Source: Thermoanaerobaculia bacterium | GTDB taxonomy: Bacteria; Acidobacteriota; Thermoanaerobaculia; Multivoradales; Multivoraceae | Assembly (NCBI GenBank): GCA_963664405.1 | Contig: OY761158.1 | Coordinates: forward strand, 3,904,001 to 3,968,000 | Length of the DNA: 64,000 nucleotides | Direction: 5' to 3' | Shown: positions 1 through 64,000 of the stretch, one piece after another | Layout: the number at the start of each line of letters is the position of its first letter | How positions within the stretch are numbered: position 1 is the first letter of the stretch | Notes under the pieces: generated by a model | The model's input: the letters and a program-made list of their open reading frames with translations, nothing else | What the model was told of the DNA's origin: nothing | The model's database searches: none | Program-made: the position numbers and the translations under genes

Positions 1-919
1 CTTTTTTCCGCAGCTCGTCGCCGGACCCATCGTGCGCGCCGCTGCCTTTCTTCCCCAGCTTCGTCGGCCCGCGATGCTGAGCCGGGTCCACTTCCGGCCG
101 CTTCTCGGACTCTTCCTGGTCGGCTTCATCAAGAAGGCGTGCATCTCCGACAACGTGGCGACGGCGGTCGACCCGTACTTCGCCGATCCGGCGCAATTCA
201 CCGCCGCCGCGGCATGGCTCGCGATCCTTCTCTACGCCGTTCAGATTTACTGTGACTTCTCCGGCTACTCCGATATGGCGATCGCCTGTGCCGGCCTTCT
301 AGGTTTCGAGTTGGGCCTCAACTTCGATGCCCCCTATCTCGCCCGGAACCTCCGCCAGTTCTGGCGCAGGTGGCACATCAGCCTCTCGAGCTGGCTGCGC
401 GACTACCTCTACATACCGCTCGGCGGGAGCCGGGGTAGCGGTTTGTTCACCGCGCGCAACATCTTGCTGACCATGGCTCTGGGAGGGCTGTGGCATGGCG
501 CCGCGTGGCGCTTCATCGTCTGGGGCCTAATTCACGGAGGCGGGCTCCTCGTCCACCGCCAGTTGTTCGGTACTCGCGACGGGGAGTCGAGCGGAGTCGT
601 ACGCTGGGCGTCCACGGCCCTCACCTTTTACTGGACTTGCCTGGCCTGGATCTTCTTCCGGGCTCCAAGCATGAGCGATGCATTGCAGATTTGCCGCTCC
701 TACTTATTCTTCGACAGCCCGGGCTCGACGACGATCGATCCGGCATGGTGGCTGCTCCTCGCCGCCCTGGCGGTCGCTCAGATCGTCGCCCGCAGGATCC
801 CGCGCTGGTACGCGACAGTACCCGCCTGGAGCTTCAGCCTCGGCTATGGCGCGACCGTCGCCACAGCACTGCTCTTCGTGCGCTTCGAAGCACAGCCTTT
901 CATCTACTTCCAGTTCTAG
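1..919 (+). CDS. MBOAT family O-acyltransferase (AlgI/DltB-like), 5'-truncated by window edge
   Basis: FFPQLVAGPI at window start; YCDFSGYSD, FWRRWHISLSSWLRDYLYIPLGG, GLWHGA and terminal FIYFQF motifs. Confidence 0.9.
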   Translation, partial: FFPQLVAGPIVRAAAFLPQLRRPAMLSRVHFRPLLGLFLVGFIKKACISDNVATAVDPYFADPAQFTAAAAWLAILLYAVQIYCDFSGYSDMAIACAGLLGFELGLNFDAPYLARNLRQFWRRWHISLSSWLRDYLYIPLGGSRGSGLFTARNILLTMALGGLWHGAAWRFIVWGLIHGGGLLVHRQLFGTRDGESSGVVRWASTALTFYWTCLAWIFFRAPSMSDALQICRSYLFFDSPGSTTIDPAWWLLLAALAVAQIVARRIPRWYATVPAWSFSLGYGATVATALLFVRFEAQPFIYFQF

Positions 920-953
920 CGGCGCCGACAACAGTGCGACTGTGGTCGCCGAT

Positions 954-1589
954 TCAGAACTCCTTCCAGTTCTTCACCGCCACGCACTGGGGAATTTCCG
1001 CCACCGGCACCACGCCGCCGGCTGCCGTGTTCACCGCGACGCGGAAGCCGAAGCTGCCGAAGCGGCAGGTGGATGGGTAGAGACCCTTCAAGCTGCTCCG
1101 GATGTTCTGCATCTCGGGGGTGTCGAAGGGGTCCACTCCGCTGGTGGTGGACCTCGTCTTCCCGGGGCAGGGACTGTCGTCATGACCCCAGCTGTAGTTG
1201 TCTGGATGGTTGCCGTCCGGCCCGGCGCGGCCGCAGGTTTCCGGGTCGATCTCCGGATCGACGTCGAACTCGAAGCCATACAAGCCGTCGAGCTTGCCGC
1301 CATCGAGGCCGTAGATCTGGAGCAGGAGGTATATCCAGGTCTCGTCCTGCCCGGCCATGGCGTAGACGACGTCGAGATCGGGCCTGAAGACGGACCCCGC
1401 CTGAAAGGGTCGCTCCCAGAAGTCGTTGAGCCAGTCATCGCAATATATCCCGGCTATCGCGGTGCCGTCGGCGAGCTTCTCGTCGACGATGTCGGGCTGG
1501 TCGCACATGCCGTCGGGCAGCTCCGGGCAGCTTTGGCTAGAGGAGTAATGGTCGCCGGTGACGCAGTCGTAGCGGATCTGGGTGATCTC
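954..1589 (-). pseudogene. Cys/Asp-rich hypothetical protein, probably a 5'-truncated fragment
   Basis: Frame stays open 27 codons upstream of ATG 1508 (EITQIRYDCVTGD...) up to a TAG inside CTAG at 1590-1593; no start or RBS. Confidence 0.35.
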
Positions 1590-1660
1590 CTAGGCGGCCG
1601 GCGTGCACTTCGGGGGCCGAGCGGTCTTGTACACTGCCGTAACCATCGGAGGAACCAGGC

Positions 1661-2722
1661 TTGAAACAATTCACCAAATCACTGGCGACGATCGCTCTTC
1701 TGGTTGTCGCCAACCCTGGCTTCGCAGCCGAGGACGACGCTATTCGGCGCACCGCAAGCGGGCGCCCCGACTTGACGGGCAACTACGACGCCGCCACGTT
1801 GACGCCGCTCTCGCGTCCGGAGAAGTATGGCGACAACCTCTATTTGAGCCGCGAGGAAGCCGCGAAGATCGAGGCGGAGGAGGCCTCGGTGATCGAGTCA
1901 CGATCCCTGGCCAGCGATCCGAATCGCGAGCCGCCGCCGGAGGGTGGCGACGGATCTTCGGGAGGCGCCGGCAACGTCGGTGGTTACAACACTTTCTGGA
2001 TCGACCGGGGGAGCGATGCCTTCGCGGTGGAGGGAAAGTTTCGTACTTCGATCCTCGTCGATCCGCCCAACGGGCGCATTCCTCCAAAGACCGAGGCGGC
2101 GGCCAAACGCGCGCAAGAGCGCCCGAGACGTCGCGCCAACGATGGCACTCCTTGGTGGCTCGAAAATGACGGCCCCGGTCCCTACGACGGTCCTGAGTCT
2201 CTAGGCATCCCCGAGCGTTGCATCGTGGGATTCACCGGCGCGACGCCAACATTCCCCAGCCTCTACAACAATTACAAGAGCATCGTGCAGACCGAGGATT
2301 CGGTGATGATCCTGATCGAGATGGTGCACGATGCTCGCGTCGTGCGGATGAACTCCGAGCACCCGCCGGCCGAGATCAGGAAGTGGCTTGGCGATTCGAT
2401 CGGCTGGTGGGAAGGCGACACCCTGGTTGTCGACACCACCAACCTCCATCCCAAGGCCGTTCTCCGTGGCGGCTCCGAGAACATGCACGTCGTCGAGCAC
2501 TTCACCAAGCTCGCGGACGGCAATGTGCTCTACCGTTTCACCCTGGAGGACGACACAGTGTGGACCGCGCCCTGGACCGGCGAGTACATATGGCGCGCGA
2601 GCGAGAACAAGGTGTACGAGTACGCTTGCCACGAGGGCAACTACTCGATGGGGAACATTCTGCGCGGGGCCCGATTGCTCGAAGCCGAGACGCTGGGAAA
2701 GGTCGGCTCGACCGGCGAGTGA
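1661..2722 (+). CDS. Exported conserved hypothetical protein (GRPDLxGxY...YEYACHEGNY family)
   Basis: GGAGG RBS, signal peptide, GDSIGWWEGDTLVVDTTN and YEYACHEGNY motifs; paralogues at ~53880-54959 and ~61300-61457. Confidence 0.8.
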   Translation: MKQFTKSLATIALLVVANPGFAAEDDAIRRTASGRPDLTGNYDAATLTPLSRPEKYGDNLYLSREEAAKIEAEEASVIESRSLASDPNREPPPEGGDGSSGGAGNVGGYNTFWIDRGSDAFAVEGKFRTSILVDPPNGRIPPKTEAAAKRAQERPRRRANDGTPWWLENDGPGPYDGPESLGIPERCIVGFTGATPTFPSLYNNYKSIVQTEDSVMILIEMVHDARVVRMNSEHPPAEIRKWLGDSIGWWEGDTLVVDTTNLHPKAVLRGGSENMHVVEHFTKLADGNVLYRFTLEDDTVWTAPWTGEYIWRASENKVYEYACHEGNYSMGNILRGARLLEAETLGKVGSTGE

Positions 2723-2890
2723 GAGATCGCCTCAGACTTCGACTTCGTCCGCTCGCGATAGCTAGGGAGCGTGTCCGAGTATTCGTCCTGAGCCGTTTCT
2801 CGGAGCGAATAGGAAGCAACGCCTGAGTGCGCCGTCCTCGGCGCCAAAAGACAACTAGGCGGAGGAAATGATAGCCATCATTTCTGGAGC

Positions 2891-3664
2891 CTAGCTCAAG
2901 AGCTTCTCGCGACGTTCCATCCGACGAAGCGCCAGAAACAAGAGCATCGCGCCTCCGCTGAGGACCGACAGCCGGTTGATCAGGATCTTTTCCAGCCACA
3001 GCGGATCGTCGCTCGTCGAGGCGATCTCGAAGGGTTTTAGAAAGAGGTCGTAGCTCGTGCCCTGTAGCGTTCCGTAGGTGATCATGACGAGGATCACGAA
3101 CCCCAATGCCAGCATGCCGGCGGCGTTGGCGCTGCGGGTGAGCACAGAGAAGAAGAAGGTCAGACTGGCGACCAGAAACGCAGGCACGAAGGCGTTGAGA
3201 CCGCCCCAGACGAACGGAAACTCGGCGAAGAAAAAGTACGAGATTGTGCTCATGGTCATGAGTGTGACGAAGAGAACCGCAACAACCGCTAGCAGCCGCA
3301 CCGACCACACCAGATAGTGCGAGCTCGCGGTGCTGAAGAGCACTTCGAGGGTGTTCGAATCACGCTCTTTCGGGACCAGATCCATGACCAGGTAGATGCC
3401 GAGAATCGTTCCAGGCAGCTCGACCAGAATGAAGAGCGCTTGCTCGACACCGAAGCCGGAGCCCGGCTGGTAGACCGCGAACGCGTAGAGAATGGCGTAG
3501 TAGGTGACGATCCCGGCGGCCATGAAGAGCAGCTTGCGCCGAAATACGACCCGGCCGGAGAGGCGAAACAGCGCCGCCAGGCTTCCCAGTAGCTGTCCCC
3601 AGCTCAGCTGCGCGGTCGGCGCTTCGGCGTCGCGCAGGCCTGTAGCCGGTTCGAGTCTGCTCAT
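2891..3664 (-). CDS. ABC-2 type membrane permease
   Basis: ~6 hydrophobic segments, KERDSNTLEVLFS loop; overlaps the upstream ATPase-containing gene by 4 bp. Confidence 0.75.
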   Translation of the reverse strand: MSRLEPATGLRDAEAPTAQLSWGQLLGSLAALFRLSGRVVFRRKLLFMAAGIVTYYAILYAFAVYQPGSGFGVEQALFILVELPGTILGIYLVMDLVPKERDSNTLEVLFSTASSHYLVWSVRLLAVVAVLFVTLMTMSTISYFFFAEFPFVWGGLNAFVPAFLVASLTFFFSVLTRSANAAGMLALGFVILVMITYGTLQGTSYDLFLKPFEIASTSDDPLWLEKILINRLSVLSGGAMLLFLALRRMERREKLLS

Positions 3665-6600
3665 GCCGCCCTCCGGTGCTCGCCGAGGAGATAGATGTAG
3701 GCATCTTCGAGGGTCGGCTCGACGTCGACCGCTGTGAAGTCTGGTGGTGACTCGGTTACCAGAAATCTGACCCGGATGCCGGCGGGTGTCCTCAGGTGGG
3801 TGATGATGTCGAGGTCAGCCTCGACCTGATGGAAGACTTCGTCGTCCAGCACCGCTTCCCACACCTTCCCCTGTGCCTGCACCCGCATCGCGTCGGGAGA
3901 TCCGGTGTAGATGCAGCGCCCACTGTTGATGACCGCGAGTCGGTTGCAGCTGCCGGCGATGTTCTCGACGATGTGGGTGGAGAAGATCACGATGCGGTCT
4001 TTGCTCAGACGGGCCAGGAGGTTGCGGAAGCGAATTCTCTCGACCGGGTCCAGGCCCGCCGTCGGCTCGTCCACGATCATGATCTGCGGCATATGCAACA
4101 GCATCTGGGCGATCCCGATGCGCTGCTTCATGCCCCCCGAGTAGGTGCCGATCAGGTCGTCCTTGCGGTCGAGCAGGTTGACCTGCTCCAAGCAGGCCAA
4201 GACCCTCTCCTCACGCTCGGCTTTGTGTTTGAACCCCTCGAGCAGACCCCTGTATTGGAGGTAGTCGTAGCCGCTCATGTTGTCGTAGGTGCCGAAGTGC
4301 TGAGGCAGATAGCCGATCAATCCCTGTACCTGCTGGTGCCTGGCGAGGTTGACCCCGTTCACCGACACCGAGCCGAAGGTCGGCTCGAGCACCTGGCAGA
4401 GGATCCGCATCAGGGTCGTTTTGCCGGCCCCGTTAGGGCCCAGGAGACCGAACATTCCACGACCGATCTCCAGGTTGACCCCGGCCAGAGCCGTAAAGGT
4501 GGCTTTCTTGGCGCCGAGGATGGGTACGGCTGCGGCAACGCGGTAGACCGGTCCTCGCAACCAGCGCGACCTTCCACTCATTCGGTCGATGTCGACGACG
4601 CCGGATTCGACTCGACCGGCCAACCATCGAATCCATCGCAGGGCAACGAAGGTGAGCGCCGTGGCGATCGTCACCGAGGGGAGCTCGAGTCGCTGCTGGA
4701 TGTAGACCAGAAGGAGCGCCAGGAAGAAGTAGCGGATGCCGAGGGTTATGGCCTTCGGCGCCGGCGACCCCATCAGCAGGCCCAGGGAGTGGGTGAGGTG
4801 AACCAGCAACCCCCAGGTGGCTGCGGAGATGACATAGAGCCACAGTGGGTCGACGAGGTAGGTGTGAAGAAAGATCAACAACGCCAGCAACGGAGACTTC
4901 CACAGCAGGCCGTCTTTCACCGAGCGCCGATCGAGAGGGTCGATCCCGGCGTCGATCAGTTGCTTGGTGCGGCGCTCGAAGCGGCCCCATTCGAGGCGAA
5001 GGCGCCCCGGAGCGCCGTAAGTCTTGGTCAGGGTGTTCAGCGATATCGAGTCCACCGGCGGACGGTCGCGGCGGGCGAGGGCGCGAGCGTGATGGGCGCA
5101 CTCGACAGTCCAGACCGCCGTCAGAGCGAGGAGCCATATCGGCACCGCCGCGAGACAGGTCCAGAAGTAGCTTTCGTAGCGAAGCTGCACTCCAGCCATC
5201 GCGATCGCTGTGGCGCCCGTCGCCAGGCCGACTCCCAGCCATCCGAGGCTGCGGAGCCAGTGGCGGACCTGGTCGATGCCCAGGTAGGCGACCGGAACGA
5301 AGATCAGCGTCGAGACCATCGACACCGCGAGGCCACCGACGACGGTGATGGCGAAGGGCGGCCAGATCTCGAAGTCGCCGCCGAGCGCAAGAGTGAGGGG
5401 GAAGATGCCAAGCAGGGTCGTCGCCGAGGTCATCAGGATGGGCCGAACGCGGGAGCGCCCGGCAGCGAGGACGGCGCGCTCGCGGCGGAAGCCGCGCTGG
5501 CGAAGGCCGGTGACGGCGTCGATCAGAATGATCCCGTTGTTTACGGCGATGCCGATCAGCACCACGAAGCCGAGAAGAGCCATCGGACCAGCCTCGGAGG
5601 TCAGCCCGGTGCCGGTCAGAAGCAGGGCCAGGCACGAGCCGATGACGGCGGTGGGCAGGGTGCAGAAGATGACGATCGGAGAGGCGAAGGACTCGAACAA
5701 GGCGGCGAGGATCATGTAGACCAAGAGAGCGGCGATCCCCATCATCCAGTAGTAGATGGTGTCGACCTCTCCCTCGACGATCTCCGCCGTATAGCCGGGG
5801 GGTAGGACCATGTCGGCGACGAGTAGGCGAACCAGATCGCGAGCCGCGTCGACCCGCGGCTGAGAATCGAGCACTTCGCTGGTGAAGCGATAGGTCAGCA
5901 CCACCCGCCGCGACTGATTGGTGCGCAGGATGGTGTTGCGGCCTTCGTCGGTCCTCACCCTCGCCACTTCTTCAATCGGGGTGAGCTCCCCGGCCGGGTC
6001 AGGATCGGGAGCCGTCGAAGATCGTCTAGGCCGATCGTGTTGTCTTCGAGGTCCTCGATGTAGGTGACCTGGATCGGCGTCTCGGTGCCGTCCGCCTCAA
6101 GGAAGTTGCTCGCGGTCTGGGCTCCGAGTGGGTTCGCCTGGGTGATCGCAGCTAGCACAGTCTCGACCTGGAGGCGGCGGTCGAACATCGCGATCGGGTC
6201 CGGAATCACTTGAACTTCCGGACCTGCGCGGGCCAGATCGATCGAGATCGAGCCCGCATCGACCTCGCCATCGATGAGCTCGAGGCGATACTGAAGATCA
6301 TCGGCGATCATCTGCAGGGTCGCGAGATCGTTGCCGCGGATCACCAGACTCTCTGACGCGGGACCTTGGCCGAGAGTGAAGCCGCCGGTTGTACTCGCGC
6401 CTCCCCGCGATCCACCCGCAGCGCGCCCGCCCCGGCCGCCGCCACCGCCACGACCGGCCGTGGCCGCCGGATCGTAGCCGACATCGCCGCTCTCGATCGC
6501 ACTGAGGGCGTCCTCGAGGGAGTCCTGAATGGCCTCCACGGTGCCGCGCTCAGGGGCGAGAGAGCGGTCGACGAGCTTGACCTCGACGGTCCCCTGGGCT

Positions 6601-8372
6601 TCCTCGACGTTGGTGGTGAATCGCTCGATCTCGTCGACGTCGGTGACGACCGCCTCGACCTTCCGCACCAGCGCATCGGTCGCGTCGAGAGTCGCACCCT
6701 CGGGCAGTGACGCATAGATCGTGAAGCCACTCTCTTCCTCGAGAGACTGCTGCTGGAGGATCAGAAAGAAAGCTACGATCAAAGTGGCGATCAGCGCTGA
6801 GAAGACCCCCACCGCGATGCGCACCCGGTGGCGAAGACTGGCCTTGAGAAGGACGGTGTACATCTCGAGCAGGCGGCCGGTGCCGAGGGGCCTCGGGGCC
6901 GCTCCAGAGAGCGTCCTCGCTCCGGTCATCGGCACCAGTGTCAGCGCGACCAGCAGGGAGGCCAACAGGGGGAATGTGATGGCCAGCGCCAGCTCGCGGA
7001 TGATGTCCTGGAAGTCGCTTTGGATGAAGACCACCGGTAGGAACACCGCTATCGTCGTTGCGGTCGAGGCGACGATCGCCCGACTCACCTCCGCAGTGCC
7101 CTCGCGCGCCGCGTCGATCGGCGACTTGCCACGCTCGAAGTGCTTGAAGATCGACTCCATGACCACGATGCCGTTGTCGGCGAGCATCCCCATCGACAGC
7201 GCCAGGCCGCAGAGCGAGAGAACATTCAACGACAGATCGAAGGCATACATGAGGTTGAAGGTGATCAGCAGGGACGCCGGGATGGCGAGCAGCAGGATCC
7301 CGACGAAGCGCGCGCTGCGCAGGAAGAGGAAGAGCACGCCGAGTCCGAGAAAGACTCCGACGATCGCGGCCTGTCGCAGTGTTGCGAGCGCCTCGCGCAT
7401 CAAGGCGGCTTGATCGTCGGTGACCAGGAGCTCGATGCGCTCGACGGCGAGGTCGCGGTTGAGCCTCGCGATCGTCGCATGGAGCTCATCCGCCACCGAG
7501 ATCAGGTTGGCCTCGCTCTCCTTTTGAATGCGGATGTTGACCGCCTCGAGCCCGTTGACGCGGCTGAGGTCGGTTCGCTCCTGCAGCCCGTGCTTGATCT
7601 TGGCGATGTCGCCTAGGGTGAGCTGCCCGTCCCGACGTATCACCACCTCGCGGATCTCGGCGAGCGACTCGAACTGACCCGAGAGGCTGACGGGAAAACG
7701 CTGGTTGGCATCGAAGACACGCCCGATGTAGGTTCGCGGCACGTTGACCTCGTTGATCGCCCTCGTGATGTCGTTCATCGACAACGAGTGAGCGGCAAGC
7801 AGGTCGGGGTCGACGATGATCTCGATGTTGCTCTGTCGGCCGCCCAGCGGCATGGCGGCGGCGACGCCCTCAACCGCCTCCAGCTCCGGGCGGATCTTCT
7901 CTTCGGAGAAGTCGCGCAACCAGTTGAGGTCGCCCTCGCCGAGCACCTGGAGAGTCATCACCGCACTCGATGTGACCGAGGTGTCGAAACGCTGCACTGT
8001 GAGCTGGGTCCGCTCGGGCAGGTTGGGCAGTAACTGACCCATACGGCGACTGACTTGCAGCTCGGCGAACTTCATGTCGGTCGCGGGCTGGTAAGAGACC
8101 GTCACCGTGCCGGTTCCGAGCCGCGCCTGCGCGTCGATCTGCGCCACCCCCTCGAGCTTGCCGATCTCTTCCTCGACCGGCATCACCAGGTCTCTCTCGA
8201 CCTGCTCCGGCGACAGTGTCGGTTGAGATACAGAGACGAAGATCTGGGGAAAGACCACCTCGGGCATGAGCTCGACATCGAGGCGACCGAGCGACACCAC
8301 CCCCAGCATGCCCAGGGCGATGAAGAACATCGAGGTCGTTACTGGGCGGTCAACGGCGAGCTTGGAGATCAT
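3661..8372 (-). CDS. AcrB-family RND permease fused to extra TM segments and a C-terminal ABC ATPase; one frameshift at ~5996
   Basis: ORF 5955-8372 is the RND N-part. ORF 3661-5967 is the RND C-part (RVRPILMTSATT) plus Walker A GPNGAGKT, YSGGMKQR and IMIVDEPT. One extra C in ACCCGG gives continuous ..ILTPAGELTPIEEVARVRT.. Confidence 0.85.
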
Positions 8373-11300
8373 GCCGCTTCTTCTCTCCGCCGCAGCTTCT
8401 CGACCAGCTCGTAGACCACCGGTATGAAGAGCAGGCTCGTCACCGTCGAGCTGAACAAGCCGGCGATGACGGCGATGGCCATCGGCGCGCGAAGCTGGGC
8501 TCCCTCACCAAGGCTGAGCGCCATCGGTGTTAGCGCAAGCATCGTGGTGGCGCTGGTCATCAGAATCGGCCGCACTCTGTCCTGCGTGCCTCGCAGCACC
8601 GCTTCACGAATCGGCATCGAGGCGCGAAGTCGGTTGGTGTGATCGACGAGAATGATGGCGTCGTTCACCGCTATGCCCCCGAGCATGATGATGCCGATGA
8701 AGGCCATGACGCTGAGCGGCTCGCCCAGCGCCCAGAAGGCGACGACCACGCCGGCACCGGCCATTGGAACCGTGAGCATGACGGTGAAGGGATGGAGGAG
8801 CGACTCGAACAAGGACGCCATGACCATGTAGACGAGGATCACCGACAGGCCGAGTGCGAAGCCGAGGCTGGCGAAAGACTCGGCGCGCTCGCGCTCCTCG
8901 CCGCCGATCAAGACTTCATATCCGGGGGGTAGGGTCACTTGCGCGACCAACCCGTCGATCTGGGCAATCGCCTCGCTGAGCACCGCGCCCTCGACGAGAT
9001 AGCCGCTGAGACGACCCATGCGCCGCTGGCCTTCGCGAAGAATCTCGCGCGGACCGTCGACGATCTTTGGGTCGGCGATGTCGCCGAGGGTCAGCTGGGC
9101 TCCATCGGCGTCGATGCGGAGACTGCGAAGCTCCTGCAGCGTGACGTCCTCGAAGCCGACGCGAATGTCGCGCGAGCGCTGATCCTTTGAAAGCTCCCCG
9201 GCGAGCTCGCCGGACAGTCGTCGCTCGAGATCGGCGATCAAGGACTGCGGTGTGAGTCCGAAGGCGGCAATGACGTCGTCTCTGAGGTTGAGATCGACCT
9301 CGGGCTGGCCGCCTTGGAAGCTGGTGGTGACGTTGTAGATGGCCGGAAGCTCCTCCACCAGGACCGCGATCTCGTCGGTCAGCCGGCGCAGCGAGTCGAG
9401 ATCGTCACCGATGACTTCGACCTGTATCGGCGCCGCTCCGGCTCCCAGGACCCCTTGCAGGGCGGTCTCGTGGAGCTCGTAGCTGACCTCGAGGTCGGGA
9501 ATATGAGTGAGCTCTCGATCGACGGCCTCGACGAGCTGCCCGATGCTGCGGCGTCTTCCACTTGCAAGACCGACAGAGAGGTTGGCTCGATTGGGTCCGC
9601 TCGGTTCCCCGACGTTGGAGATGCGAGACGGATCGAGACCGGCGCGCGCGTAGACCGTTCTCACTTCCGCAGAGCCGATCTCCTCGATGATCGATCCGAC
9701 CCTCGCTGCAACGCGATCGGTCATCTCCAGGCGTGAGCCTTCCGGTAGCGCGAGGTCGACGTTGAACAGCCCCTGGTCCTCGCGCGGGATGAACTCGGCC
9801 TCGATCGAGCCGGCGAGCCGGTAGGTCACGGCAGCGATCGCGGCAATCAGGACGAAGACCACGAGCTTGTGGTCGAGCGCGACGGTCAGCAGGGCGAAGA
9901 ACCTGGGGCTCTCTTTGGGCTCCGGGGAGGCGGTGCGGCGACGGAGCAGGCGAGAGGTGAGCATCGGCACGACCGTCATCGCGACCAGGAGTGAGGACAC
10001 CAGCGAGAAGGCGACAGTCCATGCCTGCTCCTTGAAGAGCTCGCCGACCAGACCCTCCACATAGACGATCGGCAAGAAGACCGAGACCGTGGTCAGAGTC
10101 GAAGCGAGAATCGCGACGCCGACCTCCGACGCCCCGATGACCGACGCCTCCCGTGGATCGGCGCCGAGCTCGTAGCGGCGATAGATGTTCTCGATGACGA
10201 CGATGGCGTTGTCGACCAACATTCCCGCGCCTAGCGCCAGCCCACCGAGGGTCATGATGTTGAGGGTCAGACCTTGGAAGTACATGAGCGTGAAAGTGGC
10301 GAGAACCGAGATCGGAATCGCCAGTCCGATCACCAGGGTCACCTTGAGGCTGCGCAGGAAGAGCAGTAGAACCGCGACTGCGAGGACAGCGCCGTAGAGC
10401 GCCGCTTCCTCGACCTCCTGGACCGCTTGTTCGACGAAGCGCGCCTGGTTCTCGACCACGGTGAATTCGACACCCGGTAGGTCGAGCGCCAGCTGCTCGA
10501 GGTCCCTAAGGACAGTCTGAACGACACTGACGGTGCTGGCGTCGGCTTCCTTGTAGACCGCCAGCCCCAAACACTCGACTCCGCCAAGGCGCACGATGGT
10601 CTCGCGCTCGGCGTACTCGAGCACGACGCGCCCGACGTCGGCCACGTAGACCGGAACCCGCAGCGTCTCTTCGTCGGCCGTCTCGGTCCCGCCCGCCGCG
10701 GTACCGACGGCGTCGCCGGCGCGCTCGCCGACGATCAGGTTCTCGACCTCGGTGATGTCGCGGAGGCGCCCAAGGCCCTTGACCTGATAGGACTGGTCGT
10801 CCTGCTCGAGACGACCCCCCGACACATCCTGGTTCGCCTGCTTGATCCGCTCCACCACGGTCGCGGCGGTGAGCCCGAAGGCCTCGAGGAGATACTCGTC
10901 CAGGATGATTCGGATCTCCTTTTCGGCGTCTCCCTCGATCTCCGCCGAGGCGACACCGGTGAGTGCTTCCAGCCTCGGCTTGACCAGAGTGTCGACCGTG
11001 CCAAGAAGCTCGTCGAGGTCGGCTTCACCGGTCGAGGACACCGCAATCCTGGCGACGGGCAGAGCCTGCGGATCCTCCTGGGTCACGTCGATGGTGTCGA
11101 TATCTTCGTCGGTAGCGTAGGTGCCCGTTCGCTTTTGGACGTCGAGCAGAGCGAAGTCCATGTCGGTGTCCCAATCGAGCTCGGCTACCACGACGGTCTG
11201 GCCGGAGCGGGTCATCGAGTAGACCCGATCGACACCACTGACGGTGCTGATATCGCGCTCGAGCCGACGCGTGTAACGTTCTTCCATCTCCTGCGGCGAT

Positions 11301-11461
11301 TTGCCGGCGACCCTGAGATCGACTGTGATCACCGGCGTCTCGACATTGGGGAGCAGATCGGTGCCGAGGCCACCGAGCGAGATCCAGCCGAGCAGGAGGA
11401 TGGCAAGGGTCGCCATCGTGACGGTGACCGGGTAGCGGGTCGAGAGCTCGGGTAACGACAT
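8369..11461 (-). CDS. RND efflux permease, AcrB/AcrD/AcrF family
   Basis: 1030 aa; GMLVDNAIVVIENI, VFLPI, RVRPILMTSATT motifs. Confidence 0.92.
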   Translation of the reverse strand: MSLPELSTRYPVTVTMATLAILLLGWISLGGLGTDLLPNVETPVITVDLRVAGKSPQEMEERYTRRLERDISTVSGVDRVYSMTRSGQTVVVAELDWDTDMDFALLDVQKRTGTYATDEDIDTIDVTQEDPQALPVARIAVSSTGEADLDELLGTVDTLVKPRLEALTGVASAEIEGDAEKEIRIILDEYLLEAFGLTAATVVERIKQANQDVSGGRLEQDDQSYQVKGLGRLRDITEVENLIVGERAGDAVGTAAGGTETADEETLRVPVYVADVGRVVLEYAERETIVRLGGVECLGLAVYKEADASTVSVVQTVLRDLEQLALDLPGVEFTVVENQARFVEQAVQEVEEAALYGAVLAVAVLLLFLRSLKVTLVIGLAIPISVLATFTLMYFQGLTLNIMTLGGLALGAGMLVDNAIVVIENIYRRYELGADPREASVIGASEVGVAILASTLTTVSVFLPIVYVEGLVGELFKEQAWTVAFSLVSSLLVAMTVVPMLTSRLLRRRTASPEPKESPRFFALLTVALDHKLVVFVLIAAIAAVTYRLAGSIEAEFIPREDQGLFNVDLALPEGSRLEMTDRVAARVGSIIEEIGSAEVRTVYARAGLDPSRISNVGEPSGPNRANLSVGLASGRRRSIGQLVEAVDRELTHIPDLEVSYELHETALQGVLGAGAAPIQVEVIGDDLDSLRRLTDEIAVLVEELPAIYNVTTSFQGGQPEVDLNLRDDVIAAFGLTPQSLIADLERRLSGELAGELSKDQRSRDIRVGFEDVTLQELRSLRIDADGAQLTLGDIADPKIVDGPREILREGQRRMGRLSGYLVEGAVLSEAIAQIDGLVAQVTLPPGYEVLIGGEERERAESFASLGFALGLSVILVYMVMASLFESLLHPFTVMLTVPMAGAGVVVAFWALGEPLSVMAFIGIIMLGGIAVNDAIILVDHTNRLRASMPIREAVLRGTQDRVRPILMTSATTMLALTPMALSLGEGAQLRAPMAIAVIAGLFSSTVTSLLFIPVVYELVEKLRRREEAA

Positions 11462-11491
11462 CTCAGGTCACTCGGAAAGAGTGAAGGGTGG

Positions 11492-12600
11492 TCAGCTCGA
11501 GCTCGGGGGCCCGATCTCGTCGGTAACGCGAACCTGGGTGCGCGAGCGCAGAGTTTCGTAGTTGCTTGCGATCAGGCGCTCCCCTTCGGACAAGCCATCG
11601 ACGACCTCGACTCTGGCCTCGTCTTCCAGGCCGGTCTTGATCCTCCGCTCCTGGGCCACGCCGCCTTCCTCGACGAAGACGATGTCGCGACCGCCGCGAG
11701 AGAGGATCAGCTGTCGCGAAATCACCAGCACGTCCTGGCGTTGATCGACGACGATGTCGGCCTTGACGAACATGCCGGGGCGAAGGATCAGATCGGGATT
11801 GTCGACGGTGACCTCGATCCGGAAGGTCCGTGTCGTCGGATCGATCGTCGGATCGATCACCGCGATCCGTCCCGAGAAGAGAAGATCGCGGAAGGCGTAG
11901 TTGGTGACTCGGACCTCCTGGCCGATCGCGATCAGCGTCATCTGCGAGTTGGGGATCTTCAGATCCACCACGACACCACCGTAGTCGCTGACCTGCCCGA
12001 TCACCGTGTTCGCCTCGACGACAGTCTCCTCGGCGGTGTCGACCAGGCCGGTCAGGTAGCCCGTCAGCGGAGCGAGGACGTTCATCTTCCCGAGCTGAAT
12101 ATTGGCGTCGGTGATGTCGGCCTTGGCGTCGGCGACGATTTTCAGCGCCGACTGAACATCGGAGCGAAGGGCGATCCCGTCTTCGAAGAGCAGCTGTTGC
12201 TCCGCGAGGCTGTCCAGCCCGTCCTGGAGGGCGATCTCGAGCGACTCGAGACGGATCGAGTTGGTGTACTCATCGCTCTCGATCCTTGCGATCTGCTGGC
12301 CGGCCTTGACCCGCGTGCCCTCCACCGGCTTCCGCCCCCGAGTCCAGACGTTGCGAAGGTTTGCACCCGAGGACCAGGGACGTAGTGGAGCTCGCCGCGA
12401 ACCTCTACCAGGATGTCGGCCGCCCGGTTGGCTCGCAGGCTTCCAGTGGTCGAAACGAAGGACTCGATCGTCCCGATCGTGACCGGCTGCACCGTCACCG
12501 GAACGACCAGGTCGACGACGCTCTCCACCGGCTCTTCGCGGCAGCCGGCCAGCGCGACCGCGGTCACCAAAAGAACTGCCGTTAAGCTCCTGAGTGTCAT
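11492..12600 (-). CDS. RND membrane-fusion (periplasmic adaptor) lipoprotein; frameshift at ~12330-12375
   Basis: N-terminus with lipobox LAGC in ORF 12142-12600; MFP body (IDPTIDPTTRTF, LRPGMF) in ORF 11492-12610. Confidence 0.8.
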
Positions 12601-12765
12601 TTCCGTTCACTTTCCAGGGATCGCAGCGACCTTTTTACAACGCTGGAGCCCCTTGGCGGCCCCAATTCGGGAGGTCTTACAAAAACTTTACCTGGATACT
12701 CTGGATGACCGAGGCTCTTCCGCGCAAGACTATTCTTAGGGCGTTATCCTTTTTCGAGAGAGTCC

Positions 12766-13668
12766 ATGGACATACAGATCTCTTCGCTGACCAAGGTCTA
12801 CCGAGAGGGAGCGCCGCCGGCACTGGACGACCTCAGCCTGCGGATCCGTAGCGGAACCTTCGGTCTTCTCGGGCCCAACGGCGCCGGCAAGACCACCCTG
12901 ATCAAGATCCTGTCGACGCAGATGAAGGCCAGTGCCGGCGCCGTTGTGATCGACGGCTTGCGCATCGACGTCGAGCGAGCTCAGGTCCGTGATCGCCTCG
13001 GTTATCTGCCGCAGCACTTCGGTGCCTACCCCAAGCTCACCGCCTTCGAGTTTCTCGACTACATGGGGCGGCTCGCCGATCTCCACCCCAGGAAGAAGCG
13101 CAGGGAAGCCGTTGAACAGGCGCTCGAAGCCGTCGGTCTGGCCTCGGTGCGCGACAGACGAACCGGCACCTTCTCCGGCGGCATGACGCGGCGCCTCGGC
13201 ATCGCCCAGGCCATCCTCTCCGATCCTCCCTTCCTGATCGTCGACGAGCCCACCACCGGGCTCGACCCCGAGGAGCGGATTCGCTTCCGCAAGATTCTCG
13301 GGCGCTTGAGCCGCGACCGCACCATTCTGATCTCGACCCACATCGTCGGCGATATCTCGAGCACATGCGAGGAGATCGCTCTTCTCGATCGCGGCCACCT
13401 GTTGTTTAGTGGCCCGCCCGAGGAGCTCGTTCGCCATGCCGAGAACAAGACCTGGAAGGTCGAGATCGACGATGCCGGATTTGCCGAGCTAAGCCGCCTC
13501 TGGCACGTCGTATCGGTCACCCCGGAAGGCGACGGGCTGACGGTTCGGGTCGTCGGCGACGACACTCCGCCCCCTGGCGCCGTACCCCTTTCGCCCAATC
13601 TCGAAGACGCCTACGTCTATTTCATGGCGATCGAGGGACAGGCTCCCCAATCCCATGGCAGTGGGTGA
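12766..13668 (+). CDS. ABC transporter ATP-binding protein
   Basis: GPNGAGKTT, FSGGMTRR, IVDEPTTGLDP; divergent from the RND operon. Confidence 0.93.
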   Translation: MDIQISSLTKVYREGAPPALDDLSLRIRSGTFGLLGPNGAGKTTLIKILSTQMKASAGAVVIDGLRIDVERAQVRDRLGYLPQHFGAYPKLTAFEFLDYMGRLADLHPRKKRREAVEQALEAVGLASVRDRRTGTFSGGMTRRLGIAQAILSDPPFLIVDEPTTGLDPEERIRFRKILGRLSRDRTILISTHIVGDISSTCEEIALLDRGHLLFSGPPEELVRHAENKTWKVEIDDAGFAELSRLWHVVSVTPEGDGLTVRVVGDDTPPPGAVPLSPNLEDAYVYFMAIEGQAPQSHGSG

Positions 13669-16600
13669 TGAGAGCGCTGCGCAACATCGCCGGTGTCGCC
13701 CGCTACGAGCGCATCATGCTGATGCGAACCACTCGTTTCCGCGCTCTCGGGGTTGTAGGGATCGCTTTTCCTGTCGTCTTCGGGATCGCTCTCGCGATTG
13801 CGGAGTCACGCGGTGGAATCGGCGAGCTTCCCTCGGCCCTGGGCCTCGATGCCTTCGTTCCTTTCTACCTGTACACCTACGTCCAGTCGGTGGTCATCGC
13901 CTTCGTGGCCGGCGGCTTTCGTGCCGCCGACGAGCAGGCCCAGGTCGAGGAGGTCATCGCTGCGCGCCCGCTGTCGACCGCCGAGCTGGTGATCGGGAAG
14001 TACCTGGGGGTGGTGCAGTCTCTGACCCTTCTCAGTCTCAGCGTCATCGGCCTGACCCTGGCGATCCAGGCTGCCAAGCTCAGCCTCACCGGAACGCCCT
14101 TCCTGCTGGCGCCGTACCTCGCCTACTTCTTCCTGATGACGCTCCCGGCGCTCATCTTCATGTCGGCGCTGGTGTTCTGCCTGGGCGCGGTGCTCAAGAA
14201 TCGCACGGCGGTCGCGCTGGTCTCGATCGCTTACGTGCTCGCCGTCCTCTTCTTTCTCGGCACCCGTTACGGCGGCATCTTCGACTTTGGTGCTTTCTTC
14301 GCGCCGCTGGTGTATTCCGACCTGCTCGGGCTCGGCGATATCACCCGGGTCATCGAGATCCGAATCTTCTATCTGGCCTTGGCCGCCGCTCTGCTCGGGT
14401 TCGCGGTGATCGCTTACCCGCGGCTACCGCAATCGGGTCTCTTCGGACGAATGGGTCCTGTTGCGGCGGCGGGAGGTCTGGCCGTGGCCGTCGGTGTGTT
14501 CGTCACCATGGCGCGCCACGACGCCGCGGTAAACGACTACCGGAGCGATCTCTTCGCGACCCAGATCCAACACGGCGACCTCCCGGTACCTTCCGTCGTG
14601 CACTACGACATCGACGTCGACATTCTGGAGGGCGGGGTGCCGCTGAGGGCCCGGGTCGCGATGCAGCTCGTCAACGAGAACGACATCGCCATCGACCCGC
14701 TGATCTTCACTCTCAACCCGGGACTCCTTCTCACCGGGGTGTCAGGCGCGGGGGGGAACGACCTGCCTTTCGAGGTCGACGGCTCGGTGGTGCGAGTGGG
14801 CTTGCCGATGGCGCCGGGCGCGGAGGCCTCGCTCTCGATGTCGTACTGCGGGGACATCGACCGCGACGCTTTCGATCTCCTACGTCGGGTAGCGCGGCTC
14901 GAGAAGCGGACCGGCCCGATCCACAAAGGTGACTTGACGGCGTGGATCCGTGACGAGTCGGTCTTTCTACCGCCGCGCAGCCGCTGGTATCCGGTGCCGG
15001 GCGTCGACTACGGTAACGACGAGGGACGTCCGGTTTTCTTCTACACCGCTCAAATCACCGTCGAGGTGCCAGGCGGATTGGAGGTCGTAACGCAAGGGGT
15101 GCCAAGCGTCGGAGTGTCTCGTGGCGCCGAGGTCGGGGAGCGCGGTCGATCGGTGTGGACCGTTGACACGCCCGTGCCCCAGCTCTCCCTCAACGTCGGC
15201 CGCTACGAGGTGCTCGAGGCCGAGGCAGGTGACACGACAGTTGCCCTCTACGTGCATCCCTCGCATCTGGCGCAGGTGATGGGCTTCGAGGACGCCACCG
15301 AGGAGGTCCTGTCGCTGGTCGAGCAGATGCTCCGGGCGATGGCGCAAGAGACCGGGCTGCCCTACCCCTACCCGCGTTTGTCGGTCGTCGAGATCCCGTT
15401 CCTCGTGCAGTGGTACTACGAAGGATGGGAGGAGAACGGAGGCCTGACCCAGCCCGGCATTCTGATGCTCGAAGAGGACGTGCTCGTCCAGCGCGCTCAG
15501 GGCATGGCGCGCTTGGCGAATCGGATACTGAGCTCCGAGCTCGGCCGTAACCAAGAGCCGGCATCGATCAAACGTAACCTGCTTGCCAATACGATCTTCA
15601 GCGTGTTTCTCGCCAGCGAAGGCCAAAGCAGCGGTTTGTTTCGCTCACCCCTGGTGCAGCTCTGGTCGTTCAACCGCCGCTTCGGGGGCGACAACTCTCC
15701 GCTGATAGCGCGGGGAATGCCTGTGTATCTGCAGGAAGACAAAGCAGAAGACATTCGTATCGCGATGTTTCAGCGCGGTCGCGGTGGCTCACGCGGCGCC
15801 GGAGGAGGCTTCGGGGGTCGCGGCGGCGACCGCTCTGGTGGTGGCAGGGGGCCTGGCCAGTTCCGGGGTGGTCCTGGCGGCCCCGGCGGGCGTCGCAAGC
15901 TCGGCGAGGACGCGACCTGGGACGAGATGCTTGCGGCGATGCAGCAGAGCTCGCTGGCCGAGATGGACCCGGAGGCCGACCCCGATCTTTACCGCTCGGT
16001 CCTCGATGTCAGGGGCATCACGCTCTTTCGGATGATCGAGGCTGTTGTGGGGGACGACCGGTTTACCAACGCCCTCGAGGCCTTCGGCGAGGCCTCCGAA
16101 TTCGGCGAGGTCACTCTCGACGCTTTCGAGCAAGCGATGCTCCCAGAAGGCGCCGACGAGGATGAGATGAGTCGCGAGAGCCTCGATCGACTGATCGGTG
16201 ATTGGCTCTACGGCAGCTACGTTCCTGGCTACACCCTGACCCGCACCGAGGCCAAGAAGGTCGAAGACGGGTGGGGCGCTGTTGTCTACCAGGTCATGGT
16301 TCGCATCCGTAATGGCGAGCCGGGGCGCGGTTTTGTTCAGGTCGAGCTCAGCGGCCGCGGCGACCAGATCACGAAGAACGTCGAGATCGACGGGGGGCAG
16401 GAGGTGGAGGTCTCGATGATCATTAGCACGCGGCCCTCGTTCGTCACGGTCGAGCCCTTCCTGGCCAAGAATCGGCGTGCGCTGCGCTCGCCTCTACGCA
16501 TACCCGAAGAGGTCGAAGCCGGGTCGCCCGAGGAGTATGTTCGGGTGGTGACCGGGGAAGAGGCCGCTTCGACCGAGATCATCGTCGACAACGAGGACGA

Positions 16601-17162
16601 CGGCTTCTCGATGCCGGTGCGCCGTGTGCAGCGTTATCTGCGCCCGGAGCTCGAAGGGGGCAACTGGAACGTGCTCGAGCACCGCTACGCGTTCGGACGC
16701 TACGAGACCAATTTCAGATCCAAGTCGGGTGCCGACGGTGCGCAGCCGGCGCAATGGGCGGCGACGATCCCGCATAGCGGGTACTACGACGTTGCTTACT
16801 ACTTCCTGCCTCGACGCATCAATGGCAGGCCGGTGTTCTTCGGCGCCGCTGATACTTATCGCTTCACCATCTCCCATGGTGGAGAACGAACCGAGATGGC
16901 GGTCCAGACCGATCGGCTCCAGCCCGGTTGGAACCAGCTCGGCCGCCTCATCTTCGAGGCTGGCCAAGAAGCTACCGTCGAGCTAGCAGATCTCGGTGAT
17001 GGCCGAATCTACGCAGACGCTGTGCGCTGGCGCTATATCGACCCCGAGAGCCCCAACGCCGTCTATGACGAGGGTCTTTCGCCTTGGGAGTCAGGCGGGC
17101 CTGGTGGTTTCGGTGGTCGCGGCGGTCCAGGGGGCGGGGGTGGTGGTAGGCGCGGCGACTAG
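13665..17162 (+). CDS. ABC-2 permease fused to an M1-aminopeptidase-like domain (no HExxH) and a golvesin-like C-terminal domain
   Basis: N-terminal TMs; YPYPRLSVVEIP M1-like segment; IIVDNEDDGFS...GWNQLG...IYADAVRW C-terminus; Gly/Arg-rich linkers. Confidence 0.7.
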   Translation: MMRALRNIAGVARYERIMLMRTTRFRALGVVGIAFPVVFGIALAIAESRGGIGELPSALGLDAFVPFYLYTYVQSVVIAFVAGGFRAADEQAQVEEVIAARPLSTAELVIGKYLGVVQSLTLLSLSVIGLTLAIQAAKLSLTGTPFLLAPYLAYFFLMTLPALIFMSALVFCLGAVLKNRTAVALVSIAYVLAVLFFLGTRYGGIFDFGAFFAPLVYSDLLGLGDITRVIEIRIFYLALAAALLGFAVIAYPRLPQSGLFGRMGPVAAAGGLAVAVGVFVTMARHDAAVNDYRSDLFATQIQHGDLPVPSVVHYDIDVDILEGGVPLRARVAMQLVNENDIAIDPLIFTLNPGLLLTGVSGAGGNDLPFEVDGSVVRVGLPMAPGAEASLSMSYCGDIDRDAFDLLRRVARLEKRTGPIHKGDLTAWIRDESVFLPPRSRWYPVPGVDYGNDEGRPVFFYTAQITVEVPGGLEVVTQGVPSVGVSRGAEVGERGRSVWTVDTPVPQLSLNVGRYEVLEAEAGDTTVALYVHPSHLAQVMGFEDATEEVLSLVEQMLRAMAQETGLPYPYPRLSVVEIPFLVQWYYEGWEENGGLTQPGILMLEEDVLVQRAQGMARLANRILSSELGRNQEPASIKRNLLANTIFSVFLASEGQSSGLFRSPLVQLWSFNRRFGGDNSPLIARGMPVYLQEDKAEDIRIAMFQRGRGGSRGAGGGFGGRGGDRSGGGRGPGQFRGGPGGPGGRRKLGEDATWDEMLAAMQQSSLAEMDPEADPDLYRSVLDVRGITLFRMIEAVVGDDRFTNALEAFGEASEFGEVTLDAFEQAMLPEGADEDEMSRESLDRLIGDWLYGSYVPGYTLTRTEAKKVEDGWGAVVYQVMVRIRNGEPGRGFVQVELSGRGDQITKNVEIDGGQEVEVSMIISTRPSFVTVEPFLAKNRRALRSPLRIPEEVEAGSPEEYVRVVTGEEAASTEIIVDNEDDGFSMPVRRVQRYLRPELEGGNWNVLEHRYAFGRYETNFRSKSGADGAQPAQWAATIPHSGYYDVAYYFLPRRINGRPVFFGAADTYRFTISHGGERTEMAVQTDRLQPGWNQLGRLIFEAGQEATVELADLGDGRIYADAVRWRYIDPESPNAVYDEGLSPWESGGPGGFGGRGGPGGGGGGRRGD

Positions 17163-17321
17163 TACACGCGACCATAAATACGGACACGTTTGGAGCGACG
17201 CTGCATCCTCTCCAGCAGCGTTGCGTTCCTTGCGGCGTACTGCCAGGTACGCCTCAGTCACGCGCCTTGCTGGCGAGGCGCTTCGTCGCTCGAAACGTAC
17301 CCGTACTTATGGCCGCATGTA
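17163..17321. mobile_element. MITE-like element 1 with CTAG target duplication
   Basis: CTAG at 17159-17162 and 17322-17325; imperfect ~29-bp terminal inverted repeats (TACACGCGACCATAAATACGG / CCGTACTTATGGCCGCATGTA). Confidence 0.75.
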
Positions 17322-17405
17322 CTAGCCACCCAACAAGCGATCAGCGCGTTGCCGGAGAGTCGCAATCTCTTCGTTGTTCATTGGAGTAGAGCGCGGCGCG
17401 AACAC

Positions 17406-18488
17406 CTATTGCATGAGCGGGCTGTCGTCTCCCCAGGGTTTGATCTGATGGGCGTAGACCGTCGGTCCGTTTCGGAAGTGCGAGGCCTCTTGGAGGGTCT
17501 CGACAAAGGGCATGTCCCGCGGGTAGAGCCTTTCGCCTCGCGGCCGCGGTCCGGCCTTGGAGACGTGGCCCCAGAGTGGGTGTCCGACGACTTCCTCCGC
17601 GATTGCGGCGGCTTCGATCAGCTTGTCCAGGTCTAGACCCGTCTCGACACCCATTTCTTCGCACAGGTAAACAAAGTCTTCGGTTGGAACGTGCCCAGCG
17701 CTTCTGCCATTGCCGCAGTAGGGGCAGCCACCCAAACCGCCGAGAGAAGTGTCGAATCGGGTGACCCCGAACTTGAGGGCCTCGTAGTAGCAGATATTGG
17801 TGACGCCTCTTTGGTTGTGCAGATGAAGACCCAGATCGGAGATCTCGGGCCACCTCTCCGTAATCGCTGACAGCATTTCTATGAGCCGGTCGGGCATGCA
17901 GGCGCCCATGTCGTCGACAATCCTCAGAGATCTGACCGTCAGGTCTCGTTCATGCCAGTGGGCGATCGCCTCGTCGAGTACGCCCAGGGACTGCTCGAGA
18001 GTGGCCTCGCCCTCGAAGTTGGAGCCGAAGGGGTTGCCCAAGGTAATTCCGCCGGCCTCGGCGCCAGCCAGTTTGGCGCGCTCGATGGTGGCGTCGCCTT
18101 GTTGCAACAATTGCTCGGGCGTCCGATTGTAGTTGCGCATCGGGAAGACTCTGCCTACTTCGACGTGGGTTAGGTATCCGCCGGTTTCGACCTTGATCTT
18201 GGGGTAGTACTTCTGCGCTCGCTCCAGGCCGCGTTGGTTGAAGACGGCTGCGGTATAGGTGACGCCCGGCTTGGGCACGAAGCGCTCGGCGATCTCGTCG
18301 ATACAGGCCATCTGGGGAGTCCACTTCGGGCTGACAAAAGAACCGATCGAGATGATCTCGAGCCCGGTATCTCCAAGCGCATCGAGGAGTCTCAGCTTCT
18401 CGTCGACCGAGATGTCCTTGCTTTCGATCTGCAGGCCTTCCCGCATCGTGTCGTCTCTCACCTCTACCGACTTGGGCAAGCGGAACAT
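17406..18488 (-). CDS. HMG-CoA lyase family protein (DRE-TIM)
   Basis: REGLQIE, SFVSPKWTPQMA, LHLHN, GGLGGCPY motifs. Confidence 0.85.
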   Translation of the reverse strand: MFRLPKSVEVRDDTMREGLQIESKDISVDEKLRLLDALGDTGLEIISIGSFVSPKWTPQMACIDEIAERFVPKPGVTYTAAVFNQRGLERAQKYYPKIKVETGGYLTHVEVGRVFPMRNYNRTPEQLLQQGDATIERAKLAGAEAGGITLGNPFGSNFEGEATLEQSLGVLDEAIAHWHERDLTVRSLRIVDDMGACMPDRLIEMLSAITERWPEISDLGLHLHNQRGVTNICYYEALKFGVTRFDTSLGGLGGCPYCGNGRSAGHVPTEDFVYLCEEMGVETGLDLDKLIEAAAIAEEVVGHPLWGHVSKAGPRPRGERLYPRDMPFVETLQEASHFRNGPTVYAHQIKPWGDDSPLMQ

Positions 18489-18640
18489 CGTGGTATCTCC
18501 CTTAGTGGCTCATGCCCTTGCAGCAGAAGACACTCTGGGTGTCAACTCGGCTCACCTGGTTGGGCCTCGGCCGTCGGCTCACTGCTCTGGCGACGACCGC
18601 TGCCCATGATTCTAAGGCCAAACGACCTTGGACGCCCTAG

Positions 18641-18811
18641 ACCAGCGTTTCCGAAGTTCGCGCACATATCTCGGCCCCTTCTGCCCGCTGCCGGCGTTGG
18701 CTAGGCGCCCCCGCGCTCCTCGACATATTGCCCAATATGCCTGCGTCGGCGCGCCTGGCCAGCGAACAGAATGACCTCGAGCTATGGTGCACGAACTTCG
18801 GAAACGCTGGT
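18641..18811. mobile_element. MITE-like element 2 with CTAG target duplication
   Basis: CTAG at 18637-18640 and 18812-18815; 25-bp terminal inverted repeat ACCAGCGTTTCCGAAGTTCG(C/T)GCAC. Confidence 0.8.
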
Positions 18812-18911
18812 CTAGTTGGCGACGGGCGGCGAAGCGTCGCACGTCTTGAACGCTTGCGTATCAGGTGCAAAGAAGAAGTTGACCCCCCGCGGGTTGAACT
18901 AAGCGAAGAGC

Positions 18912-19448
18912 TCAGCCGTTTGCGCTGGCATTCAGTCGCTGGATGGCGAGATCGGTGATGTCGATTCGCGGGTCTACCCACACCAGCCCTGACTGGCGGT
19001 TTTCGAGGATCAGCGAATAGCCGAAGTCCTGCGCCAGGGAGCTGATGATCGGGCCCATTAGAGCTCGGATCTTGTTCACCTGCTCTTCTTGCATTTTCTG
19101 AAACTCCCGCTGCGCGTCCTCCACCATCCTGTCGTAAGTGCGCTTCTTCTCTTCCGCCTGTGCCTGAATCTCGGCGAGCTTGTCCTCCGCGAGCGACAAT
19201 TCTCCCTCCTGAAAGCGGCGCTGCAGAGCGAGCAACTCGTTCTCGATCACTTTGAGCTCCGCCTCCTTCTCTGATCCCACCTTTTGGAGCTCAGCGATCA
19301 TCGCCTTACCGGGCATGGAGTCCCTCACGACTCGGTCCGAATCTATAGTCGCGATCTTGGTTCCTTCCTGCGCCGGAGCTGCACCGGCTGCACTGAACAT
19401 CATCAGTACGCCTAGCACCGTCCGTTTTGTATGGCTCTCGAAGCTCAT
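18912..19448 (-). CDS. skp: OmpH/Skp family periplasmic chaperone
   Basis: Signal peptide, KIATID, long coiled coil, GYSLIL...DITD C-terminus. Confidence 0.85.
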   Translation of the reverse strand: MSFESHTKRTVLGVLMMFSAAGAAPAQEGTKIATIDSDRVVRDSMPGKAMIAELQKVGSEKEAELKVIENELLALQRRFQEGELSLAEDKLAEIQAQAEEKKRTYDRMVEDAQREFQKMQEEQVNKIRALMGPIISSLAQDFGYSLILENRQSGLVWVDPRIDITDLAIQRLNASANG

Positions 19449-19711
19449 GGTCGCTCCTTCTCATCTGGTTGAAACGGTCTCTCCTAGATGGCGCTAACCG
19501 TTGACCGGCACCCGATTGGGATTGGTGGGGAAGACCAGGTTGCCGCGATCTGTCACCCTATAACCCAGGCCTCTGAGAGGCTCTTCCAGCCCGGCGACCC
19601 GCAGCGTGAACCTGGCTCATAGGCTCGGAGCATAACGCTGCGCTGGCGGCGAGGCGATAGCTCTCTGAGCTACACTACTGCCTTGGCACCAGAATAGGAG
19701 AACTGCGAGGA

Positions 19712-20668
19712 ATGGCGGGACGCATTGTCGTCGTGGGGAGCCTGAACACGGACTTCGTCCTGCAGGCGGAGCGCATCCCCGTGTCGGGGGAGACTCTGCT
19801 CGCGACCGCCGACCTGGTGACGAATCCTGGGGGCAAGGGCGCCAACCAGGCCTTTGCCGTGGGGCGCCTCGGCGGAGCGGTTGCGATGGTCGGACGGGTG
19901 GGTAGCGATCCGCGGGGACGCGAGCTCAAAGACAGCTTGCACAGCGTGGGCGTCGACATCGCCGGGGTGAGCGAGGATGTCGAAGCCCCGACCGGTCTCG
20001 GCTCCATCATTGTCGACTCGGCGGGGCAGAACTCGATCGTCGTCGCCGCGGGCGCCAACGCCCGCCTGACACCCCACGATCTCGAAGCGTCGAGCCCCCT
20101 GTTCGAGCAGGGCGGCACTCTGCTGGTCCAGCTCGAGGTTCCGGTCGAGACGGTCGAAGATGCGCTCAGCCGGGCGAAGAGCGCCGGAATGACGACGATC
20201 CTCGACCCCGCGCCGGCTCCGCTGTACCCGCTACCCGAGTCCCTCGCGGGGTTGGTCGACATTCTGACGCCGAATGAGTCGGAAGCCAGAGTGCTGCTCG
20301 GCGAACCGCCCGGGGAGATCGCCGCCGACGAGGTCGTCGAGGTCGCCCGCAGGCTGCAGCGGCTCGGCCCGCGCAACATCGTCCTCACCCTGGGTGAGCG
20401 CGGCGCGCTGTTGCTTGCGGAAGACGGGGATAGGTCTTCGATTCCAACGCCGCGGGTGGAAGTCCGCGATACGACGGCGGCGGGCGACACCCTCAACGCA
20501 GCCTTGGCGGTAGCCCTCGCTGAGGGTCGCCCCTTGGTCGATGCGATCGCCTTCGCCTGTACCGCGGCCGCCCTGGCGGTCACGCGCGTCGGCGCGCAGA
20601 GCTCGGTCCCGGAGCGGTCTGAGGTCGACACTCTCCTATGCAAGATGATGGAAGGCAGCACGGTCTGA
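19712..20668 (+). CDS. rbsK: Ribokinase (PfkB family)
   Basis: VVGSLNTD, GGKGANQA, PNESEA, DTTAAGD motifs. Confidence 0.88.
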   Translation: MAGRIVVVGSLNTDFVLQAERIPVSGETLLATADLVTNPGGKGANQAFAVGRLGGAVAMVGRVGSDPRGRELKDSLHSVGVDIAGVSEDVEAPTGLGSIIVDSAGQNSIVVAAGANARLTPHDLEASSPLFEQGGTLLVQLEVPVETVEDALSRAKSAGMTTILDPAPAPLYPLPESLAGLVDILTPNESEARVLLGEPPGEIAADEVVEVARRLQRLGPRNIVLTLGERGALLLAEDGDRSSIPTPRVEVRDTTAAGDTLNAALAVALAEGRPLVDAIAFACTAAALAVTRVGAQSSVPERSEVDTLLCKMMEGSTV

Positions 20669-20699
20669 TGAAGTCGGTTTCAAGAAGAGGAGGCCTCGA

Positions 20700-21854
20700 A
20701 TGAAGATCTGGAGATTCGTTTTGTCGTGCGGTCTTGGATCGGCGCTGATGGCGTCATCGGCTGTCGGGCAGGAGGGCGAGTTCGATGGCCTTTACATGGG
20801 CCTCGGCAATCTGCCGCGCCTTTCCAGTGCCAAGACCCGGTCTATCTCTCCTGAGAACTTCACCGGCGAGAAAGGGCGGGGCGGCATGGCGACCGAAGGC
20901 ACGGGAGCCGTACCCGCTCGCGATCTCGGTCAGGGCTGGAAGGTGTCGCCGTCGGTCATCATCGGCGCTGGCGAGACCTTCACGCTCGCTGAGATGGAAG
21001 GACCCGGCGCCATCCAGCAGATCTGGATGACTCCGACCGGAGTGTGGCGCTTCTCGATTCTGCGCATCTACTGGGACGACGAGACCACCCCTTCGGTGGA
21101 GGTCCCGGTAGGGGACTTCTTCGCCAACGGCTGGGGCAGCTACGCCCAGGTCTCGTCGATCCCGGTCGCGGTCAATCCCGGGAGTGCCTTCAACTCCTTC
21201 TGGATGATGCCGTTTCGCAAGAAGTGCAGGATCACGATGGAGAACCTCGACGAAGAGGAGATGAGGCTCTACTACCAAGTCAACTACACCCTGACAGAGG
21301 TACCCGCGGACGCGGCCTACTTCCACGCCCAGTTCCGTAGAACCAACCCGGTGCCCTACAAGACCGTCTACACGATTCTCGACGACGTCGCCGGGCAAGG
21401 GCACTACGTCGGCACCTACATGGCCTGGGGCTCGAACAACAACGGCTGGTGGGGAGAAGGGGAGATCAAGTTCTTCATGGATGGTGACAAAGAGTTCCCC
21501 ACCATCGCCGGCACCGGAACCGAGGACTACTTTCTCGGCTCCTACGGCTTCCATGATCCGGGGACGCGGGATTACCTGGAGTTCACCACCCCTTTCGCCG
21601 GCATGCCGCAGGTCATCCGCCCCGACGGCAAGGACAACTCCCAGCAACGCTTCGGCCTGTATCGCTGGCATGTCATGGACCCGATCCGCTTCGATAAAGA
21701 TCTGAGGGTGACCATGCAGGCGCTGGGGTGGCGCAAGGGGCGTCGCTACCTGCCGCTGCAGGACGACCTCGCCTCAGTTGCCTACTGGTACCAGAGAGAG
21801 CCCCACGCGCCCTTCCCAGCACTGCCCGACAAGGACTACCTCGAGATCAGGTAG
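20700..21854 (+). CDS. Secreted GH172 (DUF2961) glycoside hydrolase, putative exo-alpha-D-arabinofuranosidase
   Basis: SISPENFTGEKG, WWGEGEIKF, GTGTEDYF, DDLASVAYWYQ motifs; signal peptide. Confidence 0.88.
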   Translation: MKIWRFVLSCGLGSALMASSAVGQEGEFDGLYMGLGNLPRLSSAKTRSISPENFTGEKGRGGMATEGTGAVPARDLGQGWKVSPSVIIGAGETFTLAEMEGPGAIQQIWMTPTGVWRFSILRIYWDDETTPSVEVPVGDFFANGWGSYAQVSSIPVAVNPGSAFNSFWMMPFRKKCRITMENLDEEEMRLYYQVNYTLTEVPADAAYFHAQFRRTNPVPYKTVYTILDDVAGQGHYVGTYMAWGSNNNGWWGEGEIKFFMDGDKEFPTIAGTGTEDYFLGSYGFHDPGTRDYLEFTTPFAGMPQVIRPDGKDNSQQRFGLYRWHVMDPIRFDKDLRVTMQALGWRKGRRYLPLQDDLASVAYWYQREPHAPFPALPDKDYLEIR

Positions 21855-21875
21855 TCGCGAAGGAGGATCGTAGAA

Positions 21876-23399
21876 ATGAGCCAACCTATTGCGATCTTCT
21901 GGCCCGGTGACTACCGGGCCCTGCCGAACGAGCTCGCCCTCCCCAGCGTCGAAGAGGCGACGGTGCAGCTCGAGAACGCTCTGCGCCGTCTCGGACGGAG
22001 CAGCTACCGAGTGGAAGGGTTCCTGACCAAGCCCCACCAGGCGATCGAGAAGCTCGGGCCGATCGACGATCCCATGATCGGGGTGTGCGTGCACTGGTTC
22101 TACGGCCCGCACACGACCGACGGCGTCGTTGGCGGGGACAACCCGCTGCTCTTGGCGAGCAACTTCTCCGGGACCTGGCCAGGCCTGGTTGGGCTGCTCA
22201 ACACCGGCGCCTGCCTCGAGAGCCTTGGCCGCCCTTACTCCCGAGCCTGGACCGAGGCCCAGGACTGGGGCTCCGACGAGGCCTTCATGGCTCGTCTCGA
22301 CGAGTGGTCGACGACGGGGGCCATCGCCTATGCGGAAGACGAGCTGCACCCGGCTCCCGAGATACCCGCTTCCGCCCAGGCGGTAGCCGGGGAGGTGGCG
22401 GAAGGGATTCGCCGGCGCAGGGTGCTGGCTCTGATGCTCGGCGATACCTCGATGGGAATGATCAACGGCTACTTCGGGCCACGGCGGCTGCTTCCCATCG
22501 GGTTCACCGAGCATAAGGTCGATCAGGCCTGGATTCTGGATCGCGGTCGCGCGATCGCCGACAGCCGTATCGACGAGGCGATGCGCTTCGTCGAGGAGAA
22601 GGGCGTCGAGTTTCACTGGGGCGAAGTGGAGGCCGAAGACTTCGACCGGGCCGCGACTCGCGAGCAGCTGCGAGACTACCTTGCGGTGCTCGACCTGATC
22701 GACGAGTTCGAGGCGGACTGCCTCGGTTGGCAGTATCAGCTCGGCCTCCTGCCGCTACGACCACCTTCGGACTTCGCCGAGGGGCTGTTCAATTCGGTGT
22801 GTCGGCCGGAGTCGAACGGCGACACCATCGCCTGCGCCACCGAGGCCGACCAGGGCAATCTGGTGCCCATGGAAATGATGAAGCGGCTGCTCCTGGCAAA
22901 GGGGCTGCATCAGGCGGTGATGTTCCACGACGTGCGCTGGGGGGGAGAGCACGAGGGGCGCTTCGTCTGGGTGCTGCTCAACAGCGGCTCTTGCGGTGCC
23001 TACGCCTTCAACCACGACCCCGACACTCTCCAAGGCGTTCACTCCTATCGCCAGCCGGCCGGCTACTTCCCGGTGGCGGGGGGGACGTTCACGGGGGAGA
23101 GCCTGGCGGGGGCGATGACCTGGGCCAGGGCCTATCTCCGGGACGGTCAGATGTGGATGGATGTGGGGCGCGGCGAAGTCGTTGAGCTGCCCCCGGACAA
23201 GCGCGACGCGTGGTGGGAGGGGACGACACGCCAGTGGCCCTTCATGGCCGCCTGGCTGGGGGTACGCCAGGACACGGTCATGGCCCACTACCAGAGCAAC
23301 CACATCGCGGTGGCGTACGGCGACATCTTCGCCGAGATGGTGGCGCTCAGTCAGAGTCTCGGCTTCCAGGTGCGGGTCCTCGGCGAATCGGCGGTCTGA
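21876..23399 (+). CDS. L-fucose/D-arabinose isomerase-like protein
   Basis: WPGLVGLLN, ACATEADQG, NSGS, YQSNHIAVAY motifs; operonic with sugar kinase. Confidence 0.75.
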   Translation: MSQPIAIFWPGDYRALPNELALPSVEEATVQLENALRRLGRSSYRVEGFLTKPHQAIEKLGPIDDPMIGVCVHWFYGPHTTDGVVGGDNPLLLASNFSGTWPGLVGLLNTGACLESLGRPYSRAWTEAQDWGSDEAFMARLDEWSTTGAIAYAEDELHPAPEIPASAQAVAGEVAEGIRRRRVLALMLGDTSMGMINGYFGPRRLLPIGFTEHKVDQAWILDRGRAIADSRIDEAMRFVEEKGVEFHWGEVEAEDFDRAATREQLRDYLAVLDLIDEFEADCLGWQYQLGLLPLRPPSDFAEGLFNSVCRPESNGDTIACATEADQGNLVPMEMMKRLLLAKGLHQAVMFHDVRWGGEHEGRFVWVLLNSGSCGAYAFNHDPDTLQGVHSYRQPAGYFPVAGGTFTGESLAGAMTWARAYLRDGQMWMDVGRGEVVELPPDKRDAWWEGTTRQWPFMAAWLGVRQDTVMAHYQSNHIAVAYGDIFAEMVALSQSLGFQVRVLGESAV

Positions 23400-25094
23400 A
23401 TGGTCGACGAAGCCGGCAGCTCCAGCTGCGCAGTCGGCGAGCGCTGCTACCTCGGTGTCGACGTCGGCACCGGCAGTGCCAGGGCCGGGGTCTTCGACGC
23501 CGGCGGTAAGCTCCTTGGCGCCGGCGATAGCGAGATCGAGACCTGGCGTCAGAGCCCCGATTTCGTCGAGCAGTCCTCGGCCGATATCTGGCGCGCATGC
23601 TGCGCCGCGGTGCGTCTGGCACGGTCCGAGGCTGAGGTCGAGCCGGAGCGGGTGCGCGGTCTGGGCTTCGATGCCACCTGTTCGCTGGCGGCGCTCGACG
23701 AGGCCGGTGGCCCGGTCACCGTCAGTCCGTCGGGGAGCGACGAGCGCAACGTCATCGTCTGGATGGACCACCGAGCGGTGGAAGAAGCTGCGCGCATCGA
23801 TCGCACCGGACACGAAGTGCTTCGCTACGTCGGCGGCACGATCTCGCCGGAGATGGAGACCCCGAAGCTGCTGTGGCTCAAGGAGAATTTGCCGGAGACC
23901 TGGCGGCGGGCGGCGCGCTTCTACGATCTGCCGGATCTGCTCGTCCATCTCGCCACCGGCGCCGACGTGCGCTCTCTCTGCTCCACAGTCTGCAAGTGGA
24001 CCTACCTCGGCCACGAACCGTCCTCGGACGGCGAAGGCTCCGGCCGCTGGGACGACTCGTTCTTCGAAGGTGTCGGGCTTGGCGATCTCGCCGCGGAGGG
24101 CTATCGCCGGATCGGTCGGCGCATCCGGCCGATGGGCGAGCCCGTCGGCAACGGGCTCCACGCCCGAGCCGCCGCCGACCTGGACCTCGTTCCCGGTACT
24201 CCGGTGGGAGTGTCGATCATCGACGCCCACGCCGGCGGGCTGGGGGTGTTGGGGGCGGCGGCGGAGGGTGGCGGCCCGTCGGTCGACGCTCTAGAGACTC
24301 GCTTGGCCCTCATCGGCGGCACCTCCTCGTGCCACATGGCGGTGTCTCGGGATCCGCGCTTCATCGCCGGAGTCTGGGGCCCGTATTTCTCGGCCATGGT
24401 TCCGGGGCTGTGGCTCAACGAAGGCGGACAGTCCGCCACCGGAGCCCTGGTCGACCATGTCATCTTCGGCCATGCCCGTTCCGAGGAGCTGGCTCAGGCG
24501 GCTCGAAGTGAGGGCCGGACAGTCTACGATCTCCTCAACGACCGCCTGGAGACGCTGGCTTCCGAGCTGCCGTATCCCGCGCAGCTCACGCGTGAGCTCC
24601 ACGTCCTGCCCTACTTCCACGGCAACCGCTCACCGCGAGCCGACCCCAGCCTTCGAGGGGTCATCTCCGGCCTGAGGCTGTCGGACACCGTCGACGATCT
24701 GGCGCTTCTCTACCTTGCCACGCTCCAGGCCATCGCCTACGGCACGCGGCACATCGTCGAGACCCTGAACGAGGCCGGCTATCGCATCGCCGACATCCAC
24801 GCCTGCGGCGGCGGCACCAAGAACCCTCTCTTTCTTCGCGAGCACGCCGACGCGACCGGCTGCCTCCTGGTGCTGCCGCGAGAGCCGGAAGCGGTGCTCC
24901 TGGGCAGCGCGATTCTCGCTTCGGTCGCGGCCGGCGATCATGCAAGCGTGCTCGAGGCGATGTCGGAGATGAGCCACGTGGGGGCTACCGTCGCGCCCGC
25001 TGTCGACGAAGTCGAGCGCTACCATGCCACCAAGTACGAGGTTTTCCAGCGCATGTACGACGACTTCATAGCCTGGCGGCGGATCATGGCGTGA
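23400..25094 (+). CDS. FGGY-family pentulose kinase (D-ribulokinase-like)
   Basis: [41 protein letters not shown] motifs. Confidence 0.9.
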
Positions 25095-26668
25095 GTGCAC
25101 AGGGCGTTGCGAAGAGCAGCTCCGGCCCGCGTGGCGAGGTCGAGGCGAGCACCACGCTCGTACCGCGCCTGCGCATGCGTGCCATCTCCAAGCGCTTCGG
25201 GTCGGTCCGAGTGCTCTCCGAAGTCGACTTCGAGGCTTTCGGCGGCGAGGTGCACGTCCTCGCGGGCGAGAACGGGGCGGGCAAAACCACACTCATCAAG
25301 ATCCTCGCCGGGGCCCACGCCGACTACGAAGGGCGGATCGAGCTCGACGGCGTCGAGGTCCGTCCGCGCACGCCGCGAGAAGCCGCCGCTCTGGGTATCG
25401 CCGTGATTCATCAGGAGCTCTCCCTGGTTCCTTCCCTCGGCGCCGCCGACAACCTCTTTCTCGGTCGCTGGCCGACCCGTCTGGGCCTCGTTCAAGAAGG
25501 TGCCATGCGCGCCTCGGCGGTCGCGGCGCTCGAGCGCTTCGGTATCGACATCGACCCCGAGCGCCCGGTTGGCGAGCTCGGCACCGCTACGCGACAGCTC
25601 ATCGAGATCGCCAAGGCGCTCCTGCGTGAGGCCCGTGTTCTCGTTTTGGACGAGCCGACGAGCGCGCTGCAGGCTCCCGAGGTCGAGGACCTCCTGGGCC
25701 GCCTCGGCGACATTCGAGCCCGAGGCTGTGCGATCGTCTACATCAGCCATCGAATGGAGGAGATCGAGCGCGTGGCGGATCGCCTCACGGTGCTACGCGA
25801 CGGACACCGGGTGGCCTCGGCACCCGCCGCCGACGTCACACCGGCGCAGCTGGTGGGGTGGATGGCGGGCCGAGAAGCCGCGGAGCCCTTCACCCGCCAT
25901 GCCCCTCCCGGTGGCTCCGAGCGCCTCCGGGTGGAGAATCTCTCGGTCCGAGTGCGGGGCGCCGTCGCTGTCGAGGGTGTCTCCCTGTCGGTGAGGTCGG
26001 GCGAGATCCTGGGACTCGCCGGTCTTCACGGCGCGGGCACGAGTGAGCTCCTCACCGGCCTTTTCGGAGGTGGCGGCGCGGTCCAAGGTGAGTTGTGGGT
26101 CGACGGTGAGCGGGTCCGGTTCCGTGGCCCCGCCGAGGCGATCTCTAGGGGTCTTGCCCTCGTCACGCCCGACCGCCAGGCCACGGGTCTGGTGCTCCCA
26201 CTCTCGGTGGCCGCGAACCTGACTCTTCCGGATCTACGGCGTCTCTCGCCGTGGGGCCTGCGACACCCCGGTCGCGAGCTCAGCGTGGCGTCAGAGCTGA
26301 TGGACACTCTCGGCGTCCGCGCGAATTCACCTTCGGACCCGGTAGCTCAGTTGTCAGGGGGCAACCAGCAGAAGGTAGCCATCGGCAAGTGGCTGACGGT
26401 CGAGCCGCGGGTGTTGCTTCTCGACGAGCCGACCCGTGGCATCGACGTCGGGGCGAAGCGGGAGCTCTACGATCTAATCGAGCGCTGGACCTACGAGGGT
26501 ATCGCCATCGTGCTGGTGACGTCGGATCTGCGGGAGCTGCTTGCCCTGAGCGACCGCATCCTAGTCCTGCACCGCGGTCGACCGGCGGCAGAGCTGTCGG
26601 GGCTACAGGCGACGCCGGAGGCTGTGCTCGAAGCGGCGATGGGGGAGCGGCGGGCGGTGGCGAGATGA
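25091..26668 (+). CDS. Monosaccharide ABC transporter ATP-binding protein (RbsA-like)
   Basis: Two ABC domains; [29 protein letters not shown]. Confidence 0.92.
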
Positions 26669-27651
26669 CGGCCGGTAGTTGGCTCAGAGGCTCCACCGCC
26701 CGGGCGGTCCTGGCCCTCGCTCTGGTGCTCGCACTCGGCGCGGTCTTCCACGCCGACGGGGCGTTCTTGAAGATCTCGACGCATCGCGATGCCCTGCGCC
26801 AGGCGTCGGTCTACGGCATCCTGGCGTGCGGCATGACCTTGGTCATCATCACCGGCGGCATCGATCTCGCTGTGGGCAGCGTTTTGGCCCTCAGCGCGGT
26901 CTGCTTCTCACTGTGGACCATCCACTGGGGCTGGTCAGCCTGGCTCGCGGTGCCTGCGTGTATCTTGGTCGGGGCGGCTGTGGGCGCGGCCTCCGGCGGG
27001 CTGGCGTCGGTGTTCCGGATCCAGCCCTTCATTGCCACCCTGTCGCTGATGGTCTTCGTGCGCGGGATCGCCAAGACCATCTCCGGCGGGACCAAGGTCT
27101 CGACCGCAGTACCTGCCGCCGATGGCGGCTATCGCTACGTCGAGGTCCCTGAGATCTTCCGCGCGATCGACTCTCGCGTCTTGGGCGGCCAGGTATCGAC
27201 CGTGACCCTGCTCTTCGCCGTCTGTGCCGTAGTCTCATGGGTGCTCCTCGCCCGCCATCGCTGGGGTCGCCAGCTCTATGCCATCGGTGGCAACGAAGAG
27301 GCGGCACGATTGTCGGGTGTACCGGTACGGGCGGCGAAGATCGGTGCCTACGTCGCGTGCGGTGCTCTGGCGGCGGTCGCCGGCATCTGCCAGGCTGCCC
27401 AGGAGCAGCAGGGCGATCCCGAGGCGGGCGCCGGCTACGAGCTCACTGCGATTGCCATCGTCGTCATCGGAGGCATCCATCTCGGAGGTGGGCGGGGCGG
27501 CATCGGTCGCACTCTCCTCGGCACGCTGACGATTGGATACCTGGGGAAGATCCTGAGCATTAACGCTGTGCCGGAGGCCGCCCGCCTCATGCTCACCGGC
27601 ACGATCATCGTCGCTGCGGTCCTGACCCAGCGGCGGGAGGCCCGATCATGA
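26665..27651 (+). CDS. Monosaccharide ABC transporter permease (RbsC-like)
   Basis: ATG overlaps upstream stop; GGIDLAVGS, YAIGGNEEAARLSG motifs. Confidence 0.9.
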   Translation: MTAGSWLRGSTARAVLALALVLALGAVFHADGAFLKISTHRDALRQASVYGILACGMTLVIITGGIDLAVGSVLALSAVCFSLWTIHWGWSAWLAVPACILVGAAVGAASGGLASVFRIQPFIATLSLMVFVRGIAKTISGGTKVSTAVPAADGGYRYVEVPEIFRAIDSRVLGGQVSTVTLLFAVCAVVSWVLLARHRWGRQLYAIGGNEEAARLSGVPVRAAKIGAYVACGALAAVAGICQAAQEQQGDPEAGAGYELTAIAIVVIGGIHLGGGRGGIGRTLLGTLTIGYLGKILSINAVPEAARLMLTGTIIVAAVLTQRREARS

Positions 27652-28649
27652 ACTCTCGAGAGCCGACCTCCTCCTCCGTTCTTCACCTCTTCGGGCGCGT
27701 CGCCGCGGCTGTCGTCGCCGTGGCGGCTCTCGCGAGTTGTGGCCCGAGCACCGAGCCCGGCGAAGTCGAGCCGGCCGAGCCACGCTGGCGCATCGGTATG
27801 AGCCAGTGCAACCTCGGCGAGCCTTGGCGGGTGCAGATGGATGCCGACGTTCGTAGCGCCGCGGCTGACCATCCCGAGATCGAAGTTCTGTTCAAGGACG
27901 CCCAGAACGATGTTCTGAAGCAGCGAGCTCACGTCGAGGAGTTCGTCAGCGCCGGTGTCGACGCCATCCTCATCAGTCCGAAAGAGGCCGCCCCCCTGAC
28001 CGAGCCGGTGGCGAAGGCGATGGAGGCCGGCATCCCGGTGGTGGTCATCGACCGCAAGGTCCTCGGTGACCGCTATACCACCTTTGTCGGCGCCGACAAC
28101 CACGAGATCGGCCTGGCGGCGGGGCGGTGGCTGGTCGAGGCCCTGGGCGGCAAGGGGCGTGTTGTCGAGCTCAAGGGGCTGATGACCTCGACTCCGGCGC
28201 AGGATCGACACTCGGGGTTTCGCGAGGGTATCGCCGGCAGCGACATCGAGGTGGTATTCGAGGCCGACATGAAGTGGCTCGAGCCCGAGGCGCGCCGCGA
28301 GATGGAGTCTGCTCTCGCGCGTTTCGAAGAGATCGACGCGGTGTACGCCCACAACGATCCGGGTGCTCACGGGGCTTACCTGGCGGCGCGTGCCGCCGAG
28401 CGCGAGAGCGAGATGCTCTTTGTCGGCATCGACGCGCTGCCGCACGAAGGGGTCATGTACGTAAAGCAGGGCATGCTCGACGCGACTTTCGAGTACCCCA
28501 CCGGAGGCCGCGAAGCTCTCGAGCTGGTGCTCGCGACGTTGGGTGGGGAAGCTCCGCCCCGCGAGGTCACCCTCGGCTCACGTCTCTTCACCGAGCAAAA
28601 CGTCGAGCAGGGCGGCGCGCCCATCGCGAGCCAAGGAGAGATCCAATGA
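27648..28649 (+). CDS. Sugar ABC substrate-binding lipoprotein (RbsB-like)
   Basis: Lipobox LASC; GIPVVVIDR, VYAHND motifs. Confidence 0.9.
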   Translation: MNSREPTSSSVLHLFGRVAAAVVAVAALASCGPSTEPGEVEPAEPRWRIGMSQCNLGEPWRVQMDADVRSAAADHPEIEVLFKDAQNDVLKQRAHVEEFVSAGVDAILISPKEAAPLTEPVAKAMEAGIPVVVIDRKVLGDRYTTFVGADNHEIGLAAGRWLVEALGGKGRVVELKGLMTSTPAQDRHSGFREGIAGSDIEVVFEADMKWLEPEARREMESALARFEEIDAVYAHNDPGAHGAYLAARAAERESEMLFVGIDALPHEGVMYVKQGMLDATFEYPTGGREALELVLATLGGEAPPREVTLGSRLFTEQNVEQGGAPIASQGEIQ

Positions 28650-30118
28650 CCCGCTCTATGAAGCCGGCACAGATTGCCATCGCGTTTTCTCTCGCTGCAG
28701 TGCTCGGCCACGCCGCGACGCTCGCCCAATCGACGGAGAGACCCAACATCGTCCTCATCTTCGCCGACGACATGGGCTGGGGCGATGTGGGGGTCAACGG
28801 CTCGCCCGACATTCGTACTCCGAATATCGACCGCCTGGCGAGCGAGGGGGTCCGCTTCACCAGCTTTTACGCGGCGGTGTTCTGCGGTCCGTCTCGAGCG
28901 GCGCTGCTCACCGGCTCCTACCCGGCCCGGCTCAGCTTGGCGTTCAACCACGGCCCGAAGAGCCGGACCGGGATTCACCCTGACGAGATCACCGTCGCCG
29001 AGATCCTCAGCGACCAGGGTTACGCCACGATGATGGTCGGCAAATGGCACCTCGGCCATGAACGACCGTTCCTCCCTCACCGTAACGGCTTCGATCACTG
29101 GTTCGGGCTGCCCTACTCCAATGACATGTGGCGCTATCACCCCAAGATGCCGCCGCGTCCCGACGAAGACGAGCGCATGAACGCCGCCAGGGAGCGCGCT
29201 GCATACACCGGTTACGCGGGCCAGGAGAGCTACTACGACGTCGAAGCGGGTGAAGGCTTCCCGGAGCCGCTGCCGCTGATGGAAGATGATGCGGTGGTGG
29301 AGGAACAACCCGATCAGACCCGGCTCACGACGCGCTTCACCGAGCGGGCTCTACGCTTCATCGAAGAGAGCCGCGACGAGAGCTTCTTCCTCTACCTTCC
29401 GCACACCATGCCCCACGTGCCTCTCTTCGTCGAGGAGGAGCGCACCGGCAGTTCGGTCCGCGGACTCTACGGCGACGCGGTCGAAGAGATCGATTGGAGT
29501 GTCGGAAGGATCGTCGACAAGCTCGAGGAGCTCGGCCTCACTCGCAAGACCCTGATCTGTTTCACCTCCGACAACGGACCGTGGCTGCAGTACGGCGTTG
29601 ACGGGGGCTCGGCAGAACCTTTCAGCTGGGGCAAGGGGACCACTTTTGAAGGGGGCATGAGGGTTCCTGGGATCTTTCGCTGGCCGGGGACCATCCCCGC
29701 CGGTCGGGTCAGCTCGGAGCCGGTCTCGAACATGGACATCCTGCCCACCTTCGCCCGTCTGGCGGGTGCCGAGACACCCGACGGCCGAACTCTCGACGGC
29801 CACGACATCTGGCCGCTGCTCGCCGGTGAGCCGGGGGCGCGATCGCCCTACGAGCTCTTTTACTATTTCAACGGCAGGCGCGGTCAGGCGCTCCCCAACA
29901 TCGAGGCGGTTCGACAGGGCCGATGGAAGCTCCACCTTCGTCGCTCGGAGCGACCGGAGGAGCTCGAGCCCGTCGCCCTCTACGATCTCCACGAAGATCC
30001 GGGCGAGCGCTTCGATCGCAAGGATTTGCACCGAGAGCTGGTTGAGCGCCTCCTCGACACCACAGCGGAGTTCACAAAAGAGCTTCACGACAACCGCCGG
30101 CCCCTGGGCCGAATCTAG
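28646..30118 (+). CDS. Secreted Cys-type sulfatase (S1)
   Basis: AAGGAG RBS, signal peptide, PNIVLIFADD, CGPSRAALLTG, GKWHLG motifs. Confidence 0.92.
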   Translation: MTRSMKPAQIAIAFSLAAVLGHAATLAQSTERPNIVLIFADDMGWGDVGVNGSPDIRTPNIDRLASEGVRFTSFYAAVFCGPSRAALLTGSYPARLSLAFNHGPKSRTGIHPDEITVAEILSDQGYATMMVGKWHLGHERPFLPHRNGFDHWFGLPYSNDMWRYHPKMPPRPDEDERMNAARERAAYTGYAGQESYYDVEAGEGFPEPLPLMEDDAVVEEQPDQTRLTTRFTERALRFIEESRDESFFLYLPHTMPHVPLFVEEERTGSSVRGLYGDAVEEIDWSVGRIVDKLEELGLTRKTLICFTSDNGPWLQYGVDGGSAEPFSWGKGTTFEGGMRVPGIFRWPGTIPAGRVSSEPVSNMDILPTFARLAGAETPDGRTLDGHDIWPLLAGEPGARSPYELFYYFNGRRGQALPNIEAVRQGRWKLHLRRSERPEELEPVALYDLHEDPGERFDRKDLHRELVERLLDTTAEFTKELHDNRRPLGRI

Positions 30119-30153
30119 AAACCTCGGATGGCTCCCGTGCTAGCGTCGCTCTG

Positions 30154-32940
30154 TTGAAGAAGCCTGAACAGGGTCTTGCCAGCGGCCGGCGCACCTTTCT
30201 CAAGCAGGTGGCGTCGGTGGCGGCGGTGGGTGCCGCGCCCCTGAGAGCGGGGGCAGCCGAGCCCCAACAGACGGCGAAGACCTCCGCTGCGGGGACCTCC
30301 GGCGAGGCGAGCAGCGCGGAGGCTGCCTCGGGGGGCTCCTCGGTCACGTTCCCAAGGGTCTTCCAAGGGTCGCAGCTGCAGACGCTGGCGTTCCCTCTTG
30401 GCGGCATCGGAACCGGTTCGATCTCCCTTGGCGGCTACGGCGAGCTCCGAGACTGGGAGATCTTCAACCGCTCCGAGAAGGGCCGGCAACCGGCCTACGG
30501 ATTCGCGGCGATCTGGGCGCAGGCGGGCGAGGAGCCCGCCGTTGCACGGGTCGTGGAGGCGAGGCGACCCCCGCCCTTTGTTGGCGAGAGAGGGTTCGGC
30601 TGGCGCAGCGCCCCCGGGCTCCCTCGGCTCGAGCGGGCGGTATTCACCGGCGAGTTTCCCTTTGCCACCGTCGATTTCACGGATGAGCGCCTACCGGTCG
30701 AGGTCACCCTCGAGGCGTGGAGCCCCTTTGTGCCGCTCGACGTCGACGCCACCGGCTTCCCGGTCAGCGTTCTGCGCTACAGGGTCCGTAATCCAGGGCC
30801 CCGGCCGGCGCAGATCGCGCTGAGCTTCAGCCTCGACAACCCGGTCGGAGCGCAAGGGAGAGTCAACCAGCTGTGGCGGGAAGGCCCGGTGGAGGGGCTC
30901 TTCTTTTCCAATCCCGCCCTCGACCGCGCCGACCCCTTTTGGGGATCCTTCGCGGTGGCGCTGGCTCCCTCGGTCGGCGGTGAGCTCACCTACTTGACCT
31001 CGTGGCGCGACCTGCAGTGGAACCTCCCGGTGCGGAGTTTTTGGGAGGACTTCGCCGCGGATGGCCGCCTCGACCCGTCACTGCATCGCGAGGCTCCACA
31101 ACCCGGGACGTTTGGTCCCAGCTCCTCAGTGATGTCGCCTGTCGAGGTCGGATCGCTCTCGGTGTCACGATCGCTGGATCCCGGCGAGGAGGCCACGACG
31201 ACCTTCGTCTTAGCCTGGCACTTTCCCAATCGAACTCCCTCCCGCTGCGGCTGGAGGCCTCCACCGGGGGCCGGCGACGTTGTCATCGGCAACCGCTACT
31301 GCGAGCGTTTCTCCGACGCCTGGGAGGCGGCCCTTGCCGCGCTCGCCGATCTCCCCGAGTTGGAGCGGCGCAGCCGGGCCTTTACCGGTGTCATGCGCTC
31401 TAGCAGCCTGCCGGAGCCGGTGATCGAAGCGGCGATGTCGAACCTCTCGACGCTGCGCACCAACACCTGCTTCCAGACCGCCGACGGCGGCTTTCATGCC
31501 TTCGAGGGCGCCAGGGACGATGGCGGCTGCTGCTCGGGATCCTGCACTCATGTCTGGAACTACGAAGGCGCGCTCGCCGCCCTCTACCCGCAGCTCTCCC
31601 GCTCGGTGCGAGAGAGCCAGTTCGGCTACGCCACCGCCGAGAACGGCCTGCAGGACTTCCGCTATCTCCTGCCCTACGGACAAGAGCGCTATGGGCAGGC
31701 GGCGGCCGACGGCCAGATGGGAAACCTGGTCAAGCTCTATCTCGATTGGCGCCTGAGCGGCGACCTCGCTTGGCTGCGCCGGTTGTGGCCCAAGGCGAAG
31801 CTGGCGTTGGAGTTCGCCTGGATCGAGGGCGGTTGGGACGCCGATCGCGATGGGGTGATGGAGGGTTGCCAGCACAACACCTACGACATCGAGTTCTTGG
31901 GGCCCAATCCGCTCTGCGGCGTCTGGTATCTGGCGGCGCTGCGGGCAGGCGAGGAGATGGCAACGGCGGTGGGCGACACGGCCGCCGCGGGCGAGTATCG
32001 GCGTCTCTACGAGCGAGGAAGCGCGTGGATCGACGATCATCTGTGGAACGGCGAGTACTACATTCAGCTCATTCAGGGCCAGCCGCTCGAGGGCATCGCC
32101 CCTGGTCTGTACCTGGCGGGTCGCAAGACCGGCGACCCGACTCGCCCCGTGAACCAGGTGGGCGAAGGCTGTTTGGTGGATCAGCTCCTGGGCCAGACAG
32201 TGGCGGATGCTGCCGGTCTCGGCGACTTGCTTGATTCAGAGCACCTACGCGGTGCCCTCACCTCGATCCTCGACAACAACTTCAAGCGTGACCTCAGCGA
32301 GCATGCCGGCGTTCTGCGCACCTACGCCCTCGGCGATGAGGCGGGCGTGGTGCTCTGCGATTTTTCCCGCCGTCCGCCGCCCGACACGCCTTTCTACTTC
32401 TCCTCCGAGGTGTGGACCGGCTGCGAGTATCAGCTCGCGGCGAGCCTCTACCATCGCCGTCGTCTGAGCGAGGCCGACGAGATCGTGGAGGCGGTGCGCC
32501 TGCGTCACGACGGGCTACGGCGCAACCCTTGGGACGAGGCAGAGTGCGGCCACCACTACGCCAGAGCGCTGGCGTCGTGGTATTGCGTCCTGGCTCTGTG
32601 CGGCTTCAGTTACGGGGCCCACGACGAGCGTCTGGAGCTCGACCCGAAGCTTCCAGGTCCCATCCGGCGCGGCTTCTGGAGCGTACCCTCGGGATGGGGG
32701 AGCTTCACCCACAGCGTTGAGCGAGAGGTCGGCGAGATAACAATCGAGGCGCTCGAGGGTCGGCTCGCCCTGCGTCATCTCGAGCTCGGAGGTGTCGAGG
32801 GCTCGACGGAGGTCTCGGTCCGTCTCGGCTCTGTCGGGATCGGCGCTTCCGCGACCCGCGCCGATGACCGGATCCAGGTGGAGCTCGCCCAGCGCATCGA
32901 GGTCGATGCGGGCCACACCCTGCGCCTGAGTATCTCTTAG
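30154..32940 (+). CDS. Tat-exported GH116 glycoside hydrolase
   Basis: RRTFLK Tat motif; PLGGIGTG, CTHVWNY, QHNTYDIEF, ECGHHYARAL motifs. Confidence 0.88.
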   Translation: MKKPEQGLASGRRTFLKQVASVAAVGAAPLRAGAAEPQQTAKTSAAGTSGEASSAEAASGGSSVTFPRVFQGSQLQTLAFPLGGIGTGSISLGGYGELRDWEIFNRSEKGRQPAYGFAAIWAQAGEEPAVARVVEARRPPPFVGERGFGWRSAPGLPRLERAVFTGEFPFATVDFTDERLPVEVTLEAWSPFVPLDVDATGFPVSVLRYRVRNPGPRPAQIALSFSLDNPVGAQGRVNQLWREGPVEGLFFSNPALDRADPFWGSFAVALAPSVGGELTYLTSWRDLQWNLPVRSFWEDFAADGRLDPSLHREAPQPGTFGPSSSVMSPVEVGSLSVSRSLDPGEEATTTFVLAWHFPNRTPSRCGWRPPPGAGDVVIGNRYCERFSDAWEAALAALADLPELERRSRAFTGVMRSSSLPEPVIEAAMSNLSTLRTNTCFQTADGGFHAFEGARDDGGCCSGSCTHVWNYEGALAALYPQLSRSVRESQFGYATAENGLQDFRYLLPYGQERYGQAAADGQMGNLVKLYLDWRLSGDLAWLRRLWPKAKLALEFAWIEGGWDADRDGVMEGCQHNTYDIEFLGPNPLCGVWYLAALRAGEEMATAVGDTAAAGEYRRLYERGSAWIDDHLWNGEYYIQLIQGQPLEGIAPGLYLAGRKTGDPTRPVNQVGEGCLVDQLLGQTVADAAGLGDLLDSEHLRGALTSILDNNFKRDLSEHAGVLRTYALGDEAGVVLCDFSRRPPPDTPFYFSSEVWTGCEYQLAASLYHRRRLSEADEIVEAVRLRHDGLRRNPWDEAECGHHYARALASWYCVLALCGFSYGAHDERLELDPKLPGPIRRGFWSVPSGWGSFTHSVEREVGEITIEALEGRLALRHLELGGVEGSTEVSVRLGSVGIGASATRADDRIQVELAQRIEVDAGHTLRLSIS

Positions 32941-32977
32941 CTGCAGCCTCCTTCCCCCTGACAACGTAGGTGCTGAC

Positions 32978-33309
32978 ATGGCGAGAACTCTTCTCGACGG
33001 CGCGCGTGCGCTCCGTCTCACTGCCTTCGACGGTCTCCTTCAAGATCTGCGCTTTGCCCTGCGAAGCCTTCGCCGGAATCCTGGTTTTTCGGCTTGGTCC
33101 TGACCGGGGTGGGACTCGGTATCGGCGTCGTGCTCGCGCTGCTCATCGGGCGAAGTGTTGCGGTTGTGCTTTATGAGGTCAGCCCGAGCGATCCGGCGAC
33201 CTTCTTGCTCGCGTCGATCGTCCTGGCGGCGGTCGCCCTCGTCGCCGCGTATCTACCGGCGCGCCGCGCGACGCGCGTTGCACCGACTACGGCGTTGCGT
33301 TACGAGTGA
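32978..33309 (+). pseudogene. ADOP/MacB-like ABC permease remnant with large internal deletion
   Basis: N-terminal QDLRFALRSLRRNPGF directly joined (out of frame) to C-terminal YLPARRATRVAPTTALRYE. Confidence 0.75.
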
Positions 33310-33338
33310 GGCGTTGACCAACTACGGCTGAGAGTCCT

Positions 33339-33800
33339 CTAGCCCTCGGGACACGCGCTCGACGTCGCAGCGGTCAGGGCGGCGCGAGGAGACAGCCCTA
33401 CATCGACGAAGCTCTCGATCTCGCGGAGGGTGAAGAGGCCCGGGGGAGCTTGGCCGAAGGTGTCAGTGCCGACGACGATGCGGGCGCCTGCCTGATGGAG
33501 TAAGAGAACATTCTTGCGCCGCGACTCGACCTGGACCGAGTTGGGACCGAAGAGAGCCGCAACTCCGAGCGTCGGAACATAGGACGCGTTCTTCTCGACC
33601 AACAGACGAGCCAGCCGATCGCCGTCCAGGGGGCTTTTGACACCGTGCTCCAGTCCCGCGGCTCCTGCTTCGAGCACCTCGATGGCACTTTCGACGTCTC
33701 CGGTGTGTACAGTCACCGGAAGCCCGAGCTTCGTCGCTTCGTGGAGAAGGGCGCGCATCACCTCCGGCCGCAGCTACTCGGCTAACTGTCGCCGCTCCCA
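33339..33800 (-). pseudogene. Amidohydrolase fragment
   Basis: VTVH, LEHG, YVPTL, VGTD motifs; N-terminal HxH and C-terminus missing. Confidence 0.65.
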
Positions 33801-33831
33801 CCCACAAGCTAGGTGGCCGATCTCTTGCTGG

Positions 33832-34173
33832 CTAGAGCTCACCTAGCCGGCGCAGCTTTTCGCCGACCTCGGTCAGGATGCTCGCGGGCAGCGGCCCGAG
33901 CGCGCGCACGAGCCGGCGGTTGTCGATCGCTCGGCTCTGGTCGATCATGACCTCGCACTCCTGCTGGTTGCCGCCGATTCCGCGAGGCAGCACGACACGC
34001 AGCTGATTCTCACCGGTGAGTCGAGTCGTGCACGGCAAGATCCAGGTCGAGGGGTGGCTGACCTCGTTCAGCAGGTCGGTCTGGATGACCAAGACGGGGC
34101 GGGTCTTGCCTGGCTCGGTCCCTGTGAGCGGGTCGAGATCCGCCAGGTAGAGCACCCCGCGTCGGGCTTTCAC
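33832..34173 (-). CDS. MazF/PemK family toxin
   Basis: RRGVLYLADLDP..GTEPGKTRPVLVIQ, IDQSRAID motifs. Confidence 0.88.
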   Translation of the reverse strand: MKARRGVLYLADLDPLTGTEPGKTRPVLVIQTDLLNEVSHPSTWILPCTTRLTGENQLRVVLPRGIGGNQQECEVMIDQSRAIDNRRLVRALGPLPASILTEVGEKLRRLGEL

Positions 34174-34424
34174 GACTCGGACAGGCCCTCTCCGGAGAGG
34201 TGATCGAGCTCCTCGAGCTCTGCCGCGAGCGACGCGCGCGTAGCCAGGGACGCGCTGCGGTAGGCCTCGCGGAGCGCCTCCCTTTCGGTGACGTCGCGAA
34301 GCAGGCGCAGGCCGCGGCGCACCACCTCGACCTTGGTCTTCGCCTTGAGTTGCGCCTGGAGCTCGAGAACCAGCTTCAGCTCCGCGGGCGGCAGGGTGAT
34401 GCTCGATTTGGTATTCGATTTCAT
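34170..34424 (-). CDS. Putative antitoxin (RHH-like)
   Basis: 84 aa, SITLP...KVEVVRRGLRLL; 4-bp overlap with the toxin gene. Confidence 0.75.
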   Translation of the reverse strand: MKSNTKSSITLPPAELKLVLELQAQLKAKTKVEVVRRGLRLLRDVTEREALREAYRSASLATRASLAAELEELDHLSGEGLSES

Positions 34425-34898
34425 ACCATTAGCATACCTGTTGTCCTCTGCTCGTCAAGGCTTTCGGTGGCGAGCCCGGTCAAGTCATGCTCACTCCCGA
34501 GCAGTGACGCTGGCCCTCGAGTGAGGTAGTCGCTTTACGACACACACTGATGAGAGCCTACTCCTCGACTCGCCCGAGAGGCTCCTACCACCCGAACGCG
34601 GAACTGGCGGAAAACTCTACGGACTCGAGCTGGCCCGTCGCCTCCTGCCGATTGTCGAGAGCCTCATGGCCACCCGTCTCGCCGCCGAGAAGGAAGCACG
34701 TCAGCTCCCCGAGTCCGACTGAGTCGTCGGACCGTCAACGCCATTTTCATCTCAACATCCGAGACTGCGATAGCATCGGTTGCGACGAATGGGAAACCCG
34801 GTGGACCCGGTAGCTATGTTCTGAGACTCTCCTGGCGGCGGCCGGATCTCGCGGTCTGTTTCTTTGTTCTCGCCCACGGAGCCTGGGTCGCGAGCCGG

Positions 34899-36638
34899 TT
34901 GCTCTATCCGGATCCGGCCCTTTATTACCCGTTCGAAGACGGAGACACAGCGGACTGGATCGCAAACGGGCTGTTTCTCGCCGGCTACGACGTTCGCTGT
35001 TCGGCGCGTCCTCCGCTCTTCCCCTTCCTGATCGCCGTTCTCTACCGGGCAGGGCTATTGGGGGTCCTTGCGGCGCTGGTGCAGCTGGCGACTCATCTGA
35101 CCACGCTGGGGCTTTACTTCACACTGGCGCGGCGTCACGGACGAGCGGTGGGAGGGATGGTCGCCGCCTGGTTTCTTCTCGGTAGTGACTGGCAGCGACT
35201 CTCCTTCACCTTAATGGCGGATGTGCCGGCCTCGTGTCTGCTGGCTTGGGCGTTGCTCGCTTGGCTAGCGCCGGAGGGAGCGCCGAGATACGTTCTCGCC
35301 GGCTTCTTCGCAGGTCTCTCGGCGGTTACCCAGCCGGTCGCCCTTCTTTTCGCTCTCCCGGCGGCGGGCGTCGTCATCGCCTTCGATCGTAGTCATCTGC
35401 GCTCTCCGCGTCTGTGGATAGGCGCGGCCCTCTTCGTCGCTCCCGCGCTCGCATGGCGGCTCTACCGCTCGATCGCCCTCGGTTTTAGTGGCGACGTTCT
35501 AACCCGGCATTGGAGCCTCATCGAGCTCCATGGCGACGCTCTTGGCTTCTATCTGTGGAGCTTCCTCGCCTTGGTCGGCATCCCCGCCGCCCTACTCGCT
35601 GTCTCGGGTCTCTGGTCACTACTGCGCCGCATGCGCCAAGATCCCGCCGCAGCTCTCATCGTTGGCGCCCTGGCCAGCATTCTCGTCTTCTTCATCTTCC
35701 TCTACGGTTTCGCGAGCGTTCGCTTTCTGAGCTACGTCGTTCCGTTGACCGCACTTTGTATGGGCGAGAGTTTGAGCCGGGCCGGGAGACGATGTCGCTG
35801 GCTGTTTGGGATGGCCGCGATCTTGTTCGTCGCCTGTCCGACTCCGGGTTCGATCGCCGACGCACATCGGGTGAGTCTGTGGCCTGCGCCCATGATCTGG
35901 GCGGAGGCTGGACCCGGTCGGGGGCCCTCGGGAGCCGTCGGCTTGCAGTCTGTGTCGCTGGTCACCAATCCTCGACTACCCTGGGAGGTCTCGAACTATG
36001 CCCTGCTCGAGCGGACGTGGCGAAAGGAGCGGCCCACCCGGGAGTTCGATCCTTCTCTCGTAGGGGGGGACCGCTCCGCTCTCCTCTTCTACAGCACTCT
36101 CGAGGAGGCACCGGCCCGCTCTCAAGCGATCCCGCTCGGCAATCTGTTGCACAAACAGGTCGGGTATCTTCCCGCCTCCGTCGCTGCGGCCCTGTCTCCG
36201 TTGGTCGAGCTCGAGTCAGTCGGGGGGCTTGCGGAGCACGTCCTCTACCGAGCGCGAGTTGCAGATGTTGATGACAGATGGATTTTCGCCGCTCGTGCTG
36301 GCAGTGTTTCGGCAGCGAGCTTGAGGCGGCGGGCACTGGATGAGACGCCGGCGGCGACTATCGCGGGCGACGATCTGGCTGTTGCCGAAGCGCTCGCCAG
36401 CGCCCTCGAGGGACGTCACATCGTCATCTATGCGAGCACGCGCGGCCTCCACATCTGGCAAGCGCTAGTGCCACTTCTGCTACGCCGAACTCCGGAGGTG
36501 GTGGTAGTGGAGCCCGAGCGCGCGTCGGACATCAAGCGGACTCTTGGGTCCGGCAAGCCGATGGGTGAGATCGCTGGCGTGCCGCTCGCCGAACATCGGC
36601 TCTTCGACTGGGATTGGGTGGTGCTGGGCGAGAGGTGA
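34899..36638 (+). CDS. GT-C fold membrane glycosyltransferase-like protein (start uncertain)
   Basis: DGD, RPPLFP and MADVPA loops among many TMs; frame is open upstream of the TTG. Confidence 0.6.
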   Translation: MLYPDPALYYPFEDGDTADWIANGLFLAGYDVRCSARPPLFPFLIAVLYRAGLLGVLAALVQLATHLTTLGLYFTLARRHGRAVGGMVAAWFLLGSDWQRLSFTLMADVPASCLLAWALLAWLAPEGAPRYVLAGFFAGLSAVTQPVALLFALPAAGVVIAFDRSHLRSPRLWIGAALFVAPALAWRLYRSIALGFSGDVLTRHWSLIELHGDALGFYLWSFLALVGIPAALLAVSGLWSLLRRMRQDPAAALIVGALASILVFFIFLYGFASVRFLSYVVPLTALCMGESLSRAGRRCRWLFGMAAILFVACPTPGSIADAHRVSLWPAPMIWAEAGPGRGPSGAVGLQSVSLVTNPRLPWEVSNYALLERTWRKERPTREFDPSLVGGDRSALLFYSTLEEAPARSQAIPLGNLLHKQVGYLPASVAAALSPLVELESVGGLAEHVLYRARVADVDDRWIFAARAGSVSAASLRRRALDETPAATIAGDDLAVAEALASALEGRHIVIYASTRGLHIWQALVPLLLRRTPEVVVVEPERASDIKRTLGSGKPMGEIAGVPLAEHRLFDWDWVVLGER

Positions 36639-36675
36639 TCGCATCAACGTGAGCGCATTCTGACCTCCTCTCGCT

Positions 36676-36780
36676 TGACCGCGTCCCGTAAACCTGGACC
36701 GGTTTTGGGGCGCCCGGGAGCCTTGACGTGCGACAACGGCACGGAATTCAACTCTCTCGGGCTTCGACTCCTGGGCTGGG
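36676..36780 (+). pseudogene. IS3-family remnant (IR-like end plus integrase fragment)
   Basis: TGACCGCGTCCCGTAAACCTGGACC end-like sequence followed by GRPGALTCDNGTEFNS. Confidence 0.45.
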
Positions 36781-36960
36781 AGGTGTGATGTCAGCGACCC
36801 CAGGCAGCCTTCGGCTGCTGCTTGGGTGCCAGCCGAAAATTTGGGGACGCGATGCGGACACCCGGCCGTCACCTGTTCGGGTGGCGCCTGGCTCGCGAAG
36901 ACGAGCCGAAGACGAGCCGGGCCTGCTAGCGGCTGTCATCTTGGACCAGTATTCGGCTAG

Positions 36961-38514
36961 GAGTCTGCGCGGCAGGAGTGCGGGTACGGTGAAGCTTCGA
37001 TCGCGCTGCAGAATGGACGCCGCATTGGGTTTCGGATGGCGGAGAGTGCGTTGAGCAAGCCTGACGAGGCGTCAGGAAGCGCGATGCGGGTCGTATAGTG
37101 AGCTCTAACTCGGTGGCATGGCCCGGAGCGGCTCATGAAGCCGCTTGGAGGACGTGGAAGCGCTTCAAGTTGACGGCCAGACACACCAGATCCCACTCGT
37201 GGCCGACATTGTCTTGGCCCCGGAGGCTGAATCGTCGGAAGCCCAGCACCTCTTTGATCCACCCGATCACCGGTTCCACGACCGCCTTGCGCCGTCGGTA
37301 GCGTTGCTTGCCGGCCTCGCTGGCGAGTTTGATCTGCATGCGGTGAGACGCTTCGAGCTGCGTACTCACTTCCCACTTCTTTCCCTCTCGACCCAAGGAG
37401 ATGTGAGCGTCAATGCTTCGCTCCTCGAGTTCGAGGAATGTCGCCTCGCTGCGATACCCCGCGTCCGCCAAGACCTGCTCGGGATCCTCCCCCAGCGCCG
37501 CCTTCGCCCGGGAGAGCAACGGCATCATCTGGTCCACGTCCGCGGCGTTGTTCGTCAGGCTCGTCGAGACGATCATCTGCGACTCTTCCTCCACCGCCAA
37601 CTGGCCGTTGTAGCACTGATCGTAGCCATGGACCGTTTTCATGATCCGACTCTGCGGATCGGTGAAGTTGTCTTGGGCCCGGTCCTCCGGAACACCGAAA
37701 TCGCGCGCGAAGGGGCGTCCGCGACGAGGCGGATCGTCGTCGTCATCCTCCGTACGGCCGCGCGCGCGGTCCTTCTCGGCCTGGCGCGCCTCGAGGCGCG
37801 CCTTCGCCTCCTGGATCTTCGCCAAGCGCTGCTCGCGCCGTTGCAGCTCGGCCGGCAGCTCATCGCCGCGCAGCTGCGCTCCATGCTCGGCATCCTCAGC
37901 CGTATCCACCGCCTCGGCCTGCGCCATCAGCGCGGCGATCTCCTCCTCCAGACGCTTCTCCTCCTCCAGCATTCGACCGTAGCTCATCGACTTGCGCTTG
38001 CTCGCGTTGGCCTTGACCTTCGTACCGTCCACCACCAACGTCCCCAGACGCAACACCCCGGCCTCACGCGCGATCTGCACCACCTGCACGAACAGTGCGT
38101 GGAAGGCCGCCAAATGAAGCTGACGAAACTCACAAATCGTGCGATGCGCCGGAGAGTTGCCCGCCGCCAGAAAACGATAGGCCACGTCCTCCTCGAGCTT
38201 GCGCGCGATGCCACGCGACGAATACGTCCCCGTCGCATACGCATACAGCAAAACCTTCACCATCATCCGAGGATCGAACGGCTGATTCCGACGACCATCC
38301 CCCTCGTAACGAGCGTAGAACGACGACAGATCCAGCGCCTCCACCGTCTCGGAGATGAAGTACACCAAGTGACCCTCCGGCAACCAGTCACGAGGGCTCG
38401 GAGCTAACAGATACAGCTGATCCGGGGCATACGGACGAAATGACGTTGGCATGCCACAACTCTACTCCGTCTTCGATCTCTTCACTAAACACTCCGTTTC
38501 TGCCGCGCAGACTC
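36961..38514 (-). mobile_element. IS1182-family insertion sequence
   Basis: 15-bp perfect terminal IR GAGTCTGCGCGGCAG; CTAG duplication at 36957-36960 and 38515-38518. Confidence 0.9.
37133..38452 (-). CDS. IS1182-family transposase
   Basis: WLPEGHLV, PRMMVKVLLYAY, DGTKVKANAS, NFTDPQSRIM, LADAGY, RKAVVEPV motifs. Confidence 0.92.
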   Translation of the reverse strand: MPTSFRPYAPDQLYLLAPSPRDWLPEGHLVYFISETVEALDLSSFYARYEGDGRRNQPFDPRMMVKVLLYAYATGTYSSRGIARKLEEDVAYRFLAAGNSPAHRTICEFRQLHLAAFHALFVQVVQIAREAGVLRLGTLVVDGTKVKANASKRKSMSYGRMLEEEKRLEEEIAALMAQAEAVDTAEDAEHGAQLRGDELPAELQRREQRLAKIQEAKARLEARQAEKDRARGRTEDDDDDPPRRGRPFARDFGVPEDRAQDNFTDPQSRIMKTVHGYDQCYNGQLAVEEESQMIVSTSLTNNAADVDQMMPLLSRAKAALGEDPEQVLADAGYRSEATFLELEERSIDAHISLGREGKKWEVSTQLEASHRMQIKLASEAGKQRYRRRKAVVEPVIGWIKEVLGFRRFSLRGQDNVGHEWDLVCLAVNLKRFHVLQAAS

Positions 38515-39030
38515 CTAGTCGCCCACAATCTCCCAGACCTCCACGGTCAGGCCGGGAGGTTCATCATCATGCGAGGGTTGGAGCATGCCCCGAACGCGAA
38601 TCTTCTGGCCGAGCTCTTCGACGCTCGCTGCCAGGTCGTCGAAGTGTTCTCCACCACTCAGGACGAGCCCCTTCGGCTCATGAGCTAGTTCGAGGACAAG
38701 GAAATCCCCATCTTGGGACACCGGCCCAACCGCTGTGACTTCGATGTCCACTGCGGTGAATCCAGCATCCCGCACTTCTTTTCGAATTCTCTCTGGGTGG
38801 AAGCCGGTGCCCACCTTTGCTACGACCACGGCGGTTGCCGATGCGAAATCAACCTCGGCACGTTCGACGCCGTCCAGGCGTCGCAGGGCCCGTTCGGCCC
38901 CTCGCGCTCAGAGGGGTCACGTCAGGCCGTCGATTCCGAGCTCCGCTCGCTCGACCTGCGCCACGGCTGCCATTGCGGCCATGAGCCACAGCAGCAGTAC
39001 CGCCGATAGGACGCGTTTCGAATTGGTCAT
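38515..39030 (-). CDS. Secreted heavy-metal-associated (HMA/MerP/CopZ-like) protein with two in-frame TGA codons; candidate UxxU selenoprotein, 171 aa
   Basis: GGGAGAGG RBS, ATG 39030, signal peptide, then IDGLT-TGA-PL-TGA-ARGAERALRRLDGVERAEVDF in frame with ORF 38515-38829. Confidence 0.75.
38865..38902 (-). promoter_or_regulatory. Two candidate bacterial SECIS hairpins
   Basis: AGGGGCC-GAAC-GGGCCCU (loop 21 nt after first UGA) and CGACGCC-UGGAC-GGCGUCG (loop 31 nt after second UGA), each with G in the first two loop positions. Confidence 0.5.
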
Positions 39031-39057
39031 TGCGCCTCTCCCTTGTCCACTGTCATT

Positions 39058-39933
39058 CTAGAAAAGCCATCGTACGCCCAAGATGGCACTGACCTTGGGC
39101 TCTGGTTGAATTCCGTTCAAGTCGACGAAGACTGGAACCGGCAGCGAAAGCTCGAGCACGAACCGTCGCGAGAGCAGCAACTCGATTCCCGGCGAAACGT
39201 ATAGGACCGTTCCTCCGGAGTCCGACAAGGTTACACCGGCGACCTCCGAGCGAGCGACGGATTCCCCGTTCAGCTCGAGCACCGCCAGCGTCATCGGCTC
39301 TCCGGGCCCTTCGCGCGGGAAGACCCGGCGCAGGTACGCAAGATCGAAGCGAAATCGATCACCGGATCGAAGGCCGTCGTCATCCTCTCCACGCCGTGTG
39401 AACTGCACGTCGGAGACGATCCAGTCTGGATCGCGAATGTGCGAGAAGACGAGTCCCGCAATCACATCGGTAGAGCCCCTGCCGAAAGTACCGCCCGTGG
39501 GCAGCTTGAGGCCGATCTCGGGCGCGAGGCGCGTCGAACCCGCCCGTACGTTCCGACGCAGCACGTCGTAGCGGGCGAAGATCGTGCTGTCCGCCGTGCC
39601 GCTGCTGACTGTTCGCGCGCCTGAACCGTCCGGGTCGTTCCGCTCTAGCCGCACCAGCGGTGTCACCAGACTGAGACTGAGGTGAGGGCGCGCTCCCCAC
39701 ACAACAGCGTTGATACTGCGCCATCGCTCGAGGTGTTCATCCGGGCGCGGCTCTTCGAAAGCGTCGTACCGGACCAGCGATCGTACGAGAACTCCCCGGT
39801 TGAAGAGAGTGCGCCCCGAGGGCGCCACGATTTGCGCGCTCGCGAGCGCAGCGGGCGCGAGAACCAGGGCGGTCCCTACGGTGCACTTCAGCCACATGAC
39901 CGATGAACCTACGTACCGATCACGGTTTGTCAT
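39058..39933 (-). CDS. Putative outer-membrane beta-barrel transporter (MetA/phenol-degradation-like); start 39933 or 39897
   Basis: Signal peptide, GLKLPTG, SGGTVLYVSPG, terminal aromatic GVRWLF. Confidence 0.65.
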   Translation of the reverse strand: MTNRDRYVGSSVMWLKCTVGTALVLAPAALASAQIVAPSGRTLFNRGVLVRSLVRYDAFEEPRPDEHLERWRSINAVVWGARPHLSLSLVTPLVRLERNDPDGSGARTVSSGTADSTIFARYDVLRRNVRAGSTRLAPEIGLKLPTGGTFGRGSTDVIAGLVFSHIRDPDWIVSDVQFTRRGEDDDGLRSGDRFRFDLAYLRRVFPREGPGEPMTLAVLELNGESVARSEVAGVTLSDSGGTVLYVSPGIELLLSRRFVLELSLPVPVFVDLNGIQPEPKVSAILGVRWLF

Positions 39934-40342
39934 GGCCACAGGATTGTGTGCCGTCGAGTGCGGCCAGAATCGCGCACTGCGACACGGGAGCCTCGCCATT
40001 ACATTTGGCGGTCAGTCGCTCTAGAAGACGGCGCATTTCCCTGAGCTCTACCAACCGGAGGTCGATCTCTGCGATGCGTGCCTCGGCGACAGCTTTCACC
40101 GAGCCGGCGTTCTGTCTGGAAGCGCGCAGCTCGAGAAGCTCCTTGATCTCGCTAAGCGAGAATCCGACTGCTTTCGCCCGGCGGATGAATCGCAGGCGCG
40201 ACACCGCTTCGGGGGGATACTGACGGTAGCCGGAGGAACTGCGAGGGGGCTCATCCAAGAGGCCCGTCTTTTCATAAAAACGCACGGTTTCCACACCGAC
40301 GTCTCCGGCGCGTGCGAGCTTGCCTATTGTGAGTCGCTGCAT
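39920..40342 (-). CDS. MerR-family metal-responsive regulator
   Basis: TIGKLA..VGVETVRFYE, GYRQY, FIRRAKAVGFSLSEI, C-x8-C metal loop; GGAGG RBS. Confidence 0.92.
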   Translation of the reverse strand: MQRLTIGKLARAGDVGVETVRFYEKTGLLDEPPRSSSGYRQYPPEAVSRLRFIRRAKAVGFSLSEIKELLELRASRQNAGSVKAVAEARIAEIDLRLVELREMRRLLERLTAKCNGEAPVSQCAILAALDGTQSCGHDKP

Positions 40343-40359
40343 CGACACCTCCAGATGAG

Positions 40360-40391
40360 AGCCTAAACCCTGGAGACAGGTACGGAGTCAA
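40360..40391 (-). promoter_or_regulatory. MerR-type promoter/operator with long spacer
   Basis: TTGACT-20 bp-TAGGCT with imperfect dyad ACTCCGTA/TCCAGGGT, resembling merT/zntA promoters. Confidence 0.75.
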
Positions 40392-40487
40392 ATGATGCGA
40401 CTCACAGAAACCGGCCCGGTCAACGCGACTCGCTGTCTGATTGCCGAACACTTCGTCATTGACACGCCGTTAAGTTTTTTGTTTTGT

Positions 40488-40536
40488 TGGTGGAGCCGAA
40501 GGGAATCGAACCCTCGACCTCTTGAATGCCATTCAA
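40488..40536 (-). other. 3' fragment of tRNA-Ala(GGC); att site of an integrated element
   Basis: TTGAATGGCATTCAAGAGGTCGAGGGTTCGATTCCCTTCGGCTCCACCA: anticodon arm, T-arm and CCA present; 5' acceptor strand and D-arm absent. Confidence 0.85.
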
Positions 40537-40776
40537 CCATGGGGGCGTTTGGCTGAGTTCTACGAGTGAGGCTCAGTTGCTCTGAGTCAGTAAGTACAGG
40601 GACTTACGGCTGCGTGCTCCTCGGATGAGCCAGTCGGAGTTGAGGCAGTTTGGCTGAGTTGATGAGCAGGAGGTGAGCAGCTCGTCGGGTAGGGGACCAG
40701 CGACGGCTTCAGATCGGTGCCATCCTGGAGCGGGCTCCCGCAGAGGTCGAAACGACGCCGGTGCTGAGAGGTCAGG

Positions 40777-40896
40777 TGTCGCACCTTCGCACATATTGCG
40801 ACAAACTGTCGTCTTTCGCCCCTGGGCCAACACGACAGTCCAACGTCTACGGGCCTTTCCGAGCATCGGTGGCGTCTTATGTGGTGGACTACGACA
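40777..40896 (+). repeat. Palindrome element A (three TGTCG...CGACA sites)
   Basis: Sites 40777-40803 (N17), 40807-40837 (N21), 40870-40896 (N17, TGGCG variant, GGTG core). Confidence 0.8.
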
Positions 40897-40957
40897 CCAC
40901 GGATCGAGCTCTGGGCCGCTGATCCCAACGGGCGACGGGTAAGATGTGGCCAAGTCA

Positions 40958-43654
40958 ATGGTTCTAGAAGCTGGCACTCTCCTCGGCCACTACGAAGTGG
41001 TTTCCTCGCTTGGCGCGGGAGGCATGGGAGAGGTCTACCGAGCCAAGGACACGAAGCTCGGACGGGAGGTGGCGATCAAACTCCTGCTCGACGAGGTGTC
41101 CTCTGATCCGCAGCGTCTCGCTCGCTTCGAGCGCGAGGCGCGGGTCCTGGCTTCGCTGAATCACAACAACATAGCCACGCTCTACGGCTTCGAGAAGGAA
41201 GGCGACACCAGCTTCCTGGTCATGGAGCTGGTCGAGGGGGAAACGCTGGCAGAGCGCATCCAGCGCGGTGCGATGCCGATCGACGAGGCGCTGCCGCTCT
41301 TCTTGCAGATCGCCGAGGGGCTTGAGGCTGCTCACGAGAAGGGCGTCATCCACCGCGACCTGAAGCCGGCGAACATCAAGATCACCGACGACCGCCAGGT
41401 GAAGATCCTCGACTTCGGATTGGCTAAGGCCATGGCTCCGGTGGTCGATGCTAGCGATCCGACGATGTCGCAGTCCCCGACACTGACCCTCGCCGCGACC
41501 CGACGTGGCGAGATTCTCGGCACCGCCGCCTACATGAGTCCGGAGCAGGCGGCCGGTAAGACACTCGATAGGCGCACCGATGTCTGGGCCTTTGGTTGCT
41601 GCCTCTTCGAGGCGCTTTCGGGACATCGAGCCTTCGAGGCCGACACCGCTCCGCAGACGGTGGCCAAAGTCCTGGAAAGGGAGCCTCTATGGGAGGCGCT
41701 ACCGCCTACAGTTCCGTCCCCGGTCGAGCGCCTTCTTCGCCGGTGTCTGCGCAAGGATCTTCGGCAGCGCCTGCACGCCATCGCGGATGCCCGGATCGAG
41801 ATCGAGGAGACGTTCAGCGGCTCGGAGGGGCAGGGGTTTGCTGCGCAACCGGCGGGAGGCCTTCGGCTTCGCAAACTGGCCAGTTGGCTCGCAATAACGG
41901 CCGCCCTCGCGTTGGGCACTGGCGCATATCTCGCCAAGAGGTTCTGGGAGACAGCGCCGGCTGTGGAGAGGCCGCCATTAATCCAGTTCTCCCTGGAAGA
42001 GGTGCTCGACCCCGGTCTCGGGCTCTCGATAGACGAGGTCGATCGACCCTCCATCGCGTTCTCATCCGACGGTCAGCATGTCGTCTTTGTGGCGAAATCG
42101 GAGGACGGGATCCGGCGCCTCCACTTGCGCAAACTCGACGAGGTGCGCGGCAGCGAGCTCCCCGGAACGGAGGGCGCCACGACAGCCTTCTTTTCACCGA
42201 ACGGCCAGTGGATCGGCTTCTTTCAGAGGTGGAAGCTGAAGAAGTTGCCGATCGCCGGGGGGACGCCCCGTACCGTCAGCTCAGGGGGCATGTACGGGGC
42301 GAGCTGGGGGCCGGATGACACGATCGTCTTTCCTATCATCGACGTATCCGGCCTTTCGATCGTCTCGGCTCAAGGAGGAACGCCCGAGGTCCTGACGGTT
42401 GTCGATCGGGAAGCAGGCGAGTTCAGTCACCGGTGGCCCCAGTTCCTTCCTGGTGGCCAAGCGATCCTCCTAACTGTGGGCCGTTCCGGGAACTGGGATG
42501 AAGCCGCCATCGCAGTCCATTCTCTAGACACCGGCGAGCGTCACATCGTCATCGAAGGGGGCACACATGCACGCTACTCGCCCACCGGACACATCGTCTA
42601 TGGCCGTGGCGGTCGTTTATGGGCGGTTCCTTTCGACCTCGCTAGCCTCGAAGTGAACGGCCCCTCGGAGCTCCTACTCGAAGGTGTGGCCCAGAGCGGC
42701 TCGAACGGAATGGCCCAGTTCGCTCTGTCTGGTCACGGTTCCCTCGTCTACGCCCCCGGTACGGTGTACACACCAAACCTGCGACTGATCTGGGTCGACC
42801 GACAGGGGAACGCCGAGCCCCTGCCTGCTCCGCCTGGTCGCTATTTTCATCCTCGGCTCTCGCCGGACGGGCGTTCGATCGCCCTTGGCATCGATGACGT
42901 ACCGCCACATATCTGGCTCTACGACATCGCCCAGCAGATGAAGCCGAAGCGGTTCACCTTCGAGTCCTACAACCGCTTTCCTATCTGGACCCCCGATGGA
43001 GTCCACGTGACCTGGGCTTCACCACGAGGTGAGAATCTGCCGGACATCTGGTGGAAAGCAGCGAATGGAGGCGGTGGCTCAGATCAACTCACTCGGAGCC
43101 GGGAGGCCGTTCAAGTTCCCCTCGATTGGGCGCGCAACGGCCAGGTGCTCCTCTTGGACTCGAAGGGCGCTGCCGGAGAGCAAGACATCTGGTCTCTGTC
43201 GCTCGGTGAGGATCCAGCGGTCCAGCCCTTCGTCGCCACTGACGCACTCGAGACCAACGCCACGTTCTCCCCGGATGGCCTCTGGGTGGCGTATCAATCG
43301 GACGAGTCGGGAAGCTACGAGATTTACGTCCAGCCGTATCCCGGTCCGGGAGGAAAGATGCAGGTCTCGAGCGAAGGCGGCAAAAGCCCCGTCTGGTCTC
43401 GCGACGGAAGCGAGATCTTCTTCCGATCCGGAGAGCGGATGATGACTGTTGAGCTCCTATCCTTTGAGCCACTGCCACAGCTAGGAAGACCCAGGGAGCT
43501 GTTTCGTGGGATCTTCTCCGGAGGCTTCGCCTATTTTCGCGGCTACGACGTCTCCGCGGACGGCCAGCGCTTTCTCATGGCACAGCATGCAGATACGGCT
43601 CCGGAGCCCAAGCCGTTGATCGTGGTGATCAACTGGCCCGAGCTACTCGAATGA
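40958..43654 (+). CDS. Ser/Thr protein kinase with TM segment and TolB-like (PD40) propeller
   Basis: GAGGMGEV, HRDLKPAN, DFGLAK, YMSPEQ; repeated xSPDG motifs. Confidence 0.93.
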   Translation: MVLEAGTLLGHYEVVSSLGAGGMGEVYRAKDTKLGREVAIKLLLDEVSSDPQRLARFEREARVLASLNHNNIATLYGFEKEGDTSFLVMELVEGETLAERIQRGAMPIDEALPLFLQIAEGLEAAHEKGVIHRDLKPANIKITDDRQVKILDFGLAKAMAPVVDASDPTMSQSPTLTLAATRRGEILGTAAYMSPEQAAGKTLDRRTDVWAFGCCLFEALSGHRAFEADTAPQTVAKVLEREPLWEALPPTVPSPVERLLRRCLRKDLRQRLHAIADARIEIEETFSGSEGQGFAAQPAGGLRLRKLASWLAITAALALGTGAYLAKRFWETAPAVERPPLIQFSLEEVLDPGLGLSIDEVDRPSIAFSSDGQHVVFVAKSEDGIRRLHLRKLDEVRGSELPGTEGATTAFFSPNGQWIGFFQRWKLKKLPIAGGTPRTVSSGGMYGASWGPDDTIVFPIIDVSGLSIVSAQGGTPEVLTVVDREAGEFSHRWPQFLPGGQAILLTVGRSGNWDEAAIAVHSLDTGERHIVIEGGTHARYSPTGHIVYGRGGRLWAVPFDLASLEVNGPSELLLEGVAQSGSNGMAQFALSGHGSLVYAPGTVYTPNLRLIWVDRQGNAEPLPAPPGRYFHPRLSPDGRSIALGIDDVPPHIWLYDIAQQMKPKRFTFESYNRFPIWTPDGVHVTWASPRGENLPDIWWKAANGGGGSDQLTRSREAVQVPLDWARNGQVLLLDSKGAAGEQDIWSLSLGEDPAVQPFVATDALETNATFSPDGLWVAYQSDESGSYEIYVQPYPGPGGKMQVSSEGGKSPVWSRDGSEIFFRSGERMMTVELLSFEPLPQLGRPRELFRGIFSGGFAYFRGYDVSADGQRFLMAQHADTAPEPKPLIVVINWPELLE

Positions 43655-43764
43655 TCGGCAAGCGCTTCATTTACCCTGCCCTAGAGTCCACACCCTTCGA
43701 AGCGGCGACACGCAGCGGAGTGGATTGGTTTCCATGTCCGGCAGGCGCTGGCGTGCCATGCTTA

Positions 43765-45769
43765 GGGTCGGCGCGGAAATAAGTTTCCAGTATCTGGGGT
43801 GACCATACCACTGCCCCCTTCTTCAGCCACCGCATAATCCTCCGGTACGCGCCTTGTTTGCAAGGTTTAGAGCTAGCATAGCCCTGCCCGCATTTGGTAT
43901 AGTTTTCCCTGTCACCTCTTTTGGAAGGGGAACTATACCAAATGGTACGAGCCGAAGATCGTGATGCAACAGTGCGCGAGCTCTTGATGAGCGAACAGAT
44001 GGCCACCATGGATGAGCTCAAGGACGCCATGGGAACCCGAGCCACCATGACGGTCTACCGTTCGCTGTCTCGATTGGGCTATTTGGCCAGCTACTCGGAT
44101 CGAGGGCGGTTCTATACCTTGAACGAGATTCCCGATTTCGACGATCTGGGTTTGTGGTCGTGCGGTTCGGCGAGGTTCAGTCGGCATGGCAGCCTCCTCG
44201 AAACTGCGGTGGCTGCCGTGGACCGGTCCGCTGCCGGCTATACGGCTTCTGAACTCGAGCTCCTGCTGCAGGTCGAGGTCAAGCACGCGATGTTGCACCT
44301 CGTTCGTCGCAAGAGAATCGTACGATCCAGAGTTGGGAATAGGTTCGTATACTTGTGCTCGGAAACAGGGCGCCGTCGTCAGCAGAAGCTGATGCGCAAC
44401 GAACGGCAGGCTCTCCAGGATGTAGCTGCCAGCCTCGTTCCAGAAGTGCTCCCCGAGGAGCTCAGGGCTGCCATCGTTTTATTCTTCAGCCTGCTAGACG
44501 AACGCCAGCGGCGGCTCTTCGCTGGCCTGGAAGCGACCAAGCTCGGGCATGGCGGCGACCGGAAGATCGCCGATCTTCTGGACCTGGACCCTCATACAGT
44601 CGCAAAAGGACGTCGCGAGCTCTTCGGCGGCTCCGTGGAGCGCGGAAGAGTTCGAAGAGCAGGCGGTGGCAACCAACGAGTGGAAAAAAAACGCCCGAGA
44701 TAGTCGATGGAATCCATTCCATACTCGAGGCCGATATAGCTGGTGATCCCATGTCATCAAAAAGATGGACGCACGAGACCGCTGCAAAGGTGGCCCAATG
44801 CCTTGCCGAACGCCTTGACATCATCGTATCGGCTACGGTGGTGCGTCGATTGCTCGCAGACCTGAACTATTCCCTCAAGAGCAATAGGAAATGTCTGTCT
44901 TCGGGGAACTCCCCAGATCGTGATGCACAGTTCAAGGCCATCAAGCGACTGCGCGAGGATTTCACAAGCGCTGGCGACCCGATCATCAGCGTCGATACGA
45001 AGAAGAAGGAGCTGATCGGTCGGTTCAAGAACCAGGGACAGACATGGTGCCGCGAGGCCAAGCGGGTCAAGGATCACGACTTCCGGTCCGAAGCTCTCGC
45101 CATCGCCTCCCCCTATGGGATCTACGATCTTCAGAGGAACTTCGGCGTTCTCGTCCTCGGACAGTCGTCGGACACGCCGGAGTTCGCTGTCAACAGCATC
45201 GCGACCTGGTGGCTCAAATACGGTCGATCTCACTATCCGGCGTCTCAGCGTCTCCTCATTCTTGCCGACAGCGGCGCAAGCAACGGCGCACGGCTTCGAG
45301 CCTGGAAGAAGTACCTCCAGGAGAAGCTCGTAGACAAGTGCGGCCTCATCATCACCGTCGCCCACTATCCAACTGGCACCAGTAAATGGAATCCCATCGA
45401 GCACAGGATGTTCAGCGAGATCAGCAAGAACTGGGCCGGAGTTCCTCTCGAGAGTTTCGAGATCCTCGTCAACCTCGTCCGCAACACGACGACATCCACC
45501 GGACTGCGCGTCGAGCCGTGCCGTGATCAACGCCAATACCAGAAAGGAGTCAGGGTATCGGACAAGGAAATGCTGCAGCTCGCGGTGGCCAGGAGCGACT
45601 TCCTAGGAAAGTGGAACTACACCCTCTCGCCGAGACCGCGAACCGAGCAGGAAGAGCTTGCCCCACAGCCTGGGCTCAGCTCACCACCACCTCCAATGCA
45701 GCGACCGCCCTGTGGCGCCTCGGCCTCACACGCTCCGGCGATAATGTGAAGTTATTTCCGCGCCGACCC
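43765..45769 (+). mobile_element. ISAzo13-family IS with frameshifted transposase (ORFs ~43942-44703 and ~44690-45749)
   Basis: 18-bp IR GGGTCGGCGCGGAAATAA; TTA duplication; LDERQRRLFAG, ISVDTKKKE, DHDF, SKWNPIEHR motifs; A8 run at 44684-44691 at the ORF junction. Confidence 0.88.
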
Positions 45770-45847
45770 TTAGGGCGGTGTACAGCCAGGCAATCGCGCT
45801 CGCCCACCGGTTCGAAACGCCTCATACACTTTGATTGACGTGAGTGC

Positions 45848-45940
45848 TGTCGCGTTTCCTGGCGCTCTGCGACAGGTATAGCCGAAAGCAGATAACCCTC
45901 TGAGAGAAGGGGCTGTCGTGAAATTCGGTGGATCGCGACA
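45848..45940 (+). repeat. Palindrome doublet B
   Basis: TGTCG-N17-CGACA at 45848-45874 and 45914-45940. Confidence 0.85.
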
Positions 45941-45956
45941 GTCCACAAACGAGGAC

Positions 45957-46568
45957 TCAGAGCGCTTTCGTCATTCGATAGAACTTCAATGCCGGTATGG
46001 GCAAGCGCTTTGGCCAATGCGACTCGACGGTCATCCCGCGGCGCTCGTAGAATCCGCGGGCTCCCTCGTTCTTGCCTGAGACGTCGAGGGATAATCGAGT
46101 CGATCCACTTGCGCGAGCCCACTCTTCAGAATAGTCCATCAAGACGGCGCCGACGCCAGCGCCGCGAAGTTCTTTATCAACAGCGATGAACTGGATGTAG
46201 AAATCGCCATCGGCAATTGAATCGGTAATCCGCATCATCGGAGCAACCAGTATTTTCACGATCCTCATTCGTAGATGACGCCTACCCGCAGCCCGCTTCA
46301 AGGGTTGGTGCGAGGAACGGCGATGCTGCTCCGCGGTGTACCCCGCGACCATTCCCACGATGACGTCGTCACGTTCTGCGAAGGTCACATTCTGGTAGGA
46401 GAGGTCGTGGTCGGGCTGGGCGAACGCCGTGGCGAGTATGTGCCCGGCGCGGCGACCGAGCCAGAAGCCGAAGAAACCCTCAGCTGATTGGTCGACGTAG
46501 CGGGCGAATACCAGACCCTCTTCGAAGGTGGGGTTGGCGGCCCGAAGGGTTACCGAATGCTGATTCAT
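45957..46568 (-). CDS. GNAT family N-acetyltransferase
   Basis: IAVDKELRGAGVG, NEGARGFYERRG motifs; start MNQHSV. Confidence 0.85.
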   Translation of the reverse strand: MNQHSVTLRAANPTFEEGLVFARYVDQSAEGFFGFWLGRRAGHILATAFAQPDHDLSYQNVTFAERDDVIVGMVAGYTAEQHRRSSHQPLKRAAGRRHLRMRIVKILVAPMMRITDSIADGDFYIQFIAVDKELRGAGVGAVLMDYSEEWARASGSTRLSLDVSGKNEGARGFYERRGMTVESHWPKRLPIPALKFYRMTKAL

Positions 46569-46656
46569 GATTGTCTGGCGAGATGCGACAAGAATAGCTC
46601 GTTCTGAATAAGCCCGCTCAGCGCCGCCGTGTCGTAGTTCTAGGTGAGGTGCGACA
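46564..46656 (+). repeat. Palindrome doublet C (first arm degenerate, overlaps GNAT start codon)
   Basis: Sites at 46564-46590 and 46630-46656. Confidence 0.75.
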
Positions 46657-46716
46657 TCACAATTCGAGCTCTGAGCCGCTGATCCACCGGGCGACGGGTA
46701 TGATGTCGCCAAGTCA

Positions 46717-49380
46717 ATGGCTCTAGAAGCTGGCACTCGCCTCGGCCACTACGAAGTGGTCTCCTCGCTCGGTGCGGGAGGCATGGGAGAAGTGTATCGA
46801 GCGAAGGACACGAAGCTCGGTCGCGAGGTAGCAGTCAAGCTCCTGCTCGACGAGGTCTCTTCTGACCCGGAGCGTCTAGCTCGCTTCGAGCGCGAGGCGC
46901 GGGTGCTCGCGTCACTCAACCACAAGAACATCGCCAGCCTCCACGCCTTCGAGCGAGAGGGTGACACGGGCTTCCTGGTCATGGAACTGGTCGAGGGCGA
47001 GACGCTGGCCGATCGGATCAGGAGAGGCGCAATCCCGGTCGATGAAGCGTTGCCGCTGTTCGTGCAGGTCGCCGAAGGCCTGGAGGCGGCACATGAGAAG
47101 GGAGTGATCCACCGGGATCTGAAGCCAGCCAACATCAAAATCTCGCCCGACGGTGTGGTCAAGATCCTGGACTTCGGCTTGGCCAAGGCCACTTCGCCAG
47201 ACCTCGATCCGGCCGCCGCGACGTTGTCGAACTCTCCGACGCTGACCCTAGCGGCGACGATGCGAGGGCAGATCCTCGGGACCGCCGCGTACATGGCCCC
47301 CGAACAGGCAAAAGGAAGTCCGGTCGACAAGCGAGCCGATCTCTGGGCCTTTGGCGCGTGCCTCTACGAGGCGATCACCGCGAAGCGCGCCTTCGACGGT
47401 AACGACGCCACCGATATCTTGGGGTCGGTCCTGAAGCTGGAGCCGGATTGGGATGCCCTACCGGCGGAGCTTCCGGACGCGCTGAAGCGAGTTCTGGAAC
47501 GTTGCCTAGCAAAGGACCCCCGTCAGCGGGCCCGAGACGCTGGCGATCTACGCCTTGACCTGGAGGCGGCTCCACGCGAGAAGCTCTCACTGTCGCCTGA
47601 GACTGCGAGGCCCGAGCACTCTCTCGTGCGATGGATTCCATGGCTCGTCGCCGCTGGTGCAATAGCCGTAGTCATCACCCTGATGGCGTCGCGCGACGAG
47701 GCCGAGCCGCAACCGCGTCCTATGACCAGAACGTCGATCGTGCTTCCCCTCGAGGCACCGCTCGCACCTCCGAGCTCCTTCCATCTGGCAATCGGCCGAA
47801 CCTCGTTGGCTCTGGCACCCGACGGCTCCTTCCTCGTTTACGTTGCCTGGGTCGACCACGCTCACCATCTCTATCGCCGTGACATGCGCTCCGGGGAGAT
47901 CACGCCCATGCAGGGGACAGAAGGGGCGCAGGGCCCTCTCTTCTCGCCCGACAGTCGGTGGGTGGGTTTCTTCGCCGACGGGCGACTCAAAAAAGTGCTC
48001 TTGGATGGCGGCGAGCCACAGGTGCTCGCCACCGCGGTCTGGGGTTCTGGCGCTGACTGGGGAAGCGATGGCCACATCTATTTCGCACCGACAGAGGCCA
48101 GCCGGATCTACCGGGTCCCAGAGAACGGTGGAGGCGCAGAGCCCGTCACCGTCTTGCCCAAGGACACGTTCATGCAGACGCATCCATGGCTCTTGCCTGG
48201 AACCCGTGACCTCATCCTCACCAGCCACTCCCAAAGGAGAAGGATTGTGTCTCGTGCGACGGTCAGTTCGTCCGAGGCTCCCTCCCTTCTGCTGGAGCGC
48301 GGCCACGGCGCACGCGTCTCTCCGAGCGGCCATCTGATCTTCATGGACGAAGGGCGACTCTTGGCCGTTGCGTACGATCGTGCCGACAAGAGTGTAGCCG
48401 GCACACCGATAGTGATCCTCGATGACGTGCGGAACGACAGTATGGCTGGACACATGTCGGCGACGTTCTCGAATAGCGGAACGCTGATATATCCGGGAGG
48501 GTCCGATATCTCTAGAGGGCGCTTCGTCTGGGCCGACCGTCAGGGAAATCGAGAACCTTTGAACCTTCCCGTGGCTTCCTACCAAGATTCCGACGTTTCG
48601 CCGGACGGTCGCACAATTGCCTATACCGTTCCCGAGGGTGTGGAGTCTCGCATCTGGGTCTACGACATCGAACGCGGGACAGCACGCCCGCTCACTCCAG
48701 GCTCTGGGCCGTTCTGGTCGAGCGTGAGCGACACCCTCTTCTACACCTCTTTCACCGATGCGGGACCGAGCGTCTGGCGCATCGGGGCCGAGGGCTCAGC
48801 ATCCCCGACGGAGGTTCTGCCTGCCCCGGCGCACCTCCAGACCCTGGGAGAGGTCGGAATCATCTATGACGTTCGCCAAGGCGACGTTTCCTTCGCGCCA
48901 TGGGCAGAGCAACTGGTGGCTGTAGATCTCGACGAGGCTCGACTGATCCTGGCCTCGGAGGCTCAGGAAACTTTCGCCGCGCTCTCGCCCGACGAGCGAT
49001 GGCTCGCCTACATGTCCGACGAGAGCGGTACTTGGGAGATCTATGTCACGGACTTCCCGGAGGCTTCGATCAAGCGCCGGGTTTCTACTGCCGGAGGCGA
49101 AGAGCCCCGTTGGAGCCCGGACGGAAGCGAGATCATCTGGCGCTTCGGCGTGGATTGGTTCTCCGTCGATTTCGACGACGGCGAGGAGATGAAGCTGGGC
49201 GCGCCCATGATCATCCTCTCGGGCCCCTTCATCAACGTCCCGGGGTGGTCCTGGGATTTCTCCCCCGACGGCCGGCGCTTCCTGGTGCTCGAGAACGAAG
49301 AGGCGAGCGAAGCGCTGACCGAGTTGGCCGTCATCCATGACTTCTTCGAAGAGGTCGAGAGGCTCGTGCCCACCGACTGA
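46717..49380 (+). CDS. Ser/Thr protein kinase with TM segment and TolB-like propeller (paralogue of 40958)
   Basis: Same kinase motifs; very similar N-terminus, divergent propeller. Confidence 0.93.
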   Translation: MALEAGTRLGHYEVVSSLGAGGMGEVYRAKDTKLGREVAVKLLLDEVSSDPERLARFEREARVLASLNHKNIASLHAFEREGDTGFLVMELVEGETLADRIRRGAIPVDEALPLFVQVAEGLEAAHEKGVIHRDLKPANIKISPDGVVKILDFGLAKATSPDLDPAAATLSNSPTLTLAATMRGQILGTAAYMAPEQAKGSPVDKRADLWAFGACLYEAITAKRAFDGNDATDILGSVLKLEPDWDALPAELPDALKRVLERCLAKDPRQRARDAGDLRLDLEAAPREKLSLSPETARPEHSLVRWIPWLVAAGAIAVVITLMASRDEAEPQPRPMTRTSIVLPLEAPLAPPSSFHLAIGRTSLALAPDGSFLVYVAWVDHAHHLYRRDMRSGEITPMQGTEGAQGPLFSPDSRWVGFFADGRLKKVLLDGGEPQVLATAVWGSGADWGSDGHIYFAPTEASRIYRVPENGGGAEPVTVLPKDTFMQTHPWLLPGTRDLILTSHSQRRRIVSRATVSSSEAPSLLLERGHGARVSPSGHLIFMDEGRLLAVAYDRADKSVAGTPIVILDDVRNDSMAGHMSATFSNSGTLIYPGGSDISRGRFVWADRQGNREPLNLPVASYQDSDVSPDGRTIAYTVPEGVESRIWVYDIERGTARPLTPGSGPFWSSVSDTLFYTSFTDAGPSVWRIGAEGSASPTEVLPAPAHLQTLGEVGIIYDVRQGDVSFAPWAEQLVAVDLDEARLILASEAQETFAALSPDERWLAYMSDESGTWEIYVTDFPEASIKRRVSTAGGEEPRWSPDGSEIIWRFGVDWFSVDFDDGEEMKLGAPMIILSGPFINVPGWSWDFSPDGRRFLVLENEEASEALTELAVIHDFFEEVERLVPTD

Positions 49381-49383
49381 GGT

Positions 49384-49476
49384 TGTCGCCTTTGCTGGCG
49401 GACCACGACAGGCATAGCTGAAAGTCGATAGGCCCAGAAATACTCGATCTGTCGCACTTCTCGGTGCCTTGCGACA
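49384..49476 (+). repeat. Palindrome doublet D
   Basis: Sites at 49384-49410 and 49450-49476, starting 3 bp after the kinase stop. Confidence 0.85.
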
Positions 49477-49600
49477 CCACAGATCGAGCTTTGAGCGACT
49501 GATCCCAACGGACGACCGGTAAGATGTTGCGAGGTCATGGTTCAAGAAGTAGTGCCTTTTCGTCTTCGATTCGGGTGATACCACGATAGGGGAGTAATTG

Positions 49601-51406
49601 ATGACAAGAGTCCGTCGCATTGCCGCGCTGACGGTCGGCGCATTGACTGCCACTTACGCCGCGGGTGCGGAGCGGAACGCCTATTTCGGTGATCTGCACA
49701 TCCATACGCGCTTTTCGTTCGACGCGTTCACCTTCGGCACCCGCGCGACACCCGACGACGCCTACCGTTATGCCCGCGGGGAGGCCATCAAACACCCCGC
49801 CGGCTTCGATATCCAGCTCGATCGGGCGCTCGACTTCTACGCCGTCACCGACCACGCCCGGTATCTCGGCAGGTGGTCGGCGATGATGGATCCCAATCAT
49901 CCTCTGGCGCAGAGTCCTGAAATCCAGCCCTTTTTCGATGCGGAAAAACTCGCCGCAACGGGCCTGTCCCGACAAACAGTCGTCCCCTTCTTCGAGGCCC
50001 ACCCCGACCCGGAGGCCACACGCTCGGCTTGGCGGGAGACCATCGCTTCGGCGGAGCGAAACTACGAGCCGGGCAAGCTCACCACCTTCGTGGGCTATGA
50101 ATACACGCCATCGGCGACCGGTGGGGGCAATCAACACCGAAATGTCATTTTCCGCAGTGCGAAAGCGCCGGAGGTACCCTTCTCTCGACTCGACTCGCCG
50201 AACCCCGAGGATCTCTGGGATTGGCTCGAGGGCTTGCGGGCACAGGGCATCGAGGCGCTGGCGATTCCCCACAACTCGAACCAGAGCGCCGGCCATAAGT
50301 TCGCGCGCCAGAAGAATTCGGGCGAGCCCTTCGACGCGGCCTATGCCCGGCTGCGGATGCGCAACGAGCCACTGGTCGAGGTCACACAGATCAAGGGCAC
50401 TTCGGAGACACACCCCCTGCTCTCGACCAACGACGAGTGGGCGAACTTCGAGATCGAGTATCTCCCCCCCGCCAATAGGAAGCCGGAGTACGTCCGTGGC
50501 AGCTATGTGCGCGATGCCTACCTGACCGGTCTCGAGCTCGAGGAGAACGAGGGGTTCAACCCCTACCGGTTCGGGATGATCGGCTCGAGCGACGGCCACA
50601 ATGGGGGCTCCGCTTATCAGGAGTCGAAGTTCTTCAGCAAGGTCGGTGTCTATGATGCGACGCCGGAGCTGCGCGGCTCTGTGCCCGCGGGGAGTGCTCA
50701 GGCCCGGGGCGACGTCTCACAGCCCACGGGAATGGCTGAAAGGTTGCCAACCTGGGGCGCTTCGGGCTTGGCGGGCGTGTGGGCCGAGGAGAACACCCGC
50801 GAATCGATCTATGACGCGTTCCGCCGCAAAGAGACCTTCGCCACTAGCGGGCCGCGCATCCGGGTGCGTTTGTTCGCCAGCTACGACTTCAAGGGCGATG
50901 CGCTCGAAGACAAGGATCTGATGGCAAAGGCCTACGAGCACGGTGTGCCGATGGGCGCCGATCTCCCGGCCCGTCGCCGCGGCGCACCCCAGTTCCTGGT
51001 CTGGGCGGTGCAGGACCCCGAGTCGACGAAACTCCAGCGCCTGCAGGTGATCAAGGGCTGGATCGAGGCCGGCCGGCCGCAGGAGCGGGTCTATGATGTG
51101 GCCTGCTCGGACGGTCTCGAGGTCGACCGCCAAACTCATCGCTGCCCCGACAACGGCGCCGAGGTGGATCTTGCGGACTGCAGCGTCAGCGCCAACCTCG
51201 GCGCGGCGCAGCTCGAAACTCTCTGGACCGATCCCGACTTCGACTGCCGTCAACGTGCCTTCTACTATGTGCGCGTGCTCGAGAATCCGTCTTGCCGCTG
51301 GTCCACCTGGGATGCACTGCGTGCGGGCACGCCGCCTCGACCCGGTCTTGCGACCACGCTTCAGGAGCGCGCCTTTTCGTCTCCGATTTGGTTGATACCA
51401 CGGTAA
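49601..51406 (+). CDS. DUF3604 family secreted protein (PHP-like metallohydrolase), copy 1
   Basis: YFGDLHIHT, DFYAVTDH, IPHNSN, QIKGTSETHP, QERAFSSPIW motifs. Confidence 0.88.
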   Translation: MTRVRRIAALTVGALTATYAAGAERNAYFGDLHIHTRFSFDAFTFGTRATPDDAYRYARGEAIKHPAGFDIQLDRALDFYAVTDHARYLGRWSAMMDPNHPLAQSPEIQPFFDAEKLAATGLSRQTVVPFFEAHPDPEATRSAWRETIASAERNYEPGKLTTFVGYEYTPSATGGGNQHRNVIFRSAKAPEVPFSRLDSPNPEDLWDWLEGLRAQGIEALAIPHNSNQSAGHKFARQKNSGEPFDAAYARLRMRNEPLVEVTQIKGTSETHPLLSTNDEWANFEIEYLPPANRKPEYVRGSYVRDAYLTGLELEENEGFNPYRFGMIGSSDGHNGGSAYQESKFFSKVGVYDATPELRGSVPAGSAQARGDVSQPTGMAERLPTWGASGLAGVWAEENTRESIYDAFRRKETFATSGPRIRVRLFASYDFKGDALEDKDLMAKAYEHGVPMGADLPARRRGAPQFLVWAVQDPESTKLQRLQVIKGWIEAGRPQERVYDVACSDGLEVDRQTHRCPDNGAEVDLADCSVSANLGAAQLETLWTDPDFDCRQRAFYYVRVLENPSCRWSTWDALRAGTPPRPGLATTLQERAFSSPIWLIPR

Positions 51407-51627
51407 AGCGTGGGCCTGAGTCAGGGTTTCCTCGAAGCGGCACCCACGCTTGACTCGGGCAGAGTCGGCACTGTGAGCGGGCCGCAGTGCCGGGTTGTCG
51501 CCGCCTCCTTGTTCTTGTGGATGTTGCGGAAGTCGGAGGTCTTTATGACCCCCATGAATTCGCGCAAGCTGGGGTAGCGCACGATGTGGAGGCGCCAGGA
51601 TGGGCTCTATCTCCCACCGACCGATGG

Positions 51628-51720
51628 TGTCGTGATTCCTGGCGCTCTGCGACAGGTATAGCCGAAAGCAGATAACCCTCTGAGAGAAGGGGCTGTCGTG
51701 AAATTCGGTGCTTTGCGACA
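51628..51720 (+). repeat. Palindrome doublet E
   Basis: Sites at 51628-51654 and 51694-51720. Confidence 0.85.
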
Positions 51721-51767
51721 GCTCCGAATCAGCTAGCGAGGGCTAGCGATAGACTTGCGCCTACTCA

Positions 51768-51845
51768 ATGGCGCTAGAACCAGGCACACGCCTCGGTCCC
51801 TACGAGATCGTCGAGCTGCGCGGGAAGGGCGGCATGAGAGAGGTC
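51768..51845 (+). pseudogene. N-terminal stub of a third Ser/Thr kinase
   Basis: MALEPGTRLGPYEIVELRGKGGMREV, then unrelated sequence. Confidence 0.7.
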
Positions 51846-51913
51846 TGTAGTACTGGGTTTAAGTGGCCGCTCTTCCCCTGCCCGACCTCCTGTATGCTCT
51901 CTGTCGCTCCCAT

Positions 51914-53038
51914 TGTGGGGGGCGAAAATCCTATCTGTCTCACGCAGCGAGTCGTCTGCGGTATCGATGGTGGAGTCCACCGACCTGCGGGAACGCGATC
52001 ACATGGCCCATCTCGGGTGGCTCTACCGCGCGAGGCACGGGACAGTTGTTGTCCAGGGACCGGTGAGTGCGCGCGTCATGGTAGTAGTTGACGTAGCTGC
52101 GAAGAACTCGGCGGAGGTGCTGCTCATTGAGGACCAAGACATGGTCGAGGCACTCTCGACGGATGGAGCCGATCAGCCGTTCGCAATACGGATTCTGCCA
52201 GGGCGAGTGCGGCGCAGTCTTGACCTCCTCGATGCCGATCGCCTCGATGCATCTGGCGAACTCACCAAGGAACTTCGTGTCGTTGTCACGGAGTAGGTAG
52301 CGAGGGGCGGTGTCGTAGGGAAACGCCTCGAGGAGTTGTCGAGCGGTCCAGGCGCTGGACGGCGCGTCGGTCACGTTCCAGTGGATGATTCTGCGGCGGT
52401 CGTGCGACATGACGAGCAGCACGAAGAGGACTCGAAACGTCGCCGTCGGTACGGTGAAGAAGTCGATGGCGACCGTGTCCTCGAGGTGATTGTCGAGGAA
52501 CGTTCGCCAGGTTTGGGACGGTGGGGTCCCTCGCTTTGGCCTGTATTTGGCAACGGTGGAGTCGGTCAAGCTGATGCCGAGCTTGGCGAGCTCGGACTGG
52601 ATGCGCCGCTTGCCCCAGGTCGGATTGGCGTTCCACATGTCGCGGATCAGCTTGCGCTGTTCGGGATCAATCCTCGGCCGCCCGCCCTTGGACCGGCTTT
52701 TCCGGCGCCAGTAGTACCTGAATCCAGCGCGATGCCATTTGACGACAGTGGCAGGTTGGACCAGTTGGAGCACCTCGCTCCACCTTGGCCACACGCACTT
52801 CAGCCCGATCCAAAAGAGTCGGTCTTGGTCTTCGAGTTGGGGCTTCTTTGACAGGCGATGAAGCACTGCGAGTTGGTGGCGAAGAGCGAGGTTCTCGAGC
52901 GCCAGATCGCACCTCGGCCCGAGAGCCGAGACGGCGCTGCGAAAGATGGTTCGGAGTAGTTCCCACATAGGATGCCGACTCTACCGACCGGTACGGAAGG
53001 TGAGTGATTTCAGGGCGGACGGGTATTCGCCCCCCACA
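51914..53038 (-). mobile_element. IS with rve/integrase-core transposase (IS481/IS3-like); CDS 51940-52968
   Basis: TGT...ACA ends with IR TGTGGGGGGCGAA; AIDFFTV, LLRDNDTKF, PWQNPYCERLIGSIRRECLDH motifs. Confidence 0.8.
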
Positions 53039-53115
53039 GCCGCCCAATCCGGCGCCCTTCGGCTCAGGAGAGGGTACCGCCTCATTCACTCGGTAGGTTT
53101 TGCGGATGCAGTATT

Positions 53116-53412
53116 ATGAGATCGATGAAGGATGCCATGCTGTCCCGCCACCGCGACGAGATCCTGCGGATCGCAGCCGCACACGGAGCGAGCCACATCC
53201 GCGTTTTCGGCTCGCGTGCGAGAGGTGAGGGCGGAGCCGAGAGTGACATCGACCTGCTGCTCGACCTCGAAGCGGGTCGCTCTTTGCTCGACCTGATCGG
53301 CCTCGAGCAGGCGATCGAGGACTTGACTCAGCTCGAAGTCGACGTGGTCACAACCGGTGGGCTTTCCCCATATCTGCGAGATCGGGTCGTGGCCGAGGCT
53401 GTTCCGCTTTGA
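53116..53412 (+). CDS. Minimal nucleotidyltransferase antitoxin (MntA-like)
   Basis: VFGSRARGE...SDIDLL motif. Confidence 0.88.
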   Translation: MRSMKDAMLSRHRDEILRIAAAHGASHIRVFGSRARGEGGAESDIDLLLDLEAGRSLLDLIGLEQAIEDLTQLEVDVVTTGGLSPYLRDRVVAEAVPL

Positions 53413-53750
53413 GCCGGGACGAGCTCTACCTTCGACACATCCTCGACGCCATCCGAACCATCGAGCAGTACATCGCCGCGGGGCGGGAGGCCTTCATGGG
53501 CGATCCGATGCGTCAGGACGCGGTCATGAGACGGCTCGAGATTATCGGTGAAGCCACGAAGCAGCTCTCCAGGGAGGTGACGGCAGACAGACCCGAGATT
53601 CCGTGGCGCAGGGTGGCCGGTCTGCGGGATCGCCTCATCCACGGATACGCGAGCGTCGATCTCGACACGGTCTGGGAGGTCACGGTGCGCGACCTGCCGG
53701 CCTTCAAGGGCGCCATCGCGACCATGTTGGAGGAGTCCGACCCTTTCTAG
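53409..53750 (+). CDS. HEPN/DUF86 toxin (HepT-like)
   Basis: EIIGEA and RDRLIHGY (Rx4H) motifs; overlaps the MNT gene. Confidence 0.88.
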   Translation: MSRDELYLRHILDAIRTIEQYIAAGREAFMGDPMRQDAVMRRLEIIGEATKQLSREVTADRPEIPWRRVAGLRDRLIHGYASVDLDTVWEVTVRDLPAFKGAIATMLEESDPF

Positions 53751-53879
53751 CGCTACTGGAGCCGTAGGCCGCCAAGTGGCCGGTTGCCATATGGCACGTA
53801 TTGGCTTCACAACGAGGTGGCGAAGCGGTTGTGTGCGGGTGAGGGAGTCGCTAGAGGCACCCTCCGAGGTCGGTTCTGA

Positions 53880-54959
53880 TCCGCCATCGCCTTCGCTGCC
53901 CCAAGAGACATCCCGAGGACGCCGAGCGGCAAGCCAGACCTGTCGGGCAACTACGAGCTCCGCTTTCTTACCCCCTTCCAGCGCGATGCCGAGCACGGCA
54001 CCAGGATGTATATGAGCTCCGAGGAGGCGAAGGAGGTCGAGGAGGCTGCCGCCAGGAGGGTCCTACCGGAGGATGTGACGATCAATTCGAACCGCGAGCT
54101 TCCGCCGGCCGGGGGTACCGGAGTGCGTGGCAACGTGGGCGGCTACAACCAGTTCATTTGGTTCGACAGGGTCACCACGACCTTTGCCGTCGACGGAAAG
54201 TTCCGCGCCTCGATCCTCACCGACCCTTCGCATGGCCGGCTGCCGCCGCTCACCGAAACGGGCAAGCAGTGGCGCGAGGGAATGCAGCGGCGCTACAACC
54301 ACAACCCCGGGGGGGCCTGGTGGCTGGAGACCGGTGAGGATCTCTACGATCATCCCGAGGTTCAGAACCTGGGTATGCGCTGCATCTACAACACCGCGGC
54401 GACGGTGCCGGTGCGCCAGACCGGCGGCTACAACAACGTCAAGACCATCACCCAGACCGATACGCACGTGGTGATCCTCGTCGAGTGGTTCCACTGGCCT
54501 CGCATCATCCGTCTCGGCGCTGAGGGGCGTCGCCCCGAGCATCTGCCGGCGGAGATCCACTCCTTCAGCGGAGACTCGATCGGCTGGTGGGAGGGCGATC
54601 CCGCCGGAGGCGACGACACCCTGGTCGTCGACACCACCAACTTTCGCCGCCAGGGCGAGGCTCCGGTAGCGAGTGACCGCCGTCGCGCGGGGCGCGAACA
54701 GAACTTCCTGCGCGAGCCGGGAACGCCCCACGAGGGCTTGCACGTCGTGGAACGCTTCACGGCCACCGACGACGGCCTCTTCTACGAGTTCACCGTCGAA
54801 GATCCCGACTACACCGCGCCCTACAGCGGCTCACTGCCCTGGCCGCGAACCGACAGCAAGCTCTACGAGTACGCCTGCCACGAGGGCAACTACTCGATGG
54901 GCAACATGCTGCGCGGGGCGCGGTTGGCGGAGCAGGAGTGGCTCGAAGCGAACCGCTAG
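53880..54959 (+). pseudogene. Paralogue of 1661-2722 lacking most of its signal peptide and start
   Basis: In-frame AIAFAAPRDIPRTPSGKPDLSGNY upstream of ATG 54006, preceded by TGA; YEYACHEGNY at C-terminus. Confidence 0.65.
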
Positions 54960-55135
54960 CCTGGACGATTCATGAGGGTCCGTAGCGAGGTGCCGCAGAT
55001 GCCCGGAGATACAAGGCGTCGCGACCGAGGGCACCGCAGGCGTATTTGGCAGTACGTCGAGGAGCCCGAACGAGCGCAACGCAGTAGATTCGGGCAGCTG
55101 CGGCACCGCAGTAGGAGCTTCATGAATAATCCAGG
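54960..55135. mobile_element. MITE-like element 3 with CTAG target duplication
   Basis: CTAG at 54956-54959 and 55136-55139; IR CCTGGACGATTCATGA / TCATGAATAATCCAGG plus inner IR GGTGCCGCAG..CTGCGGCACC. Confidence 0.8.
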
Positions 55136-55202
55136 CTAGAGGCTAGCTCACCTCCGCCATCTCGTCGAGACGAAGATCCAGGGCTACCCGGGCCGAAAGA
55201 CC

Positions 55203-55243
55203 GTCTCGAGGCGGGGACGCAACCGCGCCACCCGCCTCGAGAC
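55203..55243 (-). terminator. Strong hairpin downstream of the TonB receptor
   Basis: GTCTCGAGGCGGG / CCCGCCTCGAGAC 13-bp stem; weak U-tract. Confidence 0.5.
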
Positions 55244-55256
55244 AGAGCTCAGAAAC

Positions 55257-57980
55257 CTAGAAACGAATCCCAACCTTGAGACGAAACTCGCGCGGCCGCT
55301 GCCAGGCCAGGAGCGAGTTGATGGGCTGAAGGGTATTGGTGTCGATCTCGAGCACCTCCTGCTGGTCGGTGATGTTGGCGACCTCGAAGCCGAGCTGCCC
55401 CTCCACTGGACCCTTGATCGGAAACGACCACATCGCCGAGAAGTCGAGCGTATAGATGCCGTCCAGCTGCTGGCCGTCGCGCGGCTCGACGCGGGTCGAG
55501 GTGTCGATCTCGAGACCGGTCACCGGATGCGCTACGGTGGTGGCGGCAGTCCCGCCGAAGTACCTGCCGGAGCTGACGGCGAAAAAGCCACCCAGGGTCA
55601 GGGCCTGCTTGCCGAACTGAAAGCGCTTCATGGCGATGAGGTTGAGCCGGTCGATATCGTGACGCAGGTGCCCGGCCCGGAACCTGGCGGTGGCGTCGGT
55701 CGCGCCAGGTGCAATACCCGCGTCCTGCACCGTTTGGTTCGGCAGCTCGAGGCCGCCGAGGCCCTCGAACAGATCCTCGAGGCTGTCGTTGGTGTCGGTA
55801 TTCCCTTCGGCGTCGCCCACCGTCAGGTTGGACCGGAACGTCCAGCCGCCGCGGAACCTGCGATTGAGCTCGAGGCTGACTGCCGAATATTCGCGAAAGG
55901 CACCGGGCCAGTTGCGGACCACGCGCGCTATGGCCGTGCCGTCGTCGATGTACTGGTCGTTGCCGAAGAAGAGGTCGTCGGTCTCGTGGTACACCAGGCT
56001 CGACTTGAAGACCCAGTTCTGCGCCAGCTGCCAGTCCACGCCAACCGCGACCTGGTCCTTGTAGGGGAGGTCGACCGGCTGCAGGGTCTGGGTCGCGAAG
56101 GCCGGCCTCCTGCTCGTGCGGAAAATATCGTAGCGCTCGGTGGCGGGATTCCAATTGAACTCGTCGTAGCTCTGATTCCCAACGGGTAGCGCACTGAACT
56201 CGCGGAAGGCGAAATCCAGGCCGATGTTCTGGTAGTAGCGCCCGACGCTGCCGCGCACCAGCAGCTTGCCGTCGGCATTGACGTCGTAGACCACGGTCAG
56301 ACGGGGTGCGATGTCGTCGGAATCGTGGATCTGCGTGCCGACGTCGTTGTCGATCGTCTCGGCGTCGTAGCGCACGCCCATGTGGAGGCTCCAGCGATCA
56401 CCGACGTCGAGGCGGTCCTGCACATAGGCCGAGCTCTCGATAGCGTCGCTGCGCGACGCCACGGACGGCAAGAAGACCCGCTTGCGCTGCGGTGTCTGGA
56501 AGCCTCCGGGGCATTCAAAACAGAAGTTTCTGCCGCGATACTCCTTGCCCGGGTTGCCCAAATTCTCGAACGCGATGTCCTGGATGTCGATGCCGAACTT
56601 GATCTCGTTGCGCCCTTTGAACAAGGTCGCCGAGCCATGGGCCGTGTCGCGAGGGAAGGTGTTGTGGCCGATCCCCTGGCCGCTCACCACGCCGTTAAAG
56701 CGAACGTTACTTTGCGCCCGATCGCGGTAGCGGAAATTGTTGTCGACCGGATTGTCGGAGCACTCGGGGCACAGTGTCGCCGGATCCTTGGGGAATTTGA
56801 GAGTGCGAGGAAAGAGATCCTTGCGCTCGGATACCTTGACCTCGATGAAGGTCGAGCTGGTAGCGGCGAAGCTCCAGCTCCCGGTCAGTACCTGCGCGTA
56901 GAGCGGACGGGCCGTGATGGCAGCACGGTCGCCGGTGCGAAAGGTGGCGGCGAGGGAGTCGCCGCGCGAATCGATCCACGTCCCCGCCAGCTGGTGGCGA
57001 TCGCTAGGCTGGTAGTTGAGCTTGAGGATGCGGGGCTCCGAGGTGCGACTGTTGTCAACCACCTCGCCGCTCGCCAATTGGTCCAGGAGGTTCTCGGTCA
57101 TATCGGCGTAGGCGGCAAAGAACCACGCCTTTTGGCGCAAGATGGGCCCGCCCAGCGACGTCTCGTAGTTGTTGACCTGGTCGTCCGGTCGCTCCAACCC
57201 GAACTGGTCCTCGGCTCTCCACTTCGGATTCTGGCCGACGTAGAGAAAATCGCCGTGAAAGTTGTTGGTGCCGGTCTTGACGGTCGAGTTGATGATGCCG
57301 CCGCTCACCCGGCCGTACTCGGCGCCGAAGCCCATCTGTTCGAGGCTGGTCTCCGACAGCGCCGACGCCGGCATGACTACGCGCGCCGCGCCCCCCGTCC
57401 GGGTGTTCGAGGTGTCCACACCTTCGATCAAGACCTGCGTCTCGGTGTAAATGCCGCCGTTGATTCCGGGCGTAGTGTCGCGCTCGTTTCTGTTCACCAC
57501 GCCGGGAAGCGCGCGAAGGGTGGAGGCATAGAAGCGACTCTCGAAGGCAACGTTCTCGATCACCTCCGACTTCAGTGAGCTGACGGAGCCGGTTTCGTAC
57601 TTGCTTATCAGCGCCGCTTCGCCGGTGACGGTGATCTCTTCCGCGCTTCCCCCTTCCAAAGTGAGGTCGACGCCACGGCGCTGACCCGGAGCGAGCGTGG
57701 TCGCCAGCTCGGCCGCCCCCAGCCCCTCCAGCTCTGCGGTGACGGTGAACTCCCCTGCCTGCAGGAGCGCGAAGCGATACCGCCCTGCGGCATCGGACAT
57801 GGTGCTCGTCGTTCGCTGCGGACCGGCCAGGGTCACCGTCGCCCCGGGCAGGGCTTGCCCCTGGGCGTCGAGGACGCGGCCGTCGATGGTTGCGGTCGAC
57901 GGACCGTCCGCCGCTAGCGGTAGAGCGCATACGGCGATGGCGCAGATGCAAATAAGTGACCTAAGTGCGATTGCCTTCAT
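55257..57980 (-). CDS. TonB-dependent receptor with CarboxypepD_reg N-domain
   Basis: Signal peptide, GQALPGATVTL, AEYGRVSGGIIN..KTGTNNFHG, terminal GIRF. Confidence 0.9.
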   Translation of the reverse strand: MKAIALRSLICICAIAVCALPLAADGPSTATIDGRVLDAQGQALPGATVTLAGPQRTTSTMSDAAGRYRFALLQAGEFTVTAELEGLGAAELATTLAPGQRRGVDLTLEGGSAEEITVTGEAALISKYETGSVSSLKSEVIENVAFESRFYASTLRALPGVVNRNERDTTPGINGGIYTETQVLIEGVDTSNTRTGGAARVVMPASALSETSLEQMGFGAEYGRVSGGIINSTVKTGTNNFHGDFLYVGQNPKWRAEDQFGLERPDDQVNNYETSLGGPILRQKAWFFAAYADMTENLLDQLASGEVVDNSRTSEPRILKLNYQPSDRHQLAGTWIDSRGDSLAATFRTGDRAAITARPLYAQVLTGSWSFAATSSTFIEVKVSERKDLFPRTLKFPKDPATLCPECSDNPVDNNFRYRDRAQSNVRFNGVVSGQGIGHNTFPRDTAHGSATLFKGRNEIKFGIDIQDIAFENLGNPGKEYRGRNFCFECPGGFQTPQRKRVFLPSVASRSDAIESSAYVQDRLDVGDRWSLHMGVRYDAETIDNDVGTQIHDSDDIAPRLTVVYDVNADGKLLVRGSVGRYYQNIGLDFAFREFSALPVGNQSYDEFNWNPATERYDIFRTSRRPAFATQTLQPVDLPYKDQVAVGVDWQLAQNWVFKSSLVYHETDDLFFGNDQYIDDGTAIARVVRNWPGAFREYSAVSLELNRRFRGGWTFRSNLTVGDAEGNTDTNDSLEDLFEGLGGLELPNQTVQDAGIAPGATDATARFRAGHLRHDIDRLNLIAMKRFQFGKQALTLGGFFAVSSGRYFGGTAATTVAHPVTGLEIDTSTRVEPRDGQQLDGIYTLDFSAMWSFPIKGPVEGQLGFEVANITDQQEVLEIDTNTLQPINSLLAWQRPREFRLKVGIRF

Positions 57981-58137
57981 GATCCGGTCCTTCAGTTTCT
58001 CGACCTTGGCGTGACCACCGAGCCGTTCTGTGGGCACAGCGGCCTAACGTAGCCACTACTCGAATTCTTTTGGTAATGATACCTCATGCCGGTCGAGTTG
58101 ACACAATGTTTAGAGATCTTGTTGCGAATACAATGCC

Positions 58138-58195
58138 AATCCACATGTTGTGTACTGGGGGGGGGCTGACGCAGGTCGGATACCATATGTTGTGT
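58138..58195. promoter_or_regulatory. Two NrdR-box-like sequences 42 bp apart
   Basis: AATCCACATGTTGTGT (58138) and ATACCATATGTTGTGT (58180) in an AT-rich intergenic region. Confidence 0.4.
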
Positions 58196-58311
58196 TTTAG
58201 CTAGAACCCCATACTCAAAAAAATGCATCGATATTCAAAGTTTTGGATATCCGGACCGTTTGAGGATGAAGGCAAAGTGATCGTTCTGGTCCTGAAAAGC
58301 GCGAACGAGGC

Positions 58312-58674
58312 CTAGGCGCCCAGAGCCACCAGAAGCTCCACTACAAGTACCAACACTCTTCGATCTGGCACATCGAGTACTCCCTCGACGATCTCCCCGT
58401 CGAGGAGGTGCTCCACAACGACTATGTCGCCATGATCGCTCTGTACGGGCAGCTAGTGGAGAGCGACCTCGTACCCGATCCGGCAACGCTCGCCGAAGGC
58501 CTTGCGGATCCCCCTAGCGAGGCCGTGGTTACCAGTTTCGAGGAGTGGAGGCCATCTAGTAAAGGCAAGAGCCCAGGTCTTGTTGTTTCCCTAAGCTTGA
58601 CGCCTTCGGGGGAGGACCACTCACAAAGATTCTTCGACATCATCACGGGGCGCGAACAGCGCGCCATCCCATGA
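58312..58674 (+). pseudogene. Fragment resembling the end of a McrB-N/DUF3578 domain
   Basis: YQHSSIWHIEYSLDDLPVEEVLHNDYVAMIALY in frame with ORF 58408; similarity judged by eye only. Confidence 0.3.
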
Positions 58675-58760
58675 TATTTTCACCCCACGGCCACGACGAG
58701 AGTCCAACATCTACGGGCTCTAGCGAGCACCGCTGTCGTCTTCTGTGGTGCCTTGCGACA
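58672..58760 (+). repeat. Palindrome element F (left part resembles element A)
   Basis: Degenerate site from ~58672 and intact TGTCG-N17-CGACA at 58734-58760. Confidence 0.75.
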
Positions 58761-58889
58761 CCACAGATCGAGCTTTGAGCGACTGATCCCAACGGACGAC
58801 CGGTAAGATGTTGCCAAGTCATGGTTCAAGAAGCAGTAGCGCGCCTTTTCGTCTTCGATTCGGGTGATACCACGATAGGGGAGTAATTG

Positions 58890-60730
58890 ATGACAAGAGT
58901 CCATCGCATTGCCGCGCTGACGGTCGGCGCATTGACTGCCACTTACGCCGCGGGTGCGGAGCGGAACGCCTATTTCGGTGATCTGCACATCCATACGCGC
59001 TTTTCGTTCGACGCGTTCACCTTCGGCACCCGCGCGACACCCGACGACGCATACCGTTATGCCCGCGGGGAGGCGATCAAACACCCCGCCGGCTTCGATA
59101 TTCAGCTCGATCGGCCGCTCGACTTCTACGCCGTCACCGACCACGCCCGGTATCTCGGCAGGTGGTCGGCGATGATGGATCCCAATCATCCTCTGGCGCA
59201 GAGTCCTGAAATCCAGCCCTTTTTCGATGCGAAAAAACTCGCCGAGACGGGTGTGTCCCGACAAACAGCCGTCCGTGGCAGGAGCTTCTTCACCGCCCAT
59301 CCCGACCCGGAGGCCACACGTTCGGCTTGGCGGGAGACCATCGCTTCGGCGGAGCGAAATTACGAGCCGGGCAAGCTCACCACGTTCGTCGCCTACGAAT
59401 ACACGTCATCGGGGACCGATGGGGGCAATCAACACCGCAACGTCATTTTCCGCAGTGCGAAAGCGCCGGAGGTACCCTTCTCTCGACTCGACTCGCCGAA
59501 CCCCGAAGATCTGTGGGACTGGCTCGAGGGCTTGCGCGCACAGGGCATCGAGGCGCTGGCGATCCCCCATAACTCGAACCAAAGCGCAGGCCATAAGTTC
59601 GCGCGCCAGAAGAATTCGGGCGAGCCCTTCGACGCGGCCTATGCCCGGCTGCGGATGCGCAACGAGCCACTGGTCGAGGTCACACAGATCAAGGGCACTT
59701 CGGAGACACACCCCCTGCTCTCGACCAACGACGAGTGGGCGAACTTCGAGATCGAGTTTCTCCCCCCCGCCAATAGGAAGCTTGAGTACGTCCGTGGCAG
59801 CTATGTGCGCGAAGCCTACCTGACCGGTCTCGAGCTCGAGGAAAACGAGGGCTTCAACCCTTACCGCTTCGGGATGATCGGCTCGAGCGACGGCCACAAT
59901 GGGGGCTCCGCTTATCAGGAGTCGAAGTTCTTCAGCAAGCTCGGTGTCCTTGATGCGACGCCGGAGCTGCGCGGCTCTGTGCCCGCGGGGGGTGCTCAGG
60001 CCTGGGGCGACGTTTCACAGACCACGGGAAGGGCTGCCAGGGTGCCAAAGCCTCCAAGCCAAAGGGGCGGCCAGACCTGGGGCGCTTCGGGCTTGGTGGC
60101 GTGTGGACCGAGGAGAACACCCGCGAATCGATCTATGACGCGTTCCGCCGCAAAGAGACGTTCGCCACTAGCGGGCCGCGCATCCGGGTGCGTTTGTTCG
60201 CCAGCTACGACTTCAAGGGCGATGCGCTCGAAGACAAGGATCTGATGGCAAAGGCCTACGAGCACGGTGTGCCGATGGGCGCCGACCTCCCGGCCCGTCG
60301 CCGCGGCGCACCCCAGTTCCTGGTCTGGGCGGTGCAGGACCCCGAGTCGACGAAACTCCAGCGCCTGCAGGTGATCAAGGGCTGGATCGAGGCCGGCCGG
60401 CCGCAGGAGCGGGTCTACGATGTCGCCTGCTCGGACGGTCTCGAGGTCGACCGCCAAACTCATCGCTGCCCCGACAACGGCGCCGAGGTGGATCTTGCGG
60501 ACTGCAGCGTCAGCGCCAACCTCGGCGCGGCGCAGCTCGAAACTCTCTGGGCCGATCCCGACTTCGACCGCCGTCAACGTGCCTTCTACTATGTGCGCGT
60601 GCTCGAGAATCCGTCTTGCCGCTGGTCCACCTGGGACGCCATCCGGGCGGGCACGCCGCCTCGACCCGGTCTTGCGACCACGCTTCAGGAGCGCGCCTTT
60701 TCGTCTCCGATTTGGTTGATCCCACGGTAA
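58890..60730 (+). pseudogene. DUF3604 protein copy 2, frameshifted at ~60097
   Basis: Near-identical to copy 1; GGCTTGGTGGCGTG versus GGCTTGGCGGGCGTG (1 nt shorter). Confidence 0.8.
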
Positions 60731-60951
60731 AGCGTGGGCCTGAGTCAGGGTTTCCTCGAAGCGGCACCCACGCTTGACTCGGGCAGAGTCGGCACTGTGA
60801 GCGGGCCGCAGTGCCGGGTTGTCGCCGCCTCCTTGTTCTTGTGGATGTTGCGGAAGTCGGAGGTCTTTATGACCCCCATGAATTCGCGCAAGCTGGGGTA
60901 GCGCACGATGTGGAGGCGCCAGGATGGGCTCTATCTCCCACCGACCGATGG

Positions 60952-61044
60952 TGTCGTGATTCCCGGCGGTCTGCGACACGCATAGCCGGAAGCAGATAAG
61001 CCTTCGAGCAGAGGTGTTGTCGTGAAATTCGGTGCTCTGCGACA
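60952..61044 (+). repeat. Palindrome doublet G
   Basis: Sites at 60952-60978 and 61018-61044. Confidence 0.85.
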
Positions 61045-61190
61045 GCACAGGTCGAGCTCCGATCCGCTGATCCCACGGGCGAGGCACGGGAGGTCGAGGC
61101 CGAGCTGCGACGGCTCCTGGCGCGAGCATCAGGTGCGATCGGTGCCAGATCTGAGCGCCGCTTTCCGTCTCTTGTCTTCGAGGGGAGGCA

Positions 61191-61298
61191 ATGGCAGAGG
61201 CGGCTCACAGCCAGGTCTATCGCCGGCGGCGGCCGGAGCGGAGCGTGGCGTACCGCGCCTTGACACACCACTTCGAGCGCTTCCTCCAGGTCTACGAT
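61191..61298 (+). pseudogene. N-terminal stub of an IS91-like transposase
   Basis: GGGGAGG RBS; YRRRRPERSVAYRALTHHFERFL motif. Confidence 0.55.
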
Positions 61299-61299
61299 G

Positions 61300-62297
61300 G
61301 CGCTGTCGGGCTCGTGGGGGCCGTTGTAGTCACCGAAAGCGAAGGGCAGCAGATGCTTCTTCCCGACTGCGCTCAGAGGCGGCATGCGACCGTTCGGAGG
61401 GTCGGTGAGAACGGAGTTGCGGTATTTACCGTCGACAGCAAAAGCCGTCGAGCCCAAGTCGAGAAAGACTTTGAAGGCTCCGCCTACATTAGTCCTCGAT
61501 CGACAAAACGGCTTCTGTTTTGTTGCCGTTCTCGTCGAGGACGAATCGCTCCTTGACTGCAGTCATGCCCCTAGGCCTCTGGGCGCCTCGCGCAAGGGCG
61601 CGGAACCCATGGTCAGCTCCGCCATGGCAGAATCAGGTGCTCTCGCTTAGGAGCTTTTCATGCACGGCATCTCGAGCACGGAGCCTCCCACTCAATCACC
61701 AGGGCATCGCGAGGATCCCGGGTGGCAAATTCCGCATGGGCTCCGAGGATTGCTACCTCGAGGAACGGCCCGCGCAGCCGCCACCCGGCTGGACACCCCG
61801 GTGTCGAGCCTCGACATCCTGCCGACCGCGCTCGCGGCGGCGGGGCAAAGCACCGGCCGACCTCGCCCTCGACGGTCACAATCTCCTGCCGCTGTTCGCG
61901 GATGGCTCGGTGCAGTACGATCGCTTCGTGTGGCGCAACTACCCGACCGTAGCGGTGCGACAGGGGGATATGAAGCTCATCAAGCCCAATCAGGACGAGG
62001 TCTTCTTGTCACCGAGGAATGAGGGACTTCCCCACCAAGGAAGATGTGCTCCTAACATTGTACGTCGAGCTCATGCAGCTGCGCTGCTTTTTGATAAAAT
62101 GGGTGGAGGTCTTCGACGCTCGACCCCGCGAGCGCTTCGTCGCTATCGCCGAGATCAACGCCATTCTCTTCCCTCACCCCTATAGCTTAGGGCTCATCGC
62201 CCTTGTAGCAAACGTCGCCGCTCGTGCCTCGGCGGAGGTGAAGCAGCGGATGACCGAGATCAGCGAGGACTTTCATCGCGTCAGGAGGGTGGTATAG
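61300..62297. pseudogene. Mosaic of gene debris
   Basis: Minus strand: third 1661-type paralogue (AFAVDGKYRNSVLTDPPNGR). Plus strand: FGE-like IPGGKFRMGS, sulfatase C-terminus PVSSLDILPT/LDGHNLLP, TetR-like FPTKEDVLL. Confidence 0.55.
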
Positions 62298-62302
62298 CGA
62301 CA

Positions 62303-64000
62303 ATGAACATGAAACACACTGTCCTGGCCTTGCTCGCGGTCGGCTGGGTCGCGACTGCAGCCTCGCCTCAACAGGGCGCGAAAGGTGGCGAATGGCGGGA
62401 GTTCGGCGGCGACAAGGGCTCGTCGAAGTACTCGCCCCTATCCCAGATCGACGCTTCGAACTTCTCCCAGCTGGAGGTGGCCTGGCGTTGGGAGTCAGCG
62501 GACCTGCTGGTCGATGAGAAATCTCCCTATCCGCGGCAGAAGTTCCGCTCGACCCCGTTGATGGTGAAGGGTGTCGTTTACGTACCCACCGAGCTGAGCC
62601 AGCTGGCAGCGCTCGACGCCGGCACTGGCGAGCAGCTCTGGCTCTACGACCCCAAGAGCTACGACCAGGGTAAACCGGCGCAGCCCAACTACTACACCCG
62701 TTCGGTGGTGTATTGGACCGACGGCGAGGCCGGCGAGGCCGGTGGAATCGAGCGCATCATCATGGCGACGATCGGTAGACAGCTGGTGTCGATCGACGCC
62801 GTGACCGGACGCCCCGATCCCACTTTCGGCGAGGGCGGCATCGTCGATCTGTCGCGAGACTTGGGCCGCGAAGGCATCGCCATCCGCAACATCAGTCACG
62901 GAGTGCCGGCCATTGTAGTCCGCGACACCATCGTCCTCGGCTCGAGAGTCTTCGACCTGCCCCCGCGCGACAACAGCCCGCCAGGGCATATCCGCGCCTA
63001 CGACGTGCGCACCGGCAAGCTCAAGTGGCGCTTCCACACCATCCCGCAGGAGGGCGAGGATTTCGTCGACGCCTGGGAGAACGAGTCGTGGAGAACGGCG
63101 GGGAACACCAATGCCTGGGCACCGCTCAGCGCCGACGAGGAGCTCGGCTATGTCTACGTCGGCACCTCGACCCCGACTAACGATTTCTACGGCGGCCACC
63201 GTCACGGCGACAACGTCTACGCCGAGAGCTTGATCTGCATCGATGTCAGCACCGGCAAGCGTGTCTGGCACTTTCAGACCGTGCACCACGGGATCTGGGA
63301 CTACGACATCGCCTCGGCGCCGAACCTGATCGATGTGGTTGTCGACGGCCGACTGGTCAAGGCCGTGGCGCAGGTGTCGAAGACGGCTTTTACCTATGTC
63401 TTCGACCGCGTCACCGGGGAGCCGCTGTGGCCGATCGAAGAGCGGCCGGTGAACAACAACTCGCCGGTTCCGGGCGAGCGACTCTCGCCGACTCAGCCCT
63501 TTCCGACCAAGCCGCCGGCCTTCGACCGCCAGGGCTTGGTTGTCGACGATCTGATCGACTTCACTGGCGAGCTACGACAGGAGGCCCTCGAGATCGCGAA
63601 AGGATACGTCATGGGGCCGATGTTCCCGCCTGTGATCGTCAGCGGCGAGGGGGGCAAGGACGCGGCGATCGTTCTGCCCAGCGCCGGCGGCGGAGCGAAC
63701 CACGCGGGTGCCTCGATCGACCCCGCGACCGGGATTCTCTACGTCCCGTCATCGACGAGAGTGTCTGCAATGGCGGTGGTGAAGCCAGACCCGGCGCGAT
63801 CCGATTGGCGATATGTCCTCGATTCTTTTCGCGGCGTCGAAGGACCCCAGGGGCTGCCGCTCGTCAAGCCTCCCTACGGGCGCATCACCGCGATCGATCT
63901 TGGGACCGGCCAGCACGCCTGGCAGATTCCGTTCGGCGACGGCCCGACCCGCCACCCTGCGATCAAGCACCTCGACCTCGGCCCGCTGGGCAACTCGCGG
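62303..64000 (+). CDS. PQQ-dependent dehydrogenase (glucose/quinate family), runs off window
   Basis: Signal peptide; EWREFGGD..KYSPLSQID, STPLMV, WHFQTVHHGIWDYD, WPIEERPV, KPPYGRITAIDL motifs. Confidence 0.9.
   Translation, partial: MNMKHTVLALLAVGWVATAASPQQGAKGGEWREFGGDKGSSKYSPLSQIDASNFSQLEVAWRWESADLLVDEKSPYPRQKFRSTPLMVKGVVYVPTELSQLAALDAGTGEQLWLYDPKSYDQGKPAQPNYYTRSVVYWTDGEAGEAGGIERIIMATIGRQLVSIDAVTGRPDPTFGEGGIVDLSRDLGREGIAIRNISHGVPAIVVRDTIVLGSRVFDLPPRDNSPPGHIRAYDVRTGKLKWRFHTIPQEGEDFVDAWENESWRTAGNTNAWAPLSADEELGYVYVGTSTPTNDFYGGHRHGDNVYAESLICIDVSTGKRVWHFQTVHHGIWDYDIASAPNLIDVVVDGRLVKAVAQVSKTAFTYVFDRVTGEPLWPIEERPVNNNSPVPGERLSPTQPFPTKPPAFDRQGLVVDDLIDFTGELRQEALEIAKGYVMGPMFPPVIVSGEGGKDAAIVLPSAGGGANHAGASIDPATGILYVPSSTRVSAMAVVKPDPARSDWRYVLDSFRGVEGPQGLPLVKPPYGRITAIDLGTGQHAWQIPFGDGPTRHPAIKHLDLGPLGNSR

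Follow-up and report, generated by a model that had tools for sequence, protein, structure and literature searches.

A minus-strand gene of 171 codons in the window (the whole 64,000-nucleotide stretch analysed here, C1:3904001-3968000 of a genome held in a single contig of 6.78 Mb) is very probably an intact, genuine selenoprotein gene, with two predicted selenocysteines in the metal loop of an HMA domain. The gene occupies 38515-39030 and ends in a TAG stop codon (38515-38517) once TGA is read as selenocysteine (U). The features of the locus are collected in Table 1. A sequence-only reading of the same DNA had described a ribosome-binding site, an ATG and a signal peptide followed by a frame running through two TGA codons; its coordinates and description are right, and the frame is open for 171 residues. 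The codons around the TGAs are GGC CTG ACG TGA CCC CTC TGA GCG, and the predicted protein begins MTNSKRVLSAVLLLWLMAAMAAVAQVERAELGIDGLTUPLUARGAERAL, giving the metal loop G-L-T-U-P-L-U. The Pfam HMA model (PF00403) matches residues 33-91 with an E-value of 5.6e-10 (39.9 bits, cut-off 24.8), and the TGAs therefore fall, as had been proposed, on the two Cys positions of GMxCxxC.

Table 1. Features of the putative selenoprotein locus and the genes in front of it, in window coordinates.
Feature	Position	Strand	Description and basis
MerR-family metal-type regulator	39920..40348	-	first of apparent merR-omp-hma unit; model scores
Outer-membrane beta-barrel	39058..39897	-	probably of FapF/COG4313 (Phenol_MetA_deg-like) type; homology, predicted model
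Ribosome-binding site	39035..39044	-	AAGGGAGAGG, 4 nt upstream of ATG; read from sequence
Whole gene	38515..39030	-	signal peptide + HMA(UxxU) + OB-fold protein; frame, Pfam, model, family alignment
ATG start codon	39028..39030	-	read from sequence
Signal peptide	38959..39030	-	residues 1-24 (MTNSKRVLSAVLLLWLMAAMAAVA / QVE); model helix 3-20, n-h-c pattern also in relatives
HMA domain	38758..38934	-	residues 33-91; Pfam PF00403, Foldseek
First in-frame TGA (U38)	38917..38919	-	first Cys position of GMxCxxC; alignment columns 13-15 invariant in TGA forms
Second in-frame TGA (U41)	38908..38910	-	second Cys position of GMxCxxC; alignment columns 22-24 invariant in TGA forms
Hairpin H1	38885..38901	-	GGGGCC-GAACG-GGCCCU, 6 bp, -12.1 kcal/mol; loop 21 nt from UGA1, 12 nt from UGA2
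Hairpin H2	38865..38883	-	CGACGCC-UGGAC-GGCGUCG, 7 bp, -11.8 kcal/mol; loop 31 nt from UGA2, 40 nt from UGA1
C-terminal OB-fold domain	38527..38757	-	about residues 92-168; AlphaFold2, Foldseek

The suggestion that open reading frame callers miss the gene is borne out by its annotation. An ordinary listing of the locus shows only a 104-codon tail starting at GTG 38829, the protein databases hold the window protein only as this 104-aa tail (P0002), and one relative is present in them as a 138-aa piece (P0003) with its first residue just past the second TGA. Tail-only database entries are the usual signature by which a missed selenoprotein would be recognised.

To judge the certainty of the sequence, assembled contigs (not raw reads) from four public runs in four studies were placed on 38300-40400. 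In runs X1 and X4, one of which may be the source of the assembly itself, contig pieces cover 38489-38923 and 38895-40400 with no differences from the window. Runs X7 and X8 yield a contig over 38515-40400 with 41 differences (∼98% identity), and therefore represent a different strain. The sequence-only reading had named TGC or TGT at the TGA sites as one finding that would refute recoding; across the four runs no such change appears among the differences listed, none of the 36 given for the X7/X8 contig (of 41) lying at 38908-38910 or 38917-38919. The evidence from assemblies that the TGAs are unchanged is strong, but not complete. In addition, the same runs contain short contigs from other organisms whose match to the locus is confined to 38865-38901, exactly the extent of hairpins H1 and H2, and which run on into sequence again reading TGA-N6-TGA.

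Relatives were sought in 401 genomes from the phylum of the window genome, scanned in all six frames with the protein (U read as C) as query (this tally takes in the unpublished genomes G024 and G049, on which no other result rests). Matches were found in 211 of the 401 genomes, mostly to generic HMA domains; among the 150 listed, 22 carry two TGAs and 14 carry one. We read 31 loci (L022-L052) in the matching frame: 15 are TGA/TGA, two are TGA/TGC, 13 are Cys/Cys and one is without any Cys. The alternation of Cys and U anticipated in homologues is thus found, at exactly the two TGA columns. Of the TGA/TGA loci, 13 come from other genomes; the remaining two are the window gene and a paralogue present as a fragment elsewhere in its genome (L023). 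Two nonsense mutations at just these codons had been called unlikely by the sequence-only reading, and the recurrence of TGA/TGA in register at 15 of 31 related loci excludes chance. Members of the TGA-form family are 164-188 aa in size, and in the family alignment the relatives share 25-44% identity with the window protein, so the TGAs have been kept across long divergence. Seven of the 13 Cys/Cys loci encode a signal peptide, an HMA domain and the C-terminal domain, three encode short HMA proteins, and three encode long proteins, P-type ATPases included.

An exhaustive profile search of 1.84 billion representatives returned 405 proteins at E <= 1e-30, mostly multi-HMA. The Cys form is widespread: ∼25 of the best 150 matches are full-length proteins in a single stretch, 166-194 aa long, and all 11 of those read carry CxxC. 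In some Cys forms, ∼250 aa long, the C-terminal end bears a further HMA domain. When 32 family members were placed in a quick maximum-likelihood tree, 12 of 12 UxxU forms fell inside a group of 13 (SH-aLRT 90) whose remaining member is a long-branch Cys form; the hairpin-encoded columns were left in and may help to group the UxxU forms. Both UxxC forms lie in a separate, well-supported clade among the Cys forms. This topology is consistent with the UxxU forms having arisen once and the UxxC forms independently of them.

Two hairpins, H1 and H2, are found downstream of the TGAs in all 15 TGA forms. Their conservation was assessed on a codon-registered 87-nt alignment of these 15 sequences. Overall 88.6% of cells pair (H1 80.0%, H2 97.1%), and 7 of 14 pairs show changes on both sides (5 of 7 in H1, 2 in H2). 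None of 500 shuffles equals these values, and partners slid by 1-3 columns pair in only 32-47% of cells. The same columns in 10 Cys forms are 45.7% paired (H2 34.3%), like the slid controls. RNAalifold recovers both hairpins unprompted. Constraint at the nucleotide level is also seen in the codons: the GG of the H2 loop and several third-codon positions within H2 are invariant in TGA forms regardless of the amino acids encoded (R-L-D-G-V in most TGA forms, R-Q-A-G-V in L043 and L044), and third-codon identity inside versus outside the hairpins is 0.71 versus 0.55 in TGA forms, compared with 0.60 versus 0.58 in Cys forms. The search for a SECIS-like structure advised by the sequence-only reading has thus produced one, specific to the TGA forms.

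The published description of bacterial SECIS elements, as given in the Fig. 2 legend of PMC13188914, comprises a loop of 3-9 nt, a stem of 4-16 bp, a G in the first two loop positions, a distance of 16-37 nt from UGA to loop and a minimum free energy of -7.5 kcal/mol or lower. In the window, H2 taken with UGA2 and H1 taken with UGA1 agree with it in every respect. From their loop distances, exactly one hairpin is in range of each UGA, the H2 loop lying 40 nt from UGA1 and so beyond the published span. The loop G and the energy are as described for H2 in 15 of 15 TGA-form sequences and for H1 in 10 of 15, the remaining five relatives lacking one or the other in H1. Of the two, H2 makes the better SECIS candidate. 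The region can also be drawn as one long hairpin, with the UGA-bearing strand paired to that of H2 and with H1 at the apex; 78.4% of its cells are paired, and its lower stem shows almost no compensatory change. The window sequence folded alone reaches -29.8 kcal/mol (z = -2.0 against shuffles), which is unremarkable by itself, and the argument therefore rests on the comparative evidence. Rfam gave no match at gathering scores over the whole window, and at E <= 10 over 38400-40800 it reported one tRNA-like fragment and no SECIS family; Rfam thus does not recognise H1 or H2.

These comparisons bear on the possibility that the locus is a decaying pseudogene, or that the gene consists only of the 104-codon OB tail from GTG 38829 and the TGAs are true stops. 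Gene callers do give the 104-aa tail alone (P0002), an IS1182 copy lies directly beside the gene, abutting the HMA-OB stop codon, and a truncated paralogous fragment (L023) is present elsewhere in the genome. In 13 other genomes, at 25-44% identity, the reading frame nevertheless keeps the signal peptide, the initial half of the HMA domain and both TGAs, and the hairpins covary in TGA forms only. The insertion sequence sits at CTAG and leaves the stop codon intact, and strains without it carry the same gene. In the structural model, moreover, the tail begins within beta-strand 3 of the HMA domain and would not be expected to fold as a domain. We give the pseudogene and the tail-only gene almost no credence. 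The IS1182 copy may still affect the 3' end of the transcript.

The genome is equipped to decode UGA. The sequence-only reading had asked for selA, selB, selC and selD and held their absence to be damaging; all four are present above curated cut-offs. The tRNA-Sec scores 72.4 bits on Rfam RF01852 and is typed tRNA-SeC with anticodon tca by ARAGORN, selA scores 423.1 bits (cut-off 267.9), selB 339.8 bits (cut-off 242.25) and selD 362 bits, also above its curated cut-off. There are two selD genes, one of which has its own in-frame TGA at the ...KTCGU... site, followed 11 nt downstream by a GAGCCC-GGUC-GGGCUC hairpin with a GGUC loop, a textbook bacterial SECIS. Across the family, selA exceeds its cut-off in 13 of 15 TGA-form genomes and in 8 of 9 Cys-form genomes; it is equally common in both, and co-occurrence therefore does not discriminate between the forms. 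In the two TGA-form genomes in which selA was not found over the cut-off (G081 and G318), tRNA-Sec and selB are both present.

A different decoding, in which one or both UGAs are read as Cys by a SelB-dependent tRNA of the tRNA-ReC type or by a near-cognate tRNA to give a CxxC or UxxC product, is very unlikely in our estimate. It draws on PMC13582414, according to which either UGA of a UXXU motif may be Cys in tRNA-ReC genomes and such genomes are enriched among UXXU carriers. Whole-genome ARAGORN, however, finds 48 tRNAs, of which one alone has the anticodon UCA (typed SeC), and a single tRNA-Cys(GCA), an ordinary one of 75 nt; the score of the UCA tRNA on the Rfam tRNA-Sec model and the presence of selA and a Sec-containing selD likewise argue for selenocysteine. 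ARAGORN also reported a 'tRNA-Pyl(cta)' at C1:3207503-3207584, which we reject as a false positive with a poor cloverleaf, the genome having no PylS above cut-off.

The domain organisation of the protein was examined by AlphaFold2 using a 20-sequence family alignment (mean pLDDT 92.7). The model starts with a helix at residues 3-20, which corresponds to the signal peptide; after it come an HMA domain of beta-alpha-beta-beta-alpha-beta order and, from about residue 92 to 168, a five-stranded OB-type beta barrel with one helix. In Foldseek searches of the PDB, the HMA part aligns with domains of HMA7, MerP, CopZ and ATP7B (TMt about 0.8-0.89), and the barrel with the OB folds of Stn1/Ten1, the N-domains of Asp/Lys-tRNA synthetases, OBody and Rim1. 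The typical HMA fold claimed from the sequence is thus upheld by Pfam, model and Foldseek together, and the extra C-terminal domain is real, taking the form of an OB-type barrel in the AlphaFold2 model; no Pfam or NCBIfam model covers it. The n-h-c pattern of the signal peptide and its A-x-A/Q site are conserved across the family alignment, which supports the proposal that the protein would be exported to the periplasm.

In the window, the HMA-OB gene is the last of three co-directional genes (merR-omp-hma). The barrel gene directly in front of it probably starts at M35 of a 313-aa open reading frame, and its product ends in ...GVRWLF. It has no Pfam match at E <= 0.01; a model of the 279-aa barrel (pLDDT 80) resembles FapF and the COG4313 channel 4rl8 (TM 0.72/0.75). 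The barrel is homologous to genes adjoining HMA-OB in eight other loci (L028, L026, L034, L051, L030, L031, L035 and L033), and matches the neighbour in L044 weakly (phmmer E 4.6e-77 to 1e-7 overall). Several of the homologous barrels, as well as those of L043 and L047, match PF13557 (Phenol_MetA_deg), which was found in 6 of 17 neighbour open reading frames in one scan, plus the L047 barrel. In all, a barrel adjoins HMA-OB in the window and in L028, L026, L034, L051, L043, L044 (weak match), L047, L030, L031, L035 and L033, and an NHL propeller does so in L024, L025, L026, L027, L029, L032 and L047, the full order barrel - HMA-OB - NHL occurring in L026 and L047. These partners are common to Sec and Cys forms. 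The HMA-OB protein and the FapF/COG4313-like channel are, on this gene order and homology, a conserved putative envelope cassette.

The regulator gene is a more local feature. Its product scores 124 bits as ZntR, 119.7 as MerR, 110 as CueR and 105 as CadR/PbrR, all under the respective cut-offs. It stands beside the cassette only in this genome, the other loci having been viewed over ∼1.5 kb each side, and within that same distance no MerR domain was detected in the other 14 TGA-form loci. A sigma-70 promoter scan of 38300-40700 returned no sites. Horizontal transfer was considered on composition and set aside, GC being 0.58-0.68 over 30-48 kb with no anomaly at the cassette. A tmRNA-like match at 40488-40538 covers only the tRNA-like 3' part; a complete tmRNA lies 570 kb away, and the match is therefore only a fragment.

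From the open frame, the TGA/Cys alternation, the TGA-specific covariation of the hairpins, the genes for Sec decoding, the folds of the models and the recurring neighbour genes we arrive at an account of the system (a Sec-decoded exported HMA-OB protein with a metal site and a channel partner) that, taken as a whole, we consider likely; its conditional parts are the insertion of selenocysteine, export, the binding of metal, the way in which the hairpins share their task and the cooperation with the channel. The 171-residue protein would be exported by its Sec-pathway signal peptide. Both UGAs would be decoded as selenocysteine by the genome's own SelA, SelB, SelC and SelD, directed by the conserved mRNA hairpins just 3' of them: H2 would be a canonical bacterial SECIS correctly placed for UGA2, and H1 would be correctly placed for UGA1. 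With the ribosome at UGA1 both H1 and H2 could stand, and with the ribosome at UGA2, H1 would be melted and H2 left. In the mature protein a soft metal ion, with Cu(I), Hg(II), Ag(I) and Cd(II) as candidates, would be held between the two selenolates in the cell envelope, where the protein would cooperate with the product of the adjoining gene, the FapF/COG4313-like outer-membrane channel. Control of the gene in the window genome would probably lie with the MerR-type regulator two genes upstream. The role of soft-metal chaperone, already suggested by the sequence-only reading, is one that we infer from the fold and the neighbouring genes.

The same gene, with both UGAs recoded, could instead use its UxxU pair as a redox centre (diselenide/diselenol) rather than to carry metal, and might then serve in the envelope to reduce, for instance, a metal, a metalloid or a partner protein. 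Under the oxidising conditions of the envelope a UxxU pair would readily close to a diselenide, which speaks for a redox function or for the need of a reductant. In L043 and L044 an AhpC/TSA-redoxin (TlpA-like) gene precedes the barrel-HMA pair, and in the window genome another HMA(UxxU) gene is fused to a thioredoxin-like WCAPC domain. Bacterial selenoproteins are mostly redox proteins, as stated in PMC1976440. Against this, the HMA fold with its GMxCxxC loop is a classic soft-metal site, a MerR-type metal regulator adjoins, and the family's Cys forms keep CPFC/CxxC as metallochaperones do. We regard a redox centre in place of a metal carrier as unlikely, although the two roles do not exclude each other.

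The metal-carrier account can be extended to a more speculative model, which joins a two-hairpin relay for UGAs 9 nt apart to a diselenolate envelope module that moves soft metal. In the relay, H1 would present SelB at UGA1, the advancing ribosome would melt H1, and H2 would then serve UGA2; before translation, the H2 strand might alternatively pair with the UGA-containing strand. The module would be formed by HMA-OB and the FapF/COG4313-like channel, with or without the NHL propeller, and would pass soft metal across or out of the outer membrane. This joint model is tentative, and we would rate it as rather doubtful in its entirety.

Every standard gene caller splits genes of this kind, and a whole family of predicted exported metal-handling proteins is therefore missing from annotations. 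That a FapF/COG4313-type channel and an NHL propeller are conserved as its partners suggests an envelope metal system not described so far. The family also offers a natural test bed for the bacterial decoding of two UGAs three codons apart, and for what is gained by a diselenolate over a dithiolate in handling soft metals in the envelope.

Selenocysteine in metal-binding proteins has been listed before. Reviews include an HMA-type UxxU 'metal-binding protein' (NCBIfam NF041115) as well as Sec forms of MerT-like proteins and P-type ATPases (PMC9312934, PMC13188914), and credit the UxxU HMA family to Zhang & Gladyshev 2007. The terms 'mercuric reductase' and 'UxxU' are absent from the main text of that paper (PMC1976440), and the attribution may rest on its supplements. 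NCBIfam itself has two entries of this kind, NF041115 ('UxxU_metal_bind, metal-binding (seleno)protein') and NF045683, a MerT/CopZ-fusion selenoprotein. The sequence-only reading had named UxxU as a rare motif of SelL type; in an HMA fold, UxxU is already known from NF041115. Like the window protein, NF041115 combines an HMA-type fold with UGA codons for both metal-site Cys; it is predicted from sequence, our literature search having found no experiment on it. The window protein scores 40.7 bits on this model (equivalog cut-off 95) over profile positions 1-49 of 74 only, and 13 TGA-form relatives score 32.3-47.8 bits, none reaching 95. Neither did any of the 401 genomes exceed the cut-off in a six-frame scan with NF041115, although TGAs may have lowered the scores. 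What sets the window family apart from NF041115 is its signal peptide, its OB-fold domain, its size of 164-188 aa and its outer-membrane-channel and NHL neighbours.

MerP (TIGR02052; 1osd, 1afi) binds Hg(II) in the periplasm and is encoded in mer operons; it is an exported single HMA domain with a GMxCxxC loop, features to which the window protein corresponds. The structural match has a TMt of 0.77-0.82, and a MerR-family regulator is nearby in the window. The window protein nevertheless reaches only 34.9 bits on the MerP model (cut-off 92.55), has Sec in place of Cys and carries an added OB domain, and neither merT nor merA was seen among the adjacent genes examined. CopZ (NF047957, NF033794, NF033795; 6ff2, 2qif) has the fold and loop in common with the window protein, and NF047957 gives it its best NCBIfam score, the three models yielding 44.8, 29.4 and 26.8 bits against cut-offs of 85, 95 and 91. 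CopZ is, however, cytoplasmic and single-domain, whereas the window protein has a signal peptide and an OB domain. With scores this far under the NF041115, MerP and CopZ cut-offs, the window protein therefore belongs to a separate family with its own architecture, although it would work in the manner of the UxxU HMA selenoproteins already catalogued.

With respect to decoding, the nearest precedent is the large subunit of UXXU Group 4 [NiFeSe] hydrogenases, as described in PMC13582414. These are unrelated proteins whose genes, as in the window, have two UGAs three codons apart followed by a stem-loop that resembles a SECIS and has a conserved G within the first two positions of its loop. The authors suggest one SECIS for both UGAs (PMC13582414), in contrast to the two covarying hairpins of the window gene. 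The likely partner of HMA-OB compares with the FapF amyloid-secretion channel (5o65/5o67) and the COG4313 channel (4rl8; PF13557), to which the barrel model aligns with a TM of about 0.7; the titles of these entries make no mention of metals or HMA proteins, and the window barrel lacks the Pfam match. Full-text literature searches for a two-domain HMA-OB selenoprotein family found nothing. The UxxU HMA class as such is known already from sequence; what is new is the predicted two-domain HMA-OB form with its outer-membrane partners.

The selenoprotein gene with signal peptide, UxxU HMA domain and OB-fold domain is bordered at its 3' end by an IS1182-family element with perfect 19 bp terminal inverted repeats, and CTAG is duplicated at both of its edges (window 36957-60 and 38514-17). 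The selenoprotein gene remains intact because its TAG stop is part of the right-hand CTAG. Contigs from X7 and X8, two public sequencing runs with a ~98%-identical strain, join 36929-36956 straight to 38515 with no IS1182 element between them, and the insertion is therefore strain-specific (the features discussed here are collected in the table).

Coordinates of features in the window, in the genome that contains it (G000, single contig C1) and in that of a relative (G399)
Feature	Location	Strand	Details
selD, first gene	G000:C1:388007-388930	+	
selD, second gene	G000:C1:565727-566650	-	
Partial copy of the selenoprotein gene (L023)	G000:C1:3336459-3336593	+	135 nt; 77% nucleotide, 73% protein identity
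IS1182-family element	window 36957-38517		transposase 37133-38452, 363.6 bits
Second UxxU gene (L055)	G000:C1:6057394-6057570	-	HMA-like domain, loop ...GATUMGU...
Third HMA selenoprotein candidate (L053)	G000:C1:3325724-3325912	+	GMIUGGC (UxxC)
tRNA-like 3' fragment	window 40488-40538	-	51 nt (T-arm + acceptor); Rfam tmRNA match, 23.6 bits
TTGACT - 20 nt - TAGGCT	window 40361-40392	-	upstream of MerR-type gene
'tRNA-Pyl(cta)'	G000:C1:3207503-3207584	-	82 nt; ARAGORN
Long open frame (L025)	G399:C3, about 1500-3216	+	HMA-OB frame continuing without stop

Elsewhere in the same genome, the partial copy L023 retains both TGAs and both of the SECIS-like hairpins downstream of them, and lacks the signal peptide and the OB domain. 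Just upstream, and in its frame, is ...LAKTCGCG..., resembling the SelD N-terminal motif, and L023 looks like a recombination remnant. One of the two selD genes itself contains an in-frame TGA, followed 11 nt downstream by a canonical GGUC-loop SECIS; the other has no TGA. Two further loci encode HMA selenoprotein candidates: in L055 a hydrophobic segment precedes the UxxU domain, which is fused to a thioredoxin-like WCAPC domain, and a hairpin with the loop UGGAA lies downstream of the TGAs, while the L053 candidate is a secreted, MerP-like protein of 113 aa. The tRNA-Pyl called by ARAGORN is probably false, since its cloverleaf contains mismatches and no PylS scored above its cut-off in this genome.

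Among relatives, the HMA-OB frame of L025 runs into an ORF of ~525 codons with a weak BNR_2 match, which is a fusion or else an open frame that overlaps in GC-rich DNA; 2.4 kb upstream there is an HMA gene containing a single TGA. In the Cys-form relatives P0030 and P0041 (~250 aa) the OB domain is followed by another HMA domain, which is C-terminal, and thus an HMA-OB-HMA layout also exists in the family.

The tRNA-like fragment, situated just upstream of the unit formed by the MerR-type regulator, outer-membrane barrel and HMA-OB genes, may be an integration-site remnant; 570 kb separate it from the complete tmRNA gene, at C1:3373906-3374259. A sigma-70 scan with 16-18 nt spacers gave no match upstream of the MerR-type gene. 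The spacer between TTGACT and TAGGCT contains an imperfect dyad, ACCTG..CAGGG, and is long, which is reminiscent of MerR-family promoters.

Follow-up and report, generated by a model that had tools for sequence, protein, structure and literature searches.

Paired 27-bp sites with inverted arms separate the gene cassettes of arrays in a Thermoanaerobaculia genome and are likely double-stranded recombination sites

What are the paired palindromes that separate the tightly packed genes of this locus, and do they mark the joints of exchangeable modules? The locus lies in a Thermoanaerobaculia bacterium (GTDB lineage Bacteria; Acidobacteriota; Thermoanaerobaculia; Multivoradales; Multivoraceae), and the stretch analyzed here, hereafter the window, comprises 64,000 nt of assembly GCA_963664405.1 (contig OY761158.1, positions 3,904,001-3,968,000 of the forward strand). 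An earlier reading, made from the sequence alone, had described seven elements (A to G) between gene modules and had proposed an integron/pdif-like system that shuffles these modules. The paired 27-bp sites were previously undescribed, and we conclude that they are likely double-stranded recombination sites, with the arrays consisting of exchangeable modules.

Anatomy of the sites

The exact motif TGTCG-N17-CGACA occurs 11 times in the window, each time within 40777-61044, as against 0.19 expected occurrences (sd 0.42) in the shuffled window; none of 100 shuffles reached 11. A genome-wide scan of spacings from N10 to N25 returned 118 matches for N17 versus 6-32 for each other spacing. Each site is composed of (i) inverted outer arms, TGTCGY and RCGACA, (ii) variable inner arms, and (iii) an invariant 4-bp core at site positions 14-17. 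A complete junction spans 93 bp, namely a first site, S1 (27 bp, core GGCG), a 39-nt linker with conserved ATAGC and GATA(A/G) parts, and a second site, S2 (27 bp, core GGTG); half elements also occur. S1 follows the stop codon of each cassette gene, starting within a few bases of it, and S2 lies 66 bp further on, ahead of the leader of the next gene. The order GGCG first, GGTG second holds for B, C, D, E, and G and for 26 of 28 double junctions, and the third core base of S2 (position 16) is T in all 55 aligned S2 sites. This anatomy is shown. The features of the window are as follows.

40487..40540, minus strand: tRNA-Ala 3' fragment, 54 nt, a direct repeat marking the island boundary (sequence read and repeat matches)
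40627..40776, no strand: head flank, 150 bp, common to two other array heads (90-95% identity) and like an inverted cassette leader
40777..40896, plus strand: head element A, a layout recurring at nine array starts; inverted 27-bp site at 40777-40803, 31-bp TGTCG-N21-CGACA at 40807-40837, S2-type site at 40870-40896 (left arm TGGCG, core GGTG)
40958..43654, plus strand: cassette gene 1, Ser/Thr kinase with PD40 beta-propeller repeats (Pfam Pkinase 5.9e-52, PD40 6.2e-17); TAAGAT box at 40940-40945, in-frame GTG at 40946 (ORF list)
44355..45749, plus strand: ISAzo13-family DDE transposase, an insertion sequence within the array (PF07592 5.6e-111)
45848..45940, plus strand: junction B, with S1 at 45848-45874, linker, and S2 at 45914-45940 (exact motif)
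45957..46568, minus strand: GNAT acetyltransferase cassette gene, opposed to the array orientation (PF00583 1e-15); longest ORF reaches 46736, ATG inside junction C at 46566-46568 (by inspection)
46564..46656, plus strand: junction C, with degenerate S1 left arm, linker, and S2 at 46630-46656 (nhmmer E = 1.1e-13)
46717..49380, plus strand: cassette gene, Ser/Thr kinase-PD40 paralog 2 (Pkinase 1.1e-49, PD40 1.4e-14)
49384..49476, plus strand: junction D, with S1 at 49384-49410 and S2 at 49450-49476 (exact motif)
49598..51406, plus strand: DUF3604 cassette gene (PF12228 6.6e-224)
51628..51720, plus strand: junction E, with S1 at 51628-51654 and S2 at 51694-51720 (exact motif)
51768-52091, plus strand: start of a further cassette ORF (MALEPG...), 107 aa (ORF list), without a Pfam match; truncation inferred
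51940-52968, minus strand: insertion-sequence gene overlapping the MALEPG ORF (rve_3 8.2e-14)
58672..58760, plus strand: F, a head with its 5' side cut off, S2 at 58734-58760, opening the second array; the 60 nt before S2 are like the head A linker
58887..60730, plus strand: second copy of the DUF3604 cassette, frameshifted (PF12228 2.7e-119, model positions 3-360 only)
60952..61044, plus strand: junction G, with S1 at 60952-60978 and S2 at 61018-61044 (exact motif)

All seven elements were thus recovered where the sequence-only reading had placed them. Its pairing rule held, with a start-to-start offset of exactly 66 bp in B, D, E, and G and a degenerate first left arm in C, as did its claims of conserved linker parts and of tight packing (the kinase-2 ORF ends 3 bp before D, and the GNAT stop lies 16 bp after B). 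A correction is needed for A and F, which form a separate head class and are not of the type of B, C, D, E, and G.

Arrays, heads, and cargo across the genome

Since F is a 5'-truncated head, the window covers two arrays. The first ends in the 51768..52968 region, the second extends beyond the window to genome position 3979924, and six other arrays lie elsewhere in the genome. The genome holds at least seven arrays, all co-oriented, which together make up 3.2% of it. Genome-wide, 50 of 55 exact S1 and 31 of 33 exact S2 sites belong to arrays, leaving 5/55 and 2/33 outside them, and the orientation equals the array strand for all 95 sites found at ≤1 mismatch. The shuffling proposal would have been refuted by a motif scattered genome-wide; this is not what we found, and confinement to arrays is shown.

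A head opens with an inverted site; after 3 bp comes either a TGTCG half-site or a palindrome of 31 bp, and ∼32 bp further on an S2-type site. Nine heads stand at array starts and a tenth adjoins a resolvase gene. The left flanks of three heads are 90-95% identical over 148-161 bp, with nothing common further left, and no gene shared among the left flanks of heads was found.

The genes set apart by the array sites are 31 kinase-PD40 paralogs, some of them fragments, and some 30 genes unrelated to these. The diversity of the cargo is likewise shown. Cargo types in the genome include kinase, GNAT, DUF3604, sulfatase, PLD-like, DUF3047, DUF1326, and amidohydrolase, and the largest cassettes reach 3.8 kb. 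Among the 23 full-length kinases, the median amino-acid identity is 43%; the closest paralog sits in another array for 22 of them and is adjacent in only one case.

These data bear on whether the element is a selfish short repeat (REP/BIME or MITE-like) that spread into intergenic gaps. In its favor, the element is short, contains palindromes, occurs only between genes, and exists in half copies. Against it stand (i) strict co-orientation with genes and confinement to arrays, (ii) the position of S1 within a few bases of stop codons and an ATG at a fixed distance after the site, (iii) the lack, by inspection, of terminal inverted repeats or target duplications around the 93-bp unit, and (iv) mosaic breaks that fall inside the element and not at its ends. 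We therefore regard a selfish repeat as very improbable.

Mosaic joints at the site cores

Near-identical cassettes occur in different arrays with unrelated neighbors: arrays R1 and R3 share a 3827-bp cassette at 99.7% identity, R3 and R7 an 860-bp cassette at 98.4%, and R2 and R7 a 582-bp segment at 99.5%. Within the window, the two DUF3604 copies (the D-E copy and 58887..60730) are 94.5% identical over 2317 bp. In six of seven aligned junction pairs, identity flips between 0.27-0.34 and 0.87-1.00 inside the site; for the right pair of case 3 the flip was seen by inspection only, since a 1-nt offset gives a computed value of 0.31 for its left side. At the 4-bp cores themselves the change is between 27-31% and 97-100% identity. 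Differences linked to the left flank extend to site position 13, and those linked to the right flank begin at position 18. The duplicated DUF3604 cassette has its left switch point in the S2 core of junction D, and one kinase 3' end, together with its S1 left half, is found in front of three different right halves.

The linker segment (S1 position 18 to S2 position 13) behaves similarly. It shares ≥93% identity in 9 of 378 pairs among 28 double junctions, and in eight of these nine pairs both flanks are unrelated (25-33% identity upstream, 29-73% downstream). Junctions B and E and two junctions from other arrays have an identical middle part and different flanks on both sides, and junction G is identical from the S1 core onward to a junction at genome position 6520286, where the left S1 half differs. 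The pairing seen in these exchanges is S1 with S1 and S2 with S2.

Half-site statistics gave a mixed result. The left half of S2 correlates with the upstream flank (r = 0.31) and its right half with the downstream flank (r = 0.27), the two halves being uncorrelated with each other (r = -0.01). The corresponding S1 correlations are near zero (0.07 and 0.09), which counts against an exchange reading. Moreover, two of seven non-IS91-like shared segments (R2/R5, 1669 bp; R3/R7, 1564 bp) end away from any site.

An invariant content and order of modules would also have refuted the shuffling proposal; both vary, and the switch points inside the cores are shown. That these points are the trace of module exchange, and that a site-specific recombinase made the joints, is inferred. 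All exchange events are deduced from one genome and may be old, and present activity is not shown by experiment or by reads of circles or empty sites.

A referee may prefer to explain the mosaic by duplication in tandem and subsequent homologous recombination or gene conversion between paralogous arrays, with the sites being merely conserved intergenic sequence. Many paralogs with homologous ∼58-nt leaders could indeed support RecA-dependent exchange. However, the switch points lie in a 4-bp core between variable half-sites and not in the long conserved leaders, and the flanks past the switch are only 27-34% identical and therefore offer no homology to drive exchange. The rarity of adjacent nearest kinase paralogs (1/23) also speaks against this explanation, to which we give very little weight.

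Probable duplex sites rather than folded strands

Folding of four elements as DNA on both strands (8 folds) gave z-scores from -2.85 to +0.47 and structures not common to the elements. Arm positions 6 and 22 vary independently (C/A 20, C/G 17, T/A 9, T/G 7, G/A 1), which points to a protein-bound duplex rather than a folded strand. The absence of a folded structure is thus shown, and two further rivals can be judged by it.

The first, that of an ordinary integron array or of a CALIN (a cluster of attC sites without an integrase) whose attC sites are unusual, is favored by single-gene cassettes in one orientation, a first site of a different kind, and diverse cargo. Nevertheless, no match to the integron-integrase model reaches the cut-off (122 versus 265 bits), there is no consistent single-strand fold, none of eight predicted pairs covaries, and the arms vary independently; this rival is as good as ruled out. 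The second, a structured RNA (an intergenic processing signal, terminator, or riboswitch), is suggested by a short hairpin that the 3' half of the linker often makes (by inspection). Against it, the window contains no Rfam match at the gathering threshold, and the RNAalifold consensus (top strand only aligned) has an energy of -5.25 kcal/mol with a covariation term of -0.2 and no compensatory change in 8 pairs. We consider it, too, virtually eliminated.

The recombinase search and the tRNA-Ala island

Neither tyrosine nor serine recombinase matches fall within the window (0 of 25 PF00589 and 0 of 12 PF00239 genome places), as the sequence-only reading had stated. The absence of IntI is shown as well: no TIGR02249 match in the whole genome exceeds the 265-bit cut-off, and in the best match (122 bits) the model positions between its two matched stretches are unmatched. 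The candidates are (i) a 175-aa tyrosine recombinase carried as a cassette, (ii) the small resolvase beside one head, and (iii) XerC/D, with XerC/D-like candidates of 340 and 329 aa. The resolvase gene adjoins one of ten heads, about 190 bp away with an insertion discounted, and nine heads are without a recombinase gene. The region upstream of the resolvase itself has different palindromes (GCTAAA type), and no close ortholog was found in the three other element-bearing genomes (best, 34% identity). The external loci (436 kb) contain one tyrosine-recombinase match, at a locus (L092) where the element was not confirmed by nhmmer, and no serine recombinase. No host dif was identified; closest to the GC-skew maximum is a site without a GGYG core.

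The claim of a tRNA-integrated island held. Of the tRNA-Ala fragment at the left boundary, 49 nt recur at 100% identity at genome position 3981680 and at an intact tRNA-Ala(GGC), c[3990927-3991002]; ARAGORN found no whole tRNA in the window. A recombinase had been expected beyond the window end, and a 424-aa integrase was found there (genome 3981845-3983119), adjoining the tRNA repeat. Its domains are those of an ordinary island-type integrase with an arm-binding domain, and nothing ties it to the sites, so that a link to the cassette sites is not supported.

Promoter-like boxes

Of 67 junctions, 37 have a -10-like box, 10-13 nt before the ATG; in random windows the frequency is 0.6%. At these 37 junctions the site-to-ATG distance is 47-49 nt in 5 and 57-62 nt in 32, two clusters about one helical turn apart. 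Relative to the likely start, the site sits some 53 or 63 bp upstream. Many leaders are homologous (about 58 nt), so these counts are not independent cases. Promoter function is inferred, and it is possible that the sites carry a second, regulatory role.

A purely regulatory rival takes the paired palindromes for operator or activator sequences bound by a dimeric transcription factor, whose large regulon would take in the kinase paralogs and neighboring genes, and holds that the arrays arose by duplication without recombination. The palindromic arms, the boxes with their clustered distances, and the lack of an obvious Shine-Dalgarno sequence or -35 box (by inspection) are in its favor. Against it stand (i) the sharp identity switches within cores between otherwise unrelated flanks, (ii) nearest kinase paralogs in other arrays (22/23), (iii) S1 at the 3' ends of genes, (iv) sites nearly confined to arrays, with the few exceptions given above, and not scattered upstream of dispersed genes, and (v) the unrelated cargo in metagenomes. 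Furthermore, a half-site spacing of 22 bp, center to center, is unusual for a simple dimeric operator. We judge this rival unlikely.

Proposed mechanism

In the recombination reading that we prefer, a recombinase dimer would bind the arms of a site and exchange strands in its 4-bp core. A gene module would comprise the right half of S2, the leader, the gene, and the left half of S1, and a linker module of about 62 bp would comprise the right half of S1, the linker, and the left half of S2; the two are treated as separate units because the observed exchanges pair like sites, S1 to S1 and S2 to S2. These modules would be combined in many ways across seven arrays. The one-base core difference is inferred to block S1 × S2 recombination, as in heterospecific lox or FRT sites. 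The head, with three sites or half-sites, would open each array in a role like that of attI in an integron, and many cassettes would bring their own promoter-like box, making an array promoter unnecessary. The recombinase would act in trans, and its identity is not established.

A bolder reading, which we think slightly less likely than not, is that of a third bacterial gene-cassette platform beside integrons and Xer/pdif modules. Its parts would be a non-IntI recombinase yet to be identified, two heterospecific 27-bp duplex sites (cores GGCG and GGTG), and promoter-bearing gene modules and 62-bp linker modules swapped independently among many chromosomal arrays. Its upshot would be a natural recombinase-mediated cassette exchange that diversifies >20 Ser/Thr kinase-propeller proteins in this lineage.

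Distribution

Among metagenomes, a small number of sediment and water projects contain the element frequently (93 contigs). The loci carry 112 element matches on 78 of 80, often 300-900 bp apart, and the cargo between elements includes DUF218, TPR, DsbA-like, MBL-fold, DUF4345, DUF2975, and unknowns. Assembled genomes yielded the element in only three others among the genomes of 185,579 species scanned and in none of 400 genomes of the same class. It is possible that short-read binning systematically misses such arrays.

Comparison with known systems

The classic means of storing and reshuffling genes is the integron, to which Xer/pdif modules have recently been added as another case. An additional system, with other sites, no IntI, cassettes that have promoters of their own, and paired sites differing in their cores, would, if real, show that cassette platforms had more than one evolutionary origin; it would provide a new recombinase-site pair of possible tool use and would explain the building and reassortment of a large kinase-propeller gene family in this lineage. 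The sequence-only proposal of an integron/pdif-like system is supported as an analogy only, membership of either family not being borne out.

Sedentary chromosomal integrons and CALINs resemble the present arrays in having co-oriented, mostly single-gene cassettes bounded by a repeated site, very diverse cargo, and the same cassette in different arrays; the integron feature of a co-oriented cassette array with a distinct first site at its start is present here. They differ in several respects. IntI was not found in this genome, and attC sites are folded bottom-strand hairpins recognized by IntI (PMC8618304), whereas the present sites are 27-bp and duplex-type, with conserved outer arms and a 4-bp core. 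Here, too, the sites are paired with different cores, many cassettes have their own promoter-like box, cassettes reach 3.8 kb, this one genome holds at least seven arrays, and 9/10 heads lack a recombinase gene.

The pdif modules of Acinetobacter plasmids are XerC/XerD-dependent, with sites of an 11-6-11 layout related to the host dif. They share with our arrays short sites whose inverted arms enclose a central region, mosaic breaks in the sites, and a recombinase that is not encoded beside the modules. However, pdif sites alternate in orientation around each module, unlike the 95/95 co-oriented sites here; the cassette-site sequence is unrelated to dif; and the arrays here are chromosomal.

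The res sites of small serine recombinases (Tn3/gamma-delta, Sin, beta) are 90-120-bp regions with several dimer-binding sites of about 25-34 bp, whose half-sites have conserved bases at the outer end and a consensus starting with TGTC; we found no confirmation of this consensus in the literature searched. The likeness lies in a multi-site region, outer conserved bases, a linker possibly binding a bending protein, and exchange at the very center. Unlike res, a 27-bp site leaves no central dinucleotide on the symmetry axis, and the sole head-adjacent resolvase has the other, GCTAAA-type palindromes upstream. Moreover, the role of res is in cointegrate resolution, and it is not known to delimit arrays of cassettes.

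Engineered cassette exchange with heterospecific lox or FRT sites is a laboratory design, and the incompatibility of GGCG and GGTG is here only inferred from core conservation. The arrangement is nonetheless alike, in that two site variants differing only in the core flank a module, which is swapped in register and in one orientation.

Paired sites and cargo in the window

Exact matches to TGTCG-N17-CGACA number 11 in the window, all of them within 40777-61044, where shuffling predicts 0.19 and none of 100 shuffles reached 11. The repeats B, D, E, and G (at 45848, 49384, 51628, and 60952) each comprise two exact sites spaced 66 bp, and in repeat C (46564) the first arm is degenerate. In all five, site positions 14-17 read GGCG in the first site (S1) and GGTG in the second (S2), and the 39-nt linker between them keeps ATAGC and GATA(A/G). 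The sequence-only reading had described these paired sites, an observation that was confirmed and extended, and its gene-to-element distances held against the ORF positions in the window; its grouping of the repeats at 40777 (A) and 58672 (F) with B-G as one kind of element failed, A and F being heads, a different class of element that opens an array.

The cargo between the elements comprises two Ser/Thr kinases that carry PD40 propeller repeats, a GNAT acetyltransferase encoded on the strand opposite to the array, and two DUF3604 copies, of which the second has a frameshift; the stretch from E to F contains insertion sequences as well as a TonB-dependent receptor. The window has a G+C content of 63.7% and contains neither a whole tRNA nor any Rfam match at the gathering threshold. 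Six public sequencing runs carry the window stretch, all as contigs, and the four that we examined consist of short, low-depth pieces with many joints between kinase paralogs. Two further features of the window are recorded here as side observations.

49536-49550 and 58820-58834: kinase-type leader and ATG retained before both DUF3604 copies, the ATG being in a different frame from the DUF3604 ORF
54590-54870: many joints skipping 87-264 bp in contigs of the four runs, coinciding with the 3' end of a 317-aa ORF (54006-54959) without a Pfam family

This leader with its out-of-frame ATG looks like what is left of a kinase 5' end or, alternatively, like a short upstream ORF. At the second feature, the joints, together with a summed depth in the thousands in the bin 54707-55373 of the same contigs, suggest a repetitive stretch that may be common to other organisms.

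The window has a 54-nt tRNA-Ala fragment at 40487-40540. It recurs at genome position 3981680, where it directly precedes the gene of a 424-aa integrase that has an arm-binding domain, and again at an intact tRNA-Ala(GGC) (3990927-3991002). Because of these recurrences, we place the window arrays in a tRNA-Ala island, as the sequence-only reading had claimed. Elsewhere, at 5077939 and 5082081, there are two more copies of the 49-nt tRNA-Ala 3' repeat, with a tyrosine recombinase gene fragment at 5078014, and these probably represent another such island.

Arrays and heads across the genome

The window occupies positions 3904001-3968000 of a single 6.78-Mb contig, in which the N17 spacing gives 118 matches, concentrated in a few regions, as against 6-32 at each of the other spacings between N10 and N25. 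A genome search with a profile of 20 double elements yielded 64 hits (E <= 0.01). With the core required, 50 of 55 exact S1 sites fall inside seven arrays, together 3.2% of the genome, as do 31 of 33 exact S2 sites; when up to one mismatch is allowed there are 95 sites, every one of them on its own array's strand. Junctions take three forms, namely (i) double (S1, linker, and S2), (ii) S1 only, and (iii) S2 only. The array ORFs are nearly all co-oriented, with a stop a few bases from S1 and a start 47-62 nt past the last site of the junction; they include 31 kinase-family ORFs or fragments and ~30 unrelated ORFs, among whose annotated members are a sulfatase, PLD-like, DUF3047, DUF1326, and an amidohydrolase.

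Nine array starts share the head layout, in which an inverted 27-bp site is followed after 3 bp by a second TGTCG half-site (in the window head, a 31-bp TGTCG-N21-CGACA) and, after ~32 bp, by an S2-type site that leads into a normal leader and gene. Since F is a head truncated on its left, the window holds two arrays, the second of which extends to genome position 3979924. No gene is common to the left flanks of the heads, and the sole DNA common to them is 150 bp long and found in three heads.

A second site family, TGGCA-N17-TGCCA, was considered and set aside, its seven matches at N17 showing no enrichment over the 2-11 at other spacings. The pattern GCACCT...AGGTGC occurs at 11 places in the genome, ~7 of them in a 23-nt palindromic form that marks the edges of sulfatase, PLD-like, and unknown cassettes and directly adjoins TGTCG sites; conceivably, it is a second type of site.

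3979823, 3979932, 5002396, 6514874, 2758773, and 6018756 (genome positions, all outside the window): GCACCT..AGGTGC palindrome

Probable exchange at the site cores

Comparison of the seven arrays by megablast (segments >= 250 bp, identity >= 93%) returned 13 segments, six of which are copies of one insertion sequence. Among the other seven, four are cassettes ending within sites, one is a kinase 3' end reaching an S1, and two end away from sites (1669 bp between arrays R2 and R5; 1564 bp between R3 and R7). We aligned seven junction pairs base by base. For a 3827-bp cassette shared by R1 and R3 (99.7% identical), identity rises from 27% left of S1 position 12 to 100% on its right, and at the far end it falls from 100% through position 17 to 31% past that; R2/R7 and R3/R7 cassettes showed the same switch behavior. 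In the window, the DUF3604 cassette (49477-51627 in the copy after D) switches in the S2 core, its D copy being preceded by an S1 and linker and its F copy by a head. Because left-linked differences extend only to position 13 and right-linked differences start at 18, we place the exchange within the four invariant bases. These switch points in the cores are the central result for exchange, which is itself inferred from sequence alone.

In R1, R2, and R3, one kinase 3' end carries an identical S1 left half and continues each time into a different right half. Among 28 double junctions, nine pairs are >= 93% identical in the middle segment, from position 18 of S1 to position 13 of S2, and in eight of the nine both flanks are unrelated; the window junctions B and E are two of four that have such a middle segment in common between unrelated flanks. 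The S2 half-sites correlate with their own flank (left r = 0.31, right r = 0.27) and not with each other (r = -0.01), and the S1 half-site/flank correlations are near zero.

Two rival explanations were considered. Homologous recombination could have produced the switches, but this is unlikely because identity around the switch is limited to 4-5-bp blocks; moreover, the switches are not located in the much longer conserved leaders. Likewise, kinase paralog distances argue against an origin of the arrays by tandem duplication, since the nearest paralog of the 23 full-length kinases (median amino-acid identity 43%, range 31-99.8%) lies in another array for 22 and is adjacent for only one. We retain exchange within the site cores as the preferred reading.

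Physical nature of the sites and cassette leaders

An RNAalifold consensus (-5.25 kcal/mol) contained no compensatory pairs (0 of 8), arm positions 6 (Y) and 22 (R) vary independently, and when both strands of four elements were folded as single-stranded DNA, six of eight cases did not outperform shuffles and the structures differed between copies. Given the absence of compensatory pairs, the independent arm variation, and the lack of a consistent fold, we interpret the arms as half-sites read on duplex DNA. They lie 22 bp apart, centre to centre, a geometry that on general grounds would suit a dimeric recombinase more than a simple operator.

At 37 of 67 junctions, an ATG is preceded at 10-13 nt by a -10-like hexamer (TAAGAT 20, TAGAAT 6, TATGAT 6, TAGACT 4, and TACAAT 1), compared with 0.6% of random windows, and at these junctions the ATG falls 47-49 or 57-62 nt past the site. 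Cassettes thus appear to supply their own promoter, with a start that is almost leaderless, although this too is inferred from sequence alone and the count overstates independence because many leaders are homologous.

Candidate recombinases

The sequence-only reading had seen no recombinase in the window, which held, and there is no integron integrase in the genome. The candidates elsewhere in the genome are as follows.

L011:3065-3589 (genome 5456065-5456589), minus strand: 175-aa tyrosine recombinase gene, cassette-like, at the far end of array R8
L013:6415-7104: resolvase gene 1, adjoining a tenth head and divergent from it once a 2.6-kb insertion is discounted
2755044-2755679 (genome): resolvase gene 2, facing a kinase cassette
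L002:11711-13816 (genome 41711-43816), repeated four more times in the genome, at 35, 597, 616, and 888 kb: IS91-family element

The 175-aa protein comprises a catalytic domain only (PF00589, 3.2e-29). Its gene starts directly past the final S1 and linker in R8, and an S2-like site comes after it; a 205-bp remnant lies at the end of R3, where 36 aa are 83% identical. It has no close homologue in the three other element-bearing genomes (best 32-42%) or on the external loci, the stretches from metagenomes and other genomes that carry the element.

The two small resolvase genes are 91% identical, the upstream region of gene 1 being split by the 2.6-kb insertion. The resolvase is kept as a weak candidate: the palindromes in the upstream region common to both genes are of GCTAAA type, not TGTCG, and no close ortholog exists in the three other element-bearing genomes. 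As side observations, the kinase cassette facing gene 2 has sites with TGGCA/TGCCA arms, and gene 2 lies 2 kb from the cumulative GC skew minimum (2752899). GC skew reaches its extremes at 2.753 and 6.765 Mb; near the maximum there is no S-type site that has a GGYG core, and the S1-like site closest to the minimum, 8.6 kb away, is weak ground for inferring dif.

The IS91-family element encodes two proteins, a 408-aa Y2 transposase that has a zinc-binding domain and a tyrosine recombinase of 286 aa, the latter a possible candidate, as is a XerC/D-like pair. Four of its five copies lie in R1 and R2, two of the copies being inserted directly past the conserved linker ATAAG and one within the S2 of a head, and a related IS91-type end interrupts the head adjoining the resolvase. 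The junction element appears to be the preferred target of this element, which we regard as a passenger inserting into junctions and not evidently the array enzyme. The P4-type integrase past the window end was rejected as it belongs to the tRNA-Ala island, and no recombinase is linked to the element on the external loci (436 kb).

As to enzyme type, we lean slightly to the serine over the tyrosine family because invariance is limited to the four central bases, the switch does not extend beyond them, and the conserved half-site bases are outermost. This preference rests partly on a serine-site consensus that we did not find in the literature searched. The two families differ in cleavage, with a 2-nt stagger and a 5'-phosphoserine link for serine enzymes and a 6-8-nt stagger and a 3'-phosphotyrosine link for tyrosine enzymes.

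Distribution in other genomes and metagenomes

The double pattern was absent from 60 relatives, and S1 with ATAGC was absent from 400 genomes of the same class, versus 36 occurrences in this genome. Scanning a single genome for each species yielded 34 stretches, three of them confirmed by profile, in genomes labeled Acidobacteriota or Acidobacteria (two) and Myxococcota (one), each with few copies. There the element lies (i) between an MFS transporter or unknown gene and a hydrolase, (ii) after a kinase-PD40 gene, and (iii) before a sulfatase. Metagenome contigs supplied 93 stretches; of 80 metagenome loci retrieved, 78 carry a total of 112 profile hits, and a contig often has two or three of them, 300-900 bp from one another. 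When ten metagenome cassette ORFs were scanned, six matched DUF218, TPR, DsbA-like, MBL-fold, DUF4345, and DUF2975 at full score, one had a sub-threshold DUF1554 hit, and three had no match. In a 55-sequence alignment, S2 and the GATA motif are conserved though absent from the search pattern. The literature searched (PMC8618304 included; mainly abstracts, without supplementary files) contained no description of these sites.

Comparison with known systems

The arrays are most likely best described as a new form of site-specific cassette array with an unidentified recombinase; present-day activity has not been shown, and the reads are uninformative as to circles, empty sites, and cassette order. 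The integron/pdif-like interpretation of the sequence-only reading holds as an analogy only, the defining features of either family not being met: unlike an integron, the candidate arrays stand in a genome without an integron integrase. By analogy with res sites, which double as operators, the upstream site might also serve in regulation.
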